Source: Rhynchopus sp. YZ270_cl-10 | Lineage: Eukaryota | Reading direction: 5' to 3' | DNA: 64,000 nucleotides | Assembly: GCA_964035575.1 (NCBI GenBank) | Contig: OZ037838.1 | Span: 1,426,001-1,490,000, forward strand | In this document: piece after piece, positions 1-64,000 of the stretch | Position numbering within the stretch: the stretch's first letter is position 1 | Layout of the letters: each line of letters opens with the position of its first letter | Made by a program: the position numbers and the translations under genes | Notes under the pieces: model-generated | Database searches by the model: none | Told to the model about the DNA's origin: nothing | The model's input: only the letters and a program-made list of their open reading frames with translations

Positions 1-688
1 ACTGACTTTAGAACAGACCCGAGAGATCAGATATGACTTTGAGGAAAGAACAAAGCAATGCATCTGTACCCGCACGCCAGGTTGTAGTTACTTCAGAATT
101 TTCTTAAGTTTGCGCGAAAGAGAGCGGGGGCAACTCCTTTGTGTCATTAGTCCGCTGTGCAGCACAAAGCGAGGAACCTTAAAACACTACCTGCGTGGTG
201 GCTGAATTCACATCCCTTAGAATTACCAGAATTCAGCCTTTGTTGAAGTAACGTACATACTTGTATGTGCGTGTCACGCTTCTCCACCCTTAAATGGGTG
301 CACTGCTTCACTGCAGCGGGTAAGCCTCTCTCGACTAGTGCGAACTTAAGAATGTTCTGCTGCAACTTACCAAAATCGATTTTCTCACCCCAAACACCCG
401 CAACACCCCACCTGCTACTTCGGTAGCCTGTGTTGTTGGGAGTTGGTTCTCATGTTGATCCCCAGTGACTGTCTTGCACTGCTTCTTCTGAGCCCAACAC
501 TGTTTGGCCTGTCGACGGGGTAATAAATACGAAGACAGGGGGGCGGTGCCAACAATTTTCCGATGATGTAACGTTTATCTGATTGATTTATCGTTTGATA
601 TACCTTGTGTGTCCTTCTTCATGCACACCAAGCAACATATATTGAACGGTATTTTCAAGCGATACTTCGTTATGTCATCGGGGGGCGG

Positions 689-966
689 ACCCCGCGCGGA
701 CCCTTGACTCTGGCACTCTGGCACTCTGGCTGTACCTGTGTACCTGTGTACCTGTGTACCTGTGTACCTGTGTACCTGTGTACCTGTGTACCTGTGTACC
801 TGTGTACCTGTGTACCCCCAGTGCCAGTCAGGGTCCGCGCGGGGTACCCCGGGGGGTACCCCCGGGGGTAGTCTGGGGGGTACCCCTCAGATTTGGGGGG
901 TACCCCATGGGGTACCCCATGGGGTAGTCTGGGGGGTACCCCCTTGGGTACCCCCCGCGGACCCTA
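689..966. mobile_element. Composite GC-rich inverted-repeat element (MITE-like ends) enclosing a microsatellite and GGGGTACCCC palindromes
   Basis: ACCCCGCGCGGACCCTTGACTCTGGCACT (689-717) is an imperfect inverted repeat of 820-845. AGGGTCCGCGCGGGGTACCC (830-849) is also inverted with GGGTACCCCCCGCGGACCCT (946-965). No TSD found. Confidence 0.5.
731..816. repeat. Tandem repeat (TGTACCTG)x10.75
   Basis: Perfect 8-bp unit read directly from the sequence. Confidence 0.97.
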
Positions 967-1429
967 CCCTAAGGGTAGGAATGGGCCACCGTGATCAAGT
1001 TTTCAAAAAAAAAAAAAAAAATGCTCTGAAACGTCAGCGCAAATAATACCAATGAACCTAAAGAGAGGGGATGGGGGGGGAGGAGATTGGGGAAGGGGGG
1101 GTCCATTCAAGGGGGGGGGGGGGGGGGGGGGGGGTAAGCACAGCAATTTTTTTTTAATCCTAGCCTTTGAACGAAATTTTTTTCTCTGTTGCGTTCTAAA
1201 GAATGAAATGGGGGATGGGGTGGGGTGGGGTGGCAATTTTGTTGTTTTTTTCTGCTTCACTCAAAGAGAGAAGGTAAAAAGAGGAGGGCGAGGGAAGGGG
1301 GGGTTCTTGTACTAAATTGTTTTAAATATCTGGGGGGGGGTTTATTTTTGTGTTACAATAACTAAAAAAAACCGAAAGTTTTTTTTTTCTCTTCAATCAC
1401 TCTTGTGACAACTATGGCATTTGTTGCAT

Positions 1430-1915
1430 GGTGACTAAGCGCACCCTGGTATCATCTTACAACTTGTTTTGTTTTCCCCCCTTTTCCCCTTCTTTCTTTT
1501 TTATAAGGTGACTAAGCACGAGAGGCTTAGGATCATCTTATAAACTTTTCTTTTTTTACCCTACCAGACAGACGTGATGTTAGGCCACCAAAACAGGACC
1601 TTTTTTTTCACGGAAAGGTGAGTACGCGAAGACGTAAGCTCATCTTCTTAACTTTCTTATTTTTTGGTGGTACACTGTCACGAGAGGGCTTTGTATTTCA
1701 ACTTTCGTTTTTTTTTTTTTTTTCCAGCACGATAAAGACGTGCACGAAAGGTTTCATCTTTCAAATGTTTCTTTTTGTTTCCCTCCCCAACCACCCTCTT
1801 GGAAAAAGGCGTGTGTTCCTCAGTAAAACTTAAAATATCTGAACAACAAGGTCAACCTGAATTGTCCAGAAATATTACGGCCCGCTACTTAAGTCCCATG
1901 TTACGAGAGGGCTTT
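1430..1915 (+). repeat. Cluster of about 6 oriented hairpin motifs (AAGRTG...ACGAGAG...CATCTT family)
   Basis: Copies near 1430, 1505, 1615, 1669, 1734 and 1897; for example AAGGTGA-CTAAGC-ACGAGAG-GCTTAG-GA-TCATCTT at 1505-1539. Confidence 0.75.
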
Positions 1916-1930
1916 TTATTTTTATTCCTA

Positions 1931-2011
1931 CGAACATGGTATACATAAGATCTTAACTAAGATATGGGGGAAAAACCCCTGTTTTTAAAGATCTTATGTA
2001 TACCATGTACG
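1931..2011. repeat. Small palindromic MITE-like hairpin
   Basis: ACATGGTATACATAAGATCTT (1934-1954) is inverted with AAGATCTTATGTATACCATGT (1988-2008). Confidence 0.75.
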
Positions 2012-3714
2012 AAGCTTACTAGGAGGAATAGTACTACCGGGTACGGTCGCCACATCATCCCTCAAACAGGAGGATTTGTGCAATCCACGAAAACAACTTT
2101 ACTTACCTGCCCCCGATCCTACTATTTTTTCTTGTTTGACTATTTCAGATGTCAACCTCGAACGGGATGAACTGCATGGGTTATGTACCGGTACCAAAAG
2201 GTACACTGTTCCGAGAGGGCTTTTGTATTTCAAGTCAAATTATTTTACGTTTACAATGTTCTGTGTCCAAGCGTGGGGTTTGCACTACTCTCACAAAGCC
2301 GGGAGGGGTGTCGGAAAAAGCATCGTTGCACACTGATGAGTGTTCGTACACCCTCCCTGCCTCCTATCTCCCTCTCTTTCCCTCTGCTTTTTTTTTTTTC
2401 AAGGTGGCCTGGATTGAAATTTGGTGGAGTTAAATACCACCAAACACCTCAACTCCTCCAAATTTTCAGGAAAAATTAGGTGGGTGCTATCTAACTCAAC
2501 TACTCTCGTTTGTTTTTTGTTTTTGTTTTTGAATCTGAGTCGGTCCCGCGAAAAAGTCTCTGTTGTTGTTTTTTTTATGTTGCCAATGTATTGCAGGACA
2601 TTTTTGGTCGTTCTTGTGTCTTCGAAGTGCATAAGAAATACGTACCAGTGGCACATGAGGGTGGAAATCTCTTTTTTTTTTGGTTCTCTTATTTTCTTTT
2701 GAGTCTTCGAATTGTCTTTTTTACAACTGGGCAAACGAGAACAAAGGAAGGCAGATGTTCTTTCTGTGGTCTTGCATTTTTTTCTTCTCGTTGCAAAACT
2801 AACTTCTATCCTGCGTAGTTCCCCCAATGCCCCCCCACGCAGGGTGAATATGTTTTTTAGTGTTGCAAAGCTGACTCCTTATTTGCTCTCTTTTAAAGAT
2901 CCTGGACAATTTTTTTTTGGCTGTTATCTTAGATAATCTAGATAGTAGTCTAAAATCAAAATTTGTGTTGCGTAAGGATGATTAAATACACCGTGTGCAC
3001 CCCTTTTATATGCACTTTGTGAGAAGGAGAATAAAACGACAAAAATCTAACTTGAATTGAAAGAAATCTGAATTGAAAAAGGGGGGCAACAAAGAGCTCA
3101 TCTGTGGGCACTAACTAAGTGCACCCTCATAGTAGATATAATGGTATTCCACATAAATTCGATATTTTCCCACGGTAACAAAAACAATGAAAATGCTATT
3201 TTTAAAATACCCTAAGGTTCAGATGGCGTTGCAATTCACAGTGCACACGTGGAGGCATGCTGATGCACAAATCATGCTGCAAAACCTGCAAACCCGGTAC
3301 CCAGACACCCAGACCCACGCAGTGGTGCATTACATCAAGGTAGGATGTGGCAACCGCAAAAATTACCAGATCCGGTCTTCGGTGCAGACTGTCGGCGCCA
3401 ATCCGGGCCGGGTAACGGGGCACCCCATAAAGACAGTTGCCACTGTGAACATATTTTGTTATTTGCAAAAAATATAAATTATTACCGTTTTCACATAAAC
3501 AAACAGGTGAAAATGTGCACCACCACCACTGCCTGGGTCTGAACTCTTTATTAGAAACGTTTTGTGTTCCCATACTGTCCAAAGGTCACACTGAGTGGGC
3601 CAGACTGTCCACATCTCAAATGTTCTCAAATTACCGAAATTATGTAAACTATGACAACATTATTTATACTATGAGGGTACTTCTAAAACAAAACAACTAC
3701 AACACTTTTGAATA

Positions 3715-3828
3715 CCGTAATCGTAAAAATTCTGGGACGTAAAAATGTCCCAAGTTTAAAAAAGTCCAAAATGTCCCAGAATATTTACATCCCAAAAATT
3801 TTACGCCCCAGAATTCTTACGATTACGG
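3715..3828. mobile_element. Tc1/mariner-type MITE
   Basis: TIRs CCGTAATCGTAAAAATTCTGGG / CCCAGAATTCTTACGATTACGG, with TA on both sides (3713-14, 3829-30). Confidence 0.8.
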
Positions 3829-4107
3829 TACATAAAAATCCTAGACTAGAGTTGACGACAATCTACGTCAATCATCTATCCCATGCGGGAGACGCTGTGT
3901 GTACAAGGACCTACCTCGGTAGGTGATTGTCGATACAACAAAAATAAAGCAAAAAAGAAAAATAGTGGATATCAGCCTCAGGTGTCTGCACTAATCCAAA
4001 CCAATTTTTTAACAAAAAAAAAGATAGAAAAACAAAACATTCGCCCAATACAATGGACCTAAAAGTTTACCCTCAACAATACAAACTGGGGTGTCCCCAC
4101 CAAGCGT

Positions 4108-4137
4108 TCCTCTCTCCTTTTCTCTGCCTCTTTCTAG
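4108..4137 (+). promoter_or_regulatory. Putative (trans-)splice acceptor: polypyrimidine tract + TAG
   Basis: TCCTCTCTCCTTTTCTCTGCCTCTTTCTAG about 110 nt upstream of the ATG; equivalent tracts precede copies 2, 4 and 5. The function is inferred. Confidence 0.45.
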
Positions 4138-4248
4138 CATTGATGAAGACACTGCAATATAAAAGGAACACACTCACCTCGCTCCACATATCTAATCCCC
4201 CTTCCACCGCCACCCCAACTACCACATTGCAGTGTATTGAATAAGAGA

Positions 4249-5360
4249 ATGGATGTGACCTTTGTGCTGGAAGAGTCAGGCGTGACTGCGACAGTGGAGG
4301 TGCCGTGCGAGGCGGACGTTGCAGCGGCAAAGGAGGTTGCGTGCACGGCGCTTGCTGTCTCGCCTGCGTCTGTCGAGATGCGCATCGGCACGCAGGTGCT
4401 GGAGGGACGTGCCGTCTGCAGGACACTGCGTTTGATTCAGGGGTGCAGGTTGTGCTTGCCCGCCGCTTTGCCGACATCAAGTGTCCTGCTGAGTACAGTG
4501 TAGAGGCGGCAACTGGCGGGCAAGGGAGGAACATACAACGTTTATCGCTGTCTCCTTGTGGAGCACTCTGCCTCTTTACACAGAAGACAGGCTACGTCAC
4601 CGGCCTCGATACAGAAATCTTCAGCCCTGCCTTCAGGTTCAAAGCAAGCATCGAGATGTGCGGTGCGCCTGCTGCCATCTCACGGTGCAAGACACGCTGC
4701 TACCTGGCGCGCAAGGAAGGTGTCCACGTGGTTGCGCTTCCGGGTGGGGAGGTGCTCCGCAAGGTTGACGGCCCCTCGTTCCAAGTGTTCGCGTGTGGCG
4801 GTGTTGTTGTCTCGAAGGGCATGGACAGCGTCTCTGTGTATGACGAAGACCTGACGTTGCTCCGCTTTCTCTCACACAAAGGGTGCAGGTGTGGGAGTGT
4901 GGCAGTGTCGGACTGTGGTGGATGGGTGATCACCTGCTCCAGAACAGAGCAGGACGCACGTCTGTGGGATGTGAACACAGGTGAAGCTGTGGCATGTGTA
5001 CTTGCTAATAGGAGTGCGGCGCTTTCACGATGTGCCTCTGTCTTTGCTGTGGTGCACTCTAAAAAAGTGCAGCTCTATGACTGGAGTGGTGCGGCTCTTG
5101 GCAACCTTAAAAGTGCGGATTATAGAGTTGCTAACCTGCAGTTCACTCCCTCCGGGAAGTATCTCGTAGTTCGGGTGATGGATACGGGTGCTAATGAAAT
5201 TTTTCTGCACCAGTATGATGTGACGACCATGTCCTGTGTGCGTGTGATACCGGACTCCGACGACTGCGGTACGTTTGCGATATCGCCGTGTTCACGTGTG
5301 GTATTGTTTGCGAACGAGGGACGAGACACCATTGTGACAAGACATCTGTACCCGTACTGA
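4249..5360 (+). pseudogene. Ubl + WD40-like propeller family copy 1, with a 1-bp frameshift (possible homopolymer error)
   Basis: Same ATG and sequence as the paralogues, but GGAGGGACG at 4401-4409 where the others have GGAGGGGACG. The rest is open to the conserved TRHLYPY-TGA. Confidence 0.8.
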
Positions 5361-5604
5361 GCGATGTTTTGCGAGAGGTTGTGTTTGTGCAGCTTCTCGC
5401 AGGCAGTCCACCCCAGAAGCACCTCCTCGCTGTCGCTGAGCAGTTGCAGCGTCTATCAGACTGAGTGCTGGCAGGGTCCCTATCTGAAATGCAACCCCTG
5501 TGAAAGACAACACCGACGCAGGAGCGTTTTATTGGAAACTGTTTTCTTCTCCGCCAACACAAAAACACTTGGCAGAAGCTTTTTTATACAACGTTTTTCC
5601 CCGT

Positions 5605-5775
5605 CACATATGATACTGTTTTCCATGGATACACATGCAATGGAGTTGTCGTGCTCACAGAACTCGATACGCGATGGTGACAACCAAAACAAAGAAAGTA
5701 CAATAAGAAACATACGAAATGCAGGGGGGAAAAAAATACAAAGATATTTTGACAAAAGGACAAAAAAATGTTTCT
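5605..5775 (+). repeat. Dispersed ~170-bp intergenic repeat
   Basis: ATGATACTG..CATGGATACACATG..GTGCTCACAGAACTCGATA..CAACCAAAACAAAGAAAG recurs at about 7646, 11201 and twice in 24970-25230. Confidence 0.75.
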
Positions 5776-5930
5776 CCTTTTCATAGTTTCTGCTTTCATT
5801 TTTCTCTGCCTCTTTCTAGCATTGATGAAGACACTGCAATATAAAAGGAACACACTCACCTCGCTCCACATATTTAATCCCCCTTCCACCGCCACCCCAA
5901 CTACCACATTGCAGTGTGTTGAATAAGAGA

Positions 5931-7079
5931 ATGGATGTGACCTTTGTGCTGGAAGAGTCAGGCGTGACTGCGACAGTGGAGGTGCCGTGCGAGGCGGACG
6001 TTGCAGCGGCAAAGGAGGTTGCGTGCACGGCGCTTGCTGTCTCGCCTGCGTCTGTCGAGATGCGCATCGGCACGCAGGTGCTGGAGGGGACGTGCCGTCT
6101 GCAGGACACTGCGTTTGATGCAGGGGTGCAGGTTGTGCTTGCCCGCCCTCGCTTTGCCGACATCAAGTGTCCTGCTGAGTACAGTATGGTAGAGGGGCTA
6201 CAGGGGATGGATTATCTTAGGCAGCGGTTGAGTGCACATTACCTGTCACTGTCTCCTTGTGGAGCACTCTGCCTCGTTTCACAGAATGGGCGAGATGGGC
6301 AAGATGCAGGCTATATCACCGGCCTCGATACAGAAACCATCAGCCCTGCCTTCAAGTTCAAAGTAGACTTTGATGTGTGCGGTGCGCCTGCCATCTCACG
6401 GTGCAAGACACGCTGCTACCTGGCGGGCAAAGAAGGTGTGCACGAGGTTGCGCTTCCTGGTGGGGAGGTGGTCCGCAAGGTTGATGGCCGCTCGTACTTC
6501 GTATTCGCGTGTGGCGGTGTTGTTGTCTCCCGTGGCGAAGACGGCGTCTCTGTGTATGACGAAGACCTGACGTTGCTCCACTTTCTCTCGCACAAAGGGT
6601 GCAGGGAGGTGGCTGTGTCTGACTGTGGTGGGTGGGTGATCACCTCCTCCAGCAGGGATGAGAATGCACGTCTGTGGGATGTGAACACAGGTGAAGCTGT
6701 GGCATGTGTGCCTGGTAGTAGGATGGTGGCGCTTTCACGGTCTGCCTCTGTCTTTGCTGTGGGGAGTTCTGACAAAGTGCAGCTTTATGACTGGAGTGGT
6801 GCGGCTCTTCGCAGTGTTGATGTGGATGCGGGCAGCGGGTACATGCAGTTCACACCGTGTGGGAAGTACCTTGTCATGGTAGGGGATTCGTCCGGTAACA
6901 GGTGTCTGCACCAGTATGATATGGCGACCATGTCCTGTGTGCGTGTAATATCTCAAGAGATACCGCACATCTCTAGTGCGGGGTTTGTGATATCACCGTG
7001 TTCACGTGTGGTTGTGTTTGTTTCATCCCGCAGGACCACTATTGCGACAAGACATCTGTACCCCCACAACAGTGAGTGA
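5931..7079 (+). CDS. Ubl + 7-bladed WD40-like propeller protein, copy 2 (382 aa)
   Basis: MDVTFVLEESGVTATVEV...LQDTAFDAGVQVVL aligns by eye to the ubiquitin beta-grasp pattern; WD-like blades such as AVSDCGGWVITSS...ARLWDVNTGEAV; ends HLYPHNSE. Confidence 0.92.
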   Translation: MDVTFVLEESGVTATVEVPCEADVAAAKEVACTALAVSPASVEMRIGTQVLEGTCRLQDTAFDAGVQVVLARPRFADIKCPAEYSMVEGLQGMDYLRQRLSAHYLSLSPCGALCLVSQNGRDGQDAGYITGLDTETISPAFKFKVDFDVCGAPAISRCKTRCYLAGKEGVHEVALPGGEVVRKVDGRSYFVFACGGVVVSRGEDGVSVYDEDLTLLHFLSHKGCREVAVSDCGGWVITSSSRDENARLWDVNTGEAVACVPGSRMVALSRSASVFAVGSSDKVQLYDWSGAALRSVDVDAGSGYMQFTPCGKYLVMVGDSSGNRCLHQYDMATMSCVRVISQEIPHISSAGFVISPCSRVVVFVSSRRTTIATRHLYPHNSE

Positions 7080-8080
7080 GTGCTAGATCACTGTTTTAGT
7101 ATTTTTATTATTATTACTGCCAACAGGCTCTGCTTTTGCTCGCGGCTTTTCTTTGATACGCTATCATGAACTAATTGTGAGAGAAAATTGTGGCTGATGT
7201 CCAGATAAAAGGCTAAATCCTATTTGCTATTTGGGTTTTCAGAGAGAAAATAATTTACCCACTTTCTTTGAAGGGGTTTATGAATAGATCTGGAGTGTGT
7301 TTTTTGACAGAGAGCTGAGCCAGTGGAATGGGATCACTTGAATCCGCACAAACGCGATTATGTAGTTTTTCAGCCACGAACTCACGTTACGCTCTATATT
7401 TTTGCCTGCTGCGCTCGCGGAGGTACACCTTAAAATTTTATTTGCTAAGTAAGAGAAAACCGAATGGAGTGGGAACGTTAGTGAGGGCGCAGCGAAACGA
7501 TAGTGGGAACGCAACGAGCTTTTTTCATAATGTTTTATTCTTCCCGCAAAAATATGACGCGCAGAGAAACACTCGTTTTTCACAGCGCGTCCGTTTGTTT
7601 GTTTTTCTCAAACGACACCTTTTTTTCAAAAAATTTCCCCGGTATCACATATGATACTGATTTCCATGGATACACATGAAACGGAGTTCCGTGCTATTCA
7701 CAGAACTCGATAGGCGATTGAGCTTATCTAACAACAACCAAAACAAAAGAAAGTACAAAGAAGAGAATAAAAAATGCGGGGAAAATAGGAAAAGAGAAAA
7801 ACAAAGAGATTTTGACAAAGTGAACAATAACATTTCAGTCAGTATTGCCTTGTAACACTGATGAAAAAAGATAGAAAACCATAGTGGAGCACACTCTCGG
7901 GTGGCTACACTAACACAACCAAGTTTTGAAGACAAAAAGTTTACCCAATACAATGGAACTAAATTCTAGCATTGATGAAGACACTGCAATATAAAAGGAA
8001 CACACTCACCTCGCTCCACATATTTAATCCCCCTTCCACCGCCACCCCAACTACCACATTGCAGTGTATTGAATAAGAGA

Positions 8081-9172
8081 ATGGATGTGACCTTTGTGCT
8101 GGAAGAGTCAGGCGTGACTGCGACAGTGGAGGTGCCGTGCGAGGCGGACGTTGCAGCGGCAAAGGAGGTTGCGTGCACGGCGCTTGCTGTCTCGTCTGCG
8201 TCTGTCGAGATGCGCATCGGCACGCAGGTGCTGGAGGGGACGTGCCGTCTGCAGGACACTGCGTTTGATTCAGGGGTGCAGGTTGTGCTTGCCCGCCCTC
8301 GCTTGGCCGACATCAAGTGTCCTGCTGAGTACAGAACTGGTAGGCAGCGGTTGACTGTACATTACCCGTCGTTGTCTCCTTGTGGAGCACTCTGCCTCTT
8401 TATACAGAATGCAGGCTACGTGACCGGCCTCGATACAGAAACCTTCAGCCCTGTCTTCAGGTTCAAAGTAGATATTGTGATGTGCGGTGCGCCTGCCATC
8501 TCACGGTGCAAGACACGCTGCTACCTGGCGGGCAAAGGAGGTATGCACGAGGTTGCGCTTCCGGTTGGGGAGGTGCTCCGGAAGGTTGATGGCCGCTCGT
8601 ACTTCGTATTCGCGTGTGGTGGTGTTGTTGTCTCCCGTGGCGAAGACGGCGTCTCTGTGTATGACGAAGACCTGACGTTGCTCCACTTTCTCTCACACGC
8701 AGGGTGCAGGGAGGTGGCTGTGTCTGACTGTGGTGGGTGGGTGATCACCTGCTCCCTCAGTGAGAAGAAGGCACGTCTGTGGGATGTGAACACAGGGGAA
8801 GGTGTGGCATGTGTGACTACGGAGGAGGGATACCTAGTGGCGCTTTCACGGTCTGCCTCTGTCTTTGCTGTGGGGAGTTCTGACAAAGTGCAGCTCTATG
8901 GCTGGAGTGGTGCGGCTCTTCGCAGTGTTGATGTGGATGGGGGCCTCGGGTACATTCAGTTCACACCGTGTGGGAAGTACCTTGTCATGGTAGGGGATTT
9001 GTCCGGTTACGAGTGTCTGCACCAGTATGATGTGGCGACCATGTCCTGTGTGCGTGTTATACCGGATATCTCTAGTGCGTGGTTTGTGATATCACCGTGT
9101 TCACGTGTGGTTGTGTTTGAGTCTTCCGCTGGCATTTTGACGAGACATCTGTACCCCCACAACGGTGAGTGA
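8081..9172 (+). CDS. Ubl-propeller family copy 3 (363 aa)
   Basis: Intact ORF; close sister of copy 2, including downstream DNA (7126-7380 resembles 9285-9545). Confidence 0.92.
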   Translation: MDVTFVLEESGVTATVEVPCEADVAAAKEVACTALAVSSASVEMRIGTQVLEGTCRLQDTAFDSGVQVVLARPRLADIKCPAEYRTGRQRLTVHYPSLSPCGALCLFIQNAGYVTGLDTETFSPVFRFKVDIVMCGAPAISRCKTRCYLAGKGGMHEVALPVGEVLRKVDGRSYFVFACGGVVVSRGEDGVSVYDEDLTLLHFLSHAGCREVAVSDCGGWVITCSLSEKKARLWDVNTGEGVACVTTEEGYLVALSRSASVFAVGSSDKVQLYGWSGAALRSVDVDGGLGYIQFTPCGKYLVMVGDLSGYECLHQYDVATMSCVRVIPDISSAWFVISPCSRVVVFESSAGILTRHLYPHNGE

Positions 9173-9959
9173 GTGTTATTGGTGTGGCTGAAAGGGGGTG
9201 CTATTTTGTGCTATTTTCTGCTACTTTCTGCTATTTTATGCTATTTTGGGGTCGTCAGCCACACCAGTTATGGTATCTTTATTACTGCCAAGAGGCTCTA
9301 CTTTTGCTCGCGGCTTTTCTTTGATACGCTAGCGCGAACTATTGTGAAAGAAAATTGTGGCTGATGTCCAGGTAAAAGGCTAAATCCTATTTACTATTTG
9401 GGTTTTCAGAGAGAAAATAATTTACCCACTTTCTTTGAAGGGGTTCATGAATAGATCTGGAGTGTGTTTTTTGACAGAGAGCTGAGCCAGTGGAATGGGA
9501 TTACTTGAATCCGCACAAACGCGATTATGTAGTTTTTTTTTCAGCCACGGTCAGCTCACACTTCAGACCACCTTCCACGCTGTCGAGAAATAAAAAGCAG
9601 CAAACCAAGAAGGCGAATTCATATTCGCCCCATATTCAGATCCCAAATTTCCTGGACCATATTCTTGGCTCCAATAGTGAATCTCATCCTCGGGGTGTCT
9701 GCACTAATCCAAACCAAAATTTTCAAAAACAAAGATAGAAAAACAAAACATTCGCCCAATACAATGGACCTAAAAGTTTACCCTCAACAATACAAACTGG
9801 GGTGTCCCCACCAAGTGTTCCTCTCTCCTTTTCTCTGCCTCTTTCTAGCATTGATGAAGACACTGCAATATAAAAGGAACACACTCACCTCGCTCCACAT
9901 ATCTAATCCCCCTCCCACCGCCACCCCAACTACCACATTGCAGTGTGTTGAATAAGAGA

Positions 9960-11057
9960 ATGGATGTGACCTTTGTGCTGGAAGAGTCAGGCGTGACTGC
10001 GACAGTGGAGGTGCCGTGCGAGGCGGACGTTGCAGCGGCAAAGGAGGTTGCGTGCACGGCGCTTGCTGTCTCGCCTGCGTCTGTCGAGATGCGCATCGGC
10101 ACGCAGGTGCTGGAGGGGACGTGCCGTCTGCAGGACACTGCGTTTGATGCAGGGGTGCAGGTTGTGCTTGCCCGCCGCTTTGCTGACATCAAGTGTCCTG
10201 CTGAGTACAGTGTAGGCGGGCCAACTGGTGGGCAGGAGAGGAAAATGAGGCACTTATCACTGTCTCCTTGTGGAGCACTCTGCCTCTTTGCACAGGAGGA
10301 AGGCTATGTCACCGGCCTCGATACAGTCATCTTCAGCGTCAAGTTCAAAGTAGACATTGAGGTGTATGGTATGCCTGCCATCTCACAGTGCAAGACACGC
10401 TGCTACCTGGCATGCAGGCAAGGTATACACGAGGTTGCGCTTCCGAGTGGGGAGGTGCTCCGCAAAGTCGACGTCCTCTCCTCTGCAGTGTTCGCGTGTG
10501 GCAGTGTTGTTGTCTCCCAGGGCACAGACGGCGTCTCTGTGTATGACGAAGACCTGACGTTGCTCCGCTCTCTCTCGCATGAAGGGTGTGCGGGCTTGGC
10601 AGTGTCGGACTGTGGTGGGTGGGCGATCAGCTCCTCCAGAACAGCGCAGAACGCACGTCTGTGGGATGTGAACACAGGTGAAGCTGTGGCATGTGTGCCT
10701 ACTAATAGGATGGTGGCGCTTTCACGGTCTGCCTCTGTCTTTGCTGTGGTGTGGTTTGACGAAGTGCGCCTCTTTGATTGGAGTGGTGCGGCTCTTGGTA
10801 ACCTTAAAAAGCCGTATCATATATTTGCTGGCCTGCAGTTCACTCCGTGTGGGAAGTATCTCGTAGTACGGTTGCTGGATATGTATGCTGATAAACATTT
10901 ACTGCACCAGTATGATGTGACGACCATGTCCTGCGTGCGTGTGATACCGGGCTCCTATGACTGCCGTGAGTTTGCGATATCGCCGTGTTCACGTGTGGTA
11001 TTGTTTGCGAACTCGGGACGAGACACTATTGAGACGAGACATCTGTACCCGTACTGA
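9960..11057 (+). CDS. Ubl-propeller family copy 4 (365 aa)
   Basis: Intact ORF with all conserved blocks; ends HLYPY. Confidence 0.92.
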   Translation: MDVTFVLEESGVTATVEVPCEADVAAAKEVACTALAVSPASVEMRIGTQVLEGTCRLQDTAFDAGVQVVLARRFADIKCPAEYSVGGPTGGQERKMRHLSLSPCGALCLFAQEEGYVTGLDTVIFSVKFKVDIEVYGMPAISQCKTRCYLACRQGIHEVALPSGEVLRKVDVLSSAVFACGSVVVSQGTDGVSVYDEDLTLLRSLSHEGCAGLAVSDCGGWAISSSRTAQNARLWDVNTGEAVACVPTNRMVALSRSASVFAVVWFDEVRLFDWSGAALGNLKKPYHIFAGLQFTPCGKYLVVRLLDMYADKHLLHQYDVTTMSCVRVIPGSYDCREFAISPCSRVVLFANSGRDTIETRHLYPY

Positions 11058-11519
11058 GTGATGTTTTGCGAGAGGTTGTGTTTTGTGCAGCTTCTCGCAG
11101 GCAGTCCACCCCAGAAGCACCTCCTCGCTGTCGCTGACCAGTTGCAGCGTCTATCAGACTGAGTGACAGGGTCCCTATCTGCAATGTAACCCCTGTGAAA
11201 ATGATACTGTTTTCCATGGATACTCATGCAAAAGGAGTTGTCGTGCTCACAGAACTCGATACGCGATGGTGACAACCAAAACAAAGAAATTACAATAAGA
11301 AACATACGAAACTCCAGAAAAACAAAACAAAGATATTTTGACAAAGGGACAATAAAACGTTTCTCCTTTTTTAAAAGTTTCTGCTTTCATTTTTCTCTGC
11401 CTCTTTCTAGCATTGATGAAGACTGCAACATAAAAGGAACACACTCACCTCGCTCCACATATTTAATCCCCCTTCCACCGCCACCCCAACTACCACATTG
11501 CAGTGTATTGAATAAGAGA

Positions 11520-12623
11520 ATGGATGTGACCTTTGTGCTGGAAGAGTCAGGCGTGACTGCGACAGTGGAGGTGCCGTGCGAGGCGGACGTTGCAGCGGCA
11601 AAGGAGGTTGCGTGCACGGCGCTTGCTGTCTCGCCTGCGTCTGTCGAGATGCGCATCGGCACGCAGGTGCTGGAGGGGACGTGCCGTCTGCAGGACACTG
11701 CGTTTGATGCAGGGGTACAGGTTGTGCTTGCCCGCCCTCGCTTTTCCGACATCAAGTGTCCTGCTGAGTACACTGCAACGCATGTGGGAAACCTGTCACT
11801 GTCTCCTTGTGGAACGCTCTGCGTCTATCACAACAGGAGTGCGCACGTTGGCGGCTTCGACACAGAAGCATTCATCACAGTCTTCTCGTTGGAACTGGAC
11901 GCATTCAAAGTGTTCAGTAGACCTTCCATCTCACGGTGCAAGACACGCTGCTACCTGGCGTGTTATCATTACCTTCTCGAGGTTGCGCTTCCGGGTGGGG
12001 AGGTGCTCCGCATAGTCGACAGCCCCTCGTTCCAAGTCTTTGCGCGTGGCGGTGCTGTTGTCTCCCGTGGCAAAGACGGCGTCTCTGTGTATGACGAAGA
12101 CCTGACGTTGCTCCGCACTATCTTGCACGAAGAGTGTACGGACATGGCAGTGTCGGACTGTGGTGGGTGGGTGATCACCTCCTCCAACAAGGAGAAGAAC
12201 GCACGTCTGTGGGATGTGAACACAGGTGAAGCTGTGGCATGTGTGCCTGCGGGTTGGTACTGTGCAGTGGCGCTTTCATGGTCTGCTTCTGTCTTTGCTG
12301 TGGAGGGGAAGAATGGCAAAGTGCAGCTCTATGACTGGAGTGGTGCGGCTCTTCGCAGTGTTGATACGGATAAAGAATTTGGGGGCATGCAGTTCACCCC
12401 GTGTGGGAAGTACCTAGTGGTCAAGGTTGACGATATGTTCGAGTCTACACTTTGCGAGGGACTGCACCAGTACGATGTGGCGACCATGTCCTGTGTGCGT
12501 GTGATCCCGGAAGCCCGGTATGGGTCCTTTGAGATATCACCGTGTTCACGTGTTGTTGTGTTTGAAGATGAAACAACAAACGTCATTGCAACAAGGCATC
12601 TGTATCCATACAACAGTGAGTGA
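11520..12623 (+). CDS. Ubl-propeller family copy 5 (367 aa)
   Basis: Start placed at the family ATG rather than the upstream ORF-track start; HVGGFDTE/HNSE subtype shared with copies 6 and 13. Confidence 0.92.
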   Translation: MDVTFVLEESGVTATVEVPCEADVAAAKEVACTALAVSPASVEMRIGTQVLEGTCRLQDTAFDAGVQVVLARPRFSDIKCPAEYTATHVGNLSLSPCGTLCVYHNRSAHVGGFDTEAFITVFSLELDAFKVFSRPSISRCKTRCYLACYHYLLEVALPGGEVLRIVDSPSFQVFARGGAVVSRGKDGVSVYDEDLTLLRTILHEECTDMAVSDCGGWVITSSNKEKNARLWDVNTGEAVACVPAGWYCAVALSWSASVFAVEGKNGKVQLYDWSGAALRSVDTDKEFGGMQFTPCGKYLVVKVDDMFESTLCEGLHQYDVATMSCVRVIPEARYGSFEISPCSRVVVFEDETTNVIATRHLYPYNSE

Positions 12624-12890
12624 TGTTTCGCGAGGGGTGGGAGGGTGGTGACTGTATTCTGACAGAAGGGGACAGTGCAAGTGTCTGCAGAGGGTATACC
12701 ATCAACTGCATAGGCCACACCGTCAATCTAGCTCAAGCTTACAGCTTTTCACACAAAAGTGCCGTTTTTTTTTGCATTTCCGAGCTGATCCCGGATTGTG
12801 ATGGGGTCATTTTGGAAAAATGGTCAACTGGAGGCCCCCAACTTGAGCTAAGGTGGGGACCCGGGAGCGCGAAGCGCGCCCGGGCTCGAC

Positions 12891-13703
12891 CAGGGCTTTC
12901 CGCAGGGGGGACCAGGGGGGGACCAGCCTGCCCTTGAGGGTTCTGAGGCTTCCTATTTGGACTTTTCCAGATTTTTTACATTTTTTCGTACCGTCCTGTC
13001 CCCGCACGTTCAAATACAGGCATAAAATACGGTTCCAGCTTCCCCTGCTCCTCTCAAAAATAAGGCAACAACGGGAGGCAACCGCGAACCCTGTGTTCGC
13101 GTAAGTTGCAGGCAAACGTCCAGCATCAGAGACATTTGAGGTTGTATACAAGAAGAAGGAGAAGACGTGTCAATCTCATTCAATTATGAGGGTTGGAAGA
13201 CGGAGGAGATCTAAAATGTTGCGTACCGTGGCTTCGCCAGAAAATTTTGTTCGGAAAATATGGAAGTAAAATTGACGTTTCTGACGATAATTACCAACGA
13301 CAGTGCCATTTTTATGGCAACATTTTTTAGAAATGTGCCGTACCGTGGCTTCGCCTGGAACCTTTGGGTGCTGTCTGACCGCCACTTCTTTTATAGACGT
13401 ACTGAGGTTACTGATCAGAAGTCTGACACTCCCTGCGGCTTGTGGTTCACCCTCCCACCCTCGCACCTTCCACGATTTTGTGCATCAGAGGGGGGAAAGC
13501 GCGTCACCTCTCTGCACTGGCAGGGAGTCGCGTGCACGAAGCGGCCGCTTTTACGGGGGGAAGCTCGGGGCCCAAATCACCCCCCGTAGGGGTGATTGAC
13601 GAGAGCCCTGACAACAAGGCGCGGGAATTTTTTTTTTTTTTTTCACCTTTTTTTGGCTGGTCCCCCTGGGAGGCCAAAACCCCAATTCCTGCGGAAAGCC
13701 CTG
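12891..13703. mobile_element. Non-autonomous DNA transposon with hAT-like ends and a 5-bp TSD
   Basis: Perfect 16-bp TIR CAGGGCTTTCCGCAGG / CCTGCGGAAAGCCCTG; TCGAC directly repeated at 12886-12890 and 13704-13708. The internal CGTACCGTGGCTTCGCC motif is also in the 31300 element. Confidence 0.85.
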
Positions 13704-13827
13704 TCGACTGGAAAAAAAAAAGTCAAAAAAAATTTTTTTATATCCGGCCAGCCGGCCTTAGCGTCAGCACTCCCCCCCTTTTTTCGACCATCGCCCCACG
13801 AAATCCCAAAATGCCAAAAGTTAGTTA

Positions 13828-14663
13828 CAGGGGGCGGGCCGAATACAAGGGGCGCCCCTTATATTTGGCGTGCCAAATCGGTAAAAATGGGCCAAAATCC
13901 CCTCTCCCTCGGGATGGATTTTTCAGGAGGCGGGTAAGGACTCGAGGCCGGAACCCTCGTTTTTCGGCGTTTCCGAAATCCGTCCGGCAAGTGGTGGGGT
14001 CATTTCGAAAAAATGGACCAATTTTTAGGTGTTTAGATTTTCCCCCATTTTTGGCCCTAACACACAGCTTTACCCGTTTTCACTCGGTTTGTACACATTT
14101 TCAGGCCATGTTTGACCTGAAAAGCCAGTTCATACGGGCACCAGACAGTTGTACGGGTGTTAGTGAGCGGTCCCGCGCGAAGCGCATCCGCGAACTACGT
14201 GTAGGAAGTGAAGCTGCTCAGTACGCACATTCCATTTGCAACCGAAAGAGTGTGCCTTTGTACACCTACTGGTAAAAGACAAGGATCTGTCACTATCTGT
14301 GAATTTACCAAAAGCCCCAGCCCCAGGCCACTACATCTCCTCACTAAAGCAGATAGGTCTATTCTCTTGAACTCCCCTCTTCGTATCGTATGAAACGAAA
14401 ATAGCAAGTGCAGCGAGTGGGTAAGGAAATTGCCCGCCGCAGGCGGGTTTTTTTGAAGTAACACTCAAATTTTGCACCTATTTTCTTCCCAACTGACGAT
14501 TGACACTGGCGGGCAGAGTCAAAAATGGGTTCCCAGAACAGCAAAAGGGGGTGCCCCTTATATTTAGCGGGCACCCCGCGAAAATTTCCCGAACCCTGGG
14601 TGCCCCTTGTATTTGGCATGCCCTTTGTATTTGGCCTGCCCCTTATATTCGCCCCCCCCCCTG
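13828..14663. mobile_element. Non-autonomous Tc1/mariner-like element
   Basis: TA-CAGGGGGCGGGCCGAATACAAGGGG ... CCCCTTATATTCGCCCCCCCCCCTG-TA; subterminal GCCCCTTRTATTTGG repeats; no transposase ORF. Confidence 0.75.
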
Positions 14664-15127
14664 TAATATCCCTGCCCCCTGTGCTCCACAACATTTTCTG
14701 TACTTCAGGCAGGACTGCATGGTTGGGTGTCCACCCCCTGTCACGAGAGGGTCTTGTATTTGGGGTAAGGACGTTCTGATACGTGACTTTTGGACAGTTC
14801 AGACCTTGTGGTTCTCAACTCTTTATCGTAAACCTTGTGGGTCTGAATTGTCAAAAGTCACACTTGGGGGTACCAGAACGTCCGTAACCCTTTGTATTTG
14901 CACGACTTTTCAGTTTCTCCATCCTCTGCGATATGAAGCGCAAACACGCCATTTTCAATTTGATTCGCAGACCGGTAACTGACTCACGAAATTACTGTGT
15001 CAAAAACACCTTCCTCTGCGAGGCGGAATATATAAACAACGTCTATCACTCATGTGTCTGTGACGGTCAATAGCGTCATGGCTTTTATCATGACGGGGCC
15101 GAAACTACTTTTCTTTTTATCTTTTCC

Positions 15128-15330
15128 TTTTAGTAAACACGTAGATTTTGACAAAATGCTCGAGACCCTCGTGAAAAGTCGCGAGTCTGCGTTTCCCGCT
15201 CCCCGCTTGTTTTCCCCCTCTTTTCCCCCCTGTGCTCCACTACACTTTCTGTACTTCAGGCAAACACAACCATATCTTAAATCAAGTCGAAGAAAAAGAA
15301 GGGGAAAAAAATGGAAGCGAACAACAAACA
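15128..15330 (+). repeat. Dispersed intergenic repeat that hosts the 2-kb foldback
   Basis: TTTAGTAAACACGTAG..TTGACAAAATGCTC..CTGTACTTCAGG..TGGAAGCGAACAACAAAC matches about 51359-51580; 17651-17845 also matches 42431-42750. Confidence 0.8.
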
Positions 15331-15488
15331 AAAAAACGTACAAAACGTAAATTTACAAAAAAAAAGTCCACACCCACGAGGCGAGCGTTTTGGCAGGCGC
15401 TTGTAAGGACAGCCAAAAGACTTGAATCTGAGTGCAGAAGTGGTGTGGAAGCGAACAACAAACAACCTTTACTTTCCCCCCCCCCCCC

Positions 15489-17529
15489 CCCTAGGGGACG
15501 TAATAGCCTTAAGGAAGGGTGAAGCTTTTTGAATATTTTCACTTTTTTCCCGGAAAAAGTTAATAAATCTGCAAAAAACCGGCGGGGTACACCCTGGGAT
15601 CTACGATCTAGGTCAGAGAACCCACTGAAACCATCAATGGACGACTTAGGGACAAAAACAATTTGGTTTTTTTTGAAAAAATGACTCCAAAACATGTAAC
15701 AAAAATGTAACGGAAAAAGGCCGATTTAAGGCTTACTCTTGCATGGAACTTTAAAGTGACTTGGAGTCGTCTAAGGTGTCGAAAACACACCCAAATCGAT
15801 TTTTTTGGGGTTTGTATGGGTATTTCTATGTGATTTTGGGGAAAATTTCGTCGAAAATGGGTTTATTTTTGTGGCAAAAGGCCGTGAAGGCCCCATTTTT
15901 GCCCAATTTTACCGTATTTTTTGAGTTTTTTTTCAAAAAAAAAATCCAATTTAAAGTTGTAAGTACATGTCTGTGGCCTCCAAGGACCCCCGCATGTCAT
16001 CCTGCCACTTCATGGGGGGTGTAACCCACCATGTTTGGGGGAAAGTACGTCGAGGGATGCGCCCCAAAATCCACTCTTGCATCGCGTAACGGTTGCGTAA
16101 CGGTTGCAAAACGCACCTTTCCCTCAAATACCCCGCATGTGTTGCATGACCACCCAAAGTGCTGTAGCGTCATCTAAAGTGTCCAAAACACACCCAAAAT
16201 GATTTTTCTGGGGTTATCAGGGTGTTTATATGTGTTTTTGGGGCTTTATCAGTCGAAAATATGACATTTTTTTGGGTTTTTTTGGGCTCCGAGGCCCTAT
16301 TTTAGCCCGATTTTGCTGCGTTTTTTGCGTATTTTTTCATATTTTTTTTCAAGTTAAAGTTGTAAGTACACGTCGTTGGCCTCCAAGGACCCCCACATGT
16401 CATCCTGCCACCTCCTGGGGGGTGTAACCCACCATGTTTGGGGGAAAGTACGTTAAGGGATGCACCCCAAACCCCAATGCAAGAGTGGGGACGCAGGTTT
16501 GGTAAGCGTCCGAAAGTGTCCAAGCGTCCCCACTCTTGCATTGGGGTTTGGGGTGCATCCCTTAACGTACTTTCCCCCAAACATGGTGGGTTACACCCCC
16601 CAGGAGGTGGCAGGATGACATGTGGGGGTCCTTGGAGGCCAACGACGTGTACTTACAACTTTAACTTGAAAAAAAATATGAAAAAATACGCAAAAAACGC
16701 AGCAAAATCGGGCTAAAATAGGGCCTCGGAGCCCAAAAAAACCCAAAAAAATGTCATATTTTCGACTGATAAAGCCCCAAAAACACATATAAACACCCTG
16801 ATAACCCCAGAAAAATCATTTTGGGTGTGTTTTGGACACTTTAGATGACGCTACAGCACTTTGGGTGGTCATGCAACACATGCGGGGTATTTGAGGGAAA
16901 GGTGCGTTTTGCAACCGTTACGCAACCGTTACGCGATGCAAGAGTGGATTTTGGGGCGCATCCCTCGACGTACTTTCCCCCAAACATGGTGGGTTACACC
17001 CCCCATGAAGTGGCAGGATGACATGCGGGGGTCCTTGGAGGCCACAGACATGTACTTACAACTTTAAATTGGATTTTTTTTTTGAAAAAAAACTCAAAAA
17101 ATACGGTAAAATTGGGCAAAAATGGGGCCTTCACGGCCTTTTGCCACAAAAATAAACCCATTTTCGACGAAATTTTCCCCAAAATCACATAGAAATACCC
17201 ATACAAACCCCAAAAAAATCGATTTGGGTGTGTTTTCGACACCTTAGACGACTCCAAGTCACTTTAAAGTTCCATGCAAGAGTAAGCCTTAAATCGGCCT
17301 TTTTCCGTTACATTTTTGTTACATGTTTTGGAGTCATTTTTTCAAAAAAAACCAAATTGTTTTTGTCCCTAAGTCGTCCATTGATGGTTTCAGTGGGTTC
17401 TCTGACCTAGATCGTAGATCCCAGGGTGTACCCCGCCGGTTTTTTGCAGATTTATTAACTTTTTCCGGGAAAAAAGTGAAAATATTCAAAAAGCTTCACC
17501 CTTCCTTAAGGCCATTACGTCCCCTAGGG
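15489..17529. mobile_element. 2.04-kb foldback palindrome (1006-bp arms, 29-bp spacer), Foldback/MULE-like
   Basis: 15489-16494 is the reverse complement of 16524-17529 (mirror ORFs in the track; one mismatch seen at 15505). Each arm carries a ~400-bp internal duplication. Flanked by T-poly(C) on both sides; related empty site at about 51560-51655. Confidence 0.93.
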
Positions 17530-17995
17530 TCCCCCCCCCCCCCCCCGTTTATAGTCTTTTGAGCAACAAGCAAAGAGGAATCTCTCGAGCATTTTTCCAG
17601 CGTTTTTGGTGACATAGTGCCTGATAGATAAGAGATTAAAATTTCTACCTTTTTTGTACGAGTATGCAATACGTCTGGAAATGAAGGACACGCTCTTCGG
17701 TTACCATGAGTCTTACCGTGTTCCCCTTTTGTTCTCCACCTCTCCCCCGTACCTTTCAAGACGCGGGTTTTCGGGAGTTTTTCTTTGGGGTTTGAAAAAA
17801 AAGGATGGATGCGATCAACAAACAACAAACAACGAATAAATAAGGATTACATTTTATTGCCAAATATACCCCTCCCACCACCACTCCCTCACCACTCACC
17901 CCCCCTCACCCTCACCCCAGGAACTCAATCCAAACCCTCCCTCCCCTCCCTCTTCCTCTCCCTCTCTCTTTCTTCTTCTTCTTTTTTCTCTCCCA

Positions 17996-19345
17996 ATGGG
18001 AATCCGCTTCAGAGAGCCTGTTGATGCTGAAGGCAATGTGGAGAAGCCGCGCAGGCAGCGTAAGGACGGGCTCAGCGAGAGGGTCGAGCAGCTGGAGGCT
18101 CAGATGCGGAGGATGCGGGCGGACTGCCGCGGCATGGGTGTCGAGCTTCCTGAGACCAAAGCGGTGCCTTCGTACAGCAGGGAGCGCGGCTCGTCTTTGT
18201 ACAGCAAAAGAAGCTCGAGTACTGGCCGTGCCGCGTCGTCGACACCACGCACCCCACGCACCTCAAAGAAGAAGCCCTGGTGCAGCGCCACCGCCACCTC
18301 TGCCGACCTCATCCCTCCAGTCCGCAAACGCGGCCGCTCCGGCAGCGCCAAACGCACCGTCCCCACCACCCCACGCGACTTCGCAACCGACTCTGACCCT
18401 ACTGAGGCTCCAGCCACACCACGCACCCCGATTCCTGGGGTCCTCCGCTCTGGCTCGCGGTACAGCGAACGCCAGGTGAGTATCACTCCAAAACCTCAGC
18501 ATCTTACGCGAACCTTGGTCAAAGATGATCCTGCCATCCCTGGGGCAAGAGGGACATTGAGAGAGAATGGGGTGCGTCCACCTGCGTTGTGGGAAGATGC
18601 GCAGGAAGACGACGTGAGCATGATGCGCGCGTCTCTGCGGCAGAATGGGTACCACGTTGCAGGGGGCAGCCCGCTCTCCCCGAGCCAGCCGCTTCCTTCG
18701 ACCCCTCCTCCGGTTTTAGGATTTGGAACCGCAATGGGGTCGGCCTACCAACCAGGAGGCGTCTTCGCCTCACCCAACCACCTCACGCTCGAAAAGATGG
18801 ACTCCCGTGAAAGCGATGTGGTGAACAACAGCATTACCTGGAATGCGGCAGTGGAGCGTACGCCGGATACTACCGAGACCGACGAAGATGACGACTCAGA
18901 AGGGGGGCGTCCAGTAGTGTCCCGACCACGCAGTGCGGTGCCGGAGCTTATCTCCCTCAAGAGGGAGTTGTCTGTGAAGTCGCAGCAGGGCAGTGTGTTC
19001 GTGAAGTCGCCGCCTCAACAGGAAAGGAAGAACAGTGGGGTATGGGTGAAGAGTCCGCCTACGTCTCCGTTGGCAGAGGGGTTGACGGTGCCAGTGGTGG
19101 GGAGGGCGCGGGCGTCGTCGGTAGTCAAATCTAATATCAAAGCTAGCATGCCCAATGTCGCGCGCTTCCAGTTTGAAGGCCCCGAGCAGCGAAATGCGCC
19201 GGTCGTGGCACGCAGTAAGTCACCTCCAGTGACCCCCCGCAGCAAAAGCGCGAGACGCGATTCGCTTGTAATCGCCTCCTCGCCAGGCACCCCAGTGAAA
19301 GTACCCCCTCCGCCAAGGCAAAGTGGCTTCAGTGCAAGAGATTGA
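17996..19345 (+). CDS. Hypothetical 449-aa protein: short N-terminal coiled coil, then S/P/R/T-rich disordered region
   Basis: Long GC-rich ORF in an AT-rich context, preceded by a pyrimidine tract; LSERVEQLEAQMRRMRAD heptad pattern; many SP/TP motifs. Confidence 0.85.
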   Translation: MGIRFREPVDAEGNVEKPRRQRKDGLSERVEQLEAQMRRMRADCRGMGVELPETKAVPSYSRERGSSLYSKRSSSTGRAASSTPRTPRTSKKKPWCSATATSADLIPPVRKRGRSGSAKRTVPTTPRDFATDSDPTEAPATPRTPIPGVLRSGSRYSERQVSITPKPQHLTRTLVKDDPAIPGARGTLRENGVRPPALWEDAQEDDVSMMRASLRQNGYHVAGGSPLSPSQPLPSTPPPVLGFGTAMGSAYQPGGVFASPNHLTLEKMDSRESDVVNNSITWNAAVERTPDTTETDEDDDSEGGRPVVSRPRSAVPELISLKRELSVKSQQGSVFVKSPPQQERKNSGVWVKSPPTSPLAEGLTVPVVGRARASSVVKSNIKASMPNVARFQFEGPEQRNAPVVARSKSPPVTPRSKSARRDSLVIASSPGTPVKVPPPPRQSGFSARD

Positions 19346-19560
19346 AGTTTTTTGGGGTCGGTGAAATGGGGAGAGGGGTGAGGATGTGGGGAAAGGGGGG
19401 GACAGAATTTTCTTAAAATAGGATATTGTTGTCGTTTCTGGATATTTGATTTTTTTTTTTTTTGAAAAAAAGAAAAAAGGAGGGGGAAAAACCCCAAAGC
19501 TTTACCCTGGTACTCCCGCACTAGGTAAAAAAAAATATAAAAAAGGGGTGTGCGGGGGGG

Positions 19561-20738
19561 CAGTGTTCTAAAATACGTGGAAAAATACGTATTAATACCA
19601 TACAATGCAACGAGGCCGGGTACGCCTGAAAATACTCGTATCTGGAAAATATATCTGAGGCGTGCCTGAGGCGTCACTGAGGCGTGCCTGAGGCGTACTC
19701 GGGATTAGTTACGTTTAAGTACGCCTCAGGCACGCCTGAGTATATATCAACGTATAATTGCGTTTCAGGCGCCTGGTGTGTATTTTTCCCCCGCAAAAAG
19801 GGCCTCTGATGCATTTCCGGAGCGATCTGAAAAAATTCCGGGGTCGGACAATTTTTTTAGCAAAAATGTGTGACTTTAAGTTTGTACCAAAAACCAGGGG
19901 AAAGTATACCCGGTTTCATATTTCTGCTGATATGTAAAATTATTATGCACAGGTCACCACGTTTCTAAGGCATGCCATGTATTTCCTCCGCCCCCTGAAA
20001 TGTGCTGAAATCAACTTTCGGTGTCCTGCTGAGAAAATTGCGGGGTCGCAAGATATTTTTAGTGGAAAAATATCATGGACTGCTTACAGTAAACTGCCTC
20101 CTAAAAAGAGGCTTCGCAGAAGATGAGTCATACCTCGGGTATAAAAAAGTATAAAAAAGTCCTTTGGTCACCCCATAGTTGTACTAAAAATAGGGCTGTG
20201 GATCAAGTTGGGCCCCGAAGGGACCCAGTCGAAAAGCACCCCCGAGATTTGTTTACAATGATTCTTGAATCAATGAAATACCCGAAGGTACCACCAAAAT
20301 ATATATCATCAGCACCAAAGCTTAGCGAACCCTTTTCATTTTTTCGACTCGCTCGGCCCAGAGGCGCATTTTTCATCGTGCGACCCCGCATTTGAAAGAT
20401 TTTGCTACCTCTGAATCGAAAACCACAAAATTTGGGGGTAAATACTTTTTTGTTCCTGACCAAAATGCTGGTAAGAAATATAAATATACCCAGGCGTGCC
20501 TGAGGCGTACTTAAACGTAACTAATCCCGAGTACGCCTCAGGCACGCCTGAGTATTTATTTTCAGGCCTTGGCGAGGCCGACTCGGCCTCGTTGCATTGT
20601 ATGTAATACGTATTAATACGTGACGTATTAATACGAAAATACGTATTAAATACGTAATACGTAAATACGTGGCTTATTCTCCCCACGTATACGTATTAAT
20701 ACGTATTAATACGTAGCAGTACGTATTTTAGATCACTG
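19561..20738. mobile_element. Non-autonomous hAT-like element with long structured TIRs
   Basis: CAGTGTTCTAAAATACGT / ACGTATTTTAGATCACTG termini; GCGGGGGGG repeated at 19552-19560 and 20739-20747. A subterminal ~60-bp block (19678-19738) is inverted at about 20491-20552; TACGTATTAATACG repeats. Confidence 0.85.
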
Positions 20739-23616
20739 GCGGGGGGGTGGGGGGAATGGGGAAAGGTTTTAAAAAAAACCTGTGAGGAGAGTTCAAACAC
20801 CCACGAAACTTTCTCTCAGGGGCTCGACTTTTTTTTTTGAATCTTGACAATAAACACAGTGTGAGGGCTTAGGTGTATCTTGCCCAAAAAAAATTCTCTT
20901 TTTTTTGATCCCCTCCCTCTACCCCCCTAATAATATGGCACCGCGCCCCCGCTGACAGGAGTGTGATTCTTCAAAAAAAAATACCATGAATTTCCGGAGC
21001 GATCTGGAATATGAAGGGATACTGAGGTTATGCCCTCACAACTTGACTTTAAAAATCGGGCCTTTTTTTTATACGGTACTTCTGAGGATGTATTACATTT
21101 AGAAGAAGCAAAAAAATATGGTGTGGAGTTCACACGAAAAAAGCGAGGTGTCTACACGTCATCAAATAATCAAAAAAATAATAAAACCTACATTCTTGAG
21201 CTCTTCTATACGAAATGATTTTCATTGGACGCATCCCCTTCTCCAATTCAATTCAACAAACTGTAGCTTTCTCCCTCAAATTTCGTAAACTCAACCTGCG
21301 CCGAAGCTGCTGAGGTCGGAAGACAAAGAGTGAGGGCGAAGCACCACACGTATGAACCCAAATGCTGCGCTTGTAATGCTGTATGTAAGTCGTATCCTAA
21401 CTATTAAAGACAAAGTGTATAGGTTAATTGCCAACAGTACGTCCCTCGACGGTACTGTGCGCTAAACCGGCCCAAGGGTACGATGACGCATACATATAAG
21501 CATAACATGCGACGAGCGCTAGGCCCAACGTGCATAACCAGTAACAAAGAACAAAGAGAATAGTATAAAAGTGTCAACAGCAATAACGACAATAACGCCA
21601 ATTTCTCTTTCCTTTTTTTTTTTTTTTTTTTCAAATGGAAAACGCTAATAACTTTTTGACCCCCCTCTGTAAGTGTTGGTTGAATTGGAGTCGGGGAGCA
21701 CAAGCAAAGGGCAATGACAGGAAAAGAATGAGTAAAAGAACAAGATAGAAGAGCCAGTATTTAAGTCTGAGTTTCACACACAATTCCAATCATTCGAGCC
21801 GAAGACACCCAAACATTTCGGCTTGTATTATTTCCTTACAACCGTACGCGTACCGCTTCGTCTGTTGTATACAATAAAAAAATAAAAAAAAAATGTGATG
21901 CGTACCGTTTTGCTTTGCGTAGGGTAGGTCAAATACTCTCTCTCTCTCTCTGTCTCTCTGCTTTACCACCCCCGCCCCCTTTGATACCCTAGTGTATGTG
22001 CCTCAGGGGGGTGGCTAACGACCTTTTTTTTGTTTCTTTTGTGCGCTCGTTTAAAAATACGGTCTTCTTTTTATTATTTTGCATTTTTTTTTCCAGGTGA
22101 CTAAGCACAGAGAGGCTTAGATCCATCTTTATAAAACTTTTGTTATTTTATTCCTTTATTCTTTTCTTTCTTTCCTCTTTCCTCTCCCCCCCTCCGTTTT
22201 CCCCTCCCTTCGATACGTGCCCACCCACGGAACCACATTTTTAATATTTAAGATTTTTTGTTTTTCTTATTTTGCCTTTTCTCTGTTTCAGTACCCCCCT
22301 CGGGGAGCCTCCAAAAAACTAGTGTTTTGTGGAACGCACCCTCGACTGTCTACACATGGACGGTCGGTAGCGTACCAAGCTAAGCAACAGACGAAGGGGT
22401 GTTTTTTATAATTTTAAAACCCGATACCACCCCGGTGCCGGGGCGCGGTTTATGAGTTGCGATATATGTCTTTTCTTTAGGAGCTGACTAAGCACTTGAA
22501 GTCTTTAGAGAGTCATCTAAAAAAAAAAAAGTGGAGCACTCTAGGGTGGCTACATTAATACAACCAAGTTTTCAAAAAAAATTGAAATCCTTATTTTCTT
22601 TTTCGCGCTGTTCTGTGTCCCCTTTTTTCATAAAAGTATGAGGGCTTTCCAACTGTACACCTGACACTGTCTCTCGAGCAGGTTGTATTTTGTTTATTTT
22701 TTATTTTTGTACGAAACTGATTTTAACTTAGGGGTGAAAGAGTTCATTGGTGAGGGTACATCCTCACCAAAACTTTTCTTTTCCTCTAATTATCAACTTT
22801 GTTCTGCGTGTCTGTGCTTTTTATTCTTTTGAAATTTCAAAGTTATGTCGGGAAAATAAATGCCGTTTTTTTTTTCCTTCTTTTCAAGACGTGAGTCATC
22901 AGGAGGGTGTGCCTGTATGCCTGTGTAATAGTATCAATGCTATTTCCCCCCTTTTTTTTGAAAGCTATCTTGCTTCAAAAAAAAAACGATAATAATGATT
23001 GCTAAAGATACAGGCACGAGAGGGCACCGTTCATTCTTCGAAACGCTCTTTATTTTATTTTCTGAGATGGCTAAGTCTATGAGACTCATCTTATAAACAA
23101 TGGTGTGGCTGAAGGGGGGATTCGCACTTCTTGCGTACTTTTCCACAATTTTTGTGCACCTCTGTGTACTAGGAACGTATGTCACCAGTGTGAAATTTTA
23201 TTTTTACAAAACTGACCAAAAAAAAGCTGATTTTCGAGGGCTGATTCCGCACTTTTTTGTGCCCCCATTCAGCACACCATAAACTCTTTTTTTCATTTCT
23301 TGCAGTTCAACCTTTGGTTTTTTGCTTTCTTCTCTTTCATCCGTCCAGCTACACATGACAAATATGCAAAAAAAAATAAGGGGAATAATTAAACACACAT
23401 TATTTCGTACACTCCAAACAAAAAACAAGGCTAGGAAAGCATACCCGATCCCATCCCGCGAACCCCATCCCGCCCCGTCTCTACCCGTCTCCCATGTTAA
23501 GTGTGGATTCCTTTAGTGTGAGTAACAAAAAAAGGTGTTATTTTTTCTCTTTCAGACACACCATTAAATCATTTTCTGATCATTACCGTTTGTTTTATGA
23601 CAGATGAAATTGTCTC

Positions 23617-23683
23617 TTGGTGCTATGGGAAATCGGTCAACGACCTGTCAGCGACCTGTCAATGTCGACCCCCTCCGGAGCAC
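23617..23683. repeat. ~70-bp dispersed mini-element (TGGTGCT...AGCAC), copy 1 of 3
   Basis: CGGTCAACGACCTGTCAGCGACCTGTCAATGTCGACCCC is also at about 34890-34957 and inverted, with an insert, at about 31531-31633. Confidence 0.8.
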
Positions 23684-24641
23684 AAAAAACCACTCCCAAA
23701 AACTCTAAATGTAGTTATTAAATATATTCACCTCTCTCACTCTTCATTGAAATAGCTGTGCACCCCCCCTTGTGTGGCAGCCGTTTTCTTCAATTCAAAA
23801 GATTTGCTTCAATTGATTTTTGTTTTTTATGTTTCTTTTTTTTAATTATTATTCGGTTCCTAAGCACGAACAAAGGCTTAGATTTACCTTATACTAAGGA
23901 ACCTTTTCTGTTATACTATCTTACTCAGAGTTTGTTTGTTTTTGTTTTTATTTTCGGAAATATTGTCCCTCTGCACAAATCCTACAGCGACGTTGGAAAT
24001 ATGGGTTCTATATTTTCGGCTACTTTACAGCCAATTTTGCATGTACCGGGTAATATTATAATATTTGGCACAGAAATATTAGAATGTACACAAATCGTGG
24101 GTAAAATCCGAAATAGAAATATTATAATTTTTTCGGCCAAAAAAAATTTTTTTTTGACCATGTCGCAGAGTGAAAAATAGACCGAAATTTTCGATTTTGG
24201 TGTTGCAAAATTTTTCGAAAATCCTGAAAAGTGCCCAAAAACACGTGAAAACACATGTATAGGCACCCCAGCATTGCCCAGGCTTGGTGAAAATTTTTCC
24301 TGCATGGGGGCCCTCCGGGCCCCCAGGACCCATTGCGACCCGATTGGTTCACGTTACTGAAAAATTTGTTCCCTAAGACACACACGTGGTTAACATACCC
24401 CTGAAAAACACCCTACATCCACATAACGATCAACGTCCCAAAGTGACAAAGTGTTCCAGCTACCCCCATCCCCCACGTCGGTAAATATCATCATATAAAT
24501 GAATCTGAACCCCTCTCCTTCCAGCACACCAACATACACATTTTGACACACAAGAACTGTACCATAACAGGGGTTTTTTGACACACAGAATACGAGCGGA
24601 TTTGTGCGTCGGGACAATATTACCGAAAATGAAAATATGAA

Positions 24642-24759
24642 TTTTCTGGAAATATAGCACCATATTTCCTTCGGTACCCCCAATGCTGCTTCGGTCGACG
24701 ATTTCCCTCAGCAGCATTGGGGGTACCTCAGGAAATATGAGTACTATATTTCCAGAAAA
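24642..24759. repeat. 118-bp hairpin MITE-like palindrome
   Basis: TTTTCTGGAAATATAG..CATATTTCCT..GGTACCCCCAATGCTGCT is inverted with AGCAGCATTGGGGGTACC..AGGAAATATG..CTATATTTCCAGAAAA. Confidence 0.85.
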
Positions 24760-26428
24760 AATATACTATTGTTTTGTTTTGTTTGAAGTTGCATAAAAAC
24801 TGCACCATTATTCCCTTCCATCTTCATATTCATTTTTATATTTTTCCCACCGTTGTTTTATTATATTTCGGGATATTCTGTGTTTATCTTGGGGGTGAGG
24901 AAGTGTTCGACAATTTCCTACTTTGTCCGTTTTCGCGATTTTTTTTTGACAACTGCCTTTTTTTTCCCATCATGATGGATAGTTGATACACATGAAAAGG
25001 AGTTCCGTGCTCACAGAATTTAGGTGATTGAGCGTATCTAACAACCAAAACAAAGAAAGCATAATGCAGAAAACTAGCGTTTTTTTTTTCCTGATGTCAC
25101 ATACGATACTGTTTCACAGAACTCGATAGGCGATTGAGCGTATCTAACAACAACCAAAGAAAGCATAAGAAAAATAAGAAATGCAAAAATAGGCGAGAAA
25201 ACAAAGAGGGTTTTTGACAACAAAAGGAACAATGAGGCCCATCCTTTTAGAATCAACAGAGTTGTGTGCGTTAAAACCTTTTGTTTAAAATATTTTTTCC
25301 AACCGTTTTATTATAGTTCGGGATATTCTGTGGTGATTTGCACCAAAAAAAAAATGCACTTTTTAAAAATTTTATTTACCAACCAATGCCCTGCGTCCGC
25401 TGATGAAAATGGTGAGGCGTTGGGCACTTTCAATTTTTCTTTTTAAATGTCTTTGTATTCCATCCTACCCCCCCTCGGTCTCCCCCCCCCTCCCCGAAAA
25501 AAGAAAACAACAGAAGAGACAATGCTGGACACCTTAATATTTTCAAAATAATCTTATTTTACTGTCAATCATGTTCTTCGTCATTCCTTCGTGATGTGCC
25601 AGGTACTGTGTGTGCAGGAGGCATCATTCAAAGTGTTCTTCTTTTAGAAAGGTGTGACGCATGAGGTGGAAAACCGCTTCTTTTTTTGTGTATCGTGTAG
25701 ACACGTATTGTGCGACTGCCACTGATAAAAAAATCAAGTTGGTTTGTTCATAACTAATAGTGGAGCATCCTCGGGGGTGTTCTGCACTAAGTACACCTTT
25801 TTTTAACGTGCATGTTAACAAAAAGAAAACGAAAAAAACAAAGAAAACAAAGAAAACAAAGGCAAAAACAACGTTTTGCAAAATTTCGATTTCTTTCAAA
25901 AAGAAAAAAAAGCGTCCTTGTACAGGCGAGTGGCGACACCTCCCTTGCGAGCTATCTGAAGCAGAAGCAGAAGTCATACCCAGGCTCTGCGACTGGTCAG
26001 TAGTACCATTCTTGTCTTTTTTTCCCCTTCCTGTGTTCGCAATGATCCCCGTTCATCTGGCTGATGAAAGCGGGAGTAGCACATATCAGATGTAACCCAC
26101 GAAATGGATGCAGGATCTGCATTGGGTACAGCCTGGTCATTTGCACCGAGGTGCACTGTTCACGTCACAGTCAATAATACTTTCTTTTGACTCTCCCTTC
26201 TCTCTCCCGGGTCATCTTTACCTCACAGGGCAGGAAACCGTTAACTACAACCGTCTTCACGCGTGAAATTGGAAACTAGTGAAATCTGTGAAAAATAAAA
26301 AAGCCACTCTGAGGTACGACCTGTGTTCTATGACTTCCGTAGTACAGGCTTCAGCCTACATTGAGTACAGAGTATACATACCAGTAGATGTGAAGTGATT
26401 GTCGATACAACAACACGCAAAAAAATCT

Positions 26429-26462
<34 letters not shown>

Positions 26463-29310
26463 CAAATTACCCAGAGTCTACAGTGGATGATGAAGGAGGG
26501 GCACAAATTTTCCCAGTAGAGCTTGGTTTAGTGCTGTTTCTGTTTCTTTTCTTTTTTCTTTTTTCCTTTTTTTTTATCTCTCCAAAACTGGAGAGCTCAC
26601 CACATTCCCCCTCGCATTCCCGTTTTTACTTTTTTCCTGATAATTTGTGCTGTGCTATTATGGTTGTCATTTTCTTGCTATACTCCAAAAAGGAGAAATT
26701 CTTTTTTGACTCACCCCCTAAGTCCCCCCCCTTCCCTGCAAAAAAAAAATTTGCAACTCTCATTTATTAAAAAACTGACTTTATGTTGTCTATAAACCAA
26801 AAAATTCTGATATTTTGTGCTGCCGACTATTTATGTCATTTTTTTTCTCTCTCCCCCTCCAGTGCCCTGCGTCCGCTGATGAACGGTGAGGCGCCTTGGC
26901 ACTTTTCAACCTCTCTTTCTTTGGGGTCCCAACACACGATATAACTTTCCCTCCCTTTTTCTCGAAGAGAGCGTGAGTGGTGTTTTTTTTTTGGCTTTGA
27001 AGAGGTCTCCTCTTCACTGCCAGGTACGTCAGTGGGAGCGTATTGCAGTAATAAAAATATCACCACAGAATATTTATTACACTCTTTACGCACAAACAAA
27101 TGGATACTGCTCACTTTTTTTTATCTTTGATTTTCTCTCTCTTTTATTTGAACCTTAAAGTGACGGCATGAGGCTCGGCATCACTTTAGAACTTTTTTTT
27201 TTTTCAGAAAAAAATATCTGAACAGTACCCCCCTCCTCTAGTCCCACACAAAAAAAAAAACAAAAAGAAACAAAAATTTTGGGGTGATTTGGGGTCTTTT
27301 TTTAGGAAAATTTTAACATAAGCACTCCCAAATTTGAAGCATTTACTTCTCTTTTTTACTTTTTGCTAAACATGTCAAAAAAAAAAAGCAAGGGTACATT
27401 TTTTGCACCCTCTTTGCTTTCTTTTCGTTTCGTTTAAGAAAAGAATGTATATGAATTACCATAAGCATCCCCAAATCACCCCACAAAAAAAGAAAAAAAA
27501 ATAAAAGCTTCAAAAACATAAAACACACACCCCCCATTCGCTTCCCTTCAAAACCCCGATCATTTTCTTATTTTTCTCATTCAAAGAGTTGCCTGCTGCA
27601 CTCCCCCTTTTGTATCCATCACTGAAACAAATAAATCCGCGTCATACGTGCGGCCGTGCGCAGTACTTTCATATTTTTTTATTTTTTTTCATTTTGAGTC
27701 GTAGTGTACCAGTTAGCCCTCAATTCATATCAATGACCACCCCGAAACAAAACAAAACTACCCCCCTATGGACAGTGCAGATTGCTGATGGCAACTTCAC
27801 TCCAATCCTGATCAAAAAAAGTGAGGTTGCAAAAAAAAAAAAAAGGTGCAAAGAAAATTCACTTTTTTTTTGGCAGATCGATAAAATAACTGTTTTCATC
27901 AAAAGAGAATAAAAAAGAAAGAAGCATAACGATCACAAAAGCGTAGTCAGCCCAAAAAAAATAACCCCCTTTCTTTTTGCAATATCACAGGCTCTCAATG
28001 TTCCTTTGGAAATGCCCAAGCCGGTTTTTTTAAAATAACCCCCCGAGGTGAACCCCCCCAATACAAAACAAACAGAGTAGCAAAAACAAAAGCAAAAGCA
28101 TAGTGGAGCACACTCTAGGGTGGCTATACCAATAAAACTAAGTTTTCAAAAACAAAAAACAAAAACAAACTTACAAAGCCCCCCCTTACATTACTCTTGA
28201 AGGTGACGTTAACCCCCTAGCTCTCCGTTCAGCAATTTAAATAATGTGAAAGAGAAGGAAATTTTTGGACAAAAAAAAATGTTATGTGAAGGGAAAGTGG
28301 AGCTTTTGTACAGTATTACAACTACACTATTCCAACAATTTTAAAAAGAAGAAAATAAAACTGTCTTGCCTGGCAGCTCATCAAAATAAAAAGAGAAGGA
28401 AAATGGATCCTCCTCGTTGATAGAGAAAGAATAAAGAAAGGTGTGCCATAAAGGCAAATCAATCGAAGCATGGTTACAAAAGAAAAAAAAAATGCTCCAG
28501 AAACCCTCATTGCAATTGTAGACGTAAATCATCATCATTGGTGCTCCTGAAATAAAAAACACCAAGTACGCAACAACTACGCACTAAGTACGCAACAAGT
28601 ACGCAAAATGGGGTTTTCAGGAGCACCAATCATAAGCAAAAAAAAAAAAAACACCGAAGGGGAAAAAAATATGTGCTGTTCTTGTCTAGACATAGAACAG
28701 CACCGTTCCTCTTTGTTTTTATTCTTTTTCTTTATTTTTTTGTGGAGGGAGGGGGTCAAAGAATGTGTACTCACACAACGTTCGTCTCTTGATTTTTTTT
28801 TCTCTCTTTTTATTCCTGCACAAAAAAAAACCAAAAATTATTTTTTCCCACTTTTTTTTGTGCCAGCTCAACCACCCACCCGCTGCGCGCTATTTCCCGT
28901 ACTCAAGAAATATCCAAAAAAAAATATTGTGTTCCTGACAATCAAACGCAATATTGGGGGAATATATAACCTATATGGTTGTCCACACTTTACTTGATAC
29001 TCAAGAATACTTTTTTTTTCGCGCCCCCTGAGGGCCCCTCGTTTCTCGAACAGAAAGGGACCCCAAACCCCCCACTCTTGACACAAAGAATAAAACCCAT
29101 TTCCCCCATTTCAAAATGTGTCTAATCCCACCGACAGAAATTTGTTTCTTTTTTTCCCTTTCTCTTTCTTTCTTCTCTCCATACGTTTTCATGTCACTGT
29201 TCTTTAATATATTTTTAAAAAAAACCATCGTACAGTGGTTAAAGAAAGTTTACGCCGAAACTAATGGCGGGGGGACCCCCCTAGGGGCCCCCCCTCGGGC
29301 CAGCGTATGT

Positions 29311-29400
29311 CGACAGCAATATAGGGTAGTACGAGAGGAACTCCCATTTCTAGCTTCGATTTGAGCCCCTGAACCCACTAAGGTGGAGTACTTTTGCTGC
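29311..29400 (+). pseudogene. Isolated LSU rRNA domain VI (sarcin-ricin loop) fragment
   Basis: Exact AGTACGAGAGGAAC at 29328-29341 within ATAGGGT...CTCCCAT; CAGCAA (29314) and TTGCTG (29394) could close the enclosing helix; no full rDNA context. Confidence 0.6.
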
Positions 29401-29857
29401 AGGGAAGGAAGATACGTTTTTTTTTTTCCAACGATAGTGGTAAGGATGTGTGTGCACGAGAGAGTCAACATTCACCTTTTTCCAAGTTTTTCTTTCCTCT
29501 TTTTTTTTCTTTTTTTTATTCACACAGTTCACCATCATGAAGCGGGAAGAGGACCTCGATTAAGGGGCTTCGATATAGTCTCCTGCGACTGACGTCTGCA
29601 GAGGCGTTGGTACATCTTCAATTGCATCCTTTGTTTTTGTTGTTCGTAAGGTGACTAAGCGCAGAGAGGCTTAGGTTCGTCTGATCCAAACTTTTTTCAT
29701 TTTTTTTTTTTTGAGAAGACAAATATTGGACAAAAAAAAACACTCCATATTTTTCTCTTTTTAAAGATTTTATCTTTACATCATTTTTCTTCCCAGAACT
29801 TTATACCAAAGGATGTTTTTTTTCTTCAGAAGAGAAAAAAAACACGACTCTCCATAT

Positions 29858-31247
29858 GGGTCCGTTTATAAACCCCCCCCCCTCACTCGTTCCAGACCAC
29901 TTTTTTTGAGTTCTACACAATTTGAGCCCCGACAGGTGCCCAGAACCCCCCTGGAATCGGTTTTGAGCGACTTTTGGCGGTGTTTTGGGGTAAAAAGACG
30001 CTTTTTTTGCTATTTTCAGGCTATTTTTGGCCATTTTCAGGCTATTTTGGCCTGTTTTGGCCTGTTTTCACTGTATGGCCGGGGTTTCGGGTTTTATGAG
30101 GTTTGAGCACCAACAGGTGTCACGAAACACCCCAGTACCGGTTTTGTGGGTCTCCTGTGGGGTTTTTGGGGTGAAATATACCTTTTGCTTGATGTTCTGG
30201 GCGATATTGGGGTGTTTTTTGGCCATGTAGGCCTGGTATGTGCCACTACAGTGCATGGGCCAAATTGGGTGTTTTGAGGGGTAGAGGGTCGTGGTGGTGG
30301 GTTCCTAACTCGCTGGCGGCGACGCTTATTGCTCACTGTTCTGGCCCCATTTCCCCCATTTCCCCCCTCCCTGACCCTTTTCTGATGAAGATCTTTGAAA
30401 TGCCGGGTCCTGTCGCAAATGTTCTTTGTGAACGTTCTTCATAGAATAGGGGAGTGTGAGGGGGGTCAAAATAGCCCTTTTTGACCAAAAAACACCAAGA
30501 AAAACACCAAGAAAAGTGCCACATGTGTCCAAAACAGATCGGAATGGGCTCACAGCCCCTTTTTGGGGTAGATTTGGGCCACAGGAAGCCTCCCGGCGTC
30601 AAAAAAATCGTGTTTTTTTGGTCAAAAAGGGCTATTTTGACCCCCCTCACACTCCCCTATTCTATGAAGAACGTTCACAAAGAACATTTGCGACAGGACC
30701 CGGCATTTCAAAGATCTTCATCAGAAAAGGGTCAGGGAGGGGGGAAATGGGGGAAATGGGGCCAGAACAGTGAGCAATAAGCGTCGCCGCCAGCGAGTTA
30801 GGAACCCACCACCACGACCCTCTACCCCTCAAAACACCCAATTTGGCCCATGCACTGTAGTGGCACATACCAGGCCTACATGGCCAAAAAACACCCCAAT
30901 ATCGCCCAGAACATCAAGCAAAAGGTATATTTCACCCCAAAAACCCCACAGGAGACCCACAAAACCGGTACTGGGGTGTTTCGTGACACCTGTTGGTGCT
31001 CAAACCTCATAAAACCCGAAACCCCGGCCATACAGTGAAAACAGGCCAAAACAGGCCAAAATAGCCTGAAAATGGCCAAAAATAGCCTGAAAATAGCAAA
31101 AAAAGCGTCTTTTTACCCCAAAACACCGCCAAAAGTCGCTCAAAACCGATTCCAGGGGGGTTCTGGGCACCTGTCGGGGCTCAAATTGTGTAGAACTCAA
31201 AAAAAGTGGTCTGGAACGAGTGAGGGGGGGGGTTTATAAACGGACCC
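29858..31247. mobile_element. 1.39-kb palindromic element with ~638-bp TIRs and ATAT TSD
   Basis: 29858-30495 is the reverse complement of 30610-31247 (mirror ORFs); termini GGGTCCG / CGGACCC; ATAT at 29854-57 and 31248-51. Confidence 0.93.
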
Positions 31248-31299
31248 ATATAAAACACACAGTCTTTCAGAAATATCAGGCAAAAAACAGAGTGGGATC

Positions 31300-32666
31300 C
31301 AGACCTGACGCTAAACAGTTACGAAAATCGCACTTTTTGGGCTTGGAATTCGGGTTTTTTTACGGGTTTTTTTACACGGGAAAAAGGTACATTTTTCGAC
31401 CCTGGTCCATGTCTGGTGGTGAAAATCATAATTTTTTTTGCCCACATGATACGTTTCGAACACACTTATCGCTAAATATGCCGTTTTCCCCGAAAATTTT
31501 GAGAACCCCACGTCCAATTTCTTTCGTTTTTGGTGCTCCGGGAGGGGTCGATATTGACAGGTCGCTGACACAGGGACTCTGTACACACACCCCCTGATAT
31601 TGACAGGTCGTTGACCGACTTCCGAAAGCACCAGTTTTGGAAAAAAAAAAAATTCGCGCTGCGCGCGAAAAAGGTCCTCAGAAGCTCAATTCCGAAAGCA
31701 AATACGGGGAGCGAAGTCTTCCAACTCCTCCGCCATCAGCAGGAACACCTCCGTTTTCTCTTGAACCTGTTACGCTTGTGCTGAGAAACAAGGCAACAGC
31801 GTGTTCAAGAATATTCCCCATCTTTTCGTTGTTAAACTCGGTGCCTGTTCATGAAGAACCATCAGCTTCTCAATAGTGCTGTGAGAAAGGCAGTGACGTC
31901 TCTTTGCGTAGATGTAGTCAGGAGAGAGAATCCTTGTTCAACAGCAACCAAAGACGGGGAGTGCACGACCGGTGCAGCCTCCAAAACCCGTGCGAGAGTG
32001 TCCCCATTTTCCAAGAAAACTTCGAGAAAACCGCGTTCTGGCGAAGCCACGGTACGCCACATTTCAAAATTGCGCTTAAAATTGCACTTTTTTCACAGCC
32101 AAACTATGGCATAAGAAGGGTGTAATGCAAGCTTGCGCCGCAGGCGCACGGTACGCTACTTTTTTCTTTGGCCATATCCTTCTTTCTCACTCCTTTGGGT
32201 TCGACGTGCTCCGTCCGTCAACTGGTGGGGTCACAACATGCAGCAAAGTTTGCAACTAAGCAAACTGCCCCCACGTTCACTTTGTACTTTTCCTTCAGAA
32301 GACAAGTACCATCGGGAACATACGGAACTAAATTTTTTTTGCGAAGCAAAAAAAAATAATATAAAATGGCGCCGCAGGCGAAAAAAATTAGGGTACGGTG
32401 TAAAAATATAGCCATTTACACTACACCACAGAGCAGTCACTCAACGAACCCTTTTTGCGGAGCAAAAAATGAAAAATGGCGCCGCAGGCAAAAAAAAAAT
32501 AATTGAAGGTACAGCCTCCCGGGTCAACCCTACAGAATTTTCCCGTAAAAAAAGACTCCTCAAAATTTCCCGGAAAAAAAACGACTTCCCCACGTAAAAT
32601 TTCCCGTAAAAAAAACGACCTCTCAAGGATTTTGGAATTCCACTACGCGGTTTAGCAACATCCCTG
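31300..32666. mobile_element. Non-autonomous hAT-like element with an 8-bp TSD
   Basis: GTGGGATC directly repeated at 31292-99 and 32667-74. Imperfect TIRs CAGACCTGACGCTAAAC and (reverse complement) CAGGGATGTTGCTAAAC; subterminal GCGCCGCAGGC and AATTTCCCG repeats. Confidence 0.8.
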
Positions 32667-33979
32667 GTGGGATCTGACGATTTTTTTTTTTTTTGCTTTT
32701 AGTGAACATTTTTTTCCCCTTCTTTTCAGCTAACTGAGCACTGAGGCTTTAGGCTTGCTGGTTTTCTCTCTCATTTTGTTTTCTTTCCCCCCCGCCAGCC
32801 CCCCTCCCCTCCCCTCCTTCTCAAACTGCAAAACCCTGATTATGCGGGTCTCGAACCGCTATAAAAAAAAGTACCGATCACCTGACTCCCCCTGTTGGTC
32901 TTATCACGTGCACGAGAGGCACATTTCATTGGTTTGGTTTCTTCTTTCATTTTTTCCCTCTTTTTTTGCGGAAATATGTCAAATCCTAACTGCGTTTCTA
33001 TTCCTCCTGTTCCTCTTTGTCTTGCTGCCCCCTCTCTCTCAATCAAAAAAGCTAAAAAAAAAAACACAAAATAGCAAAAACAAAGAGTACAAAACATAAA
33101 CAAAAAAAATCTACAACCCTCTCAACAAGAACAATACATCCCAACACCCCCTACTAAAAAGAATAAGAAAATAAAAAATACCAAAAAAAAAATACTTCAT
33201 AAAAACTCCTTTTAACTACCCTCCCCTCTCCTTTTTTCTTAATGATGCCTGTATCATGCTGCAAAAAAGAAACAACTCCAAATTGTCTGAATGTCAATCT
33301 ATTCAATGGTTGATACTGTATGTGAGTATTTTTTTTTTTTGGGGGGGAAGATGTTGTTGGGCAGTATTAGTGTTCAATGCATGGTACCCCTATGTGACCG
33401 CATGTTTACTGTGTTTCTGGTTTCTAGAGTTCAACACAGATGGATCACTCTCTTGTGTAAGATTCTTTATCTGTTACTCCTACTCCTACTATTTGCTCTA
33501 AAGAGCAAACATGTAAACAAAACAAAACAAAAAATAACAAAACAAGAGCACAAAATCAAACATACAACAAAAACTTCATAAAAACCCATTCAAACCCCTT
33601 CTATTTGATCTCTTTGGAAGATCCTCTGAAGAAAAAATAGTGGCCGCCATCTTGTGGTCCATAATCAAACAAAATATATTATATTTTCTACGGTAAATTC
33701 TACCATGCGAGTCAAAAAAAAAATGTAACAATTTTTTTTTTGCAGTAGCCTTTTTTGAGAGGCAACCTTATTGTCGTTTACTTTTCTTTTGGTTTTTTTG
33801 TCCTATTTTTAGTTTTCTTGATAATACCTTTCAAGGTTTTCGAGGACCCCAAAGAAGCAGTGTGCCGCACGACACCGGTCTGTACGGTGAGATTGTGTTT
33901 GGCCATATTAATGTTTTCATTGTGGAGATGTGAAGGGAAACGATTCAATGTGTGTGTGTTTTTTTTTTTGTAGGTTTTT

Positions 33980-34066
33980 CCACCTGATTTTTACCCCGCG
34001 TATAGGCGCGTATAGCGGTCATATACGGCCTTATACGCGCCTGTATGCGGGGTAAAAATCAGGTGG
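33980..34066. mobile_element. Tiny palindromic MITE (CCACCTGATTTTTACC termini)
   Basis: Self-complementary; second copy at 35546-35639. Confidence 0.8.
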
Positions 34067-34536
34067 GTTTCTGTTCTTTTGAGAAAAAATAAAATTTAAA
34101 AAATATCTAGACAAATCTAGTGAAGATGTGTGCGCTTTACTCCGGAAATTTATCTTTCAAGTTATTATTTTCTTTTACAAAAGATCTGTGTCTCGAGATG
34201 AATCTTCCTAATTTTTTCCTTAGTTGTATTAGTGTTGAACCATCGTGGCTCAACTTCCTAAAGACGTCTGTTCACATGACATTCATCTTACAAAAAAATT
34301 TTCTTTGTATTGTGTGTATCTTTTTCCTTTGAGAATCAAGGTGACTAATCACGGCTTAGGTTCACCTTTTGTCCTTTTTTCTTTTCTGTCAAAAAATGTA
34401 TTCCTTCTTTTTGCGAATGGGTAGCTTCTACATGCTCCCCTTTTTTTCCATGGTTCATTTTTTGAAGATGTGTGGTCCACAAGGTTTATTCCATCTTCAA
34501 AAAATTTAAAAACAAAATAATACCCCTCCCTTTATT

Positions 34537-34681
34537 CATGGATACGTGCCAGATCTGGCCAGATATGGAGGCCAATATCCCAGATCTGGCTCATTTTCCA
34601 GATGTTAAATCTGGTTTCTAGATCTGACCAGATCTTGCCAGATCTGGGGATCTGGGTATCCCAGATCTGGCAGTATCCGTG
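34537..34681. mobile_element. MITE-like element built from CCAGATCTGG palindromes
   Basis: CATGGATACGTGCCAGATCTGG is inverted with CCAGATCTGGCAGTATCCGTG; several internal CAGATCTG variants. Confidence 0.7.
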
Positions 34682-35545
34682 TTTTATACCTTAAACAAAA
34701 GATTTTGTCAAGGGTTTTCATGCATGGGATGCTTCAGCGATATTCTGTGAATGCTCGCTACAGCATAGAAAATTCAAAATAACAAAAAAAACGCGTTTTT
34801 TTTTGTGGTAAACATGGCGTACATAACTTTTCATGTTCCTTTAAAAAACGCAAGTGGTCTCCTATTTACCAGATATCAGATTCTCAAATGGTGCTTTCGG
34901 AAGTCGGTCAACGACCTGTCAGCGACCTGTCAATGTCGACCCCTCCGAGAGCACCATCAAATCTATTTTTTTTTTTGCTCTTTTTTTGATTGTTCCTCTG
35001 AATCCTTTAGCTGCAAATACCCACCTGGCAGGCTGCCTGAGTTAGAATAGCTCGTTGAAAACGTTTTTTCTCTTCTTTTTTTTGCCAAATATTTGCATAA
35101 AGTCATTTATTATTTGACCACAAAAGAAATGGAGACGTGTTTTGGTGGCTGCTATATTCAACACAAAGTTATGACAAAAATCCCCCCCCCCCCCCCTTTT
35201 TTTTTGTAAAAACAACAATGCGAAGCATCCCAGGACAAATAAGCTGATGGGTGACGATTCATGTGCGAGTAACCCGCAGTTATATTTTCCTTTTGTAAAA
35301 AGTAATACCAGAATTTCCTTTTAAAAAAGTCTCATCTGTCACACTGTTGAGGCTGTCTGTGCGTTTCTGGCCCAATTGGGCGTTCTTTCTCTTCCCCCCC
35401 CTCTTGCCAAAAAAATAGTAGTGGAGCACAGTCTAGGGTGACCACTAATACAACCAAGTTTTCAAAAAAAAAAAAAAAAGCAAAACCATAACAAGAGACG
35501 ATGCTAGTGGACAAACGCCATATTGTCTTCTCCAAAGAGTTTATT

Positions 35546-35639
35546 CCACCTGATTTTTACCGTATAGGCGCGTATAGGACCGTCCGTGCACGCCTTTACG
35601 CGCTTTTACGCGCCTATACGCGGGGTAAAAATCAGGCGG
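35546..35639. mobile_element. Second copy of the CCACCTGATTTTTACC MITE
   Basis: TIRs as at 33980; TTATT on both flanks (possible 5-bp TSD). Confidence 0.8.
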
Positions 35640-37919
35640 TTATTATGCCTTCTATTCTGTAGAATAGTTGGTATATGAAACAATTCTCCGAAGAGTTTAT
35701 TTTAGTCATCTACCCGCCTTTTTCCGTTCTTTTTTCAGGTGTTCAAATAATCGTTTTTTTAAACCCCCACTTCTACGTCAGACTAGAGCGCCCTTCTGCC
35801 TCTTCGGGGATGAGGTGTACTGTCTGCGTATCCAAACCCCCTTTCAGGTAAGTTGAGTTTAAAACAAAAAATATTTTTTTTTTGGCAACTGGGTAGTTTT
35901 TGTCGATAAACAACCAACAAAACAAAACACCCTTTTACAACTCAACTCAGCTCACCCCTCCCTTCTTTCCAAGATTTTTTTTCAAAAATAAGGATTTCGA
36001 AACTATGCATAGGGAGACGCCTCGCCTCAAATATGTAGCCATTTATTTCGGTACAAATTCCTTCTCTGTTGAGGGGTGATTTTTTTTGTCGATAAAAAAA
36101 AAGTGGATATTTGTCTCCGTTGCGACACAAAACTGTTGCAATTAACAATTTGTCAAAAGAAACAAACCCCCCTCGCCCCTTTTCTCTCTCCTCCCGCCAC
36201 ACCCATAACTAACAAAATCGCGAATTGTTTCTTCCCCTCTGTTTTTTCATTACATCAGATGTAAACCACGCACGGTATTGTAGGCCTGCAATGGTTGGGG
36301 TCCACCCCCCGGTACAGCCGGTCATTGTACCAAGGTACACTGTTCACGAGCGGGCTGTATTTCATGTCAGGTTTTATTTCCTCTCTTTTTCCTCCAAAGA
36401 AGCGGGGGATTGTGGTGTGGGATACTGCGACTTCGCAGACAAATCGATGTGAGCGAAAAATATGTTTTTTTTCGAAACCCACCCACAACTCCGTACGAGA
36501 AAGGTTAAAAAAAAGCAAAACAAAATGCTAACAATTTCAAAATCTATTTTTCTCCCCAACCATCCGCAAAAATATCATTCAAAATGTGCATTTTTTTTTT
36601 CCGTACACTTTCTTACTTTCTCTTCTTTGAATTGAAAGTATGTCTGCTTTTCCAGCCTCTTTTGAAAAGATTTGTGTTACACGAGAGACACATTAATATT
36701 TTCATGTTTTTTTTCCCCTCTTATTTGAACGTACGGTGCGTCCGTTTGCCTTTTCTTTTTTTTTTTTGCTGCTTTCGAAAGTTTTTTTTTTCTCCAAATC
36801 AAGAAAGGGGTGTTGTGTTGTGCCCTGTCCATGTCTTCTGTACTCCTTGAAGTACAAATCCCTACCTTCGCCTCTGCACTGTGGGGCGTGACAACGTGCA
36901 CACACAAATACAACCACACCTTTTTCCTTTTTCCTTTTGCTGCAGATTGCCTAGTCACGTTACCCCTCTTTTTTTCTTTCTCTTATTACACCTTCTGTTG
37001 ACCGCAGGGTACTTCTTGGTGCTTTCATACGGAAGGCTGGCATCGTATGAGGGTCGGAGGTGCCATGCATCAATCGCTATTCCCTTTTTTTAGCACTCGA
37101 GTGAACTGAAGTGTTGTTTGGAACACAGCTAGGCCTTTTCAGGTGCCTACTATGTCGAGAATGGAAGTGTAAAATATAAAGAGGTAATAACGTAAGATCA
37201 GTGAAGGGGCTGATGACCTGCGTCGCTCGAGCATCCTTTTATTGCGGATGGCCCGCCACAAAATACAAAACAACCATTTTTTTCTCTCTTTTCTTTCTCT
37301 TTCCCACCTTCTGTTTCCCTCCCTACATATTATCCTGTGATTTTGTATTTTACCTTATCTTTTTTTTCTCTTTTTGGTACGTATTTTTTTAAAATATTTC
37401 GTGTTTTCCCATTCCGCACAACTCCCCTGAGAGGAAAAAGAAAAACTAATTTTTTTAAAACAAAGTTTTTGTTCTCTTGCACCCAGCCCCTCCATGCTGC
37501 CCTATCACCTCAGTCCAGCTCATGACACAAAATAATCCACAAGACATCCTGCAATACCAAACAGCGCCTCTTCTTCTAAGTGTCTGTTTGTCACGCTTAG
37601 GCGTCTTTCCTGGTTGCCGGACGGTATTAGGAAGCAAACAGTACTTCGCAACACTACTTATTGAGGTGGTGCTTAAGCTGGTCTTGTGTCGTGATTTTTC
37701 TTTGTCTCCCTTCAGTCCGTCAAGACATCATCCTACGCCAATCACAGCTGCTCAACCAGCAGCAACTCCTGAACCACATGCTTTTCGAAACCGCGCGTAA
37801 GGGGAGCGTGCAACAGACGAATGGGGTGTTTGTTGTCTATGTCCCACATCCTTCCTAGTACCCCAACAAGCGCCACATCACAGTGTGTTAAAAAAAAAAC
37901 GTGAAAGAGTGATAAAACA

Positions 37920-40010
37920 ATGGATATGACCTTTGTGCTGGAAGAGTCAGGCGTGACTGCGACAGTGGAGGTGCCGTGCGAGGCGGACGTTGCAGCGGCA
38001 AAGGAGGTTGCGTGCACGGCGCTTGCTGTCTCGCCTGCGTCTGTCGAGATGCGCATCGGCACGCAGGTGCTGGAGGGGACGTGCCGTCTGCAGGACACTG
38101 CGTTTGATTCAGGGGTGCAGGTTGTGCTTGGCCGCCCTCGCTTGGCCGATATCAAGTGTCCTGCTGAGTACACTGCAGCGCGTGCCAGAGAGTTGTTGCT
38201 GTCGCGTTGTGGAACGCTCTGCATCTATGGTAACTGGAGTGGGCATGTTGGCGGTTTCGACACAGAAACCTTCGACACTGTCTTCTCGTTCAAAGTGGAC
38301 AAGCGAGTGGGCGGTCCACCTGCCATCTCGCAGTGCAAGACACGCTGCTACCTGGCGTGTTGGGAGGAAGGCCTTCTCAAGGTTGCGCTTCCTGGTGGGG
38401 AGGTGCTCCGCAAAGTCGACGGCTACTCGAGGTCTGTGTTCGCGTGTGGCGGTGTTGTTGTCTCCCGAGGCAACGACGGGGTCTCTGTGTATGACGAAGA
38501 CCTGACGTTGCTCCACACTCTATCACACAAAGGGTGCTACGACATCACAGTGTCGGACTGTGGTGGGTGGGTGATGACCTCCCTGAGTGCGGAGAAGGCA
38601 CGTCTGTGGGATGTGAACACAGGAGAAGCTGTGGTATGTATGACGGGGAAGACAACAGGTCGGATGGTGGCGCTTTCACGGTCTGCCTCAGTCTTTGCTG
38701 TGGGGGTGCGCAACACCGTGCACCTCTATGATTGGAATAGTGTGGCTCTTCGCAGTGTTGATGTGGCGAGGGCTGTACGGGGCATGCAGTTCACCCCGTG
38801 TGGGAAGTACTTTCTGGTAATGGTAGTTGCGGATGAAGATGATTATTGCGAGGAATGGGGTGAAGATACTTACGATTGGCCTGAGTACAATGTCCAGCTG
38901 CACCAGTATGATGTGGCGACAATGTCCTGTGTGCGTGTGTTGCCACCACAAAGCAGGCATGGGTCATTTGCGATATCGCCGTGTTCACGTGTTGTTGTGG
39001 CTATGCGACCAGATGGCATCATTGTGACAAAGCATCTGTACCCACACAACGTTGTTGAGGAGGACTTCTGGAAGAAGGACTCTGTCGTGGCACGCGACAT
39101 GCTCCTTCATGAGCACGGCATCGATGTTGCTTCTCCACTGCCTGCCTGCTCCTCTCCGTCAAACACATTTGAGTACCATCTTGTACGCATCCTCAAAAAC
39201 GACAACCCAGACCAGCTTGACCTGCTCCTCCGCAGCAAGCTGGACGGGAGTACAGGGGTGACTCTGCAGCGTGCAATGCAACGCGCAGCACACCGCTGCG
39301 TCGATGTGATGCTCGATGGGTTTGAACGTTCTCCAGACGATACTGCTTATGCATTGCGTAGCTCCGCATCGCACCGTTGGGGCCACGAGGACACACCAGG
39401 GAAGGTTCTGTGCGTGCTTCGTATTTTAAGACACTGCAGGGAGCAGGGTGTGGTGGTGGATCAGCCCCAGATACTGCAGGACACATTCAAGGGCCTGATA
39501 TCGAGCAGCGCAGCACACCCGAAGCTCTGCCAACTTCTCATGCGCATGGGTGCGGCAGTCACCCTCGATGTCATTCTCTCTGCACACGACGTGCATTTAT
39601 CGTTTCTTCAGTCCTGCGACATCGCTCCAGACATTCTCCTTACAGGGTGTCTTGCTGGATGGACGACACTCAGAAACCTTGTCGTTGTGCGAAGCCTTCA
39701 TGCCTCATCGTGCAAACGTGTTGACCCCGATGGTGACGGAGATGCAGAGTGGCCCTCTGTGATCGGTGCAAGCCGTGTGAACAGTGTTTTCTGTGGCAAC
39801 AGCGAAGGCCCGCTATGCGAGTCGCCCTGCGACCCAGGTTGCCGCTGCATCACCTGTTTGGATGAGGAGAGGTATACTGGGAGAAGGTGTCTGGGCGGTG
39901 GTGGTGGTGGTGGTTGGCGCAAGGCACCTGCAGTGGTCCGTGCACAGCGCAAGGCACGCATAGCACAGCAAATGAGCAGAGCTGCGCAGAGGTGCAGAAG
40001 GCAGCGGTAG
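37920..40010 (+). CDS. Ubl-propeller family copy 6 with a ~320-aa C-terminal extension (696 aa)
   Basis: Family sequence to HLYPHN, then continues in frame into helical, degenerate ankyrin-like repeats, a Cys-rich patch and a basic tail. Confidence 0.88.
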   Translation: MDMTFVLEESGVTATVEVPCEADVAAAKEVACTALAVSPASVEMRIGTQVLEGTCRLQDTAFDSGVQVVLGRPRLADIKCPAEYTAARARELLLSRCGTLCIYGNWSGHVGGFDTETFDTVFSFKVDKRVGGPPAISQCKTRCYLACWEEGLLKVALPGGEVLRKVDGYSRSVFACGGVVVSRGNDGVSVYDEDLTLLHTLSHKGCYDITVSDCGGWVMTSLSAEKARLWDVNTGEAVVCMTGKTTGRMVALSRSASVFAVGVRNTVHLYDWNSVALRSVDVARAVRGMQFTPCGKYFLVMVVADEDDYCEEWGEDTYDWPEYNVQLHQYDVATMSCVRVLPPQSRHGSFAISPCSRVVVAMRPDGIIVTKHLYPHNVVEEDFWKKDSVVARDMLLHEHGIDVASPLPACSSPSNTFEYHLVRILKNDNPDQLDLLLRSKLDGSTGVTLQRAMQRAAHRCVDVMLDGFERSPDDTAYALRSSASHRWGHEDTPGKVLCVLRILRHCREQGVVVDQPQILQDTFKGLISSSAAHPKLCQLLMRMGAAVTLDVILSAHDVHLSFLQSCDIAPDILLTGCLAGWTTLRNLVVVRSLHASSCKRVDPDGDGDAEWPSVIGASRVNSVFCGNSEGPLCESPCDPGCRCITCLDEERYTGRRCLGGGGGGGWRKAPAVVRAQRKARIAQQMSRAAQRCRRQR

Positions 40011-40475
40011 AGTGCCTCCCACAGGCAGACAGAAGGTGTTGCGATATATATATTTTTATCCTTTGTCCCCATTTTTAGATTCAGCAAAGTGTGTAAGTCA
40101 CGATCACTTTCGCACGTTGCGCACAATGCCAACGCACGCTCTATCCTGCCCACACCTTGTTCAGTTGGCAGCATATGCGAGACACACATTGTTGTGTTCT
40201 GCAGCATCCTGTTGACTTTGCCTTGGTGTCTGCCGGCTCCCTCTTGCTAACCTGAGCCGCAGGATAGAAACGTTCCGTTCTTCATTGTGCCTTCTCTTGT
40301 TTCAAAGTGGATGTGTGTGCACGAGAGGGCACATGCATCTGCTAGTTTTTGTACTTCATTTTTAGCGATGTTGTTGTGTGGTAGCCTTTCCTCTCCTCAG
40401 CAAGTTTTGTTTTTATTATGACAAATTTGTGTTGGGAAATGATTCAAATGTCTGAGACTTTTTGTTTATTCCCCT

Positions 40476-40974
40476 GTGGAGCGTTTTCGGGTCTGTGGGA
40501 TGACGCCAGATGACGGCTGATGACGCCCGATGACAGCACGATTACGTTTTTTTCTTTTTTTGGGTACTACTGTGTATACTGTGTATACTGTGTATACTGT
40601 GTATACTGTGTATACTGTGTATACTGTGTATACTGTGTATACTGTGTATACTGTGTATACTGTGTATACTGTGTATACTGTGTATACTGTGTATACTGTG
40701 TATACTGTGTATACTGTGTATACTGTGTATACTGTGTACTTGTCCATTTCGGCAAATTGACCCCACCACTGGCCGGACGGATTCCGAAAATGCAAATGCC
40801 GGTGTTTAAAAGCTTCACCAAGGATTTCACCGAGGAAAAAAAAATTTTCCCTAGCACGATGATTCCCGATTATGCACGATTATGCACGATTACTCAGGAT
40901 TACGCACGATGACGCCCGATGACGGCCGATGACACCCGATTTAGCGCGATTCACCCCCCCGGAAAACGCTCCAC
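40476..40974. mobile_element. MITE-like element carrying a 9-bp tandem array
   Basis: TIR GTGGAGCGTTTTC / GAAAACGCTCCAC; CCT on both flanks; subterminal GATGACGCCC and GCACGATTA repeats. Confidence 0.75.
40568..40738. repeat. Tandem repeat (TACTGTGTA)x19
   Basis: Perfect 9-bp unit. Confidence 0.97.
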
Positions 40975-41189
40975 CCTGCCCCTTTTATTGTGCACTCAAC
41001 TCATTTCTGTACTTCAGGCAAAGGGTTTTTTCCTTTTTGACATCCATTTCTGGGCGGTTTGGGTGTTTTCAAATTGCTTGCTTTGTCAGAGTTTGTTGGA
41101 ACACGTATTTAGTCCAACCTTCATATTTGTCGTTGCGAAGTGACACCACCATCCATCACATCAAACACAACAGACCCCTTAATAACAAT

Positions 41190-42305
41190 ATGATGGATGT
41201 GACCTTTGTGCTGGAAGAGTCAGGCGTGACTGCGACAGTGGAGGTGCCGTGCGAGGCGGACGCTGCAGCGGCAAAGGAGGTTGCGTGCACGGCGCTTGCT
41301 GTCTCGCCTGCGTCTGTCGAGATGCGCATCGGCACGCAGGTGCTGGAGGGGACGTGCCGTCTGCAGGACACTGCGTTTGATGCAGGGGTGCAGGTTGTGC
41401 TTGCCCGCCGCTTTGCCGACATCAAGTGTCCTGCTGAGTACAGTGTCGAGGCGGCAACTGGTGGGCAAGGGAGGAACATACAATGTTTATCGCTGTCTCC
41501 TTGTGGAGCACTCTGCCTCTTTGCACAGACGCCACATAAGTCAGGGTATATCACCGGCCTCGATACAGAAACCCTCAGCCCTGCCTTCAAGTTCAAAGTA
41601 GACATTGAGGTGTGGGGTGCGCCTGCCATCTCGCAGTGCAAGACACGCTGCTACCTGGCGTGCTGGGAAGGTGTCCACGAGGTTGCTCTTCCTGGTGGGG
41701 AGGTTCTCCGCAAGGTTGACGGCACCTCGTACCTCGTATTCGCGTGTGGCGGTGTTGTTATCTCCCGTGGCGAAGGTAGCGTCTCTGTGTATGACGAAGA
41801 CCTGACGTTGCTCCGCACTCTCTCACACACAGGGTGTAGCAGTGTGGCAATGTCTGACTGTGGTGGGTGGGTGATCACCTCCTCCTACAGTGAGAAGAAC
41901 GCACGTCTGTGGGATGTGAACACAGGTGAAGCTGTGGCATGTGTGCCTGCGGATGGGTGGAACCCCGCGCTGTCACTACCTGCCTCTGTCTTTGCTGTGG
42001 AGTGCTCTAACGAAGTGCAGCTCTATGACTGGAGTGGTGCGGCTCTTGGCAGCTTTGAAAAGGAGCAGTCTAGCGTCTGTGCCGTGCAGTTCACTCCGTG
42101 TGGGAAGTACGTCGTTATTGAGTTTAATTTTGGTGAAGAGCACACTCTGCACCAGTATGATGTGGCGACCATGTCCTGTGTACGTGTGATACAGGACAGC
42201 AATGGTGTATTTGCGATATCGCCGTGTTCACGTGTGGTTGTGTTCAAGGCAGCAGGTGACGCAGGAAGTATCGCCCTTGTGACACAACATCTGTACCCCT
42301 ACTGA
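41190..42305 (+). CDS. Ubl-propeller family copy 7 (371 aa; family ATG at 41193)
   Basis: Intact ORF with conserved blocks. Confidence 0.92.
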   Translation: MMDVTFVLEESGVTATVEVPCEADAAAAKEVACTALAVSPASVEMRIGTQVLEGTCRLQDTAFDAGVQVVLARRFADIKCPAEYSVEAATGGQGRNIQCLSLSPCGALCLFAQTPHKSGYITGLDTETLSPAFKFKVDIEVWGAPAISQCKTRCYLACWEGVHEVALPGGEVLRKVDGTSYLVFACGGVVISRGEGSVSVYDEDLTLLRTLSHTGCSSVAMSDCGGWVITSSYSEKNARLWDVNTGEAVACVPADGWNPALSLPASVFAVECSNEVQLYDWSGAALGSFEKEQSSVCAVQFTPCGKYVVIEFNFGEEHTLHQYDVATMSCVRVIQDSNGVFAISPCSRVVVFKAAGDAGSIALVTQHLYPY

Positions 42306-42944
42306 GTGATGCAGTCCACCCTGTGTGGGAAGTACCTCCTCGCTGTCGCTGAGTACTGCGGTGTGTTGCTATCGTGCGTTGCGTCAGTGTTTGCGTTGCA
42401 CCCTCGACCTACTTGCCTGTGAGGGAATTCATTTTGTACGAGTATTCAATACGTCTGGAAATGAAAGACGCGTTCTTCGGTTACCATGAGTCTTACCGTT
42501 TCCCCTTCCCCCCTTTTGTGCTCCACCTCTCCCCCGTACTTCAGGACGCGGGTTTTCGGGGTATTTCGGGACTTTTGGGGTTTGAAAAAAAAAAAAAAAA
42601 GAAGAAGAAGAAGAAGAGAAGTAAAGTGCAGAGCGGACATCTGACTTTAGTGCGGACTGCTGTGTTTCAAACCACCAAAGGTGCTGTGTGCTTTGCCTGA
42701 AGTACGGACGAGGATGGATGCGATCAACAAACAACAAACAACGAATAAATAAAGAAGGGGGGAGTATTTCATTTTGAGGATAACGACCACACCACCCTAT
42801 TCCTTTCTCTTTCACTTTTGCCTTGATCAAACCCTCTTCTGTTGGTGGAAACTACAGACACAACGAAAATGTCTAAATACCAAAAACAAAACAACCCACA
42901 CCTCATCTCCTCCCAACAGAGCGGAACAAGAAGAAGACAAAACA

Positions 42945-44057
42945 ATGGATATGACCTTTGTGCTGGAAGAGTCAGGCGTGACTGCGACAGTGGAGGTGCC
43001 GTGCGAGGCGGACGTTGCAGCGGCAAAGGAGGTTGCGTGCACGGCGCTTGCTGTCTCGCCTGCGTCTGTCGAGATGCGCATCGGCACGCAGGTGCTGGAG
43101 GGGACGTGCCGTCTGCAGGACACTGCGTTTGGTGCAGGGGTGCAGGTTGTGCTTGCCCGCCGATTTGCTGACATCAAGTGTCCTGCTGAGTACAGTACTC
43201 ATGCATCCCGGATGAATGAAACTCGCTTATCGCTGTCTCCTTGTGGAGCACTCTGCATCTTTACACATAATGCACGCTGCGTCACCGGCCTCGATACAGA
43301 AACCTTCAGCCCTGCCTTCAATTTCAAAGTAGACATGGAGGTGTACGGTGCGCCTGCCATCTCACTGTGCAAGACACGCTGTTACCTGCCGTGCAAGGAA
43401 GGTCTGCACGAGGTTGCGCTTCCTGGTGGGGAGGTTCTCCGCAAGGTTGGCCGCATGTCGTCGTCTGTGTTTGCGTGTGGTGGTGTTGTTGCCTCGTTCG
43501 TGGCGCGTGGCACAGACGGCGTTTCTGTGTATGACGAAGACCTGACGTTGCTCCGCACTCTCCCGCATGAACAATGTAAGACGTTTGCATTGTCTGACTG
43601 TGGTGGGTGGGTGATCACCTCCTCCAGAACAGAGCAGAACGCACGTCTGTGGGATGTGAACACAGGTGAAGCTGTGGCATGTGTGCCTGCGAAGGCGGAT
43701 GGGATCGTGGCGTTTTCACGATCTGCCCCTGACTTTGCTGTGGTGTGCTCTGGAAAAGTGCAGCTCTATGACAGGAGTGGTGCGGCTCTTGGCAGCTTTG
43801 AATTACCGGGTCTCATGCCATTTCCCGCTGGCATGCAGTTCACTCTGTGTGGGAAGTATCTCGTAGTACGGTTGCCAGACATGGCTGCTCAACAATATAT
43901 TCTGCACCAGTATGATGTAGCGACCGGGTCCTGTGTGCGTGTGATACCGGACTCCGACAACTGCGGTGCGTTTGCGATATCGCCGTGTTCACGTGTGGTA
44001 CTATTTGCGAACTCGGGACGAGCCACTATTGAGACAAGATATCTGCACCCCTACTGA
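42945..44057 (+). CDS. Ubl-propeller family copy 8 (370 aa)
   Basis: Intact ORF; ends YLHPY-TGA. Confidence 0.92.
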   Translation: MDMTFVLEESGVTATVEVPCEADVAAAKEVACTALAVSPASVEMRIGTQVLEGTCRLQDTAFGAGVQVVLARRFADIKCPAEYSTHASRMNETRLSLSPCGALCIFTHNARCVTGLDTETFSPAFNFKVDMEVYGAPAISLCKTRCYLPCKEGLHEVALPGGEVLRKVGRMSSSVFACGGVVASFVARGTDGVSVYDEDLTLLRTLPHEQCKTFALSDCGGWVITSSRTEQNARLWDVNTGEAVACVPAKADGIVAFSRSAPDFAVVCSGKVQLYDRSGAALGSFELPGLMPFPAGMQFTLCGKYLVVRLPDMAAQQYILHQYDVATGSCVRVIPDSDNCGAFAISPCSRVVLFANSGRATIETRYLHPY

Positions 44058-44282
44058 GTGATGTTTTGCGAGAGCTTGTGTTTGTGCAGCTTCTCGCAAG
44101 CAGTCCACCCCAGAAGCACCTCCTCGCTGTCGCTGAGCAGCAGCGTCTCTCACACTCTGCCGTGCAACGCCTCTCCCATAAATTCATTTTCAGTAAAAAT
44201 ACACTCTGTTTTTGATACCCCCTTCCCTGAAACAACACAACTAACAGATCATTTCCTACTTACACGAACCCATTTTACCAGA

Positions 44283-46547
44283 ATGTCTGAGACGTGTGTG
44301 ACTGTGGTAGCAGAGCTGCTTCTGCAAGGCGGTGTTGGGTCACTCTCCTCTCCTACGGACCTCGGGTTTGCCTCTGTGTGGCGGAGGCTGGAGACCTCTG
44401 GGCTTCCTGGGGGGCTTGCGTGCATGGTGTTCGAATACTTCCTCTCGCGTCGCAAGCGTTCTGGAGCCACGCTGACTACTGCGGAGCTTTCGGCATTCCT
44501 TGCAAAGGGCCTCCTGACGAAGGCACCACCGGTGTACATGCAGCTTGCCCAGCAACGTGGTGCGATCCTCGACGGTGAGCCCTTTGAGGGCAACCCCGAC
44601 CTGGCAGCCTGCATCCACAGTGCAGGCGTTGCGACGACGCTCCCGCACTGCTTTGCGGCACCGCTCTATTCGCTGTGGTGGAAGCACGCCCGCCGTTTTG
44701 AGGCCCGTCTGCACATCCCGTTGTGCGAGTTGGGAAGCGAGGAGGCGCTGTTCTGGAGGAACGTCCCTACGGAGCTGTGCGCTGCACTGCTGGAGGAGGA
44801 GGACGGCCTCAATGGATGGTCCGAGGTGGTGGCGTTTGTGTCTGCGGTGCGGGCCTCGCCGATGTTGCATGGGTTCCGCACGGCTGCAGAGGCGGAGAGG
44901 TGTTTAGCGCAAAGCACCGCAGAGCTGTCTAGCAACTTTGCGTTATCCTCGCTTGCAACGTACGGTGCACAGCGCATGGGGTACATCTTTGTGTCACCCC
45001 CCGACTTCGGTCTGGACACCCCAACTGCCATAGCCGAACTCTCCCGGACCACCACCTCTGCGGAGCTTGGTGTGCGTGCTGCCGCAATGTGGCGTGCCGC
45101 GCTTCATGGGTGTGCGAAGCTTGGTGCGCGGCATGTGGTCATCTCTCCGGTGGGTTTGCATAGCCACAGTGCGGGGCTGTCTGCTGTGAGAAGGGCGAAG
45201 CTTGCGGGTGTGTATTTTACAGCGTTGTTCAAGCAGGTGTTTGCAGGGGATATGCGGGAGGTGTGGCTTGCCCTTGAGGAGGCAGGGTTGAGGGAGGAAG
45301 CGGCCGCATGCCTCGCAAAGGCACGCCGTTCCCAGCCGCACGCTGCAGTGCGGGTTATGCTGCAAGACGGGGCGCCGTCGCGGCTGGCACTGCAACTCAG
45401 CACCTTCGTTGCGGAGGATGTGTGCATCGTGTCGTCGTGCTATGCAGGGGCCACTGCGATAGGGCATATCATCGATGGTGGGCACACTGCTTCGATGCAT
45501 TCTGCCGAATCGACCTGTGGAGTGGTCGATCGACGCTTTCGGGACAGCGTTGTGCCAGCCGTATGGTCCTGCCATGAGGAGAAGTATGCGAACAGCGGGC
45601 TGCAGCAGGAGGTGGCAGGCCTGCGTGCGTCCTTGCATGCGACCCTGCAGGAGCACAGTGTGGTGGTTGCCGAGGCTGATGAACATACTGCAGCTCTGCA
45701 GGAAAGTCTTGCATCAGAAGCTCTCCGCGCAGACACAGCACAGCAGCACCTCAACACCCTCATGCCACACACAGCGGAGCGCAAGACGGCTGACACAACA
45801 TCCCTCATCTCCTCCGAAACCGACCGCCGCGCGCACATCATGCACACCGAAGGGCTCACCCGCCTCCGTGTCCTCCACGCAGCCTCCGCACGCCTCAAAG
45901 AGAACACCCTTACCCTCGCTGCACGCCGCAAAGAACGCAAATCAGTAGCATACTTTGGAATCGAAGTATCCGACGGGGTGACAGAGGTGCTGACACGAGG
46001 CGGGAAGGTGACCGAGCGTACCCGGTTGTACCCTCTAGGCTCGAAGATGGAGGGGTGTGAAGTTCCGTTCGACGGTGTGGTTGTGCATGCTGTCGTTCCC
46101 TTTGGTCCTGGAGCGCAGGCAGGGTTGGAGCAATGTGACATCATCGTGTCGGTCTGTGGAGCAGCGACGTTGAGCGCTGCCGCCTTCCGTGCTGCACTGC
46201 GTGGACGTTCATGCACATCGCCAATCACACTGACGGTGCGCGATACAGACGCTGTACCCCGAGAAGTCATCCTCACACCAGAGGAACGCCGTATCTCCGT
46301 CGACGACACCTTTGGACCTGTCTCAAGAAAGGAACTCCGCAGACGCAGTGCTGTCCACTCTGCCCCAAAATGCGCCCTCCAAGGCCGTGGACTCTCGCCA
46401 AAGAGGGGTGTGAAAAAGGTGGCCAGAGCCAGAAGGGAGGAAGTACGTGAGGAGAAGGAGGCCAGGGAGGTACCGTCCTCGCGTAAGAAAGGGCGTGCCT
46501 GGGGGGCATTCCCGAGAGATGCATCTCCTGTGCCGTTGGCGAGGTGA
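44283..46547 (+). CDS. 754-aa protein: putative degenerate macro/PARG-like region, coiled coil, C-terminal PDZ-like domain
   Basis: Long GC-rich ORF, ATG at 44283. AYFGIEV...GVVVHAVVPFGPGAQAGLEQCDIIVSVCG...ITLTV fits the PDZ pattern; LQQEVAGLRASL...LQESLASE is coiled-coil-like. Confidence 0.85.
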   Translation: MSETCVTVVAELLLQGGVGSLSSPTDLGFASVWRRLETSGLPGGLACMVFEYFLSRRKRSGATLTTAELSAFLAKGLLTKAPPVYMQLAQQRGAILDGEPFEGNPDLAACIHSAGVATTLPHCFAAPLYSLWWKHARRFEARLHIPLCELGSEEALFWRNVPTELCAALLEEEDGLNGWSEVVAFVSAVRASPMLHGFRTAAEAERCLAQSTAELSSNFALSSLATYGAQRMGYIFVSPPDFGLDTPTAIAELSRTTTSAELGVRAAAMWRAALHGCAKLGARHVVISPVGLHSHSAGLSAVRRAKLAGVYFTALFKQVFAGDMREVWLALEEAGLREEAAACLAKARRSQPHAAVRVMLQDGAPSRLALQLSTFVAEDVCIVSSCYAGATAIGHIIDGGHTASMHSAESTCGVVDRRFRDSVVPAVWSCHEEKYANSGLQQEVAGLRASLHATLQEHSVVVAEADEHTAALQESLASEALRADTAQQHLNTLMPHTAERKTADTTSLISSETDRRAHIMHTEGLTRLRVLHAASARLKENTLTLAARRKERKSVAYFGIEVSDGVTEVLTRGGKVTERTRLYPLGSKMEGCEVPFDGVVVHAVVPFGPGAQAGLEQCDIIVSVCGAATLSAAAFRAALRGRSCTSPITLTVRDTDAVPREVILTPEERRISVDDTFGPVSRKELRRRSAVHSAPKCALQGRGLSPKRGVKKVARARREEVREEKEAREVPSSRKKGRAWGAFPRDASPVPLAR

Positions 46548-48035
46548 TAGGGTGATGGCAAGGCGATGGCAGCTGTAAAAAAAATGGTGAAGTTGTTCCA
46601 GTCGATCTCAAAAACGGTTGAAGGTGGGGAGGTTTTTGCCGTTGAAAAAATTAGTACTGGAAAAAATCTCAAGATAGTGGAGCTTGTATATGTGGCAACT
46701 ACACTTTCAACAATTTTTCAAAAGAAAAGAAAAAGAAAATGAAAAGAAAGAAAGATTCTTAGAAAAAAAAAGAAGCTGTTTTTTCTACTTGTGCAGGATG
46801 TATAGCAGGTAAAACAGTGGTATGGCTGATAAGTTTGGTTTTGCAAGATATGTGTGCACGAGAGGCACATTCATCTTTAACGTTTTCTTTTTTGTTTTTC
46901 TTTGTTTCCCGCACACCCTTCATAACTCCCCCGTACATCCCCCCTTTGTTTTTATATTCGCTTTTGTTCAAGGCATGTCCCTTTTGGGGCTGTTTTATTT
47001 GCTATTTTTCCACAATACAAGGTCGACTAAGCAAGAGAGGCTTAGGATCATCTAAAAAACTTTTCTTTTCTTTTCTTCTTTTGCTGTTTCGATTTGTGTA
47101 CACAAGCGGTACGTTCATCTTTCGTTTCTTTTCTCTTTACACGCCGCTCACGGAAGGAGGAGTGGACCCTGCACACCAATGTGGAAGCTTACTTTGCCCC
47201 AAACCTTTTCCAACAATTTGCAAAAATAAAAGCACTATCAGATCTGCGCCTCTTCAGACAACGAATTCTGCAGATTTTTTTTTTTTTGGACATGAATATT
47301 TTAGTGAGCTGACTCCAGTCTTCTCAAGGTGCACTGACACGAGAGGGTTGTTTTGTGTTTGAGGTAAAATATACCTTCATTGTTTTGCAACCCAAACTAC
47401 CGGGTGTGCAGTAGTTTTCCCTCCTCCCCTGCGGAATCCCACCCCCATCTCCCTCACCCCTTCCCTCATTTTGTATTCCCACGGAGTGCGTCGGTGCCTA
47501 CGCTCTGCGTTTGTGCTGCGCAATTTCGATTTGTTACTGCCAGATTTGTTCCTCCCCTGTGCTTCCAAAGCAATCTCATACCAGGGAAGGACGTCGTGTT
47601 TTCTTTTTCGTTTTTGATAAGACAATAATAAGTAACCCCGTCTCTGCTTTTGAAAGGATGCTTTTTACCATCTGCCACACCAGACCAATGGGAGTGACCT
47701 CTCCCCCCCGAGCTTCGTCCCACAGTCAAATCTTGGATTTTTGGGTTCAGGCGTGTTCGGTCATATGCAGTCGAGGCTGCGTGCCGCAGTGCCTCTGGCA
47801 GAGCTCTCGAAGGACATGACAGCTGCTGCAGCAGTCTTGGAGGCGAAGCGATCGCAGAAGGACATGAGTGCTAGTGACACAGCTGAGGAGGATGAAGAAG
47901 ATGCCAGAGTAACTTTCATGACTTCTCGTTCTCTCCTTGTGGATCTGGAAACGAAACCATCACGAACACACAAAACAAAACAACCCACACCTCATCTCCT
48001 TCCCAACAGAGGTGGAACAAAAATAAGACAACACA

Positions 48036-49133
48036 ATGGATGTGACTTTTGTGCTGGAAGAGTCAGGCGTGACTGCGACAGTGGAGGTGCCGTGCGAGGC
48101 GGACGTTGCAGCGGCAAAGGAGGTTGCGTGCACGGCGCTTGCTGTCTCGCCTGCGTCTGTCGAGATGCGCATCGGCACGCAGGTGCTGGAGGGGACGTGC
48201 CGTCTGCAGGACACTGCGTTTGATGCAGGGGTGCAGGTTGTGCTTGCCCGCCGCTTTGCCAACATCAAGTGTCCTGCTGAGTACAGTCTAGAAGTACCAC
48301 CTCGGACGTCGGAAATGAATATATATGACTTATCGCTGTCTCCTTGTGGAGCACTCTGCCTCTTTGCACAGGAAGGCTACGTCACAGGTCTCGATACAGA
48401 AACCTTCAGCCCTGCCTTCAAGTTCAAAGTAGACATTCCGGTGTACGGTGCGCCTGCCATCTCACGGTGCAAGACACGCTGCTACCTGGCGTGTAAGGAA
48501 GAAGGTCTTCACGAGGTTGCGCTTCCGGGTGGGGAGGTGCTCCGCAAAGTCGACGGCTTCTCGAACGCAGTGTACGCGTGTGGTGGTGTTGTTGTCTCTC
48601 GAGGGCGTTTCAACGACGGCGTTTCTGTGTATGACGAAGACCTGACGTTGCTCTGGGGCATGGCACTGTCGGACTGTCGCCCCTCCTCCGATGACGCACG
48701 TCTGTGGGATATGAACACAGGTGAAGTTGTGGCATGTGTGGCTGAGGCTTGGAGGCCGGCGCTTTCACGGTGTGCCTGTGCTGCCTTTGCTTTGGGATGC
48801 GATAACAAAATGAAGACCTTTGACTGGAGTGGTGCGACTCTTGGCAGCTTTGAAATACCGAGGAAGCATCATACCGCTTCCATACAGATCACTCCGTGTG
48901 GGAAGTATCTCGTAGTTAAGTTTATGCAGGGTTATTATGACGGATTTTTACTGCACCAGTATGATGTGGCGACCACGTCCTGTGTGCGTGTGTTCCGCGT
49001 GCGGGCCGACGTGCCGTTTGCGCTGTCGCCGTGTTCGCGTATGGTAGTGTTGATCGAGAAAGAGCAATACCTACGTGCGGACGGGTTATTCACACGATTC
49101 ACCATTGAGACGAGACATCTGTACCCCTACTGA
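48036..49133 (+). CDS. Ubl-propeller family copy 9 (365 aa), with in-frame deletions in blades 3-4
   Basis: LTLLWGMALSDCRPSSDDARLWD lacks the RxLSHxxC and GGWVIT segments present in the paralogues. Confidence 0.85.
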   Translation: MDVTFVLEESGVTATVEVPCEADVAAAKEVACTALAVSPASVEMRIGTQVLEGTCRLQDTAFDAGVQVVLARRFANIKCPAEYSLEVPPRTSEMNIYDLSLSPCGALCLFAQEGYVTGLDTETFSPAFKFKVDIPVYGAPAISRCKTRCYLACKEEGLHEVALPGGEVLRKVDGFSNAVYACGGVVVSRGRFNDGVSVYDEDLTLLWGMALSDCRPSSDDARLWDMNTGEVVACVAEAWRPALSRCACAAFALGCDNKMKTFDWSGATLGSFEIPRKHHTASIQITPCGKYLVVKFMQGYYDGFLLHQYDVATTSCVRVFRVRADVPFALSPCSRMVVLIEKEQYLRADGLFTRFTIETRHLYPY

Positions 49134-49562
49134 GTGATGTTTTGCGAGAGGTTGTGTTTGTGCAGCTTCTCGCTGTCGCTGAGTATTGCGCTGTTCTGCT
49201 GCAGTGAGTTGCACCACCGTAGGATGGGATACGTATTTTTATTTTCGGGGACATGACAATTGTGACATATCTTAGGAAATCTTTTAGTATACAAAGAGAA
49301 AAACAAACAGATTTTGACAAACGGACAATAAAATGCTTCTTCTTTTTTAAGTGTCAACTTTTATTTTTTCACACTCCTGGTCGTGACAACTTTCCTGCAG
49401 TCAACGCAGGGAAAGAAGAATCAACGATGTGACACAGGATATGGGTAGAACCGACACCTTTGTGTGTCTCAACCAAACCAATTCTATTCCCACACCCTTC
49501 CACGTCTACCAACGTACCACATCACAGTGCGTTAAACACAAAGGATCCTGATACAGAAAACA

Positions 49563-50669
49563 ATGGATGTGACCTTTGTGCTGGAAGAGTCAGGCATGAC
49601 TGCGACAGTGGAGGTGCCGTGCGAGGCGGACGTTGCAGCGGCAAAGGAGGTTGCGTGCACGGCGCTTGCTGTCTCGCCTGCGTCTGTCGAGATGCGCATC
49701 GGCACGCAGGTGCTGGAGGGGACGTGCCGTCTGCAGGACACTGCGTTTGATGCAGGGGTGCAGGTTGTGCTTGCCCGCCCTCGCTTGGCCGACATCAAGT
49801 GTCCTGCTGAGTACAGTCTAGAGGCGCCACCTGGTAGACCGGGGCTGGATATAATTCGTTTTTCCCTGTCTCCTTGTGGAGCACTCTGCCTCTTTACACA
49901 GAAGGCACGCTATGTCACCGGCCTCGATGCAGAAACCTTCAGCCTTGCCTTCAGGTTCAAAGTTGACATTGATGTGTGCGGTCCGCCTGCCATCTCACGG
50001 TGCAAGACACGCTGTTACCTGGCGAGTATGGAAGGCCTTCTCAAAGTTGCTCTTCCGGGTGGGGAGGTGCTCCGCCAAGTTAACGGCATCTCGACGTCGG
50101 TGTTCGCGTGTGGCAGTGTTGTTGTCTCCCAGCGCATAGACGGTGTCTCTGTGTATGACAAAGACCTGACGTTGCTCCGCACTCTCTCGCATAAACAGTG
50201 CGCGGACTTGGCAGTATCGGACTGTGGTGGGTGGGTGATCACCTCCTCCGGAACAAAGAAGAGCGCACGTCTGTGGGATGTGAACACAGGTGAAGCTGTG
50301 GCATGTGTGCCTGCTAGTGGGATCGTGGCGCTTTCACGATGTGCTTCTGTCTTTGCTGTGGTGTGCTCTCAGAAAGTGCAGCTCTATGACTGGAGTGGTG
50401 CGGCTCTTGGCAGCTTTGATAAGGCGAGGCATTTATTTGTTCACCTGCAGTTCACTCCCTCCGGGAAGTATCTCGTAGTGCAGATGATGGATAGGGCTGC
50501 TGAAAAATATTTACTGCACCAGTATGATTTAGCCACCATGTCCTGTGTACGTGTGATATCGGACTTCAATGACTACTGTACGTTTACGATATCACCGTGT
50601 TCACGTGTGGTACTCTTTACGAACAGGAGACGATACACTATTGAGACGAGACATCTGTACCCCTACTGA
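49563..50669 (+). CDS. Ubl-propeller family copy 10 (368 aa)
   Basis: Intact ORF. Confidence 0.92.
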   Translation: MDVTFVLEESGMTATVEVPCEADVAAAKEVACTALAVSPASVEMRIGTQVLEGTCRLQDTAFDAGVQVVLARPRLADIKCPAEYSLEAPPGRPGLDIIRFSLSPCGALCLFTQKARYVTGLDAETFSLAFRFKVDIDVCGPPAISRCKTRCYLASMEGLLKVALPGGEVLRQVNGISTSVFACGSVVVSQRIDGVSVYDKDLTLLRTLSHKQCADLAVSDCGGWVITSSGTKKSARLWDVNTGEAVACVPASGIVALSRCASVFAVVCSQKVQLYDWSGAALGSFDKARHLFVHLQFTPSGKYLVVQMMDRAAEKYLLHQYDLATMSCVRVISDFNDYCTFTISPCSRVVLFTNRRRYTIETRHLYPY

Positions 50670-52330
50670 GTGATGTTTTGCGAGAGGTTGTGTTTGTGCA
50701 GCTTCTCGCAGGCAGTCCACCCCAGAAGCACCTCCTCGCTGTCGCTGAGTATTGCGCTGTTCTGCTGTAGTGAGCTGCACCACCGTAGGATGGGATACGT
50801 ATCTTTTTTGCATCGGATCCATTCGATGACACACAGAGTGGCATGCTGTGGACTGCACATAGAAGAACTGTGTGTAATGGGTTTTGCATCTGAGAAATGT
50901 TGTGCTCCACCTGTCGGTTTGTGTGGATTGGGAGGGCAGGGGAGGGGGGGACCGAGGGGGGGTGGGTAAGAAGTAAAAAAACGGAGGATTTAGTTGTGCG
51001 TTCTTCTTTTATTGTCAATTCGGTGACATGTCACTTGTGAAATATCGTAGGAAATATTTTAGTATACGCGAAGACGATTCTTGTGCTCCTCATTCTCCCC
51101 CACACTATGTCAATACAACAGGTTAGACCGTTTGGTCTGGGAGGGTTTGGGGTTTCTTCTTTCTCTCAGTTCAATGTTGAACAATTTCGAGAGGCGTTTT
51201 ATTTATTTTTCAAAAAATGCGTTCCAACTTTTCAACATTTTCCCCAATTTACCTTTCACGCTTTTTTACCCTCCCCCGTTTTAGAATCAACAGAGAGTGT
51301 ACGTTAAGCTTTGAATTGAAAAACAAAATGATGAACATCACAATCTTTTTTTTTTTTGTTTTTAGTAAACACGTAGTATTTGACAAAATGCTCCAGACCC
51401 TCGTGAAAAGTCGCGCGTTCGGCGTATCCACCTCCCCGCTTGTTTTCCCCCTCTCTTTCCCCCCTGTGCTCCACAACATTTTCTGTACTTCAGGAATAAC
51501 ACATTCAAACCGTAAATCTGCGTATTTACCGTTATCAAGTCGAAAAAAGAAAAAAGAAAATGGAAGCGAACAACAAACAACCTAAATTTTTCCTCTTCCC
51601 GTTTTTATCCTTTTGAGCAACAAGCAAAGAGTAACGAGTCTCTCGAGCATTTTTTGAGATTCTCCTTGATGTGGGCTCTGAACAAGATAAAACAATAAGC
51701 TCGCGTTTCTTTTATCGAACAGATTTTATTCTCCGCCCCGTACCCAAAACGTAAACACCACTTTGAATCAGAAAAAATATTTTCCTCTCCTTTTTTCTTC
51801 CACACGCGCTGGTTTTTGTATTTCGCTAATTTTTATCAAAAAGCTTTCTTTATATGATACAACTGCGGACGTATGGCGTACGATGGCGTCTGCAGCAGCG
51901 CTGTGCGAAGACGGCTTTGACATGAGCTATGAGGGAAGGTGATGCCCGAAGGTGCGGACTTAGTGAAGTGGGGCAGACTTCTTTCTCAGGTTCTGTAGGC
52001 TGCTGTGCGGTCCTCGCATGGAACGCACAGCGGCAGCTTCACTTCATGTTGAAGAGCTGTCACCCAAAGGTGTCGGTGTCATTGGTGTCACGAGCATGTA
52101 TCTTGCCATAGTGCCCCTGCCTTGTGTTGGTGCACCTATAAACGGAGGATTGGGTAGTGCTCTGCTTTCGAGGGGCTACAGCGAATTTCTTTTCATATCC
52201 TGAAGTCAGATTCTACGGCGGCATTGTCTTTGCAGTTCTGTTGGTCAACATGCACAGCAGACGTGCGCACATCGCATACACAACCTTGCAGAACACCACA
52301 CCACCCCGCCTCTAACGAAGACACAAAACA

Positions 52331-53431
52331 ATGGATGTGACCTTTGTGCTGGAAGAGTCAGGCGTGACTGCGACAGTGGAGGTGCCGTGCGAGGCGGACG
52401 TTGCAGCGGCAAAGGAGGTTGCGTGCACGGCGCTTGCTGTCTCGCCTGCGTCTGTCGAGATGCGCATCGGCACGCAGGTGCTGGAGGGGACGTGCCGTCT
52501 GCAGGACACTGCGTTTGATTCAGGGGTGCAGGTTGTGCTTGCCCGCCGCTTTGCCGACATCAAGTGTCCTTCTGAGTACACTGTAGAGGTGCCAACTGTT
52601 GGACAGGACATGAGTTCTAATCGCTTTTCGTTGTCTCCTTGTGGAGCACTCTGCCTCTTTACACAGGCACGCTATATCACCGGCCTCGATACAGACACCT
52701 TCAGCCCTGCCTTCAGGTTCAAAGTAGACTTTGATGTGTGCGGTGCGCCTGCCATCTCGCGGTGCAAGACACGCTGTTACCTGATGAGTAGGAATTGTCT
52801 TGCGGAGGTTGCTCTTCCGGGTGGGGAGGTGCTCCGCAAAGTTAACGGCACCTCGTATTCAGTGTTCGCGTGTGGTGGTGTTGTTGTCTCTCTGAGAATT
52901 CTCAGCGTCTCTGTGTATGACGAAGACCTGACGTTGCTCCGCACTCTCTCGCATAAACACTGCGGGGGCTTGGCAGTGTCGGACTGTGGTGGGTGGGTGA
53001 TCACCTCCTCCGAAGCAGAGAAGAACGCACGTCTGTGGGATGTGAACACAGGTGAAGCTGTGGCATGTGTGCCTGCTAATAGGATCGTGGCGCTTTCACG
53101 GTCTGCTTCTGTCTTTGCTGTGGTGTGCTCTGACAAAGTGCAGCTCTATGACTGGAGTGGTGCGGCTCTTGGCAGCTTTGAAAAGGCGCATCATGCATTT
53201 GCTGGCATGCAGTTCACTCCCTCCGGGAAGTATCTCGTAGTACGGTTGCTGGATATGGGTGCTAATAAATATTTACTGCACCAGTATGATGTAACGACTA
53301 TGTCCTGTGTGCGTGTGATACCGGACTTTGACGGCTGCCGTGAGTTTGCGATATCGCCGTGTTCACGTGTGCTACTCTTTACGAACAGGAGACGAAACAC
53401 TATTGTGACACGACATCTGTACCCCTACTAG
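52331..53431 (+). CDS. Ubl-propeller family copy 11 (366 aa); stop codon supplied by a transposon end
   Basis: Intact ORF ending TAC-TAG, where the TAG is the first three bases of the 53429 element. Confidence 0.92.
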   Translation: MDVTFVLEESGVTATVEVPCEADVAAAKEVACTALAVSPASVEMRIGTQVLEGTCRLQDTAFDSGVQVVLARRFADIKCPSEYTVEVPTVGQDMSSNRFSLSPCGALCLFTQARYITGLDTDTFSPAFRFKVDFDVCGAPAISRCKTRCYLMSRNCLAEVALPGGEVLRKVNGTSYSVFACGGVVVSLRILSVSVYDEDLTLLRTLSHKHCGGLAVSDCGGWVITSSEAEKNARLWDVNTGEAVACVPANRIVALSRSASVFAVVCSDKVQLYDWSGAALGSFEKAHHAFAGMQFTPSGKYLVVRLLDMGANKYLLHQYDVTTMSCVRVIPDFDGCREFAISPCSRVLLFTNRRRNTIVTRHLYPY

Positions 53432-55066
53432 GGGGGGCCGTCCGGCCGTTTTTGCTGTCCAAAACCACTTTTTTCGTAAAAACCCGCGAAAAACCCGAAA
53501 AAACACCCAAAAACCCCCCCAAACCCCCAAAAAATCACCCAAAACCACGAAAAACACACTTTTGAGCACTATTTCGTACTTTTTCCTGATTTTTTGGTGT
53601 TTTTTCCCGCTTTTTCCGCCTTTTTCCATGGAATTATACCCCCTAATATGCCTATAGAATCCCTGTACTGCTCACTGAGACAGCATAGCGACCAGAGGCT
53701 CCTTATTCATCGTACCGGTGTCTTCGTCATCAAGGGGTGTACAATCTTCCGCAAATTCCTGCATCTCTGTCTTTGTGAAGAGATCAAGCACTCTAGTGTT
53801 GTACTTTTCAAGTTGCTGCTTCTGGGTGCTTTGCATGGACCTGCCTTTGTGGTGTGCTTGGTGTGTGCTGCGGCAAGTTCTTCCCTTGAGAGAGACGGAA
53901 CCCAACCTAGACTGTAGAGGATGTCTAGGTTTCAGCGACAGTGAGTCGGTGTTGTCGGGGTGCTGGCTCCTTCCGTGGTGGCTTGCAACTTGGTCAAGGA
54001 CACCGACAATGGATTCGCACGAATCATTGGTTATGGGAGGAGGCAAGCAAGGCTTTACTGCACTTAGGCACAGGATACGTTGTCATTTTCAGGGACCAAA
54101 AAAGTCCTAGCAAGTGCTGCAAGTACGATTTTACACAGCTCAGGAGGTCTGTCGGGCAGTTCGGAGGGATTTAGACACTTCTGCGACTGCCTGAACACGC
54201 CTTTTGGGTTTTTGGGTTTTGGGTGCGAAAAACGTCAACAAGGGGAGGAAATACCGTTATTTTAAGCGTTGCAGACACAAAAAACACCCTCAAAAACCCC
54301 CCAGGGACCCCAAAAAGCTGCAAAATCCACACATTTCCACCTCGGGACCTCATTGGAGGTGGACTGAGGTGTTTTTTCGGTGTTTTGAATGAATTGAAAT
54401 TATTTTTTTTTGGTAAATAAATGGTCTTCTGCTAGGCGTTGCATAGCCGTTGCTTAAGTGTTGCATAAGTGTTGCATGGCCTATAAAACCCTCCCAAGTG
54501 CTCGAAATGCTATTTTTCACCCTACATGGGGTCTGGGGGACATTTTCCTGGGTGTTTGGACACCATTTCGACTACCTTGGCACTTTTTTGGGGGTTTTCA
54601 GGTACAAAAAAAGTCAAAAAAGTGACTAAAAAAAGGGTACTTTTAAGCGTTTGGGGCACACACACCCACTGCAAAATGCATCTGGGGCCCCCACAGGACC
54701 CCTAAAAGCTGTAAAAACCATATATTTCCACCCTGGGACCCCACCGGATGTGGACCGAGGTGTTTTTCGGGTGTTTAGAAGGAATTTTGTCTGACTGGAA
54801 AATTTTTTTGGTAAGTGTTGCATTTTGGCCATCTTGGTGACGATCTGGTGACGCCATTTTTGGAGATTTTTCACAAAAAACCGATTTTTTTTAACCAGGA
54901 AAGTCTCTGTAGAGGTTGTCAGGTGGTTTAATGGGATATTTGGGTGATCCCCAGGGCGATTTGCGGCCAGGCACGCCCACCTAAGTGGATTTCTTCACCT
55001 AAATTTCAAAAAAATGGGTTTTGGACAGCAAATCCTTAAGGAATTCCTTATACGTGGCCCCCCCTA
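53429..55066. mobile_element. 1638-bp non-autonomous MULE-like element with an 11-bp TSD
   Basis: TGTACCCCTAC at 53418-28 and 55067-77; TIR TAGGGGGGGCC...TTTGCTGTCCAAAACC at both ends. The normal family 3' flank TGAGTGATGTTTTGCGAG resumes at 55078. Confidence 0.93.
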
Positions 55067-55408
55067 TGTACCCCTACTGAGTGATGTTTTGCGAGAGGTT
55101 GTGTTTGTGCAGCTTCTCGCAGGCAGTCCACCCCAGAAGCACCTCCTCGCTGTCGCTGAGTACTGCGGTGTTCCTATCGTGCATCAGTATTTGCGTTGCA
55201 CCCTCGACCTGCTAGCCTGTGAGGAAATAGGTTTTGAGGATAACGACCACACGACCCTTTACCCCTCTTTCCCACTTTTGCTTTGTTCAAACCCTCTTCT
55301 GCTGGTGGAAACCACAGACGTAACGAAACTATCACACAAACACACAAAACAAAACAACCCACACCCCATCTCCTCCCAACAGAGGTGGAACAAAAAGAAG
55401 ACAAAACA

Positions 55409-56533
55409 ATGGATGTGACTTTTGTGCTGGAAGAGTCAGGCGTGACTGCGACAGTGGAGGTGCCGTGCGAGGCGGACGTTGCAGCGGCAAAGGAGGTTGC
55501 GTGCACGGCGCTTGCTGTCTCGCCTGCGTCTGTCGAGATGCGCATCGGCACGCAGGTGCTGGAGGGGACGTGCCGTCTGCAGGACACTGCGTTTGATGCA
55601 GGGGTGAAGGTTGTGCTTGCCTGTCCTCGCTTTGCCGACATCAAGTGTCCTGCTGAGTACACTGTACCACCTCGCATGGAACCTATTACGGGTAGGCAGA
55701 ATATATATTACTTTTCGTTGTCTCCTTGTGGAGCACTTTGCCTCTTTATACAGAATGCAGGCTATGTCACCGTCCTCGATACAGACACCTTCAGCCCTTC
55801 CTTCAAGTTCAAAGTAGACATTGAGGTGCGCGGTGCGCCTGCCATCTCACGGTGCAAGACACGCTGCTACCTGGTGTGCAGGGAAGCAGGTCTGCACGAG
55901 GTTGCGCTTCCGGGTGGGGAGGTGCTACGCAAAGTTAACGACACCTCGCAGGAAGTGTTCGCGTGTGGCAGTGTTGTTGTATCGAAGGGCAAAGACGGCG
56001 TCTCTGTGTATGACGAAGACCTGACGTTGCTCCGCTCTCTCTCGCACGAAGGGTTTTTGGCCTTGGCAGTATCGGAATGTGGTGGGTGGGCGATCACCTC
56101 CTCCAAATCAGAGAAGGACGCACGTCTGTGGGATGTGAACACAGGTGAAGCTGTGGCATGTGTGCCTGCAGAGGGGTGGTCTAGCGTGGTGCTTTCACGA
56201 TCTGCCTCTGTCTTTGCTGTGGTATGCAGGGATAAAATGCAGCTCTATGACTGGAGTGGTGCGGCTATTCGCATGGTTAAAAGGGCGCATCAGATATTTG
56301 CTGGCGTGCAGTTCACTCCGTGTGGGAAGTATCTCGTCGTACGGGTGATGGATATGGATGCTGGCAAACATCATTTACTGTACCAGTATGATGTGGCGAC
56401 CATGTCCTGTGTGCGTGAGATACCGGACTCCGACAGCTCCGATGAGTTTACGATATCGCCGTGTTCACGTGTGGTAGTGTTTGTGAATTTGCTACGAAAA
56501 TCTATTGAGACGAGACATCTGTACCCCTACTGA
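55409..56533 (+). CDS. Ubl-propeller family copy 12 (374 aa)
   Basis: Intact ORF; sister of copy 15. Confidence 0.92.
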   Translation: MDVTFVLEESGVTATVEVPCEADVAAAKEVACTALAVSPASVEMRIGTQVLEGTCRLQDTAFDAGVKVVLACPRFADIKCPAEYTVPPRMEPITGRQNIYYFSLSPCGALCLFIQNAGYVTVLDTDTFSPSFKFKVDIEVRGAPAISRCKTRCYLVCREAGLHEVALPGGEVLRKVNDTSQEVFACGSVVVSKGKDGVSVYDEDLTLLRSLSHEGFLALAVSECGGWAITSSKSEKDARLWDVNTGEAVACVPAEGWSSVVLSRSASVFAVVCRDKMQLYDWSGAAIRMVKRAHQIFAGVQFTPCGKYLVVRVMDMDAGKHHLLYQYDVATMSCVREIPDSDSSDEFTISPCSRVVVFVNLLRKSIETRHLYPY

Positions 56534-57256
56534 GTGATGTTTTGCGAGAGGTTGTGTTTGTGCAGCTTCTCGCAGGCAGTCCACCCCAGAAGCACCTCCT
56601 CACTGTCGCTGAGTATTGCGCTGTTCTGCTGCAGTGAGCTGCACCACCGTAGGATGGGATACGTATCTTTTTTGCATCGGATCCATTCGATGACACACAG
56701 AGTGGCATGCTGTGGACTGCACATAGAAGAACTGTGTGTAATGGGTTTGCATCTGAGAAAATTGGTGCTCCACCTGTCGGTTTGTGCGGATTGGGAGGGC
56801 AGGGGAGGGGGGGTGGGTAAGAAGTAAAAAAACGGAGGATTCGGTTGTGGGTTCTTCTTTTATTGAAAAACAAAATGATGAAAGTCTTTGTTTGTTGTTG
56901 TTTTTGAGATTCTCCTTGATGTGGGCTCTCGGGATACGACTTAGTGAAGTGTGAAGCGGCAGCTTCACTTCATGTTGAAGAGCTGTCACCCAAAGGTGTC
57001 GGTGTCATTGGTGTCACGAGCATGTATCTTGCCATAGTGCCCCTGCCTTATGTTGGTGCACCTATAAACGGAGGATTGGGTAGTGCTCTGCTTTCGAGGG
57101 GCTACAGCGAATTTCTTTTCATATCCTGAAGTCAGATTCTACGGCGGCATTGTCTTTGCAGTTCTGTTGGTCAACATGCACAGCAGACGTGCGCACATCG
57201 CATACACAACCTTGCAGAACACCACACCACCCCGCCTCTAACGAAGACACAAAACA

Positions 57257-58381
57257 ATGGATGTGACCTTTGTGCTGGAAGAGTCAGGCGTGACTGCGAC
57301 AGTGGAGGTGCCGTGCGAGGCGGACGTTGCAGCGGCAAAGGAGGTTGCGTGCACGGCGCTTGCTGTCTCGCCTGCGTCTGTCGAGATGCGCATCGGCACG
57401 CAGGTGCTGGAGGGGACGTGCCGTCTGCAGGACACTGCGTTTGCTGAAGGGGTGCAGGTTGTGCTTGCCCGCCGCTTTGCCGACATCAAGTGTCCTGCTG
57501 AGAAGAGTGAGGATGCAGCACACTTGTCGCTGTCGTGTTGTGGAACGCTCTGCGTATTTTCAGGCGAATATACTGGGCATGTTGGCGGCTTCGACACAGA
57601 AACCTTCGACACTGTCTTCTCGTTCGAAGTGGACAGTGAAGTGCGCGGTCCGCCTGCCATCTCGCAGTGCAAGACACGCTGCTATGTGCCGTGTTGGGAA
57701 GACTTACACATGGTTGCGCTTCCGGGTGGGGAGGTGCTCCGCAAAGTCGACGGCATCTTATACTCAGTGTTTGCGTGTGGTGGTGTTGTTGTCTCCCATG
57801 GCAAAGACGGCGTCTCTGTGTATGACGAAGGCCTGACGTTGCTCCGCTCTCTCTCGCACGCGGAGTGTAGGAATATGGCCCTGTCGGACTGTGGTGGGTG
57901 GGTGATCATCTCCTCCGAAGAAGAGAAAAAGGCACGTCTGTGGGATGTGAACACAGGTGAAGCTGTGGCATGTGTGCCTGCAGAGGGGTGCGATGGGGTG
58001 GCGCTTTCACGGTCTGCCTCTGTCTTTGCTGTGGGGGAGGACAACACCTTGCACCTCTTTGATTGGAGTGGTGCGGCTCTTCGCAGTGTTGATGTGGGTG
58101 GGCTTGTCTTGGGCATGCAGTTCACCCCGTGTGGGAAGTACCTCATAGTCAAGGTGGATGTTGAGGCATGCACAGATGGTACAGATGGTGACGAAGAATA
58201 TGATGAGTACGCCGTACAGCTGCAACAGTACGATGTGGCGACCATGTCCCGTGTGCGTGTGATCCCGCAAGCCCATTTTAGTTCCTTTGCTATATCACCC
58301 TGTTCACGTGTCGTTGTGTTTGGGTGTGATGCCACTGACGTTGTTGTAACAAGGCATCTGTACCCACACAACAGTGAGTGA
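57257..58381 (+). CDS. Ubl-propeller family copy 13 (374 aa)
   Basis: Intact ORF; HNSE subtype with an acidic loop insertion; 3' flank shared with copy 5. Confidence 0.92.
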   Translation: MDVTFVLEESGVTATVEVPCEADVAAAKEVACTALAVSPASVEMRIGTQVLEGTCRLQDTAFAEGVQVVLARRFADIKCPAEKSEDAAHLSLSCCGTLCVFSGEYTGHVGGFDTETFDTVFSFEVDSEVRGPPAISQCKTRCYVPCWEDLHMVALPGGEVLRKVDGILYSVFACGGVVVSHGKDGVSVYDEGLTLLRSLSHAECRNMALSDCGGWVIISSEEEKKARLWDVNTGEAVACVPAEGCDGVALSRSASVFAVGEDNTLHLFDWSGAALRSVDVGGLVLGMQFTPCGKYLIVKVDVEACTDGTDGDEEYDEYAVQLQQYDVATMSRVRVIPQAHFSSFAISPCSRVVVFGCDATDVVVTRHLYPHNSE

Positions 58382-59387
58382 TGTTTCGCGAGGGGTGGGA
58401 GGGTGGTGACTGTATTCTGACAGAAGGGGACAGTGAAGTGTCTGCAGAGGGTATACCATCAACTGCATAGACCACACCGTCAATCTAGCTCAAGCGGACG
58501 TCTTTTCACACATAATGCACAAAGGCGTCGTTGTCGTATTATATTTTGGAGTCAGGCCATATTATTGCACACGGGAGGGCAGCCACATCGAGGGGTGAGG
58601 TGCTGCTCTAAATGACTTCTCGAGTCATTGCACTTCGCGGTTAGGACCAAGGGAAGATACCCTTCTTCAGAAGAGTGTGCACAAGATAAATCAAAAAGCT
58701 TGCGTTTCTTTTATCGAAACAGATTTTTTTCTCCGCCCCGTACCCAAAACGTAAACACCGCATTCCGAAAAAATAGTTTTCCTCCACACGTTCATTTTTG
58801 TGTTCGCTCATTTTTATCAAAAAGCTTTTAGCCCTACCCTAGTTTCGAGCGCGAAACGTTTCTCTATGTGTGCACTCATATCAGATCCTGGCCCCTTGTG
58901 TGTCTCCCAAAAACCAAAAGCGTTGTGTGAAGTTTAAAAATAACACCAGAAAAGTTTGCACAATACAAAACTAATGCTGCCTCAGCAGGCAGATTGAACC
59001 AAAGTATGGTGGCCACGTTCAAAAGCAAAACACAGTGGAGCACATCCACACTAATACAACCAAGCTTTCAAAGACAAAACAAAAGATCTCTCCCCGACCT
59101 GTTTGTTGTCTCTTGCACACCACACCCGCACTCCCTACCTCCCTTTTGATACCTGTCTACGTCCACAGAGAGACATCACTCCAGTCCATCTCGTCGCCCA
59201 CGAGTTGCTCTCGTGTGGGTGACATACCGCGATGTGAGTCACAGTGAGTGACATTTTCCTTTTGTCACCTCTTACAACGAGAACCACCACAAACATGCAA
59301 CACAGAACAACACCTCTCCCCCACCCCGTCCGTTTGTGGTGGAGCAAACGTGCTGATTTGCACCTTCTCACGAAGCAACGCAACACA

Positions 59388-60497
59388 ATGGATGTGACCT
59401 TTGTGCTGGAAGAGTCAGGCGTGACTGCGACAGTGGAGGTGCCGTGCGAGGCGAACGTTGCAGCGGCAAAGGAGGTTGCGTGCACGGCGCTTGCTGTCTC
59501 GCCTGCGTCTGTCGAGATGCGCATCGGCACGCAGGTGCTGGAGGGGACGTGCCGTCTGCAGGACACTGCGTTTGATGCAGGGGTGCAGGTTGTGCTTGCC
59601 TGCCCTCGCTTTGCCGACATCAAGTGTCCTGCTGAGTACAGTGCAGCGGTGCCTCGGCAGGGGATGCATATGACTCGCTTTTCGCTGTCTCCTTGTGGAG
59701 CACTCTGCCTCTTGGTGCAGAATGCACGCTGCGTCACCGGCTTCGATACAGAAACCTTCAGCCCTGCCTTCAGGTTCAAAGTAGACAGTTTCGTGTACCG
59801 TGCCCCTGCCGTCTCACGGTGCAAGACACGCTGCTACCTGGCGTGCGAGGAAGGCCTACACGAGGTTGCGCTTCCGGGTGGGGAGGTGCTCCGTAAAGTC
59901 GACGGCGACTCAAGGTCAGTGTGCGCGTGTGGTGGTGTTGTTGTCTCAAAGGGCACAGACGGCGTCTCTGTGTATGACGAAGACCTGACGTTGCTCCGCT
60001 CTCTCTCGCACGAACGGTGTCCGGACATAGCAGTGTCGGACTGTGGTGGGTGGGTGATCACCTCCTCCGAAGCAGAGAAGAACGCACGTCTGTGGTATGT
60101 GAACACAGGTGAAGCTGTGGCATGTGTGCCTGCTAATAAGATCGTGGCGCTTTCACGGTCTGCCTCTGTCTTTGCTGTGGTGTGCTCTCAGAAAGTGCAG
60201 CTCTATGACTGGAGTGGTGCGGCTCTTGGCAGCTTTGAATTATCAAATCTCATGCCTGGATTTCCCGCTGGCATGCAGTTCACTCCGTGTGGGAAGTATC
60301 TCGTAGTACGGTTCATGGATATGGGTACTGAAACATATTTACTGCACCAGTATGATGTGACGACCATGTCCTGTGTGCGTGTGATACCAGACTGCGACGG
60401 GTGTCGTGATTTTGCGATATCGCCGTGTTCACGTGTGGTAGTGTTTGCGAACTCGGGACGAGGTACTATTGAGACGAGACATCTGTACCCCTACTGA
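59388..60497 (+). CDS. Ubl-propeller family copy 14 (369 aa)
   Basis: Intact ORF from the family ATG. Confidence 0.92.
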   Translation: MDVTFVLEESGVTATVEVPCEANVAAAKEVACTALAVSPASVEMRIGTQVLEGTCRLQDTAFDAGVQVVLACPRFADIKCPAEYSAAVPRQGMHMTRFSLSPCGALCLLVQNARCVTGFDTETFSPAFRFKVDSFVYRAPAVSRCKTRCYLACEEGLHEVALPGGEVLRKVDGDSRSVCACGGVVVSKGTDGVSVYDEDLTLLRSLSHERCPDIAVSDCGGWVITSSEAEKNARLWYVNTGEAVACVPANKIVALSRSASVFAVVCSQKVQLYDWSGAALGSFELSNLMPGFPAGMQFTPCGKYLVVRFMDMGTETYLLHQYDVTTMSCVRVIPDCDGCRDFAISPCSRVVVFANSGRGTIETRHLYPY

Positions 60498-61052
60498 GTG
60501 ATGTTTTGCGAGAGCTTGTGTTTGTGCAGCTTCTCGCAGGCAGTCCACCCCAGAAGCACCTCCTCGCTGTCGCTGAGTATTGCGCTGTTCTGCTGTAGTG
60601 AGCTGCACCACCGTAGATGCGTATCTTTTTTGCATCGGATCCATTCGATGAAATTCTGTGGACTGCACATAGAAGAACTGTGTGTAATGGGTTTGCACCT
60701 GAGAAAATTGGTGCTCCACCTGTCGGTTTGTGCGGATTGGGAGGGCAGGGGAGGGGGGGCGGTTAAGAAGTAAAAAAACGGAGGATTCGATTGTGGGTTC
60801 TTCTTTTATTGAAAAACAAAATGATGAAGTCTTTTATTTTTTTTTGAGATTCTCCTTGATGTGGGCTCTCGGGATACGACTTAGTGAAGTGCTTTCTCAG
60901 GTTCTGTAGGCTGCTGTGCGGTCCTCGCATGGAACGCACAGCGGCAGCTTTACTTCATGTTGAAGAGCTGTCACCCAAGCAGACGTGCGCACATCGCATA
61001 CACAACCTTGCAGAACACCACACCACCCCGCCTCTAACGAAGACACAAAACA

Positions 61053-62183
61053 ATGGATGTGACCTTTGTGCTGGAAGAGTCAGGCGTGACTGCGACAGTG
61101 GAGGTGCCGTGCGAGGCGGACGTTGCAGCGGCAAAGGAGGTTGCGTGCACGGCGCTTGCTGTCTCGCCTGCGTCTGTCGAGATGCGCATCGGCACGCAGG
61201 TGCTGGAGGGGACGTGCCGTCTGCAGGACACTGCGTTTGGTGCAGGGGTGCAGGTTGTGCTTGCCTGTCCTCGCTTTGCCGACATCAAGTGTCCTGCTGA
61301 GTACGCTGTACCACCTCGCATGGAACCTATTACGGGTAGGCAGCGGATGAATCTGTATTACTTTTCGTTGTCTCCTTGTGGAGCACTCTGCCTCTTTACA
61401 CAGAATGCAGGTTATGTGACCGGCCTTGATACAGAAACCTTCAGCCCTGCCTTCAGATTCAAAGTAGACTTTGAGGTGCGCGGTGCGCCTGCCATCTCAC
61501 GGTGCAAGACACGCTGCTACCTAGTGTGCAAGGAAGAAGGTCTGCACGAGGTTGCGCTTCCGGGTGGGGAGGTGCTACGCAAAGTTAACGGCACCTCGCA
61601 GTCAGTGTTTGCGTGTGGTGGTGTTGTTGTCTCGAAGGGCAAAGATGGCGTCTCTGTGTATGACGAAGACCTGACGTTGCTCCACACTCTCTCGAACGAA
61701 GGGTTTTTGGCCTTGGCAGTATCGGACTGTGGTGGGTGGGTGCTCACCTCCTCCAAATCAGAGAAGGACGCACGTCTGTGGGATGTGAACACAGGTGAAG
61801 CTGTGGCATGTGTGCCTGCAGAGGGGTGGTCTAGCGTGGTGCTTTCACGATCTGCCTCTGTCTTTGCTGTGGTATGCATGGATAAAATGCAGCTCTACAA
61901 CTGGAGTGGTGCGGCTATTCGCATATTTAAAAAGGCGCATCAGTTATTTGCTGGCGTGCAGTTCACTCCGTGTGGGAAGTATCTCGTAGTACGGGTGATG
62001 GATATGGATGCTGGCAAACAACATTTACTGCACCAGTATGATGTGGCGACCATGTCCTGTGTGCGTGAGATACCGGACTCCGACAGCTGCGAAGGGTTTG
62101 CGATATCGCCGTGTTCACGTGTGGTACTATTTGCGAATACGAGACGAAACACTTTTGAGACGAAACATCTGTACCCCTACTGA
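61053..62183 (+). CDS. Ubl-propeller family copy 15 (376 aa)
   Basis: Intact ORF. Confidence 0.92.
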   Translation: MDVTFVLEESGVTATVEVPCEADVAAAKEVACTALAVSPASVEMRIGTQVLEGTCRLQDTAFGAGVQVVLACPRFADIKCPAEYAVPPRMEPITGRQRMNLYYFSLSPCGALCLFTQNAGYVTGLDTETFSPAFRFKVDFEVRGAPAISRCKTRCYLVCKEEGLHEVALPGGEVLRKVNGTSQSVFACGGVVVSKGKDGVSVYDEDLTLLHTLSNEGFLALAVSDCGGWVLTSSKSEKDARLWDVNTGEAVACVPAEGWSSVVLSRSASVFAVVCMDKMQLYNWSGAAIRIFKKAHQLFAGVQFTPCGKYLVVRVMDMDAGKQHLLHQYDVATMSCVREIPDSDSCEGFAISPCSRVVLFANTRRNTFETKHLYPY

Positions 62184-62506
62184 GTGATGTTTTGCGAGAG
62201 GTTGTGTTTGTGCAGCTTCTCGCAGGCAGTCCACCCCAGAAGCACCTCCTCGCTGTCGCTGAGTACTGCACTGTTCTGCTGTAGTGAGACCACCGACGGG
62301 ATACTCATTATTTTTTCCCGGGGACATGACACTTGAGACATATCGATATATATCGTTGGAAATATTTTAGTAAATGCGAAGACGATTCTTGTGCTCCTCA
62401 CTTCTCCCCCACACTATGTCAATACAACAGGTTAGAGCGTTTGTCACATCGCATACACAACCTTGCAGAACACGACACCCGCTGCCTCTAACGAAGACAC
62501 AAAACA

Positions 62507-63622
62507 ATGGATGTGACCTTTGTGCTGGAAGAGTCAGGCGTGACTGCGACAGTGGAGGTGCCGTGCGAGGCGGACGTTGCAGCGGCAAAGGAGGTTGCGT
62601 GCACGGCGCTTGCTGTCTCGCCTGCGTCTGTCGAGATGCGCATCGGCACGCAGGTGCTGGAGGGGACGTGCCGTCTGCAGGACACTGCGTTTGATGCAGG
62701 GGTGCAGGTTGTGCTTGCCTGTCCTCGCTTTGCCGACATCAAGTGTCCTGCTGAGTACAGTGTAGATGCGCCATCTGGTGGGCAGGGGATGAATATTAAT
62801 TACTTTTCGCTGTCTCCTTGTGGAGCACTCTGCCTCTTTACACAGGAGGAACGCAACGTCGCCGGCCTCGATACAGAAACCTTCAGCCCTGCCTTCACGT
62901 TCAAAGTAGACTTTGCGGTGTGCAGTGTACCTGCCATCTCACGGTGCAAGACACGCTGCTACCTGGCGAGTAGGAATTGTCTTGCGGAGGTTTCGCTTCC
63001 GGGTGGGGAGGTGCTCCGCAAAGTTGACGGCCGCTCGTACGCAGTGTACGCGTGTGGTGGTGTTGTCTCCTGTGGCGAACAAGGAAGCGTCTCTGTGTAT
63101 GACGAAGACCTGACGTTGCTCCGCTTGCGCCCTCACATCTGGTACCTAGGTGGTATGATGGCAGTGTCTGGCTGTGGTGGGTGGGTGATCACCTCCTCCC
63201 TCAGCGATGAGAAGGCACGTCTGTGGGATGTGAACACAGGTGAAGCTGTGGTATGTGTGCCTGCGGATGGGAGGCCGGTGGCTTTTTCACTGCCTGCCTC
63301 GCTCTTTGCTGTGGTATGCTCTGACAAAGTGCAGCTCTATGACTGGAGTGGTGTGGCTCTTCGCAGCTTTGAAAAAAAAGGTTATATTTTAGTTTGCATG
63401 CGATTCACACCATGTGGGAAGTACCTCGTAGGAATGTTTTTGGATGGTTATGGGTTTGCTGAATATTCACTGCACCAGTATGATGTGGCAACCATGTCCT
63501 GTGTGCGTGTGATCACTGATGTAGACTGTCGCTCGTTTGCGATATCGCCGTGTTTACGTGTGGTATTGTTTATGAGCTCGGTATGCGAAAGCATTGTGAT
63601 GAGGCATCTGTACCCCTACTGA
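62507..63622 (+). CDS. Ubl-propeller family copy 16 (371 aa)
   Basis: Intact ORF. Confidence 0.92.
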   Translation: MDVTFVLEESGVTATVEVPCEADVAAAKEVACTALAVSPASVEMRIGTQVLEGTCRLQDTAFDAGVQVVLACPRFADIKCPAEYSVDAPSGGQGMNINYFSLSPCGALCLFTQEERNVAGLDTETFSPAFTFKVDFAVCSVPAISRCKTRCYLASRNCLAEVSLPGGEVLRKVDGRSYAVYACGGVVSCGEQGSVSVYDEDLTLLRLRPHIWYLGGMMAVSGCGGWVITSSLSDEKARLWDVNTGEAVVCVPADGRPVAFSLPASLFAVVCSDKVQLYDWSGVALRSFEKKGYILVCMRFTPCGKYLVGMFLDGYGFAEYSLHQYDVATMSCVRVITDVDCRSFAISPCLRVVLFMSSVCESIVMRHLYPY

Positions 63623-63954
63623 GTGATGTTTTGCGAGAGGTTGTGTTTATTCAGCTTCTCGCAGGTAGTCCACCCCAGAAGCACCTCCTCGCTGTCGCTG
63701 AGTACTGCGGTGTGTTGCTATCGTGCGTTGCATCAGTATTTGCGTTGCACCCTCGACCTACTAGCCTGTGAGGGAATTCACTTTGAGGATAACGACCACA
63801 CCACCCTTTACCCCACTCTTACTTTTGCTTTGTTCAAACCCTCTTCTGTTGGTGGAAACTACCGACACAACTAAAACATCACAAACACACAAAACAAAAC
63901 AACCCACACCTCATCTCCTTCCTAACAGAGCTGGAACAAGAAGAAGACAAAACA

Positions 63955-64000
63955 ATGGATGTGACCTTTGTGCTGGAAGAGTCAGGCGTGACTGCGACAG
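63955..64000 (+). CDS. Ubl-propeller family copy 17, 5' end only (runs off the window)
   Basis: ATGGATGTGACCTTTGTGCTGGAAGAGTCAGGC is identical to the family start. Confidence 0.9.
   Translation, partial: MDVTFVLEESGVTAT

What the first reader, a model, noticed from the sequence alone, without database searches (positions are those of the whole stretch)
4249..64000. Ubl-WD40 array with a constant domain and hypervariable top-face loops: candidate diversified receptor repertoire
Seen: 17 co-oriented paralogues in which near-invariant blocks (LSPCGALCL, AISRCKTRCYL, VALPGGEVLRKV, VSVYDEDLTLL, SDCGGWVI, ARLWDVNTGEAV, YDWSGAA, QFTPCGKY, HQYDVATMSCVR, ISPCSRV, TRHLYP) alternate with about 14 short segments that differ in almost every copy, often in length. 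Established: in WD40 propellers the D-A and B-C loops form the top face that binds ligands. Mapping blade 4 (SH-xxxxx-AVSDCGGWVITSS-xxxx-ARLWD) puts the variable segments at D-A and B-C, and the same holds by eye for all 7 blades. Inference: a fixed ubiquitin-like docking module coupled to a diversifying recognition surface, i.e. an immune-like family of substrate adaptors (proteasome, p97 or cullin linked) in a protist. It is analogous to fungal HNWD or expanded F-box families, but I do not recognise this architecture as described.
Basis: partly seen in the sequence, partly recalled or inferred. Interest (0 to 1): 0.88.

Follow-up and report, generated by a model that had tools for sequence, protein, structure and literature searches.

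The report
Ubiquitin-like propeller repertoire, one face diversifying
Seventeen same-strand gene copies encode a near-identical, likely ubiquitin-like domain joined to a predicted seven-bladed propeller whose variation is confined to one face, likely a large set of intracellular recognition proteins being diversified by selection in a single-celled eukaryote.

Summary
There are 17 co-oriented paralogues in two clusters: 15 intact, 1 frameshifted, 1 cut by the window end. The C-terminal part is a confidently predicted seven-bladed propeller. All 14 variable segments are its D-A and B-C loops; all 77 positions above 2 bits lie on that face, none on the other. Codon models give omega 1.8-2.1 in top loops and 0.45 on the bottom; the signal shrinks but survives the strictest model (p 1e-4). 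At least 120 close relatives exist on 12 contig lengths. The N-domain is ubiquitin-like by profile, not by structure prediction. Two corrections. Its constancy extends to silent sites (0.8% against 16-20%) and starts abruptly at the ATG, so gene conversion, not protein constraint alone, likely explains it. It lacks the Ile44 patch and di-glycine, and there is no F-box or WDxR motif, so the proteasome/cullin link is unsupported. Blades look shuffled between copies. Ubl-propeller order is known (Ytm1, Rsa4); a diversified repertoire of it was not found in eight searches. Ligands, partner and expression are untested.

The parts
4249..5360 (+). copy 1, one-base frameshift near 4403-4406 (pseudogene or assembly error, unresolved); no other stop
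5931..7079 (+). copy 2, 382 aa
8081..9172 (+). copy 3, 363 aa
9960..11057 (+). copy 4, 365 aa
11520..12623 (+). copy 5, 367 aa from the shared ATG
37920..40010 (+). copy 6, 696 aa: Ubl + propeller + about 320-aa tail shared with P0122, P0123, P0125; tail has no Pfam hit
41193..42305 (+). copy 7, 370 aa
42945..44057 (+). copy 8, 370 aa
48036..49133 (+). copy 9, 365 aa; in-frame deletions in blade 4, possibly damaged
49563..50669 (+). copy 10, 368 aa
52331..53431 (+). copy 11, 366 aa
55409..56533 (+). copy 12, 374 aa
57257..58381 (+). copy 13, 374 aa
59388..60497 (+). copy 14, 369 aa (P0001, the modelled reference)
59388..59603 (+). ubiquitin-like N-domain of the reference (residues 1-72), homogenised at silent sites
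59631..60482 (+). seven-bladed propeller of the reference (residues 82-365, closed by an N-terminal strand at 82-85)
61053..62183 (+). copy 15, 376 aa
62507..63622 (+). copy 16, 371 aa
63955..64000 (+). copy 17, first 15 codons, cut by the window end

Best explanation
This is a family of at least 120 genes, each encoding a likely ubiquitin-like domain fused to a predicted seven-bladed propeller whose top face is under diversifying selection, and it likely works as a repertoire of intracellular binders for foreign or fast-changing molecules. Shown by calls: the fold of the propeller (model), the one-face variability, omega above 1 on top and below 1 on the bottom, silent-site homogenisation of the N-domain. 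Inferred: each copy binds a different ligand on its top face; gene conversion keeps the N-domain uniform within an array and swaps blade-sized pieces between copies, so that selected loop variants are recombined; the Ubl serves as a common handle that recruits one shared downstream partner through a surface other than the ubiquitin Ile44 patch; the proteins are cytosolic (the Ubl starts at Met1 and no signal peptide or membrane segment is visible by eye). The pressure is most likely conflict with viruses, intracellular bacteria or prey-derived proteins; which one is untested.
For: Propeller: pLDDT mostly 88-97 over residues 101-369; VIA Z 28.5, rmsd 2.7, 278 aligned to a G-beta chain. Face asymmetry: 77 of 77 hypervariable positions on top. 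Codon models with a separate rate per partition, 15 copies, 330 gap-free codons: top loops omega 1.83 (p 9e-6), bottom 0.46; 2.08 with multi-nucleotide changes allowed; 0 of 40 neutral simulations with loops shuffled among copies reached 1.83, maximum 1.42; M2a over M1a on the top face p 4e-22 with multi-nucleotide changes, p 1e-4 when site-to-site rate variation is added. Four-fold silent divergence is similar on both faces (0.16 bottom, 0.19-0.20 top), against targeted hypermutation. 15 ORFs have no premature stop where about 25 would be expected under neutrality, and their 45 gap blocks are in frame. Ubl: relatives P0233 and P0210 (full-length hits, E 2e-30 and 6e-34) match Pfam ubiquitin (best E 3e-4) and Rad60-SLD; a profile of 8 N-domains ranks ubiquitin-fold chains in 59 of the best 60 PDB hits, best single-domain E 0.0016, without gaps. 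Conversion: N-domain silent divergence 0.008; identity jumps from about 0.36 to 0.99 at the ATG, with six unrelated 5' flank groups; N-domain variants sort by contig (Fst-like 0.56) while propellers barely do (0.02-0.04); distances between blades decorrelate beyond neighbours (0.19 adjacent, 0.01-0.07 at 2-5 blades, control 0.24).
Against: No ligand, partner, localisation or expression data. The selection signal drops from 2dl 168 to 18 under the strictest model; pairwise NG86 gives omega only 1.08 over the 14 segments because silent differences there are also high (dS 0.63); the single-nucleotide count in 7 disjoint pairs gives 1.53, p 0.07; top strand halves average omega 1.0. N-domain omega is 1.46, not different from 1, so purifying selection on the 'handle' is not shown within the window. 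The N-domain folds poorly (pLDDT 43) and its model found no ubiquitin match; window copies alone have no Pfam ubiquitin hit. Recombination tests are modest (incompatibility test p 0.033; 10 of 105 pairs with long identical tracts, which uneven rates can mimic). Two of 16 complete copies are damaged or doubtful.
Confidence: 0.6

Rival explanations
1. Same repertoire, but specifically a set of ubiquitin-proteasome substrate adaptors: the Ubl docks on the proteasome, p97 or a cullin and delivers bound targets for degradation.
For: Ubiquitin itself is the closest solved fold family of the N-domain; expanded F-box families show the same constant-N, selected-C pattern (PMC8665587 passages); a sister family carries B-box zinc fingers, a Ubl and LRRs.
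Against: In the gapless register ubiquitin Leu8 and Ile44 face Glu9 and Arg45 (97 of 98 each), and Val70 falls on Ala71 by extension; that patch is the usual receptor contact (established knowledge). No di-glycine after the domain, WDxR in 0 of 120, no F-box, BTB, UBA or UBX Pfam hit.
Confidence: 0.2
2. Neutral patchwork: loops are merely unconstrained, and frequent gene conversion keeps long conserved stretches identical while indels shield loops from conversion, so that they drift apart.
For: N-domain and the 221-240 block are homogenised at silent sites; NG86 omega about 1 in loops; the neutral rate estimated for top loops is 2.6 times that of the bottom.
Against: Bottom loops are equally exposed yet conserved (0.33 bits, omega 0.40); omega above 1 persists in all likelihood tests; four-fold divergence is nearly flat across the propeller.
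Confidence: 0.1
3. Offensive or self-recognition role rather than defence: effectors delivered into prey or host, or allorecognition/mating determinants; or the Ubl is only a folding or turnover tag with no shared partner.
For: Top-face selection in a WD propeller underlies fungal allorecognition (PMC1805685 passages); the sequence pattern cannot tell who is being recognised; N-domain constraint is unproven.
Against: No signal peptide or membrane segment seen by eye; hundreds of coexisting paralogues fit broad surveillance better than one self/non-self locus (inference).
Confidence: 0.1

Closest known systems
Podospora HET-D/HET-E (HNWD/NWD family; PMC1805685, passages read)
   Same: WD propeller with positive selection in the D-A loop and B-C turn on the top face, combined with concerted evolution
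   Different: No NACHT or HET domain; 10 genes there, 120 or more here; there the repeats inside a gene are near-identical, here the seven blades differ and homogenisation is between whole-gene copies; all 14 loops vary, also in length, against 4 positions per repeat
Zebrafish NLR-B30.2 family (PMC4852459, passages read)
   Same: Hundreds of clustered genes; one domain homogenised by gene conversion (low dS), the recognition domain positively selected and shuffled
   Different: Different domains; multi-exon there, single ORF here
Caenorhabditis F-box expansions (PMC8665587, passages read)
   Same: Tandem birth-and-death family, conserved N-terminal adaptor, selected C-terminal binding domain, proposed to recognise foreign proteins
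   Different: No F-box here; no cullin link shown
Ytm1/WDR12 and Rsa4/NLE1 (PMC6920918, passages read; Rsa4's propeller and single-copy status recalled)
   Same: Domain order Ubl then WD propeller; Ubl used as a handle by an AAA ATPase (Rea1/Midasin MIDAS), a precedent for a non-proteasomal handle
   Different: Conserved ribosome-assembly factors, not expanded or diversified; no NLE-family match here
Tetrahymena species-specific LRR/WD40/TPR genes (PMC6564038, passages read)
   Same: Large young repeat-domain families in a protist, compared with plant immune genes
   Different: Exon-array LRRs reported mostly under purifying selection; no Ubl fusion in the passages seen

Membership tests
Seven-bladed WD40-like beta-propeller | Seven four-stranded blades closed by an N-terminal strand | tested here: met
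   Model strands; Foldseek E 3e-16 to G-beta; VIA Z 28.5, rmsd 2.7, 278 aligned
Seven-bladed WD40-like beta-propeller | Canonical WD40 repeats above Pfam's cut-off | tested here: not met
   Best PF00400 20.4 bits against cut-off 27 in 8 window copies scanned; only blade 4 matches: a degenerate WD40
Ubiquitin-like (beta-grasp) domain | Sequence-profile homology to ubiquitin | tested here: met
   Profile A4: best single-domain PDB E 0.0016, 59 of best 60 hits ubiquitin-fold; 2 of 8 members hit PF00240 below the curated cut-off; link to window copy 27% over 70 aa without gaps. Moderate, transitive support
Ubiquitin-like (beta-grasp) domain | Beta-grasp fold in a confident model | tested here: inconclusive
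   pLDDT 43 from a shallow alignment; best VIA Z 5.2
Conjugatable ubiquitin or ubiquitin fusion | C-terminal di-glycine after the domain | tested here: not met
   RGG in 0 of 120 at residues 55-95; none visible in alignment
UBL proteasome shuttle (Rad23/Dsk2 type) | Leu8/Ile44/Val70-type hydrophobic patch and a UBA domain (recalled definition) | tested here: not met
   Glu9, Arg45, Ala71 in register (counts); no UBA hit
Cullin adaptor (F-box-WD40 or DCAF) | F-box domain, or WDxR motif (recalled definition) | tested here: not met
   No F-box Pfam hit; WDxR 0 of 120, [WY]DxR 2 of 120
Rsa4/NLE1 or Ytm1/WDR12 | Ubl followed by WD propeller | tested here: met
Rsa4/NLE1 or Ytm1/WDR12 | NLE-type Ubl sequence family; one conserved gene | tested here: not met
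   No such Pfam match at E up to 1 in 8 N-domains or up to 10 in 2; 120 or more copies
Rsa4/NLE1 or Ytm1/WDR12 | Acidic residue binding the Midasin MIDAS domain | not tested
   No alignment to these proteins was made
Fungal HNWD/NWD | NACHT NTPase domain | tested here: not met
   No room in 370 aa and no Pfam hit
Fungal HNWD/NWD | Positive selection on D-A and B-C loops | tested here: met
Immune receptor repertoire (functional class) | Binding of non-self ligands and a defence output | not testable with these tools
   No ligand or phenotype data

The most novel reading that the evidence does not exclude
A protist innate recognition system built on a common ubiquitin-like handle: several massively expanded scaffolds (this propeller family and a B-box/Ubl/BspA-LRR family with three hypervariable positions per repeat, sharing a contig with it) generate antibody-like binding surfaces by selection plus blade shuffling, and feed captured foreign proteins to one shared machine through a non-Ile44 Ubl surface.
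Probability: 0.3. Interest if true: 0.88.

Novelty: new variant of a known kind. Interest (0 to 1): 0.7.

Why it matters
Diversified intracellular receptor repertoires are well described in plants, animals and fungi, far less in free-living protists. Here a 370-aa, intron-free scaffold with 14 variable loops on one face and a uniform handle gives a directly testable system: one pull-down with the constant domain should name the effector pathway, and single copies can be screened for viral or bacterial ligands. It is also a natural library of propeller binders and a clean case of conversion and selection acting on different parts of one exon.

Tried and rejected
No whole genome is held, so no genome-wide count and DNA for only the window's copies. 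No RNA holder listed; runs X1-X5 are contigs that cover spacers as well as genes and say nothing on expression. The frameshift in copy 1 could not be settled, since paralogues supply the same reads. No relatives in viral or metagenome contigs, PADLOC or NCBIfam. Single-sequence PDB and Pfam searches with the window N-domain found nothing useful. The N-domain model (pLDDT 43) listed no ubiquitin chain; uninformative. Atlas look-alikes were ubiquitin clusters at 0.76, a lead only (one search gave an unnamed cluster). Profile comparison with the sister family's Ubl was weak (P 0.02, 1 of 60 shuffles as high). The neutral simulation was invalid (optimiser did not move) and was redone; the other outputs stand. 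Targeted hypermutation of loops rejected: four-fold divergence is nearly flat. Three look-ups of earlier findings returned nothing. The organism was not identified; the Diplonema papillatum genome paper, read as a guess, has no main-text mention of WD40, ubiquitin or propeller (supplements not read).
Full report
Observation. tblastn with one copy and a start-motif scan find 17 copies on the + strand: 15 intact, one frameshifted (4249) and one cut by the window end (63955). They form two clusters, 4249-12623 and 37920-64000, 25.3 kb apart. Each gene is a single ORF of about 370 codons. A protein search returned 417 hits among 4641 candidates; only the best 120 are listed, all 67-81% identical apart from the query itself. 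By my labels 79 of 120 share the window's contig length and 41 lie on 11 other contig lengths. The 297 unlisted hits may include generic WD40 proteins, so 120 is the floor. That these contigs belong to one assembly is an inference. A profile search of 1.84 billion representatives adds diverged full-length relatives down to E 1e-30 (P0210, P0223, P0233), those checked all unnamed ENA records; the remaining hits are long generic WD40-repeat proteins matching only the middle blades. The organism is a eukaryote by inference; its lineage was not determined.

Structure. An alignment of 98 of the 120 hits (22 with long extensions, truncations or fusions left out) gave a model with pLDDT mostly 88-97 over the propeller and 37-63 over residues 1-70. 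It is a seven-bladed propeller (Foldseek E 3e-16; VIA Z 28.5, rmsd 2.7, 278 aligned), degenerate by Pfam WD40 score. Classifying residues by the model's strands, the 14 D-A and B-C loops average 2.53 bits and the 13 A-B and C-D loops 0.33; all 77 positions above 2 bits are on the top face; indels are almost all in top loops.

Selection. On 15 of 17 copies and 330 of 433 codon columns without gaps, with a separate rate for each structural class: top loops omega 1.83 (p 9e-6), top strand halves 1.08, bottom 0.46 (p 2e-9), N-domain 1.46 (not significant) (rechecked). Allowing multi-nucleotide changes gives 2.08. Neutral data simulated with each loop shuffled among copies never reached 1.83 (0 of 40, maximum 1.42). 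Site models on the top face: 2dl 168, 99 with multi-nucleotide changes (about 38% of sites at omega 3.6), and 18 (p 1e-4, omega about 2) when rates also vary among codons. Weaker results: NG86 gives 1.08 over the 14 segments and single-nucleotide counts in 7 disjoint pairs 1.53, p 0.07. Four-fold sites diverge 0.16 on the bottom and 0.19-0.20 on top, which argues against loop-targeted mutation. No premature stop in 15 ORFs against about 25 expected, and 45 in-frame gap blocks, indicate translated genes, though the two broken or cut copies were not in that count. These are my own implementations with a fixed tree, not PAML.

The constant domain. Window copies alone match nothing. Diverged relatives do: 2 of 8 N-domains hit Pfam ubiquitin and Rad60-SLD below the curated cut-offs, and their joint profile ranks ubiquitin-fold chains in 59 of the best 60 PDB hits, gapless over profile 8-70 to ubiquitin 7-69, best single-domain E 0.0016 (polyubiquitin E-values are inflated by repeats). 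Structure prediction of the domain failed. In that register Leu8 and Ile44 correspond to Glu9 and Arg45 (97 of 98 each), and there is no di-glycine, WDxR or F-box, so ordinary proteasome-receptor or cullin docking is unlikely. The domain is also constant in DNA: four-fold divergence 0.008, twenty times below the propeller. Identity rises from about 0.36 to 0.99 at the ATG, and the 17 upstream flanks fall into six unrelated groups. N-domain variants sort by contig (Fst-like 0.56) and propellers hardly do (pairs are dominated by one contig). This is the pattern of local gene conversion. Conversion needs lasting similarity, which suggests but does not show protein constraint; conserved core residues across 26-43% identical relatives are fold-level evidence only.

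Shuffling. Pairwise distances correlate between adjacent blades (0.19) but not at 2-5 blades (0.01-0.07), against 0.24 for random column sets; nearby sites are more compatible than distant ones (p 0.033); 10 of 105 pairs share tracts of 34-76 nt longer than in any of 1000 permutations. Each test is modest; together they suggest mosaic propellers.

Mechanism. Most likely a cytosolic binder repertoire in a biological conflict: diversified top face, conserved bottom and core, uniform Ubl handle for a shared but non-canonical partner (0.6). Proteasome or cullin adaptor (0.2), neutral patchwork (0.1) and effector, allorecognition or tag roles (0.1) are the rivals. A second family supports a general design: a domain fused upstream in one predicted protein (P0126) led to 34 further proteins with B-box zinc fingers, a Ubl-like domain (weak FERM_N and ubiquitin hits) and mostly BspA LRRs, whose 121 repeat units are hypervariable at three positions (3.6-3.7 bits). 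It shares a contig length with propeller copies; its Ubl is only weakly related to this one and no DNA was available for selection tests.

Comparison with what is known. It works like fungal HNWD (top-face selection plus concerted evolution; PMC1805685), zebrafish NLR-B30.2 (converted constant domain, selected variable domain; PMC4852459) and nematode F-box expansions (PMC8665587), but is a member of none. Ubl plus propeller occurs in Ytm1 and Rsa4, where the Ubl binds the Midasin MIDAS domain (PMC6920918). For these four papers, PMC6564038 and PMC10161547 I read keyword passages only, no supplements. Eight library searches (listings only) showed no description of an expanded, diversified Ubl-propeller family; the library lacks most subscription papers and genome-paper supplements may list it. 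Verdict: real, well supported as a positively selected one-face repertoire, function inferred; new variant of a known kind; interest 0.7.

Noticed in passing
P0134-P0167, contig lengths 798917, 1300354, 803324: Second expanded family: zinc finger/B-box, putative coiled coil, Ubl-like domain, BspA-type LRRs with three hypervariable positions per repeat; TRIM-like without a RING hit.
   Followed up: partly
P0126, P0121: Predicted proteins that join a B-box/Ubl unit, or a second full copy, to a Ubl-propeller; the linkers resemble translated 5' flank, so they may be gene-model joins.
   Followed up: no
window:39057-40010: About 320-aa tail of copy 6, nearly identical in P0122, P0123, P0125, no Pfam hit; helical repeat-like by eye. 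Defines a long subfamily.
   Followed up: partly
window:15489-17529 and 29871-31235: Two perfect long inverted repeats (arms 1006 nt and 622 nt, 100% complementary): foldback elements or assembly artefacts.
   Followed up: no
window:44061-46547: Unrelated 828-aa ORF with a PDZ domain (Pfam 23.6 bits, above cut-off) starting 4 nt after copy 8; its first codons are the family's shared 3' flank.
   Followed up: partly
window:17996-19345: 449-aa low-complexity ORF in the spacer, no Pfam hit.
   Followed up: no
about 90 nt after the stop of most copies, e.g. window:42306-42400: Conserved 3' flank that by eye resembles a decayed extra blade in some copies.
   Followed up: no
reference residues 221-240 (blade 4): A second silent-site-homogenised patch (four-fold divergence 0.004) inside the propeller; blade 4 distances correlate with the N-domain (0.33).
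   Followed up: partly
window:40568-40738 and 731-816: Perfect minisatellites (9 nt x 19; 8 nt x 10.8).
   Followed up: no
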